DNA from: Chiloscyllium plagiosum
Lineage: Eukaryota
Length of the DNA: 28,788 bases
Direction of reading: 5' to 3'
Assembly (NCBI RefSeq): GCF_004010195.1
Contig: NC_057759.1
Location: 2,461,199 to 2,489,986 of the forward strand
Shown here: piece after piece, positions 1 to 28,788 of the stretch
Layout: each line of letters opens with the position of its first letter
Numbering within the stretch: position 1 is the first letter of the stretch
Made by a program: the position numbers and the translations under genes
Notes under the pieces: generated by a model
Database searches by the model: none
What the model was told of the DNA's origin: nothing
Seen by the model: the letters and a program-made list of their open reading frames with translations, nothing else

Positions 1-525
1 CCTCACAGTAATAATGCATCAAATATGCGGCCGAACTTGGATTATTGCATCCAATTCTAGTCACATTATTACAGGAGGAATGCAGAAGCTCTGGAAAGGG
101 TTCAGAGGACATTTACTAGGATGATGCCTGGTATGGAGGGAAGGTCTTTTGAAGGCAGGCTAAGGGAGTGGAGACTCTTTTCGTTAGAGGGAAACAGATT
201 GAGAGATAACTTAATTGAGACATGTAAGATAATCAGAGGGTTATATAGGGTCAACGGATGATGGCTAGCACGAGGGACATAGCTTTAAAGTGATGTGTGG
301 CAGATGTACGACAGATGTCATAGGTAGTATCTTTACTCAGAGAGTAGTAGGAGCGTGGAACTCCCCGCTGCAACAGTAGTAAACCCGCCGACATTAAGTG
401 CATCAAAATGGTCATTGGATAAACATATGGATGAAAATGGAATATTGTTGGATTGATGGGCTTCAGGTTGATTCCACAGCTCAGCACGATATCAAGGGCT
501 AATGTTGTATACGCTATGCTCTATG
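1..525 (+). mobile_element. CR1-clade LINE 3' fragment
   Basis: Decayed RT C-terminal motif RPNLDYCIQF..ALERVQRTFTRMMPG, CR1-type 3' UTR and short tandem tail (tatgctctatg). Confidence 0.8.
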
Positions 526-725
526 CAATCCAGGATTAGGTGCCACCAAAATTCATCAAGCTCAAACCTTTTTGTCTTGACTGCATCGTTTGATCATTAG
601 CCAATTTGAACTGGAGCTCTGCACATTGGGATACTGAGGTTGAACTGTGCGTTGTATTTATAGCAGTGAGAGTTCAAAATATATAATGATTGGATCAGTC
701 TTTCCGCTTCTATCTCTTTCTTCAG

Positions 726-971
726 GTTTTGGAAGGCCCGTGTTTTACATATACCCAACAAGTAGGTTTGTGAAAGAAGGAGAGACTTTAAAATTGGAAT
801 GTGGGGCAGATAAAGGAAGAGTTGTTTATTGTTGCAAAAATGAAGAGCAATTCACTCAAACACAGAGCAATGCTAATGAAATACTCGTGAACAGTGAAAT
901 TGCTGGATCTTATTCCTGCATAAGACATTATGAATGTCTCAAGAGTGCATCTGTTGTAATTGTCATCATTT
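726..971 (+). CDS. Ig-domain exon 1 (FGRPVFYIYP...EGETLKLECGA...AGSYSC...VVIVII)
   Basis: Polypyrimidine tract + ttcAG acceptor at 724-725, donor GTAAGT at 972; 246 bp, phase 1-1; B- and F-strand Cys (LEC, YSC) present. Confidence 0.85.
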
Positions 972-1229
972 GTAAGTGAACTTTTTTAAAAATTCCTTCA
1001 CAGGACGATGGTGTCACTGGCTAGGCCAGTATTTATTGCGCATCCCGAGAGCAGATAAGAGTCAACCACTTTGCTGTGTAGTCCAGCTTGACTCTGATTT
1101 AAACTGAAAATACTGCATGGAAGTCGAGTGCGCATTGATGTAATGATTTTTCTGATCCCCCAGATAACTTTCAGCCAAACACACATGTTTTAGCATGAAT
1201 CAGTTAAGTAAGGTTAGGTATCTGAAATG

Positions 1230-2180
1230 GGAGTTTGTAATTTCACATGAGGAGAGGTTGAGTAGATTGGGCTTGCAATATTCGTGCTTAGAAGAATGAG
1301 AGGCCACTTATTGAAAGTCCTTAGAAGGACCTGACAGGGGAGATGAGGAGAGACGTGGTTTCCCCTTACCATGGAGAGTCTGGAACCAGAAGGGCATCGT
1401 CTCAGAATGATGGGGATGCACAGATGAGGAGGAATTTCTTCTCTCGAAAGGCATTAAATCTATGGAATTCATTACTGCAGAAGGCTTTCGATGCTGGGCC
1501 ATTCACACCTGTCACCCTCTGTGTCAAACAATCCTGAAATTACCCTCTACGTCTCCTGCCTTTCATTTTAACGTCATGCCCACCCCCCGTGTTATTTCCC
1601 TTCAACTACAGGGAACACCTGCTACCCATCTCCCACTGTCCATACGCTTCATAATCTTACGCATCTATATCAGGTGGCATGGTGGCTTAGTGGTTAGCAC
1701 TGCTGCCTCATAGCGTCAGGGACCCGGCTTTGATTCAATTGACAAGCGACTGAATTTGTGGAGTTTGCACATTCTCCCTTTACCTGCGTGGGTTTCTTTT
1801 GGATGCTCAGGTTTGCTTCCCCAAGCCAAAAACTGCGCCGTTTGGGTGCATCAGTCCGGGGTAAATGTGGAGTTATAGGGGAATAGATTTGGGCAGGTTA
1901 CTCTTCGGAGGGTCATTATGGAATTGTTGGGCTGAAGGTCCTTTTCCCACACATTAGGATTCCATGATTCCCTCTCAGCCTTCTCTACTTCAAAGTGAAC
2001 AGCCTGATCTTATCCAGTCTCTCTTCATTGCTGCAATTTTCCCCATCCCAGGCAACATCCTGGTGAATCTTCTCTGCACGCCCTCCAGTGCAATCACAGG
2101 CTTTCTTTAGTTCAGAGGCTGGGACCGTGTACAGTGCTCCAGCTGTGGCCTCAGAAAAGTCCTGTTCACCTCCTATAGTA
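1230..2180. mobile_element. CR1 fragments (+ ~1230-1495; - ~1500-2180, interrupted by a SINE)
   Basis: 'MRRNFFSRKALNLWNSL' CR1 ORF2 end on +; antisense 'ccaggcaacatcctggtgaatcttctctgcac' on -. Confidence 0.7.
1673..1968 (+). mobile_element. tRNA-derived SINE (elasmobranch HE1/V-SINE-like)
   Basis: A-box-like ggtggcttagtggttagc, degenerate B box, core tgtggagtttgcacattctccc shared with three other copies. Confidence 0.8.
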
Positions 2181-2257
2181 CCTCCTTTTGTTAGAACTGT
2201 ATTTTGTTGTGCTTAAATCTCATTTGGTATCCAGCTTTTATCACAGTTCTTTTGCAG

Positions 2258-2524
2258 TTTCCACAGAAACTCTAACTCTGGAATCTAAGCGGCCGCATGT
2301 TCGGAGGTACGAGAACATTGTAATGTACTGCCGTATGCCATCCCAAAACTTGCGAGGACACAAGCATTTCCAGTGGTATCGGAATAATGAGCTGATAAAA
2401 GAAACTGAAGATGATTCATTCACCATAGAAAGTGCAGAACATTCAGATGAAGCACCCTATCGATGTGAATTAACAAATCACTATAGAAAGTGGGTTTCGA
2501 ACAATCTAACTGTCACAGCATCAG
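2258..2524 (+). CDS. Ig-domain exon 2 (STETLTLE...MYCRMP...FQWYRNNELI...DEAPYRCELT...LTVTAS)
   Basis: tttgcAG acceptor ending 2257 (in-frame alternative at 2266), donor GTTGGT at 2525; 267 bp, phase 1-1; canonical C...WY...DxxxYxC Ig motif. Confidence 0.9.
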
Positions 2525-2639
2525 GTTGGTGTTTCCTTTGTTTAGTTAGTGAGTGACTTGATGATTAGATGCTGCATCTGTGTAAGCTGCTTTTGACAGA
2601 ACCCTCCCAGTGATGGGGACTCGAGGACAGGAGCAGGGT

Positions 2640-3585
2640 GCTTCATCACTGATCTTCCCTCCATCATAAGATCAGAAGTGGGGATGTTCACTGATGATTG
2701 CACAATGTTCAGAATCATTCTCCACTACTCCGAAATTGATGCAGTCTGTGTTCAAATGAAGCAAGGCCTGTATAATATCCAGAATTGGTACAACAAGTGG
2801 CAAGTAACATCTGTGCCACACAAATGCCCAAAACCGGTCATCAATAATAGTAGCCTCTCTAACTGTCACCCACTAGACATTCAACGATGTCGCCATCAAT
2901 GAATCCCCTATTATCAACATTCTAGAGTTTCCGACAGATTAGAAAGAAAAACAACTGCAATCAGCATGTAAACACAGCAGCTCCATGAGCTTGTCAGAGG
3001 CTGGGAATCCAACAGCAAATAACTTACTTCCTGACTTCTTGAAGCCTGTCGACCAACAACAAAGCACCAGTTGGGAGTGTGCTGGAGTACTTCCGACTTG
3101 CCTGGATGGGTGCAGCTCAAACATGACTCGAGAAGCTCGATACAATCCAGAGACAAGGCAGGCTCTGCTTGATCGGTACCACAACCAATGCCTCCACCTT
3201 CGTTTCTCAGTAGGAGTAGTGTATAAAATCTACACGATGCACTGCAGAAAGTCACCAAAGATCCTCAAAGAGAACCTCCCAAACTCAGACCACTTCCATC
3301 TATAAGCTCAAGAACAGCAGATAAATGGGAATACCACCCTCCAACAAGTAAAAATCTGAGGCACTCACCATCCTGACGTAGAAATAATTCAGCCATTCCT
3401 TCAGTGTCACTGGACCGAAATCGTGGAAATCCCTCCCAAACGGTATTGTGGATCAACCAGCAGCCAATGGCTTGTAGTGGCTCAAAAAGATAGCTCACCA
3501 CCAGCTTCTCGGGGAGACAGCTAGGGACAGACAATAAAATATTAGACAGCCAGAGACACCCATGGCCCATGCGTGAATGGAAAAC
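2640..3585 (+). mobile_element. L2/CR1-group LINE 3' fragment
   Basis: RT motif EVGMF(T)DDCTMF (cf. FADD), 'VVYKIYTMHC' segment repeated at ~24040-24380, tail ending gtgaatggaaaa. Confidence 0.7.
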
Positions 3586-3669
3586 GTTTTGCTGTAATTG
3601 TCCAGGGTGAGACCACACCCTGGAGTTTTGTGTGTGAAGTATGGATCTCCATATCTGACGAAGTATTGT

Positions 3670-4975
3670 TTTGTGTCTTTAGCTTGATTGAGTTTGTAAA
3701 TGGAGTAACTAAAAAGATTGATGAAAACAGAGTGTTTGACATCGTTGACTTGTACTTTAGTGAAGCCTTTGACAAGGTGTCAGGAGGTAGAACAATTAGA
3801 AACTTTCGATCACTTGGGATTCAGGGAGAACCTGCCAGTTGGATACAGGTTCGTCTTGATAGTGGGCGGCAGTGGGTGATGACGGGACGCACGTAACCAG
3901 CGGTGTTCAACAGGGATCGGTGATGGGTCCACTTCATGTAAATGATGTGGATGAGAACAAAATGAGGCATTGTTAGCATATTTGCAGATGACACCCAAAC
4001 TGGTGGTCACATCGATAATGAAGAAGGTTATAAAGATTATGAAGAAATCTTGATCAATTGGGTCAATGGGCTGAGGAATGGTAGTTGGAATTTAATTTGG
4101 ATAAATGTGACTTATTGCATTTTGGTACTATAAATAATGACAGAACTTGGGCAATTCAGGGTAGTGCCCTTGGTAGTGCTGCAGGGCTGAGGGACCGAGG
4201 GTTTCAGGTACATAATTCTCTGAAGTAGGCCGGTTGTTTAAGAAGCACGCTTTGCTTAATTGCTCAGACTTTTAAGTATCGGAATTGGATGTTATGTTGA
4301 GGTCTCAAGGGGCATTGGAGTGCGGTGTGCTGTTCTGGAAGGATATTATTAAACTGGACATAGTTCAGGAAAGATTTATCATAATGTTACTGTGAATGGA
4401 AGGTTTAAGATATAAAAATAGACTGAAAAATCTGTGACTTTTTTCCACTGAAGTGTAGCAGGTTGAGGGGTGACTTTATTAAAGTTCATAAACAATGAGA
4501 GGCATAGATAAGGTAACTGACGAGGGTCTTTTTCACCCGGGTGAAGAAGTTCAAAACTATGGGGCATATTTTTAATGTAAGAGGTGAAGAATTTAAGAAG
4601 GACACGTGGGCAACTGAGAATAGTTCATGTTTGGATTGAACTGTCAGAGCAAGTAATGGATACATGTACAGGTAGATTTTTTCAGAGACACTTGGATAAG
4701 TTCATGAACAGGAAGTTTTGGAGTGATATGGCTCAAATTCAAGCAGGTGAGACAAGTATAGTTTGGGAACATGGTCGGCATGGACTGGTTGGATTGAACA
4801 GTTTTTTCAGTGTAGGATGTCTCTAGGACTGGACAGGGTTAATGCAGAATGGATGTGCCTGACGACTGGGGTGGGGTTGGCGGGGAAAGCACAGGGGAGT
4901 CCAGAACCAGGGATTGACCGTCTAAAGGAGACTGGATTACACTGAGATGAGGAGAAATGCCTTTTGCAGAGATTT
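3670..4975 (+). mobile_element. CR1 LINE ORF2 (RT) fragments
   Basis: 'VFDIVDLYFSEAFDKV', 'FADDT' (tttgcagatgacacc) and CR1 3' UTR; many stops and frameshifts. Confidence 0.85.
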
Positions 4976-5592
4976 GCATCCTTGCCTTCTCTGTAAACAG
5001 GCCAGTTCCTTTTAGTTTCCAAACAATTTATCTGCATCAGCTATAACTTATGATCGCTATTGCCGACTGAATACTTAATCTGAGTGTGTCATATAATATC
5101 AGTAAGACCTGATATGCATATATCTTGTTGATCGTGCCCGATTGTGCTGCTATATTATCCTTTGCCCTTGCCTTTTACACTTACAACTTATTAATAAGTC
5201 GTGTCAATCCTCGTATTGTATCTGCCTATTTACTTCTCCTCACCTCCACTCACAGTTGATGTCAGTTGAGAGAGAAATGGTAACAGGTATTATGTGACAT
5301 ACTAAGTCCGTAAAGTGGCTGAATGACCTCCAGCTGTTCTGTTTTCTTATGTTCTTGACTAACTCCTCAGTTAAGGAGAACTAAGCGATGGCAATACTTA
5401 GGTAAGTTGAAAACAAATTAACATAATTGATTTCTTTATTCGGACTAGATCGGACAAAATATCGGGGATGGGTTTGCGGAACTAATACTTGAAAATGCAT
5501 TTTGAACAGAATGTGATAGTGAATGTTTTCGGAGCACTTACTGGTGTAATGACAGCCTGTGGTAAGCTGTAATGATGCAACTGTGCTTTCAG

Positions 5593-5856
5593 TCTTAGAC
5601 AGAAATATGGCTTTCCATGTTGTCCCTGTTTCACCATTGGAAGGAGAGTCACTGGAACTGAATTGTCAGGATGTTTACAGTTATTGGTGGGAGAGGGAAT
5701 TTATCTTTTACAAAAATGGCAAGAATATCCATTCAGTGAAGTTCACAACATCTGAATCCTCGTATCGCATTGAAGTAAACAACACTGATGACAGTGGATG
5801 GTACAATTGCAATGTTGACTTGGAAAAATCACGAGATGTTAAGATTCAGGTTCAAG
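5593..5856 (+). CDS. Ig-domain exon 3 (LDRNMAFHVVP...EGESLELNC...FYKNGK...DDSGWYNC...KIQVQ)
   Basis: tttcAG acceptor ending 5592; 264 bp to the phase-1 position AAG|GCACGT (GC donor); Ig motifs intact. Confidence 0.85.
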
Positions 5857-5919
5857 GCACGTAACCAATTTTGTACAATGTGCACAAGACAGTCCATTCT
5901 TCCTGGGTCTGACCCAGTC

Positions 5920-6790
5920 AATGGAATGGATGTCACAAAATTTGTGGAAGATATAGAGCTAGTTGGTAAGATGAGTGATGAGGATATCATAAAGGGCCTG
6001 CAGAGGGACAGAGGTAGTTTAAGACCAAAAACAAAATCGTAAACTGGAATACAATGTGGAAAACCGTGAGATTTTGTGATCTGGCAGGAAGAATAGAGGA
6101 ACTGAATATATTTAAATTATGAAAGACTGCAGAAAGCTACAGGAGTGATTCCTCATCTGTGAAACAGAAAAAGTGAGTGTCCAAGTTCGGTGGGTCATAC
6201 GGAAGGCAAATGGTTTTTAATTTGAAGGGAATGGAGTGTAAAACTCAGGAGATTACACTAACACTCTACAAGCACTAGTCAAACTTCAGGAAAACACTAT
6301 GATCAGTTTTTGGGACCTTTATCTCAGGAAAGATAGACTGATCATTGGAGGCAGTTCAGAGAAGAATCACTCGGCTGATCTTGGGCATGAAGGGACGGTT
6401 CTGACTGAGGATTAAAAAAATGAGAGACAATCTTATTGAAGATTCTTAGAGGGACTTGACAGGGGATATGCGGAAAAATGTGTTATCCCCCTTCCAGAAG
6501 ATTCTGGAATCAGAGAGGCATCGACTTAAAACCGGAGGTGAGGAGAAATTCCTTCTCTCTAAGTGGACTGAATCTGTGGAATTCTTTACCACAGAAGGAT
6601 ATTGTGGCAGGGTTGTTAAGTACATTCCAGGTTGAGGGATGTAATTGTTTTTAATCAGGGAGGTTATTGTGAATAAACAGCAAGAAAGTGGAGTTGAGGG
6701 TGATCGAATTAGACATGATCGTCTTGAATAGTGGGTACAGTCTCAATGGACTGAAAGGTCTACTTCTGTCCCTACATCTTATGCCCGTAC
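5920..6790 (+). mobile_element. CR1 LINE 3' fragment
   Basis: 'KFVEDIEL' (cf. KFADDTK), 'LQRD', aatctgtggaattctttaccacag and 3' tail. Confidence 0.75.
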
Positions 6791-6944
6791 AATCTATTAA
6801 AAGCAATCTGAACCTTTCACAATTAATTTTGATGCTTTCTTAAATAAGGTGACTGATATGATACACAGTACTGTTGTTGGTCTTCCTATGGTGCCAAACA
6901 TGATTTCAGTGATAATCCTGGAGGTGATTGATAGCATTCTATTA

Positions 6945-7315
6945 TAATCAATAGACAATAGGTGCAAGAGTAGGCCATTCTGCCCTTCGAGCCAGCACCA
7001 CCATTCATTATGATCATGGCTGATCATCCTCAATCAGGACCCTGTTCCTGCCTTATCCCCATAATCCTTGATTCCACTATCCTGAAGAGCTCTATCCAAC
7101 TCTTTCTCGAAAGTATCCAGAGACTTGCCCTCCACAGCCTTCTGGGGCAGAGCATTCCATACTCCCACCACTCTGTGTGAAGATGTTTCGCCTTAACTCA
7201 GTTCTAAGTGGTCTACCCCTTATTTTTAAACTGTGTCCTCTGTGTCCTCACCCACCAGCGGAAACATGCTTCCTGCCTCCAGAACGTCCGATCCTTTAAT
7301 AATCTTATACGTTAT
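6945..7315 (-). mobile_element. CR1 LINE 3' end
   Basis: Antisense 3' UTR (gagtaggccattc...atgatcatggctgatc) with caata-type tail. Confidence 0.75.
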
Positions 7316-7366
7316 TAGATTTCTGTTTTTACTGGCACATTCTCTGAACAGAGAGATGAATACAAG

Positions 7367-7370
<4 letters not shown>

Positions 7371-7414
<44 letters not shown>
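7371..7414. repeat. (GA)22 microsatellite
   Basis: Perfect dinucleotide run. Confidence 0.95.
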
Positions 7415-7417
<3 letters not shown>

Positions 7418-7504
7418 GGAACAAGATCCAATCGAAACATGGGGAGAATAAACAGTTGGTATTTGGGTTATTCCCATCACGGGATCCCTCAAAAATAAAA
7501 ATTG

Positions 7505-7910
7505 TGTTATAGGACGAGGCTGAATAGGCTCGAGCTTAGCTGGCTGAAGGTGAATTTATATAAAGGAGGAGCAGAAATAAGGTGAATCTCCAAGGTATTT
7601 TCCCGAGGGTATGGTTGTCCAAAACTAGACGGCATAGGCTTAAAGTGAGAGGGGAAAGATTTGAAAGGAACCTGAAAGGCAATTTTTTTCACACAGAGTG
7701 TGGTGTGTGTATGGAAATAGCTGCCAGAGGAAGTGGTGGAGGCTGGGACAATTGCAGCATTAAAAAGACTTTTGATCTGCACATCGATAGGAAGGGGTTA
7801 GCGGGATATGGGCAAAATGCAGGCAAATGGCATTACGTCATTTTACGAAATCTGGTAGGCATGGACGAGTTGGGCTGAAGGGTCAGTTTCCGCACGCTAT
7901 GGCTCTACTA
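7505..7910 (+). mobile_element. CR1 LINE 3' end
   Basis: 'KTRRHRLKVRGERF..GNFFH' ORF2 C-terminus and 3' UTR. Confidence 0.8.
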
Positions 7911-8095
7911 TTCCAAAATTCAGGTGGCATTGAAAGAGAATTTGAAATTTGCTAAGTAAGAGAAAGGTAAAGTTTCACCCTCTCCCCTGTCTTTTGTCAG
8001 TAAATGCTCACAGACTTTGACCTGTGTCACCATTGTGCTTTTGCTCTGTGATGACAACAGTTGATTGATGAGCTCGATTGTGTGGTACATTCCAG

Positions 8096-8377
8096 AATGC
8101 CTTGCCAAGACCGTGCTGACGGTGGAGCAGGCGGCTGAAGTATTCGAGGGGCTTTGGTTCACGCTGACGGGCACTGTCCAGGCGGCACGGCCCTCCGACC
8201 AGTTTCACTACTTGTTTTACAGAGACAGCGCCGCCCTGTATGCCACGCTTGATCATGGCAGCGTGGACACCATCAACGCAGCGACTGAAAACATTTCCGG
8301 GAATTACGCCTGTAAAGTGATCGAGATGGTTTACAGTCTGAGGAAGAGAAGCGACAGCATTCACATTTCCGTTAAAC
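8096..8377 (+). CDS. Ig-domain exon 4 (CLAKTVLTV...FTLTGTV...YLFYRD...SGNYACKV...RKRSDSIHISVK)
   Basis: tccAG acceptor ending 8095, donor GTAACT at 8378; 282 bp, phase 1-1; F-strand GNYAC present, expected B-strand Cys is Gly (GGC 8170-8172). Confidence 0.85.
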
Positions 8378-8608
8378 GTAACTCTCTGTCACTATTGCAG
8401 AGTCCCCAGTGTAGGGTAAAGGCACTTCAACCCACTGAATCAGAAACGACTTCCTGACTATTCTCTAACTCCCATTTCCTCAGCTTGGCATTGCAAGTGC
8501 GCATCTAAACACTCTTCTCTGTGATAACGCTTTCTGGCTCTCCCACATTTACAAAAATGTGTTCCAGATTGTCTGGGTGAAAATGTTTTCCTTCATGCCC
8601 CCACTCAA

Positions 8609-8892
8609 CGAGGTGACTCAGTGGTTAGCATTACAGCCTCACAGCACTAGGGTCCTCGGTTTGATTCCAGCCTCGCGTGGCTGTCTGTGTGGAGTTTGCA
8701 AATTTTCCCTGTGGGTTTCCTTCCACAGTCCAAAGATGTGTAGGTCGGATGAATTTGCCATGCTATTTTGCCCATAGTGTTAGGTGCATTAGTCATAGGG
8801 GAATGGATTTGTGTGGGTTACTCTTCGGACGTTCGGTGTGGACTTGTTGTGCTGAAGAGCCTGTTTCCACACTGTAGCGAAGCTGATCTAAA
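8609..8892 (+). mobile_element. tRNA-derived SINE
   Basis: ggtgactcagtggttagc...ctgtctgtgtggagtttgca...cctgtttccacactgta, homologous to the 17342 copy. Confidence 0.8.
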
Positions 8893-9420
8893 CTTTTCCG
8901 CCCCTTACCCTCAATCTATGTCCACCCCCTCTGTCTCTTTATCTCACCAAGGAGAAATGTTTTTCCTGTCAACTCTGTTTATACACCCTCATTATTTTAT
9001 ACATCTCAATCATGACTCTCACACTCGTGTCAATCTAATATACTTTAAGGTAAATAACTCCGGTCTGTCCAATCTCTCTCCATCACTGAAACTCTCCAAC
9101 CTCCAAGGCAACATCCTGGCAAGTCTCCCTCTGCACCCTCTCCCAGTGCTATCCCATCTCTCCTAGAATGGGAATTCCAGAACCCGGTACAAAACTCTCT
9201 CTGCAATTGTACATATTCATTCCAAATGTGATTGTGATTGTCACCAAATCTGACCTCGAGCTAAAACGATGCTAACAGCCTTGAATGGCTTGAAGGATTG
9301 TTTCAAGTCTCCCGCACTGACCGGGTGTCGGGATGTACTTACTCTCGTTCTGCTCACTAAGTTTTCCCAAGCCCGGACACTTTACAGAAAGAAACAGAAA
9401 CATGTCTTTCTGCTTTCCAG

Positions 9421-9692
9421 AGGCGTTTGCCATTCCTAAGTTGACCGTGCAACCCGAGGAACAAGTGTTTAATGGCCAATTGGTTAAATTGGTGTGCTTG
9501 GCTGAAGTAAATCCGTCTCAAGCGTCCTTGCAGAACAGCTTTTTAGAAATGGGGTTCCTCTCCAGTCTTCATCCGAACACAGCGATTACATCTCTGAGTC
9601 AGCTCGTCCGGCAGACTCGGGCACTTACCATTGTGAAGTCACAGACGGGAAGGTGTGGAAATGCAGTAATCAACTCCCTTTGTCCATCAGAT
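9421..9692 (+). pseudogene. Ig-domain exon 5, frameshifted (AFAIPKLTVQP...VKLVC.../RNGVPL...ADSGTYHCEV...LSIR)
   Basis: ctttccAG acceptor ending 9420, donor GTGAGT at 9693; 272 bp (one short of 273); the two halves of the domain lie in different frames, joined at the T5 run 9540-9544. Confidence 0.85.
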
Positions 9693-10399
9693 GTGAGTAC
9701 CATTTCTTATCGTTCCTTTCTTAACAATTAAAGATTCATAATAGAGACAAATTCTCATCCTTCCCCACATCTCAGAGTCGTGCATTGGAGAGCTAGTGAC
9801 AAACAGCACAGAGTAATGGACGGGCCATTTAGGTCTGAGATGAGGAGGAACATCTTCTCCCAATGAGTGGAGAGCCTGTAAGATTAACTGTCCCAGAAAA
9901 TTATGGATCAAATAAATGGCAACTGGCCATTCGATCCTTCCAGCTTTCTGTGCCCATTCATAAGGATTGTGGCTGATTATCCACCTCAGTCTCCTGACCC
10001 CTTGCTCTCTTCCTTTAGGCCCTGATAACTCTACCCAACTCCTTTTTGAACAACATTCAATGTCCCAGCTCTGACCAATTTCTATGACAGAGAATTCCAC
10101 AGGCTTCCCACTCGCTAGGTGATGGCATTTCTGTGCCATCTGTGTCCGTCTGTGTCCTACTCCATCTCTTTTGGACTGTGACCCCGGATGTCTCTCGATT
10201 ATCAATAATATTTTTCCTGCATTTACCACGTCTAATTAGCAAGTTTTCAGGTTACATAAAAATTGGTGGTGTTGTGGATAGCGAGGAAGATGGCCAAATA
10301 ATATAGATCTGCCTGAAAGTTGTGTATGGAAATGGCAGATGCAGTTTAATCCGCACTAGTGGAAAGTGTAAAAATATATAGGTCCGCTGGGCCAGAAGG

Positions 10400-11910
10400 G
10401 ATTTATCCTAGAATTCTCTTGAAAGTCAATGAGGAGATTCCCAAGCCATTTGCTTTGATGCTTATGTCGTCATTATCCACAGAAATAGTGCAGAAAACTG
10501 GAGGATAGCAAATGTTGATCCCTTGTTCAAGAAGTGAATTAGAGACCATCCTGGTTATTATAGGTCCATGAGCCTTACTTTGGTGGTGGGTGAAGTGTTG
10601 GAAAGGTTTAGAAGAGACAGGGTTTAAAATCATCTGGAGATGAATAAGCTGATTAGGGCTGGTCAACACGGTTTTGTTAAGGATAGGTCGTGCCTCACAA
10701 ACCTTTCTGAGAACTTTGAGAATGTAACCAAATAGGCGGATGAAGGTAAAGTGGTTAATGTGGTGTATATGGATTTCAGTAAGTCGTTGATAAGGTTCCC
10801 CACGGGAGACTATTGCATAAGGTACAGAGGCATGGGATTGAGAGTGATTTAGCGGTTTGGATCAGAAATCGTCAAGCTGCAAGAAGATAGAGGATGGTGG
10901 TTGATGGGAAATATTCATCCTGAAGTTCAGTTACTATTGCGTACGGCAGGAATCTGTTTAGGGGTCACTGCTGTTTGTCGTCGAAACAATGACCTGGGTG
11001 AGGGTAGAGAAGAATGAGTTAATAAATTTGCTGATGATGCTAATGACGGTAGTGATGTAGATAGTGATGAAGAGTGTTGTAGTTTACAGAGAGACATAGA
11101 TAAGTTGCAGAACTGGGCTGAGAGGTGGCAAATGGAGTTTAGTGCGGTAACTTGTGAGGTGATTCACTTTGGAAGGATTAGCATGAACGCAGAGTACTGG
11201 GCTTCCCGTAAGATTCTTGGCAGTGTAGATGAGCAGAGATCTCGTTGTTCGTGTCCATCGATCCATGAAAGTTGCCACACAGGTTGGTAGGGTCACTAAG
11301 AAGACATATGGTGTGTTAGCTTGTATTGGTAGAGGGAAAGCGTTTCGGAACCATGAAGTCATGCTGCAACTCTCCAAATCTCGGGTGTGGCCACATTCGG
11401 AGTATTGCGTACACTTCTGTCACCGCATTCTCGGAAGGGTGTAGAAGCTTTGGAAAGGGTTCAGATAAGGTTGACTAGTATGTTGTCTTGTATGGAGGGA
11501 AGGTCTTATGAGGAAAGACTTGAAGTTGTGTTCGTCAGAGAGAAGATGATTGAGAGGTAACTTGATTGTGACATATAAGATAATCAGAGGGTTAGATAGG
11601 TTGGACAGTGAGATCATTTTCACCTGTATAGTGATGGCTCACATAGGGGGAATATCCTTAAATTGAGGATTATTAGATATATGACAGATGTTTGAGGTAG
11701 TTTTGTTACTCAGATATAGTGAGTGGAATGCATTGCCTGCAACAATAGTGGACTAGCCAATTTTAAGGGCATTTCAATGGACATTGGATAGGCATGTGGG
11801 CGAGAATGGAATAGCGTAAGTTCGATGGGCTTCAAACTCATTCCACAGGTTGGTGCAACATTGAGGGCCAAGGGGCCTGTACTGCGCTGTAATTTTCTAT
11901 GTTCTATGTT
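10400..11910 (+). mobile_element. CR1 LINE ORF2 (RT) long 3' fragment
   Basis: Decayed 'PGYYRSMSLTLVVG', 'GQHGF', 'VVYMDFSK', 'KFADDA', 'LQNWAERWQMEF' motifs; (ctatgtt) tail at ~11897-11910. Confidence 0.9.
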
Positions 11911-12492
11911 CGAGTGTAAGCTGATGCATTTTTGGGAAGTGAAATGCTCCAGGAAAATTTACAGTAAATGGCAGGATCCTTAAAAGCATTGATATACAGA
12001 GGGATATTGGGATGCAAGTCCATTGTTCCCTGAAAGTGGAAACACAATTGGATATGATGTTTAAGAAGTCAGATGGCAAGTTTGTTGTCATCGGTCTGTC
12101 AATTAGTATAATATTTGGCAAGTCATACTGAGCTGTATAAGACTTTAGTTCCAGCACGTTTCTTGGATTGGTCTCCAAACGATCGGAGAGATGTGAAGGA
12201 TTTCGAGAGGTTGCAAAACAGGTTTATCTGGATGTTGCCTAGACTGGAGTATGTGAGCTATGAGGAAAGTTTGGACAAATTTGAATTGTTTTCACGAGAG
12301 CATTGCAAAGTGTGAGTGGAGCCACCTGGCATATATAAAATTATGAGTTGTAAGAATGCTCGCTGAGTTGGAAGGTCTGTTTTCAGACGATTCGTCACCA
12401 TACTCGATATCATCATCCGTGAGCCTCCAGTTACGCACTGGCGTTATGTCCGCTTTCCCATTATGTGCTTTGTTTTCTTCAGTTGAGTGAAC

Positions 12493-13555
12493 TTAGAACA
12501 TTGAACATTCCAGCGCGGTACAGGCTCTTCGGCCCTTGATGTTGCACCAATCTGTGGAAACGATCTGAAGCCAATCGAACTTACACTGTTCCATTTTCAT
12601 CTATATGTCTATCCAATGACTACTTAAATGCCCTTAAAGTTATCGAGTCTCCTACCGTTGCAGACAGGTCGTTCTGTGCCTCTACTGCTCTCTGAGTAAA
12701 GAAACTTCTTCTGATATCTGTTCTATATCTATCATCCCTCAATTTAAAGTTGGAAAAAGGCTCTCACTGTCCACCCTATCTAACCCACTGATTATCTTAT
12801 ATGTTTGAATTAAGTCACTGCTCAACCTTCTTCTCTTTAATAAAATAGCCTCACATCCCTCAGCTTTTCCTCTTAAGACCTTCCCTCCATACCAGGCAAC
12901 ACACTAGTAAATCTCCTTTGAACCTTTTCCAAATCTTCCACATTCTTCCTGTAATATGATAACCAGAATTGTATGCAATGCTCAAAGTGCGTCCCCACCT
13001 GAGTTTTGTACAGCTGCAGCATAACCTCATGGCTCTGAAACTCAATCCCTCTACAAACACACCATACACCTTCTTAACAACCTTATCAACCATGGTGAAA
13101 ACTTTCATGGATCAATGTATATGGGCACTGAGATCTCTCTGCCAATCTACACTTCCAAGAGTCTTATCATTAGTCCAAAACTCTTCACTCATGTTGCTCC
13201 TTACAAAATAAATCACCTTACACTTTACCCCATTAAACTCCATTTGCCGATTCTCAGCCAGCTCTGCAGCGTATCTATGTCCTTCTATAACTCAAAACAT
13301 CCTTCTTCACTATCCACAACTCTACCGACGTTATTAACCGATTCTTCTATGCCCTCATCCAGGTCATTTACAAAAATGGCAAAAATCAGTGACCGCAAAA
13401 CAGATCCTTGCAGTATAGAAAATGCGACTGAACTCCAGGATGAACATTTCCCCTCAACCATCACCTCTGTCTTCTTTCAGCTAGCCAATGTCTGAACCCA
13501 ACCGTGTAATCGCCCTCAATCCCATGTCTCCATATTTCGGGCAATAGCCCACATA
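12493..13555 (-). mobile_element. CR1 LINE 3' fragment nested in the Penelope-like element
   Basis: Antisense of the same CR1 family as 1-525 and 10400-11910 (aagaccttccctccataccaggcaac). Confidence 0.85.
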
Positions 13556-13943
13556 GTTAACGTCATTTCTTCCTCTTTGTCTCAGAGAATGTCTCAGAGA
13601 TGTGTTTCTTGATAGTCATCCAGCTGGATTGCCATGGGTTTAGGAAGTCTCGTGCGTGCCTCTGTTTGGCTTGTCCGTGGATCGATGTTTGTCCTAGTCA
13701 AAGTGGTGGTTTTCTTCGTCTGTGTGTAAGGATACTTAGTGAGAGTGGACCATGTCTTTTGATGGCTAGTTGAAGTTCGTGTATCCTTTTGGCTAGATTT
13801 CTGCCTGTTTGTCTGATATAGTGTTTGTTTCAGTCCTTCTAAGTCGGTAACTCTATCAATAAACACGTCGAGTTGGACCCCATCTACCATCTTCAGAGAA
13901 AAAGAACCGGACATGACATCACGCACCCAAAGAAACCTTGAAG

Positions 13944-13985
13944 CTCACTGAAGATGTTATCTAGTATAGTGCTGAAATGTCTGAA
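13944..13985 (+). ncRNA. Degenerate minimal hammerhead motif (family 2; second copy on - at 12382-12424)
   Basis: UCA-CUGAAGA-UGUUAUC(UAGUAU)AGUGCU-GAAA-UG-UC-UGA. Confidence 0.55.
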
Positions 13986-14199
13986 AGCAAACGTTGCAGA
14001 TCAGCGAGCAAACTTGCATCCAGAACCTCAGCCTGAACTACAAATCTTTTCAAAAATCACTAAAATTATGAGAGGCATGAACAGGCTGAATAGTCAGTCT
14101 TTCGCCAAGGTTGGAAATGTCAAATATTCGGATAGGGACCACAGGTTTTGGGTGACAGGAGGACTGTGTAAGGGAGATGTGCGAGGAAAGGTTACCTCA

Positions 14200-15155
14200 G
14201 AGTACAAAAAAAATTGATCAGACCACCCAATGGACCGAGGAGTGGCGGAAGGATTTTAATTTAGATAAATATGAGGTGATGTATTTTGGAAACGCAAATG
14301 AGAGCAGGACATATACACTTAATGGTAAGGTCTTGAACAAAGTAACCTTGTACTGCAGGTTCATAGCTTCTTGAAAGCGGAGTCTCAGACTGATAGGATG
14401 ATGAAGAAAGCGTTTGGTATATTATCCTTTATCGATCGGAGAGTTTAGATTACGAGTTGGAAGGTCATGTTGCGGTTGTGCAGGACATGAGGAGGGCTTT
14501 TGCCGAAACGTCGATTTTCCTACTCCTCGGATGCTGCATGGTCTGCTGTGCTTTTCCAGAACCACTCTAATCTAGACTCTGATTTCCAGCATCTGCAGTC
14601 CTCACTTTTGCCCAGGACATTAGTTAGTCCACTTTCGGAATACACTGTCTAATTCTGGCCTCCCTGCTATAGGAAGGAAATTGTGAAACTTGTAAAGGTT
14701 TGGAAAAGATTTCCAAGAATATTACCGGGATTAGAGGGTTTGCGCAAGAAGAAGAGGCAGGGGCTGTTTTCTCAGCAGCATGGGAGGCTGAGAGATGACT
14801 CTATACTGGTTCATAAAATCATCAAAGACATGGATAGATTAAATAGGCAATGTTTGTCCTATAACTAGAGCACATAGGTTTAAAGGTCAGAGGAGAAAAA
14901 AAGTTAAAATGGACCTAAGGGGCAACTGTTTCACACAAAGGGTGGTGCATCTCTGGAGTGAGCTGCCAGAGGGAATGGTGGAGGCTGTTAAGATTACAAC
15001 ATTAGAAAGGCATCTGGTCAGGTTTATGAATTGGTACAGTTTAGAGGGATATGGGCCATGGGCTGGCAAATAGGACTGCATTAATTTAGGATATCTGATC
15101 GGCATGTTGAGTTGGACTGAAGGGTCTGTCTCCGTGCTGTGCATATCTATGACCC
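14200..15155 (+). mobile_element. CR1 LINE 3' fragment (interrupted at 14489-14612)
   Basis: 'QWTEEWRKDFNLDKYEVMYFG', 'KVWKRFPRILPGLEG', 3' UTR. Confidence 0.85.
14489..14612 (+). mobile_element. Solo 5'-truncated Penelope terminal repeat with 8-bp TSD
   Basis: Homologous to ~17020-17138; flanked by CAGGACAT at 14481-14488 and 14613-14620. Confidence 0.85.
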
Positions 15156-15637
15156 GATTACCCTACACAGAATGATGCCTGGCACATACTGACTAAGCAC
15201 GTGATAGAAACAACTACGAGAACAATGCTTAAATTGGATACAGACCACATGCAGTCAGATGGAATTCGTATAGAGTGACATAACAGTCGTATGCAAACAT
15301 GGTGTGTTGAAGGGCCTGTCCCGGTGCCGTTCTGTTCTATGTCCAAACAATTCAGAGAATCCGCTCGTTTTCTGGACTCAAATCACACCATACCAGATGA
15401 TAGAATCTGTATTGAATTCTAATGGGGATCTAAGTGACTCCTGTCTCACAACCCTTAACTACCCTCTGCGCAATTAGAGATGAGTGATAAATGCTGGATT
15501 ACCCAGTGACACTCACATCCAATGAACAAACAGAAACAAATGCATATGCATTTTTATGTGACTGTGATGATTTTCATAGTTGAGTTTGCAATTAATTTCA
15601 CCAAACACAAGGATTTAGCATTTGTCTATGTTTATAG

Positions 15638-15903
15638 GGATTTCAGTGTCAAATCCAGAACTAATAATTCAACCCAGACAGAAGCTAATTGAAGGATTTG
15701 CAGGATCATTAATCTGTTCAGTCTCCAAGGGTTGTCTGCCGATATACTACCAATTTTACAAGGGGTCAAGCGTGGAGCTGTACTGGGAGTTTTTTGCAAA
15801 ATTGGAGCTATCAGCAGAAGGGACGAAGGACTTTGCAATTGCTCAGAGAGAAATGAGGTGACAGGCCCTCAGCACAGTGAAGATATAGAGATCACAGTAA
15901 TAG
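15638..15903 (+). pseudogene. Ig-domain exon 6, frameshifted (ISVSNPELIIQP...SLICSVSKGCLPIYYQFYK.../RDEGLCNCSERNEVTGPQHSEDIEITVI)
   Basis: tttatAG acceptor ending 15637, donor GTAAGT at 15904; 266 bp (not a multiple of 3); N-half in ORF 15622 frame, C-half in ORF 15732 frame, switch near T6 run 15790-15795. Confidence 0.85.
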
Positions 15904-16019
15904 GTAAGTTCACAAGGGCTCTCTCCCAAACAGTAACTGAACCATTAGCCCAGAGACTACTGCTGTTCGGATCAACTCTAAGTGGGTACTTTGTCCTTGA
16001 CCAGTTTTGACTAAAGCAG

Positions 16020-16050
<31 letters not shown>
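16020..16050. repeat. (CA)n(GA)n compound microsatellite
   Basis: cacacacagagagag... run. Confidence 0.9.
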
Positions 16051-16065
16051 GGATGGGGTGTTGTA

Positions 16066-16175
16066 AGAGAGGACGGCAGATGCTAGGGTTCAGCATCAAA
16101 AAATGTGGTGCTGGAAAAGCACAGCCTGACAAGTGGCATCTGAGGAGCAGCAGCATCGACGTTTTGGGCATATGG
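16066..16175 (-). mobile_element. Penelope terminal-repeat fragment (antisense)
   Basis: Reverse complement gcccaaaacgtcgatg...gctgtgcttttccagcac matches 17030-17090. Confidence 0.8.
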
Positions 16176-16283
16176 TCTTCAAGGACAAAGTACCAGCTTT
16201 GAGTTGATCCGAACAGCAGTAGTCCCTGGGCTAATGGTTCAGTTATTCTTTGAGAGAAAGCCCTTGTGAACTTACCTATTACT

Positions 16284-17138
16284 CCCCACCCCTTTCCGCC
16301 TTCCGCAAAGACCGTTCCATCCGTGACTACCTCGTCAGGTCCACGACCCCCTACAACCCACCCTCCCATCCTGGCACCTTCCCCTGCCAGCGCAGGAATT
16401 GCAAAACCTGCGCCAACACCTCCTCCCTCCCCTCCATCCAAGGCCTAAAGGAGCCTTTCACTTCCATCGAAGTTTTATCTGCACATTGACCAATATCATT
16501 TATTGTATCCGTTGCTCCCGATGCAGTCTCCTCTACATTGGGGAGACCGGACACCTCCTAGCAGAGCGCTATAGGGAACATCTCTGGGACACCCGCAGCA
16601 ACCAACCACACCGCTCTGTGTCCCAACATTTCAACTCCCTCTCCCACTCTGCCGAGGACATGGAGGTCCTGGGCCTGGTTCACAGCCGCTCCCTCACCAC
16701 CAGACGCCTGGAGGAAGAACGCCTCATCTTCCTCCTCAGAACACTTCAACCCCAGGGCATCAATGTGGACTTCAACAGTTTCTTCATTTCCCCTTCCCCC
16801 ACTTCACCCCACTTCTAAACTTCAAGCTCAGCACTGTCCCCATGACTTGTCCTGGCTGCCTATCTTCTTTTCCACCTATCCACTCCACCTTCCTGCCTGA
16901 CCTATCACCTTCATCCCCTCCCCCAATCACCTATTGTATTCTATGCTACATTCTCCCCACCCCCACCATCCTCTCATTTATCTCTCCACCCTTCAGGCAC
17001 TCTATCTGTATTCCTGATGAAGGGCTTTTGCCCGAAACGTCGATTTTACTGCTCCTCGGATGCTGTCTGAACTGCTGTGCTTTTCCAGCACCTGTAATCC
17101 AGAATCTGGTTTCCAGCATTTGCGGTCATTGTTTTTGC
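16284..17138 (+). mobile_element. Penelope-like element 3' part (Cys-rich linker + GIY-YIG endonuclease + terminal repeat), Neptune-like
   Basis: 'PGTFPCQRRNCKTC' then, after a frameshift, 'NIIYCIRCSRCSLLYIGETG..ERYREH..V..HF..RRLEEERLIF.L.TLQPQGIN'; pyrimidine-rich 3' region; hammerhead motif at 17014-17041. Confidence 0.9.
17011..17045 (+). ncRNA. Minimal type I hammerhead ribozyme motif (family 1)
   Basis: CUGAUGA-A-GGGC(UUUU)GCCC-GAAA-CG-UC. Confidence 0.7.
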
Positions 17139-17341
17139 CCTGTTTAGTCCTGGCATCATCCTTGTAAATTTCTTCAGCATTCTTTCCAGTTTAATAACAT
17201 CCCTCCTTGAAAATTAGTTTTTGAACACATCACATCGCCTAACTCTATTTTAAATTCATTGCATCAAACTGGTTCCCACTGATCATCTGAATCAATGGGT
17301 GAACTCAATGCATTTTGACCTTGGTGTGTTTACGTCATCTT

Positions 17342-17654
17342 GGGCGGCACGGTGGCACAGTGATTAGCACTGCTGCCTCACAGTGCCGGAGACCCGGGTT
17401 CAATTTCCGCCTCAGGCGACTGACTGTGTGGAGTTTGCACGATCTCCCCGTGTCTGCGTGGGTTTCCTCCGGGTGCTCCGGTTTCCTCCCACAGTCCAAA
17501 GATGTGCAGGTCAGGTGAATTGGCCATGCTAAATTGCCCGTAGTGTTTGGTAAGGGGTATGGGTGAGTTGCACTTCGGCGGGTTGGTGTGGACTTGTTGG
17601 GCTGAAGGGCCTGTTTCCACACTGTAATCTAATCTAATCTAAAAAATCTAATCT
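17342..17654 (+). mobile_element. tRNA-derived SINE, near full length, (AATCT)n tail
   Basis: gggcggcacggtggcacagtg A box, ggttcaatttcc B box, conserved core, taatctaatctaatct tail. Confidence 0.9.
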
Positions 17655-18004
17655 CACCTGAACAGGGGAGCTGGGCGGAAGAATGCGATGGGTCGGGAAC
17701 TGGAGTAAGCTATGTTCCTGAATGTAGGGAGGCAGAATACTCACAAAGTTAGACCATTGGATGGGGTAGCTGTGACCTCCTCCCTCCAGCCACTCTCTGC
17801 CAGAGCACCTCAAAGATAAGAAGAGACATAAAACGATGGGAATAGGACACATGAGGAGGACCTTCAGCCCCTCAGGATGGTACTCTGTTATTTAGTACCA
17901 TACATTTGGATCAACTTTATTTTCCGACCCCATTCTCTTTAAACTGTGACTCGTTAAAAATATCTATCTCCTTAGATTTATTCAAATTCACTGGGGAGAC
18001 TGAT

Positions 18005-18421
18005 CTAACCCTAACCACGAATGAACCCTAGCAGTAACCCTAATCCTAAACTCAAACCTAACCCAACCTTAACCATTACCCTAACATTAACCCTAAACCT
18101 GAACTCAAACCAACCCTGAACGCAAACTCAACCATTAAACCTAAACTTAACTCAAACCCAACCCTCTCCCTTACTCTAATTTTGCACCTAATCCAGAAGC
18201 TAGCATTGATCTTAACCCTAACTGTCGCCCTAGCTCTATCCCTAATCCTAACCCCGATTCTAAACCTAAACATAAACTTAATGCTAACAGTAACTCTAAT
18301 CTGAAACCTAACTCTTCACATAACTCTAACCGTGGTCCTCACTCAAACACTAACGCTAACCCTAGCTCTCACCCTCAGCATAATGAAGGCCTTCTCACTA
18401 ACTAAGCCTCACTCTAACCCT
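18005..18421. repeat. Degenerate (CCCTAA)n telomere-like hexamer array
   Basis: 6-bp periodicity ctaaccctaacc/ctaaac/ctaatc over ~420 bp. Confidence 0.85.
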
Positions 18422-18582
18422 ATTGCACCTGTTTAATGTGCATTAAGTGGGTTTGACAATTATCATCTATCGATGTGTTTGTTCCCTGTTTATGGCTGAG
18501 ATAAGGTCTTGGCAGCTCCTGACTGTTACAGTGCAGAACTACTCTCCAATATGCTGAGCATATTTTCTCTCTATGCCTGCAG

Positions 18583-18613
18583 TCAATCCCTCAACTCTGT
18601 CACAGACCAGGAG
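18583..18613 (+). CDS. Cytoplasmic mini-exon A (xNPSTLSQTR)
   Basis: Pyrimidine tract + tgcAG, strong donor GAG|GTAAGT; 31 bp, phase 1 to 2, matching the phase needed by the next exon. Confidence 0.7.
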
Positions 18614-19133
18614 GTAAGTGACTGAACCTGCAGTTTTTAGATTTGCCGTTGTTTCCCCGATTCCTCTTAATCACAGATACGACCAAAGTGAAGAGGTCAT
18701 TGAAGAAGCTTGGATATGACTGCATCCTTTTAACACAAAGCAGGAAACCACACACGAAGCAAGTCCCAGATGGCTTTTATTCACCCACAGGGATGTGGAC
18801 CAGTCCTTATTGTCCATCCTTAATTGCTACAGAGGACAGTTATAGTTTACCAGTGTCTGGAGTCTCATGTGGGCCTAGACCGGGTAAATACGACATATTT
18901 CCTTCCCCAAAGGACATTACTGAAGACAAAATGAAGAACTGGGCAGCTCCTTGAGGATGAGAATTCTTTATGTTCGGATGGAAACCAGGGATGTCGGACC
19001 AGGGAATACCAGGTTTCGCTAGGTTCAGTATTTCCTGTGATAGCATTGCCGTCTTGTTGAAGTTGAACATGGTGTTGAAAGCATTGTGTTCGAAATGACG
19101 AAGTCTTTTCCCTCTCTTTTCAACTGGAACTAG

Positions 19134-19207
19134 ATCCCAACCTTCTGGTGAAAGGACAGCAGCCAACAATCTGGAGTATGCAGTAGTTGGAGCAGCACAC
19201 ACTGTTG
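19134..19207 (+). CDS. Cytoplasmic exon B with ITIM LEYAVV (SQPSGERTAANNLEYAVVGAAHTV)
   Basis: Pyrimidine tract + ctAG, donor G|GTGAGT at 19208; 74 bp, phase 2 to 1; ITIM consensus at 19171-19188. Confidence 0.8.
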
Positions 19208-19354
19208 GTGAGTGCCAATCAATCGATGTGATTAATGAGCTCTACACAGTGACAGAGAAACATAACCTGGTAGAATTTCTAGATAATCATCCGAGCCATC
19301 AGATGGGCTCAAGTGGACGATTTGCTTCGTGCTGCGGAGGCTGAGGGAGAATGC

Positions 19355-20300
19355 AGAATCTAGACAACAGGAGTAGACTATTCAGCCATTTCAGTCTGCC
19401 CCACCATTCGTTATGATCATGGCTTACCATCCAACTCAATCTCCAGTTCCCGTACAAACTAGGCATTGGCCATTTGGCCATTTTAGCCTGCTCCGCCCGT
19501 TTGATAGGATCACGGCTGAACATGAAACTCAGTCCTTGATTCCCCGCTTTCTCCGCCGTACTATTCAACCCCAATCACCCCAAACGATGCCAACTGCTTC
19601 TTGCTTGAGATGAACAAAATGATGACTATCTTACAAAAGGTAAACTGGAAGAAAAGTTTCCTTTCGATAGAGGGATCAACGGATGCCATAAAAAGAAAAA
19701 GAAACAAAAAAAAATACAGGACAGGAACAAAACCCTTGGCCCTCCAAGCCTGTGCCGATCATCATGCCCTTACCAACCTAAAAAAAAAACTCTCCCGCCC
19801 TTATTTGGTTGGTATACCACAATTTCCTCCCTGTTCATGTGACCACCCAGGTGCCTGTTAAATGTCACCAACGTGCCTGCTTCCATCACCACTTCTAGCG
19901 ATGCTTTTCAGGCTCCTGCCACTCACTGCATGAAAAGATTCCCTTGCACATCTCCCTTAAACTTTCCCTCCTTCTCACCTTGAACCTGTGCCCCCTTGCA
20001 AATTGAAACATCAACTCTGGGAAAAACCTTCTGCCTCTCATAAGTTTGTCGACCTCTATCAGGTCTCGTCTCAGCTACCAGTGAAAAAATTCTCGTCGTT
20101 TTAACCTTTCCTTGTGGCCAATGTCCACGAGAGCTGGCAAAATCCGAGTGAACCTTCGCTGCACTCAGCCTCATCCTTCCACGTCCTCTGTTAGTGTGGC
20201 GGCAAATGTGGCCTAACAAGATAATTTGCCAACACTCATACTCCATGCCTGGCCGATGAAGACGAGCATGTCATTTGCTTTCTTTATTACCTTGGCCACC
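19355..20300 (-). mobile_element. Cluster of antisense CR1 3' fragments
   Basis: caggagtag.c.attcagcc, acaggaacaaaacccttggccc, 'GKFKGDVQGNLF' on the - strand. Confidence 0.7.
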
Positions 20301-21169
20301 ATATATTGAAGTAAGGAGCAGGACCTTCAGAGGAGGATCCGAGGAAAAACCAGGTGGTGGTGGTAACTCTGTGCCTGTAAGAGTGGCATAAATCCCCAGT
20401 GAAGAAAAATTTAAATATGCACTTGCCATGATAAGGCTTTGGGTCACGTGCAGGGGAGATGGGATCAGAATATAGTGAGGTGGTTGCTTTTGACTGGCAC
20501 AGATTTGATGTGTTTTTTTTTGCTGTAGACATCTATCTTCAACAAATCTCTTTTCTAAATGGCTATGGCTGTTAATATTCTGTGATTGGACCTCCACTAG
20601 GGTGTTTGGCCTGACTCAGTAATGCTTATTTAATCTCGAGTAACACAGGAAACTCAACAGGGTGCAGTTCTCTGGTGTTGAGAAATCCAACAGACATTAG
20701 TTACAACGAGCGATTATGTGCTTAGATCCGATTCCTCAGACAGACGAACGCCTCGAGCAAACAAAAATGAACTGGATCACGTTTCCAGTATAGTTGTCTT
20801 TCGAGAGGACTTGGCTAACTTGATGATCCCTAATGAAATGTCTCTACATGCATGTTTGTCTATATATCTATCAAAATAAGGTTATAGAACCATAAGCTAT
20901 ATGAGCAGAATTAGGCCATTCAGCCTATCAATACAGCTCACCCCTCGACCATGGCTGATATGTTCCTCAACCTCACTCCTGCCTTCTTCCCATTAACCTT
21001 CATCCCCCTTACTAATCACGCTCTATTGATCTCGGTCTATAAGTTATTTGTCTATGTTTCTCTCTCATCATCTCTCTATCTAATTCATTTATTCTATGGA
21101 TCATTAGCCCATTATAATAAAACTTTCGGATTCATGCGTATTTTTTGTGTGCATTTATTTTCTTTGTAG

Positions 21170-21261
21170 AAAACCACTGTGGCTCTGGTTATTCAGAGGT
21201 CACCATCAAGAAGAGAACAAAGACCAATAAAGATCTCATTTCTTCAATAATACGATTGTGA
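21170..21261 (+). CDS. Cytoplasmic exon C with SGYSEV motif (ENHCGSGYSEVTIKKRTKTNK..., reads through to TGA 21259-21261)
   Basis: Strong acceptor ttttctttgtAG ending 21169; phase-1 translation gives S-x-Y-x-x-V followed by basic residues; 3' boundary uncertain. Confidence 0.7.
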
Positions 21262-21749
21262 GAAAGGGGATGAGGAAGGTTGGGGTTGGGATCATTGAAG
21301 CTCCAGCAATAACACGATTCCAGTTGCTGAGCAAATGTCTGTGTTTGTGACCAGTTCTGAACATGGACGTGCCAAAGTACTTTGAGAGACAGACTGTGAG
21401 GGAATGCAGCGTGTGCAAAACTAAAAAAATCACCAGCGTCAACGGAGTGGACAGTAAGCCAGCCAATCAGAAACAAGCATCAATCTGATCTGTTCTGTTC
21501 CTTTATTCTCCTAAATATAAGGTAAAGGTAAACAATTTGGAGATGATTTATATGTTGTCAGTGATCCGTAACAATCTCGCAGTGCGATTAGAGTGAGATA
21601 TATCTATTTGTGTTGGGTGGGTGGGTTATGATGGTGGTTGCTTTGCAATTACTTTTTTGCACATGTATATAAATTCTCTGTGTGAGAATGGCAGAGGGAC
21701 ATGCACTTTATTCTTAGCTGAGGCAGATAGAGATCATTTCCACATAAAT

Positions 21750-21935
21750 TTAAGAACTGTAGATGCTGCAGATCTGAAACAAATTCGGACATTTCTGGAG
21801 AAACTCAACAGGTCTGGCAGCGTCTGTGGAGATAAAGGGATAGAGACTGAGCTACCTTTGCAGAACATAAATGCAGAAAGTGTTGGAGAAACTCAGCAGA
21901 TATGGCACCATCTGTGGAGAGAGAGAAAACAAGTC
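21750..21935 (-). mobile_element. Two tandem Penelope-type terminal fragments (antisense)
   Basis: gatgctg...ctggagaaactcaacaggtctggcagcgtctgtggaga and ttggagaaactcagcagatatggcaccatctgtggaga, related to 16075-16145. Confidence 0.55.
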
Positions 21936-22846
21936 ATCCTTTTGTTATATAATGCTCAAGGCCGATTTGCCTAATACTGCCACTCAACGATTTGAGATAA
22001 CTCAGAAAATTAAAGCATCGCTAAGCGTATTGTTGCTCAGAAAGTTGAGCTTACAATTATCATGCAGATGCTTGTAAACACACATAAGGGGCATTTGAAC
22101 CGAAATTGGCCTTATCTACAATGAAATCTGTCTCTCAGAACACATTCTAGTCACCGTTTCAGGGGATGAGCAGTAAAAGTCTTGTTCATCCAGACCATTA
22201 TCCTGTTCTCTCCTTGGACAACGAGAGAGAGTGGTGGGAGTAAGCTGAGAGGTGGTTTAATTTGAGTGTCATTATGCCTCATGAGAGGGGATAGATTCAG
22301 AAGGAGAGCCCTTCAGAGTATTTTTCACCTGGTGTGGGAATTGTACTCATGTTGACAAAAGTTGGCGTATAATGCATTGCAAAAACGAACCATGCAGCCA
22401 GCTGAACCACACGGAACTAGCAGCTTACAGCAGTTAAAACTCAAATGTATTTAACGTGAATAATTCAATCATGTCTTTTATGTTCAACAACTGGGCAAGT
22501 GACGCAAAGGCTGAGGACATTAAGATGGCCTGTAGAAGATGATACACTAAACAGCATTGTAAAAGCTGATACACCTTCTTAATGATCAGAAAACCAATTG
22601 CAGGATTTAAAGGGAGCCAAGTTTTCTAAGTGCGATACTCTAAAGTGTCTGAATTGATTGAGAGGGACACACTTTTGAAAATGTTGCATTTATTTTTGTT
22701 TTTTTTTTCACAAGATGACAAAAACACAGCTACGCTTTTGCAAAATGCAGCTCCGTCTTCAGTGTTGATCAGCCACCAATGTGTCCTGATCCAATTGTTA
22801 ATACCTGCAAAGAGATTTTTCTCATCTTAGTCTGTTTTATTTTCAG

Positions 22847-22880
22847 GCAACAGCATTGCTTTCTCCACAATGTGAAAAAG
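22847..22880 (+). CDS. Candidate cytoplasmic mini-exon D (ATALLSPQCEK if entered in phase 0)
   Basis: ttttattttcAG acceptor and AAG|GTATGT donor; 34 bp; phase 0 to 1 would join the terminal exon; upstream partner unresolved. Confidence 0.55.
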
Positions 22881-22999
22881 GTATGTCACATTTTATGTCT
22901 ATATAGACAACATCTATTACCACAGAAAGTGTAGGTAGATTAATACCTTGTATCCACAGTGTAAGTGGTCAACTGTTGGTTATTTTCAGATTAATTGAA

Positions 23000-23850
23000 G
23001 GATACACCATAGAAATTAGGGGCCGGTGAAGGTCATTCAGCCCTTCCAATCTACTCTCTGCATTCAATCGGATCATCCTAATCTGTCTTCTCTTCCCCCA
23101 TTTTCTCATTTTAGCCCGCAAGAACTCTATCCAACTTCTCCCTGAACAGTATTCCGTGTTGTGGACCTGTGGTAAAGAATTCCACAGGGTCCCCCACTCT
23201 CTGTGTGAAGACATTATGCCCCATCACGGTCCTACTCCGTCTCCTTTCGACTGTAACCCCACTCCGGTTCTGTACTCCCACCTGTTCATCGGGAACCTCC
23301 TTCCTGTGTTTACCATGTTTAGTCCTCTTGCAATTCTATTGGATTCCCCGTTATTCTTATGAACTACTGAGAATCTAATAGTTAATCCAGTCTCTCTTCA
23401 TCCGTCTTGTCGTCCCAGGAATCACATTGGAAAATCTTCCCTGCAGTCCCTCCATAGCTAGAATGTCATTCCACAGATGAGGAGACCCCAAACTGCATCC
23501 ACAGTCTGGCAGAATATCGTCTCACCCTGTGTAATTGCAGAGAGACATCCCTGCTCCTGGACATGAATCCTGTCACTATGCAGGCCAACATTCTATTTAC
23601 CTTCTTCCCCGCCTGCTGCTCCTGCAATGCTCACTTTCAGTGACTGGTGTATGAGGGACCTTTCCCAATCCATCACCATATGGTTAATAATTCACCATCC
23701 TGTTTTTGCTCTCAATTGGATAATCTCACGCTGATCCACAATAAATCGCATCTGATGTACATTGGCCTACTGTCTCAACGTGTCGAAATCACACCGATGC
23801 ATCTCTGCATCCTCTTTCACATCTCCCCGTCCCTCTCAGAGTTGTGTCTG
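23000..23850 (-). mobile_element. CR1 LINE 3' fragment
   Basis: Antisense 'TLWNSLPQ' ORF2 end, aaagaattccacag and 3' UTR. Confidence 0.7.
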
Positions 23851-24029
23851 TCTCTAAAAACAGAAAAATAAACAGCAATGGTTTCTCAATGGAATAGATC
23901 ATTCTGTATTGCATTCCACTTCCAATTCTCTGGGGCAAGTGAGTTTCAAAATTGGGGCAAAACTGTTGGTGTTGATTTAGTTCCCTTTCCTACATTATGA
24001 AAACATTACTCGTTATGTAGTTGGCAGTC

Positions 24030-24385
24030 CGTTGTCATTTGCACCGTTTGGTAGCAGTAGTGTGTACTATCTACAAGGTGTACTGTACAAAGTCACCAAA
24101 GATCACCAGACAGCACCTTCCAAATCTACAGCTACTTCCATCGAGAAGGACCAGGGCAGCAAATGGGAACACCAAACCTTGCGAGTTCTCCTCTGACCCA
24201 CTCACCATCTTTCAGAAATACATTAGCCGTTCCTTCAGTGTCGCTGGGTCAAACTGCTGCAATTCTCTCCCTAAGTGAATTGTGAGTATACCTACAACAT
24301 GTGGAAGCACAGTGGCTCAGGAAGGCAGCTCACAGTCACATTCTCACAAGATCACTTGGAGACAGGGCAACAAATTAAATTGGAA
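24030..24385 (+). mobile_element. L2/CR1-group LINE 3' fragment (same family as 3190-3585)
   Basis: 'VAVVCTIYKVYCTKSPKI' matches 'VGVVYKIYTMHCRKSPKI'; tail resumes after the SINE at ~24692. Confidence 0.7.
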
Positions 24386-24390
24386 TCTGT

Positions 24391-24691
24391 GGGTGGCAGA
24401 GTGGCACAGTGGTTAGCACTGCTGCCTCACAGCGCCAGAGACCCGGGTTCAATTAACTGCCTTAGGCGACTGTCTGTGTGAAGTTTGCACATTCTCCCCG
24501 TGGATTTCCTCTGGGTGTTCCGGTTTCTTCGCATAGTCCAAAAATGTGCAGGTTAGGGGAATTGGTCATGCTAAATTGCCTGTAGTGTTAGGTCTAGGGG
24601 AATGGGTCTGGGTGGGCCCCGCTGCGACGGGTCGGTGTGGACTTGTTGGGCAGAAGGGCCTGTTTCCACACAGTAAGTAATCTAAAAAAAA
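24391..24691 (+). mobile_element. tRNA-derived SINE
   Basis: gtggcacagtggttagcactgctgcctcacagcgccagagacccgggttcaat head, taatctaaaaaaa tail. Confidence 0.9.
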
Positions 24692-25196
24692 GCTGGGCCC
24701 AGGCAGCGATGCTGCCATCCCATAAGTAAATGGAAACAAAATCAAAATCCTCTCCACCTACTCTGTTCCAAAGAAAGCAAGACGAATTATCCAGCTTTTC
24801 TTCATTGCTGAAATTTTCAATCCCGGACAACATCTTGAGGAATCTCTTCTGCACTCCTTCACTGCAATCTCATTCTTCCGAAAGTGCAGAGATTGAAACT
24901 CTTCACAATGGCCTCACCAAAACTCTGTACCGCTCAAACATCACCATTCCACTTCTGTAATCCACATGGCACACCACAGGAGCATGTGGGAATTCAAACC
25001 TGCCTTCCTGGCTCAGAGTTAGAGACATTCCACTGAGCCACCAGATTTCAAACTCGCAGACCCTGAACTGCCTGCTGGTGATTCCCATTTTCTCCTTATA
25101 TTCCGCGCTACCTGTACCCCAACTGACCTCTCCTTCCCCTTCAGCTTTCTGCTCTCACTCGATTCCAATTTTATTTTTGATATCATTTAATTGCAG

Positions 25197-25315
25197 GATG
25201 CCAGACTGACGCCGATGAGTATTGTATCACATACTCTGCATTGAACATTAGCGAGCCCTTGCAGGAAGAAGATGGAACAGCTGGAAATGTCTATGAGAGT
25301 ATTCCGCCCAAGTAA
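25197..25315 (+). CDS. Terminal coding exon (CQTDADEYCITYSALNISEPLQEEDGTAGNVYESIPPK*) with ITIM ITYSAL
   Basis: ttgcAG acceptor ending 25196; phase-1 translation gives ITIM ITYSAL (25226-25243) and NVYESI (25286-25303) before TAA 25313-25315. Confidence 0.8.
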
Positions 25316-26746
25316 GAAGCAAGAAGACAGACTAGGAAGGAGAAGTGGGGTTCGATCGACTCTATCGATCGTTTGGTGAAGTGTTATAATGCAACTCCTG
25401 CGTACAGAAGACAAACTTGTGAACGTTATGATGGAAACTGTGTTTCACAAGGCATTTGACTACAATCGTTTTCTTCCGTGGAAGTTGTTTTCACGTCGCT
25501 GTGTCTGTCAATCTATTCTGAGCCTCACACACCACCGAGTTTTACATTTGCCATTTATTTCGGCTGCCAGTGGCCTTTGTAAACTTAATGCCTGCCTTTC
25601 CTTCGTTCTCATATACATATCTGAGGATTGAGCTTTTTCAGTTGGCCCATGTTTAAGGGGAGGAATACTGTGAATGGACGATTAGGAATCTCTCCCATTT
25701 TGACTGTCTTTGAACAGGAATCGTCAGACTGATCTAACAGGTGGGAAATACTAAACCAGAAACCAGGCAGCTACAATGGCTACTGTTCAGGGTGAAAGTG
25801 TCCTGGGACGTGGAGCTTCAACTCGCAACTTCTGTCAGCACAGGCAGAACAGGCACTGAGGGACAAGTTACTGACAATCCAGATAGAGGAGACACGGCTG
25901 ACAGAGAGTCTCTACAGAAAAGGCTAAATCTCCGAAAGATCTGACAACCTGCTGGAAGGCTCAGCCTGACTTTCTGAGTTTCTGAACACCATTGTGGGAA
26001 TGTATGGGATTACTCTCGCTGCAGATGTTTTGGAAACTCCACGATGATGGGGGTGGGCGTATCACACACCTCCAGAGCAGGAGATTTGAATTTTGAAAGG
26101 GGAAGCGATGGCCTGGTGCTATTATGGGTGGAATGTTAATCCAGAGACCCCAGTAATATTCTGGGACCGGGGTGTGAATCACATCACGGCAGATGGTGGA
26201 ATTTGATTCGAACAAAATTCTGGAATTAAGAGGCTGATTGTGACCGTGAATTGATTATCGGTAAAACCCATCTGGTTCACTAATGTCTTTTAGGAAAGGA
26301 AGCTGCTTTCAGGCCAGACCCAGAGCAATATGGCTGGCATTTAACTGCCCTCTTGGCAATTAGGAAATGGCAATAAATACTGACCTGTCCAGTGATGCTC
26401 TCCTCCCATGTGTAATAAATGTTGGTTTCTCAGTCCGGCGGTACGGACACTACTATGGCACCAGTTAAGGGCTCGGACTGATGTAAATGAAGGCTTTGTT
26501 GAAGAGGTTAATACTTTAACACCGCCCACGTGCGGATTTGATAACTGCAGCACACCAAGAAAGGAGCAGTGCACGTCTGATTACAAATTGGTAAACAACA
26601 TCAGGGACAACATCAGCGTGAGGGCAAAAGCTCCTACCCAATAGGTGCCATGTGTCAATGGGAAGAACAGCAGGACTATGCCAATGAATTGTTAAAGATT
26701 AGAGCAATCACAGACTGTGATTGAGTTTTCGGTTTTTAAACACCAC

Positions 26747-27065
26747 AGCCCCTCATTCAGGCAAACGATGTAGGGCATTATTGGCAAGGATAGCATGTGT
26801 GTCTCTAATCATATAAACAGAGTCATATTGCATGGATTCAGATGCTTCAGTCCAACCCATCCTCTGACAAGGCTTCCTAAACTGAACTACCCCCATTTGC
26901 CTGTTAGCCCCTCATTCAGGCAAACGATGTAGGGCATTATTGGCAAGGATAGCATGTGTGTCTCTAATCATATAAACAGAGTCATATTGCATGGATGCAG
27001 ACGCTTCAGTCCAACCCATCCTCTGACAAGGCTTTCCTAAACTGAACTACCCCCATTTGCCTGTT
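26747..27065. repeat. Direct tandem duplication, 159 + 160 bp
   Basis: 26747-26905 and 26906-27065 differ by 2 substitutions and one extra T. Confidence 0.95.
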
Positions 27066-27540
27066 GTTACCCATATCTATTTGAACATTTCCAATCAATG
27101 TATCTGTCCAAATGTTTCTTAAATGTTGTAACTGTACCCGCCTTGATAATATTCTCGAGCTGTTCGTTCCATATATGCACCACCCAGGTCCCTTTTAAAA
27201 CTTTCCTCTCTCACCTTTAACATATGCCCTCAATTTTGGTCTCCCCTTCCCCGGAGGTAAAGACCTTCGTTTTTCATCTTATCATTACACCTCATGATTT
27301 TATAAACCTCTACAGGATCTATGCCTTAACCTCTGACATTCCAGGGAACAAAAGCGCCAGCCTATCCAACCTCTCCTTATTACTCAAAACCTCCAGTCTT
27401 AATAACATCCTTGTAGATCTTTCCTGCATCATTTCCAGTTTAATAATAGTCTTCTTACAGCAGGGCGACCAGAATTGCGTGCAGTACTCCAAATGTGGTG
27501 TCATTAATTTCTGGTGCAGCTATATCATAACATCCCAGTG
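26975..27540 (-). mobile_element. CR1 LINE 3' fragment
   Basis: Minus ORF 'TPHLEYCTQFWSPCCKKTIIKLEMMQERSTRMLLRLE..ERLDRL'. Confidence 0.85.
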
Positions 27541-27811
27541 TCCTCAGTGTTCTTTTAACAATCCATCACTTTTGCATAATAGTCCACTTCCTGTTCTTCT
27601 TCCCAGATTGGATAACCTTATGTTGACTCACTGTAAACTGCATCTGCCATGCATTGTCCCACTCACAACTTATCTAAATCACAATGATGCACCTCTGCAT
27701 CCGCTTTCACTGCTTGCCTCACTCCAAATTCTGTGTTGAGATGGAAAATGAAAGAAAAACACGATGGGCGCGGTATTTATTCAGCAGTGGGAAGTTTTAT
27801 TCCTCCACAAC

Positions 27812-27846
27812 CACCTGATGATGGAACAGCGTTCCGAAAGCTGGTG
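27812..27846 (+). ncRNA. Minimal hammerhead motif (family 3) in a short repeat ~27800-27940
   Basis: CAC-CUGAUGA-U-GGAAC(AGC)GUUCC-GAAA-GC-UG-GUG. Confidence 0.6.
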
Positions 27847-28230
27847 TGCTTCCAATTAAACCTGTTGTACTATAACCTGCTGTTGTGTGTTTTTTTAAAA
27901 TTTGTACACCCTATTCCAACACCGGCATCTCCAAATCATGACTTTTCACGGATAGTGTACTTTGGGATGGGTCTAATCTATCACTGAGTTACTGGAAATG
28001 TAATTTCTTGGTGGGCTTTGCTTTTGTACACAATAATTCTATATTTGAAAATGAGCAAATTTCCAATACATAACATCTTGATAGTTAATAAAAATTAAGT
28101 AGAGGTAAGCTGGCGGAATTCTATTGATCTGATGTGAGATGATTATCAGAGATTGAAAATTGAAATAACTCTTTATGCAGTAATCAGAAGAATTATAAAC
28201 GTAGCAATTGCTGGAAATGCATATGTGGGG

Positions 28231-28268
28231 AGTTAATGTTTCAGGTCATTTAACCTTTCCTCAGAACT
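28231..28268 (-). ncRNA. Minimal hammerhead motif (family 4)
   Basis: AGUU-CUGAGGA-A-AGGUU(AAAU)GACCU-GAAA-CA-UU-AACU on the reverse strand. Confidence 0.6.
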
Positions 28269-28269
28269 G

Positions 28270-28788
28270 TGTGGATAAGGGGGTTAGAATGAGGAGTTTT
28301 GGGGAAGAGGAAATGAGGGAGAGGGCTAGAGTGCGGTGGCAGGGGAAGCAGTAGAGGAGGGAAATACAGTAAAGGAGCAGAGAGAGGGCCAGTGGAAACA
28401 GGGTAAGGGCATAGTGAGGGACAGGGAAACGGGGAGGGGAATAGAGTGAGGGATGGGCAAATAAGGGAGGGGCTTAAAGTGGGGAGTAGGGATGACAGAG
28501 GGGTGCGATATGGGGGCCATGGTAAACGGGTCAGTGTTTAGAGTTAGAGGACAGAAAAACAGAGAAAGGGCACAGAGTGGGTACAGGGGAAACATGGGAG
28601 GGGGAATCGAGTGGAGAGGGTAGGGGAAACGGGATGGATATAGAGTAGGGTGTGGCGAGATTGAGAGCACATGGGCGGAGGCAATATTGAGGGGAAAAGG
28701 GGGTTAGAATGGGAGTGCAGCGGAATAGAGTGGAGGGAATGGAAATGGAAGAGAGAGGGAAGGATGTTAGAGTGGGCGAAGGCAAACA
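28270..28788. repeat. Purine/G-rich low-complexity tract
   Basis: Dense GGG/GGGG and GA runs; ggggttagaatg occurs twice (~28280 and ~28701). Confidence 0.75.

What the first reader, a model, noticed from the sequence alone, without database searches (positions are those of the whole stretch)
726..25315. Shark-type FCRL/PECAM-like inhibitory receptor locus: 6 Ig exons plus a tail with three ITIM-like motifs
Seen: six phase-1 Ig exons and mini-exons encoding LEYAVV, SGYSEV, ITYSAL and NVYESI. These mini-exons are missed by the ORF track. Known: this architecture is typical of FCRL-family receptors that recruit SHP-1/SHP-2. Inference: a cartilaginous-fish member of an FcR-like family, relevant to the origin of Ig-binding and inhibitory leukocyte receptors.
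Basis: partly seen in the sequence, partly recalled or inferred. Interest (0 to 1): 0.7.

Follow-up and report, generated by a model that had tools for sequence, protein, structure and literature searches.

The report
Broken shark Fc receptor-like gene copy
This is a broken copy of a shark immune-receptor gene: two of its six immunoglobulin-domain exons are frameshifted and the membrane-anchor exon is absent, so it likely makes no receptor, although its intact relatives in sharks are predicted to be inhibitory Fc receptor-like proteins.

Summary
The six Ig exons and the tyrosine-motif exons are at the stated coordinates and belong to one gene. Ig exons E (272 nt) and F (266 nt) are frameshifted, and the spliced frame stops after 451 residues, before any tail motif. 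The seventh Ig exon and the transmembrane exon of intact relatives are absent; a GIY-YIG retroelement fragment and an inverted duplicate lie where they are expected. Exon D has lost its first cysteine, one tail exon has lost its donor and another carries a stop. 'SGYSEV' is a damaged LVYSEV. Intact relatives are RefSeq-annotated carpet-shark 'FCRL/PECAM-like' proteins, with at least six gene models apparently on one Chiloscyllium scaffold. Domain trees and profiles place the family nearer FCRL (D1-D2-D3 order) than PECAM1 or CD22, with mixed support. Verdict: most likely a pseudogene in a birth-and-death FCRL-like cluster. No read-level check was obtained. The locus itself is ordinary. The family matters more: two papers state that sharks lack FCRL, while a 2024 single-cell study already names fcrl genes in shark B cells.

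The parts
726..971 (+). Ig exon A (246 nt, frame open); C-strand Trp, invariant in 6 of 6 homologous domains, is Cys here; domain type unresolved
2258..2524 (+). Ig exon B (267 nt, intact-looking), likely FCRL D1-like; 78% identical to P0016
5593..5856 (+). Ig exon C (264 nt, frame open, GC donor), FCRL D2-like
8096..8377 (+). Ig exon D (282 nt), FCRL D3-like; first cysteine, invariant in 18 of 18 homologous domains, is Gly
9421..9692 (+). Ig exon E (272 nt), D3-like; 1 nt short, frameshift near 9540-9545 in a T run
15638..15903 (+). Ig exon F (266 nt), D4/D5- or PECAM d5/d6-like; net 19 nt short near 15790, frameshift; Tyr of the YxC motif is Cys
15904..18582 (+). intron in which the seventh (G-type) Ig exon and the transmembrane exon are expected and not found
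16179..16283 (-). inverted duplicate (105 nt, 92%) of 15896-16000, the end of exon F and start of its intron
16284..17140 (+). retroelement fragment with a weak GIY-YIG match (E 3.4e-4, below the Pfam cut-off); Penelope-like by recalled knowledge; its terminal repeat is also present inverted at 16107-16181
19134..19207 (+). tail exon 2 (74 nt, phase 2 to 1), LEYAVV motif, intact
21170..21226 (+). tail exon 3 remnant (about 57 nt against 20 codons in homologues); SGYSEV in place of LVYSEV; AT at the expected donor, next GT at 21258
25197..25315 (+). last coding exon, ITYSAL and NVYESI, TAA stop; 76% identical to P0016

Best explanation
The locus is a broken, intron-containing copy of a carpet-shark Fc receptor-like gene, with frameshifts in two Ig exons and no transmembrane exon, and it is likely a pseudogene that makes no receptor. 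Shown: the exon map, the frameshifts, the premature stop, the missing G-type Ig and transmembrane exons, and the damaged tail exons. Inferred: it arose by tandem duplication in an FCRL-like cluster; it lost the two membrane-proximal exons in a deletion that may be tied to the retroelement insertion behind exon F; it then gathered further lesions; and any transcript would likely be degraded by nonsense-mediated decay. Intact paralogues are predicted type I membrane proteins with an uncharged transmembrane segment and four tail tyrosine motifs. By analogy with mammalian FCRL (established knowledge, untested in sharks) they would recruit SHP-1/SHP-2 and dampen leukocyte activation.
For: Splicing A to F gives a stop after 451 residues. 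All 6 of the 8 tested splice paths that keep E or F stop before the tail motifs. Exon lengths are 272 and 266 nt against 91 and 95 codons. G and TM segments of 12 shark homologues find no counterpart on either strand: best profile E 0.1 and 0.63, against 9.9e-26 for the F control and 8.3e-18 for a 38-residue tail control. Of 20 carpet-shark proteins that have the last tail exon, 19 have a TM segment (isoforms included, so not independent). The lesions are of several kinds: a 19-nt loss, loss of two exons, Cys to Gly, Trp to Cys, Tyr to Cys, a lost donor and a stop. In the relatedness-matched test exons D and F rank first of 19 and first of 17 for changes at invariant columns. The inverted duplicate differs by 8%, which fits an old genomic event rather than a read fold-back (inference). 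P0016/P0023 is the best match of B, D, E (3' part), F (5' part) and the last exon, so Ig exons and tail come from one gene lineage.
Against: No reads were laid, so the lesions rest on one assembly. The exon E indel lies in a T run, typical of long-read error. In the matched test A (3 of 7), B (9 of 11), C (2 of 12) and E (15 of 16) show no clear excess of change, so amino-acid decay is modest and uneven. One path, A-B-C-D plus tail exons 1, 2 and last, stays open for 426 residues to the natural stop. A predicted isoform of the closest paralogue (P0023) also lacks G and TM. Most splice sites are still canonical.
Confidence: 0.82

Rival explanations
1. The gene is intact and the lesions are assembly errors (indels from long reads plus a collapsed or dropped segment holding the G and TM exons), so it encodes a seven-Ig inhibitory receptor.
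For: The exon E indel is in a homopolymer; four of six Ig exons are not unusually decayed; tandem clusters are hard to assemble (general knowledge).
Against: It needs at least six independent errors of different kinds, including base substitutions at Cys, Trp and Tyr codons and a splice donor, and a 19-nt loss. The window has no N. The inverted arms at the junction are only 92% alike.
Confidence: 0.07
2. The copy has been kept as a secreted, anchor-less decoy: transcripts skip E and F, or end early, and give a soluble four-Ig protein, like the soluble catfish IgM-binding FcR-like protein described in PMC4016189.
For: A-B-C-D spliced to tail exons 1, 2 and last is open for 426 residues; B and C look intact; anchor-less predicted isoforms exist in relatives (P0021-P0024); soluble fish FcRL-like proteins are described.
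Against: Exon D lacks its first cysteine and A its core Trp; the path must skip four exons that keep good acceptors; C has a GC donor; leader exons are outside the window, so secretion is untested.
Confidence: 0.06
3. The family is a shark-specific expansion of PECAM1-like adhesion/inhibitory receptors, or a mosaic sister group of both, and not part of the FCRL lineage.
For: RefSeq names many members 'PECAM-like'. F-type domains score best on the PECAM d6 profile in 7 of 7 intact carpet-shark domains. A-type domains group with bird PECAM d3 (SH-aLRT 96.1), and the D3 and D5 clades also hold PECAM domains. PMC7916592 proposes that PECAM1 and FCRL5 are related.
Against: Whole-protein scores favour FCRL: turtle and gar FCRL3 at E 7.5e-57 to 3.3e-39 against PECAM1 at 7.5e-32 or weaker, and human FCRL5 at 1.5e-71 in the PDB. 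C falls in a D2 clade without PECAM (98.8). D and E score best on D3. G scores best on the reptile/gar FCRL membrane-proximal profile in 7 of 7.
Confidence: 0.15
4. The window is a chimera: Ig exons from one paralogue joined, by misassembly or unequal crossing-over, to the tail of the next.
For: The loss of G and TM falls between the two halves; the genes are tandem paralogues; A and C match other paralogues best, and P0016 as annotated lacks them.
Against: B, D, E, the 5' part of F and the last exon all match P0016/P0023 best, and tail exons 1-3 share residues seen only in P0016 among 9 tails.
Confidence: 0.04

Closest known systems
[quoted passage not shown]
   Same: B, D, E, F Ig types in the same order (68-92% identity), the same tail with four tyrosine motifs, and a homologous intron upstream of B.
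   Different: The window adds A and C exons, lacks G and TM, and is frameshifted; identity is too low for the same allele.
Chiloscyllium plagiosum XP_043539697-713 (P0014, 'PECAM-like') and C. punctatum 'FCRL2/FCRL5' (P0003, P0009)
   Same: P0014 has the same A-B-C-D-E-F order followed by G and TM.
   Different: These are open reading frames with membrane anchors; 55-88% identity per exon piece.
Mammalian FCRL3/FCRL5, Xenopus XFL, turtle and gar FCRL3-like
   Same: D1-D2-D3-like domains in order, phase-1 Ig exons, several small tail exons, ITIM-type motifs, tandem expansion.
   Different: Only 26-27% identity to turtle and gar proteins. The second leader exon is inferred at about 30 nt, not 21. 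Extra A-type domain. Ligand and synteny unknown.
PECAM1 (CD31)
   Same: Six Ig domains and tail ITIMs (recalled); F-type domains resemble PECAM d5/d6.
   Different: Weaker whole-protein scores; the shark genes form multi-copy clusters with shuffled domains, whereas PECAM1 is single-copy (recalled).

Membership tests
FCRL / FcR-like family | Ig domains of the FcR types D1-D5, with D1-D2-D3 in order | tested here: met
   C in the D2 clade (SH-aLRT 98.8); D and E in the D3-containing clade (95.9) and best on the D3 profile; B with D1 (79.5, unstable between trees; D1 profile best in 5 of 6 intact B domains, CD22 best for the window's own). A is unresolved and F is shared with PECAM. Type labels were set by domain order in human FCRL5 and gorilla FCRL3, from recalled nomenclature.
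FCRL / FcR-like family | Best non-shark match is FCRL or a classical FcR | tested here: met
   P0003: turtle and gar FCRL3 ahead of PECAM1 and CD22. P0010: FCRL5, then Fc-gamma-RI in the PDB. Exon B: Fc-gamma receptors are the best vertebrate hits, below two non-vertebrate Ig-like/tail proteins.
FCRL / FcR-like family | Signal peptide split over two exons | tested here: inconclusive
   Outside the window (no leader match). In the closest paralogue two predicted isoforms differ by 10 residues after residue 10, which implies two leader exons (P0176 and P0179).
FCRL / FcR-like family | 30/21-bp leader exon rule of mammalian FCRL1-6 (met by only a fraction of Xenopus XFL, PMC2413239) | tested here: not met
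   Second leader exon inferred at about 30 nt in the closest paralogue; rule as stated. Inferred from predicted proteins, not from DNA; the rule is not universal in the family.
FCRL / FcR-like family | Linkage to CD2/SLAM-family genes, IGSF9, DUSP23, TAGLN2 | not testable with these tools
   No other gene was recognised in the window; no genome held.
Inhibitory (ITIM) membrane receptor, this copy | Transmembrane segment | tested here: not met
   No match to the family's TM exon on either strand.
Inhibitory (ITIM) membrane receptor, this copy | Open frame from Ig domains to ITIMs | tested here: not met
   Stop after 451 residues; 6 of 6 paths with E or F stop before the tail motifs.
Inhibitory (ITIM) membrane receptor, intact paralogues | Uncharged TM and tail ITIMs | tested here: met
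   TM segments without charged residues in the hydrophobic core; (L/V)xYxx(V/I) twice and (I/V)TYATL in 9 of 9 tails.
Inhibitory (ITIM) membrane receptor, intact paralogues | SHP-1/SHP-2 recruitment and immunoglobulin binding | not testable with these tools
   Needs experiment.
PECAM1 | One-to-one correspondence with PECAM d1-d6 | tested here: not met
   Only F (d5/d6) and, in the tree, A (bird d3) go with PECAM domains; C, D, E and G score best on FCRL profiles.
CD22 / Siglec | Ig domains grouping with CD22 domains | tested here: not met
   No shark domain falls in the CD22 clades; CD22 is the top profile only for the window's A and B and one intact A domain.

The most novel reading that the evidence does not exclude
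This dead copy marks a birth-and-death cluster of true FCRL genes in carpet sharks, whose intact members are inhibitory receptors for shark antibody Fc regions (IgM, IgW or IgNAR) on B or myeloid cells. That would put the FcR family, and its Ig binding, in the common ancestor of jawed vertebrates and name the uncloned shark IgM Fc receptor.
Probability: 0.25. Interest if true: 0.6.

Novelty: new member of a known kind. Interest (0 to 1): 0.2.

Why it matters
The locus itself matters little: it is a likely pseudogene, and a warning that motif reading without a frame check overcalls receptors. The family matters more. PMC4016189 (2014) found no FcRL homologues in shark genomes, and the 2026 review PMC13337447 repeats that FcRL molecules are lacking in cartilaginous fish and asks how sharks manage without them. 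The homologues collected here have FCRL-type D1-D2-D3 domains, an uncharged TM and conserved ITIMs, and give concrete candidates for an Ig-binding test. That point is only partly new: RefSeq names them FCRL-like, PMC11372145 reports fcrl3/fcrl5/fcgr1a-like expression in bamboo shark B cells, and I recall (paper not held) that Wang et al. 2021, pmid 33410929, reported fcrl genes in elephant shark.

Tried and rejected
Own-genome search: none held, so no synteny and no paralogue DNA. Laying reads did not run, so the lesions and expression are unchecked at read level. A hydrophobicity scan gave many segments on both strands, as random sequence does; the specific test was the homologue TM search. 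A weak likeness of the TM segment to the start of the F intron and its inverted copy (E 0.01-0.35) was rejected: the same sequence is intron read-through in P0022. A candidate mini-exon at 22715 was dropped because nothing like it appears in the 9 homologous tails aligned. No leader exon was found in the window. The first invariant-residue test overstated decay because homologues have close relatives in the set; the matched version is the one relied on. That version left out two truncated domains. The domain trees used 179 domains; 17 were dropped as redundant or truncated. Three look-ups of earlier scan findings returned nothing. Wang et al. 2021 is not held. Seven literature searches listed no paper whose title or abstract start describes this carpet-shark cluster; subscription journals are mostly not covered. 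In the PMC11372145 supplements (one file cut when stored) the 2 of 11 'Fc receptor-like' rows that I saw were from a bony-fish sheet, so the shark gene ids behind its fcrl labels were not seen.
Full report
Observation. The window (28,788 nt, 43.8% GC, no N) holds one recognisable host gene on the + strand among LINE, SINE and simple-repeat remains (element classes recalled). I mapped six Ig exons: A 726-971, B 2258-2524, C 5593-5856, D 8096-8377, E 9421-9692 and F 15638-15903. Five tail exons follow: 18583-18613, 19134-19207, 21170 to about 21226, 22847-22880 and 25197-25315. Pfam Ig models match 7 of the 8 Ig pieces scanned. The four quoted motifs are present. The loose ITIM pattern occurs 148 times in six-frame translation, so the motifs are meaningful only because the tail aligns along its length with 9 homologous tails.

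The gene is broken. Exons E and F are 272 and 266 nt, where P0016 and P0003 have 91 and 95 codons: 1 nt and a net 19 nt are missing. Exon D has Gly at the first cysteine, invariant in 18 of 18 homologous domains. A has Cys at the core Trp (6 of 6) and F has Cys at the Tyr of YxC (16 of 16). Tail exon 3 reads SGYSEV where homologues read LVYSEV or close variants; the neighbouring frame still shows the homologue-like residues, which points to compensating small deletions (inference). It has AT at the expected donor and no GT until 21258. Tail exon 4 is 34 nt against 12 codons and holds a TGA.

Two exons are missing. In intact relatives F is followed by a seventh, G-type Ig domain and a transmembrane exon. 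G is present in 21 of 25 carpet-shark proteins and a TM segment in 20 of 25; of the 20 that have the last tail exon, 19 have the TM (isoforms are counted, so these are not independent genes). G and TM segments of 12 homologues found no counterpart on either strand of the window by tblastn or profile search (best profile E 0.1 and 0.63), while the F and last-exon controls gave 9.9e-26 and 8.3e-18. The 2.7-kb interval where they belong holds a 105-nt, 92% inverted duplicate of the F exon end and intron start, next to a retroelement fragment with a weak GIY-YIG match. A deletion tied to that insertion is a plausible cause but is not shown.

How dead, and how sure. The lesions are of several kinds, which argues against sequencing error alone. 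But decay is uneven: in a test matched for relatedness only D (first of 19) and F (first of 17) show an excess of changes at invariant columns; A, B, C and E do not stand out. The exon E indel sits in a T run. No reads could be laid. I put pseudogene at 0.82, assembly error at 0.07, a retained secreted form at 0.06 and a two-gene chimera at 0.04. Against a chimera, P0016/P0023 is the best match of B, D, E (3' part), F (5' part) and the last exon (68-92%).

The family. Exon D retrieved three proteins, from Stegostoma and Chiloscyllium. P0003 retrieved 52 proteins, the first 21 from sharks (20 carpet-shark entries and one basking-shark protein), named FCRL2/3/5/6-like, PECAM-like or similar. At least six distinct C. 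plagiosum gene models share one contig length, 8,079,144, which suggests a tandem cluster (inference). Domain order varies among members. The window's species was not determined; no protein in hand is closer than 92% in any exon piece. Outside sharks the best matches are turtle and gar FCRL3-like proteins (E 7.5e-57 to 3.3e-39), ahead of PECAM1 (7.5e-32 or weaker) and CD22 (1.2e-23). In the PDB, P0010 matches FCRL5 at 1.5e-71 and Fc-gamma-RI at 6e-22; PECAM1 is not among the best 60 of 97 shown, though short PDB fragments score lower.

Domain types. With FCRL references, trees of 179 domains on 88 columns place C with FCRL D2 (SH-aLRT 98.8), D and E in a D3-containing clade that also holds four PECAM domains (95.9), B with D1 (79.5; beside D2 at 0.49 in FastTree), F with D5 and PECAM d5 (87.3), A with bird PECAM d3 (96.1) and G with the membrane-proximal domain of reptile, gar and sturgeon FCRL (70.8). 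Profiles built only from outside the shark family agree for D, E and G, barely separate D2 from D3 for C (36.1 and 35.0 bits), and favour PECAM d6 for F. B-C-D thus repeats the D1-D2-D3 order that PMC4016189 gives for FcRL3-5 and Fc-gamma-RI. Predicted isoforms of the closest paralogue imply a two-exon leader with a second exon near 30 nt, not the 21 nt of the mammalian rule in PMC2413239. Synteny was not testable. The family works like FCRL by architecture and is probably of that lineage; I leave about 0.15 for a PECAM-related or mosaic origin.

Literature seen. PMC4016189: passages; it found no FcRL homologues in shark genomes. PMC13337447: passages; it repeats this in 2026. PMC11372145: one passage and a supplement search; it reports fcgr1a-like, fcrl3 and fcrl5 highly expressed in bamboo shark B cells. 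PMC2413239: passages and section 5. PMC7916592: passages. PMC6795676: passages, including a reference to a 1988 paper titled 'Fc receptor for shark IgM'. PMC10247546: the reference entry for Wang et al. 2021. That paper is not held; my memory that it reports fcrl genes in elephant shark is recalled, not checked.

Verdict. The feature is real, but it is a likely pseudogene of an already annotated shark FCRL-like family, not a working inhibitory receptor. Interest 0.2. The boldest reading not excluded is that intact paralogues are the shark antibody Fc receptors that reviews say are missing (probability 0.25, interest 0.6 if true); this copy cannot test that.

Noticed in passing
window 15896-16283 and 16284-17140: 105-nt inverted duplicate of the exon F end and intron start, joined to an inverted copy of the terminal repeat of a GIY-YIG retroelement fragment; it lies where two exons are missing and may record template switching and target deletion during insertion.
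   Followed up: partly
window 18020-18420: Degenerate telomere-like (CCCTAA-type) tract about 160 nt upstream of tail exon 1.
   Followed up: no
window 26747-27034: Recent tandem duplicate with 159-nt spacing, 98% identical over 129 nt.
   Followed up: no
window 5857-5862: Exon C ends in a GC donor (GCACGT); it could be a natural GC-AG intron or another lesion. The closest paralogue's models lack this exon.
   Followed up: partly
P0023, P0011, P0021, P0022, P0024: Predicted shark isoforms that skip the G and/or TM exons or read through an intron, suggesting soluble forms in the family.
   Followed up: partly
P0176 and P0179: Isoforms differing by 10 residues in the leader imply a second leader exon of about 30 nt rather than the 21 nt of mammalian FCRL.
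   Followed up: partly
P0026 (Cetorhinus maximus): A divergent basking-shark member with D2-D3-D3-D4-like domains, a TM and a duplicated FYSVI motif shows that the family extends beyond carpet sharks.
   Followed up: partly
window 10800-11910 and 12490-13550: Two LINE-like fragments in opposite orientation (75-84% alike) in the E-F intron.
   Followed up: no
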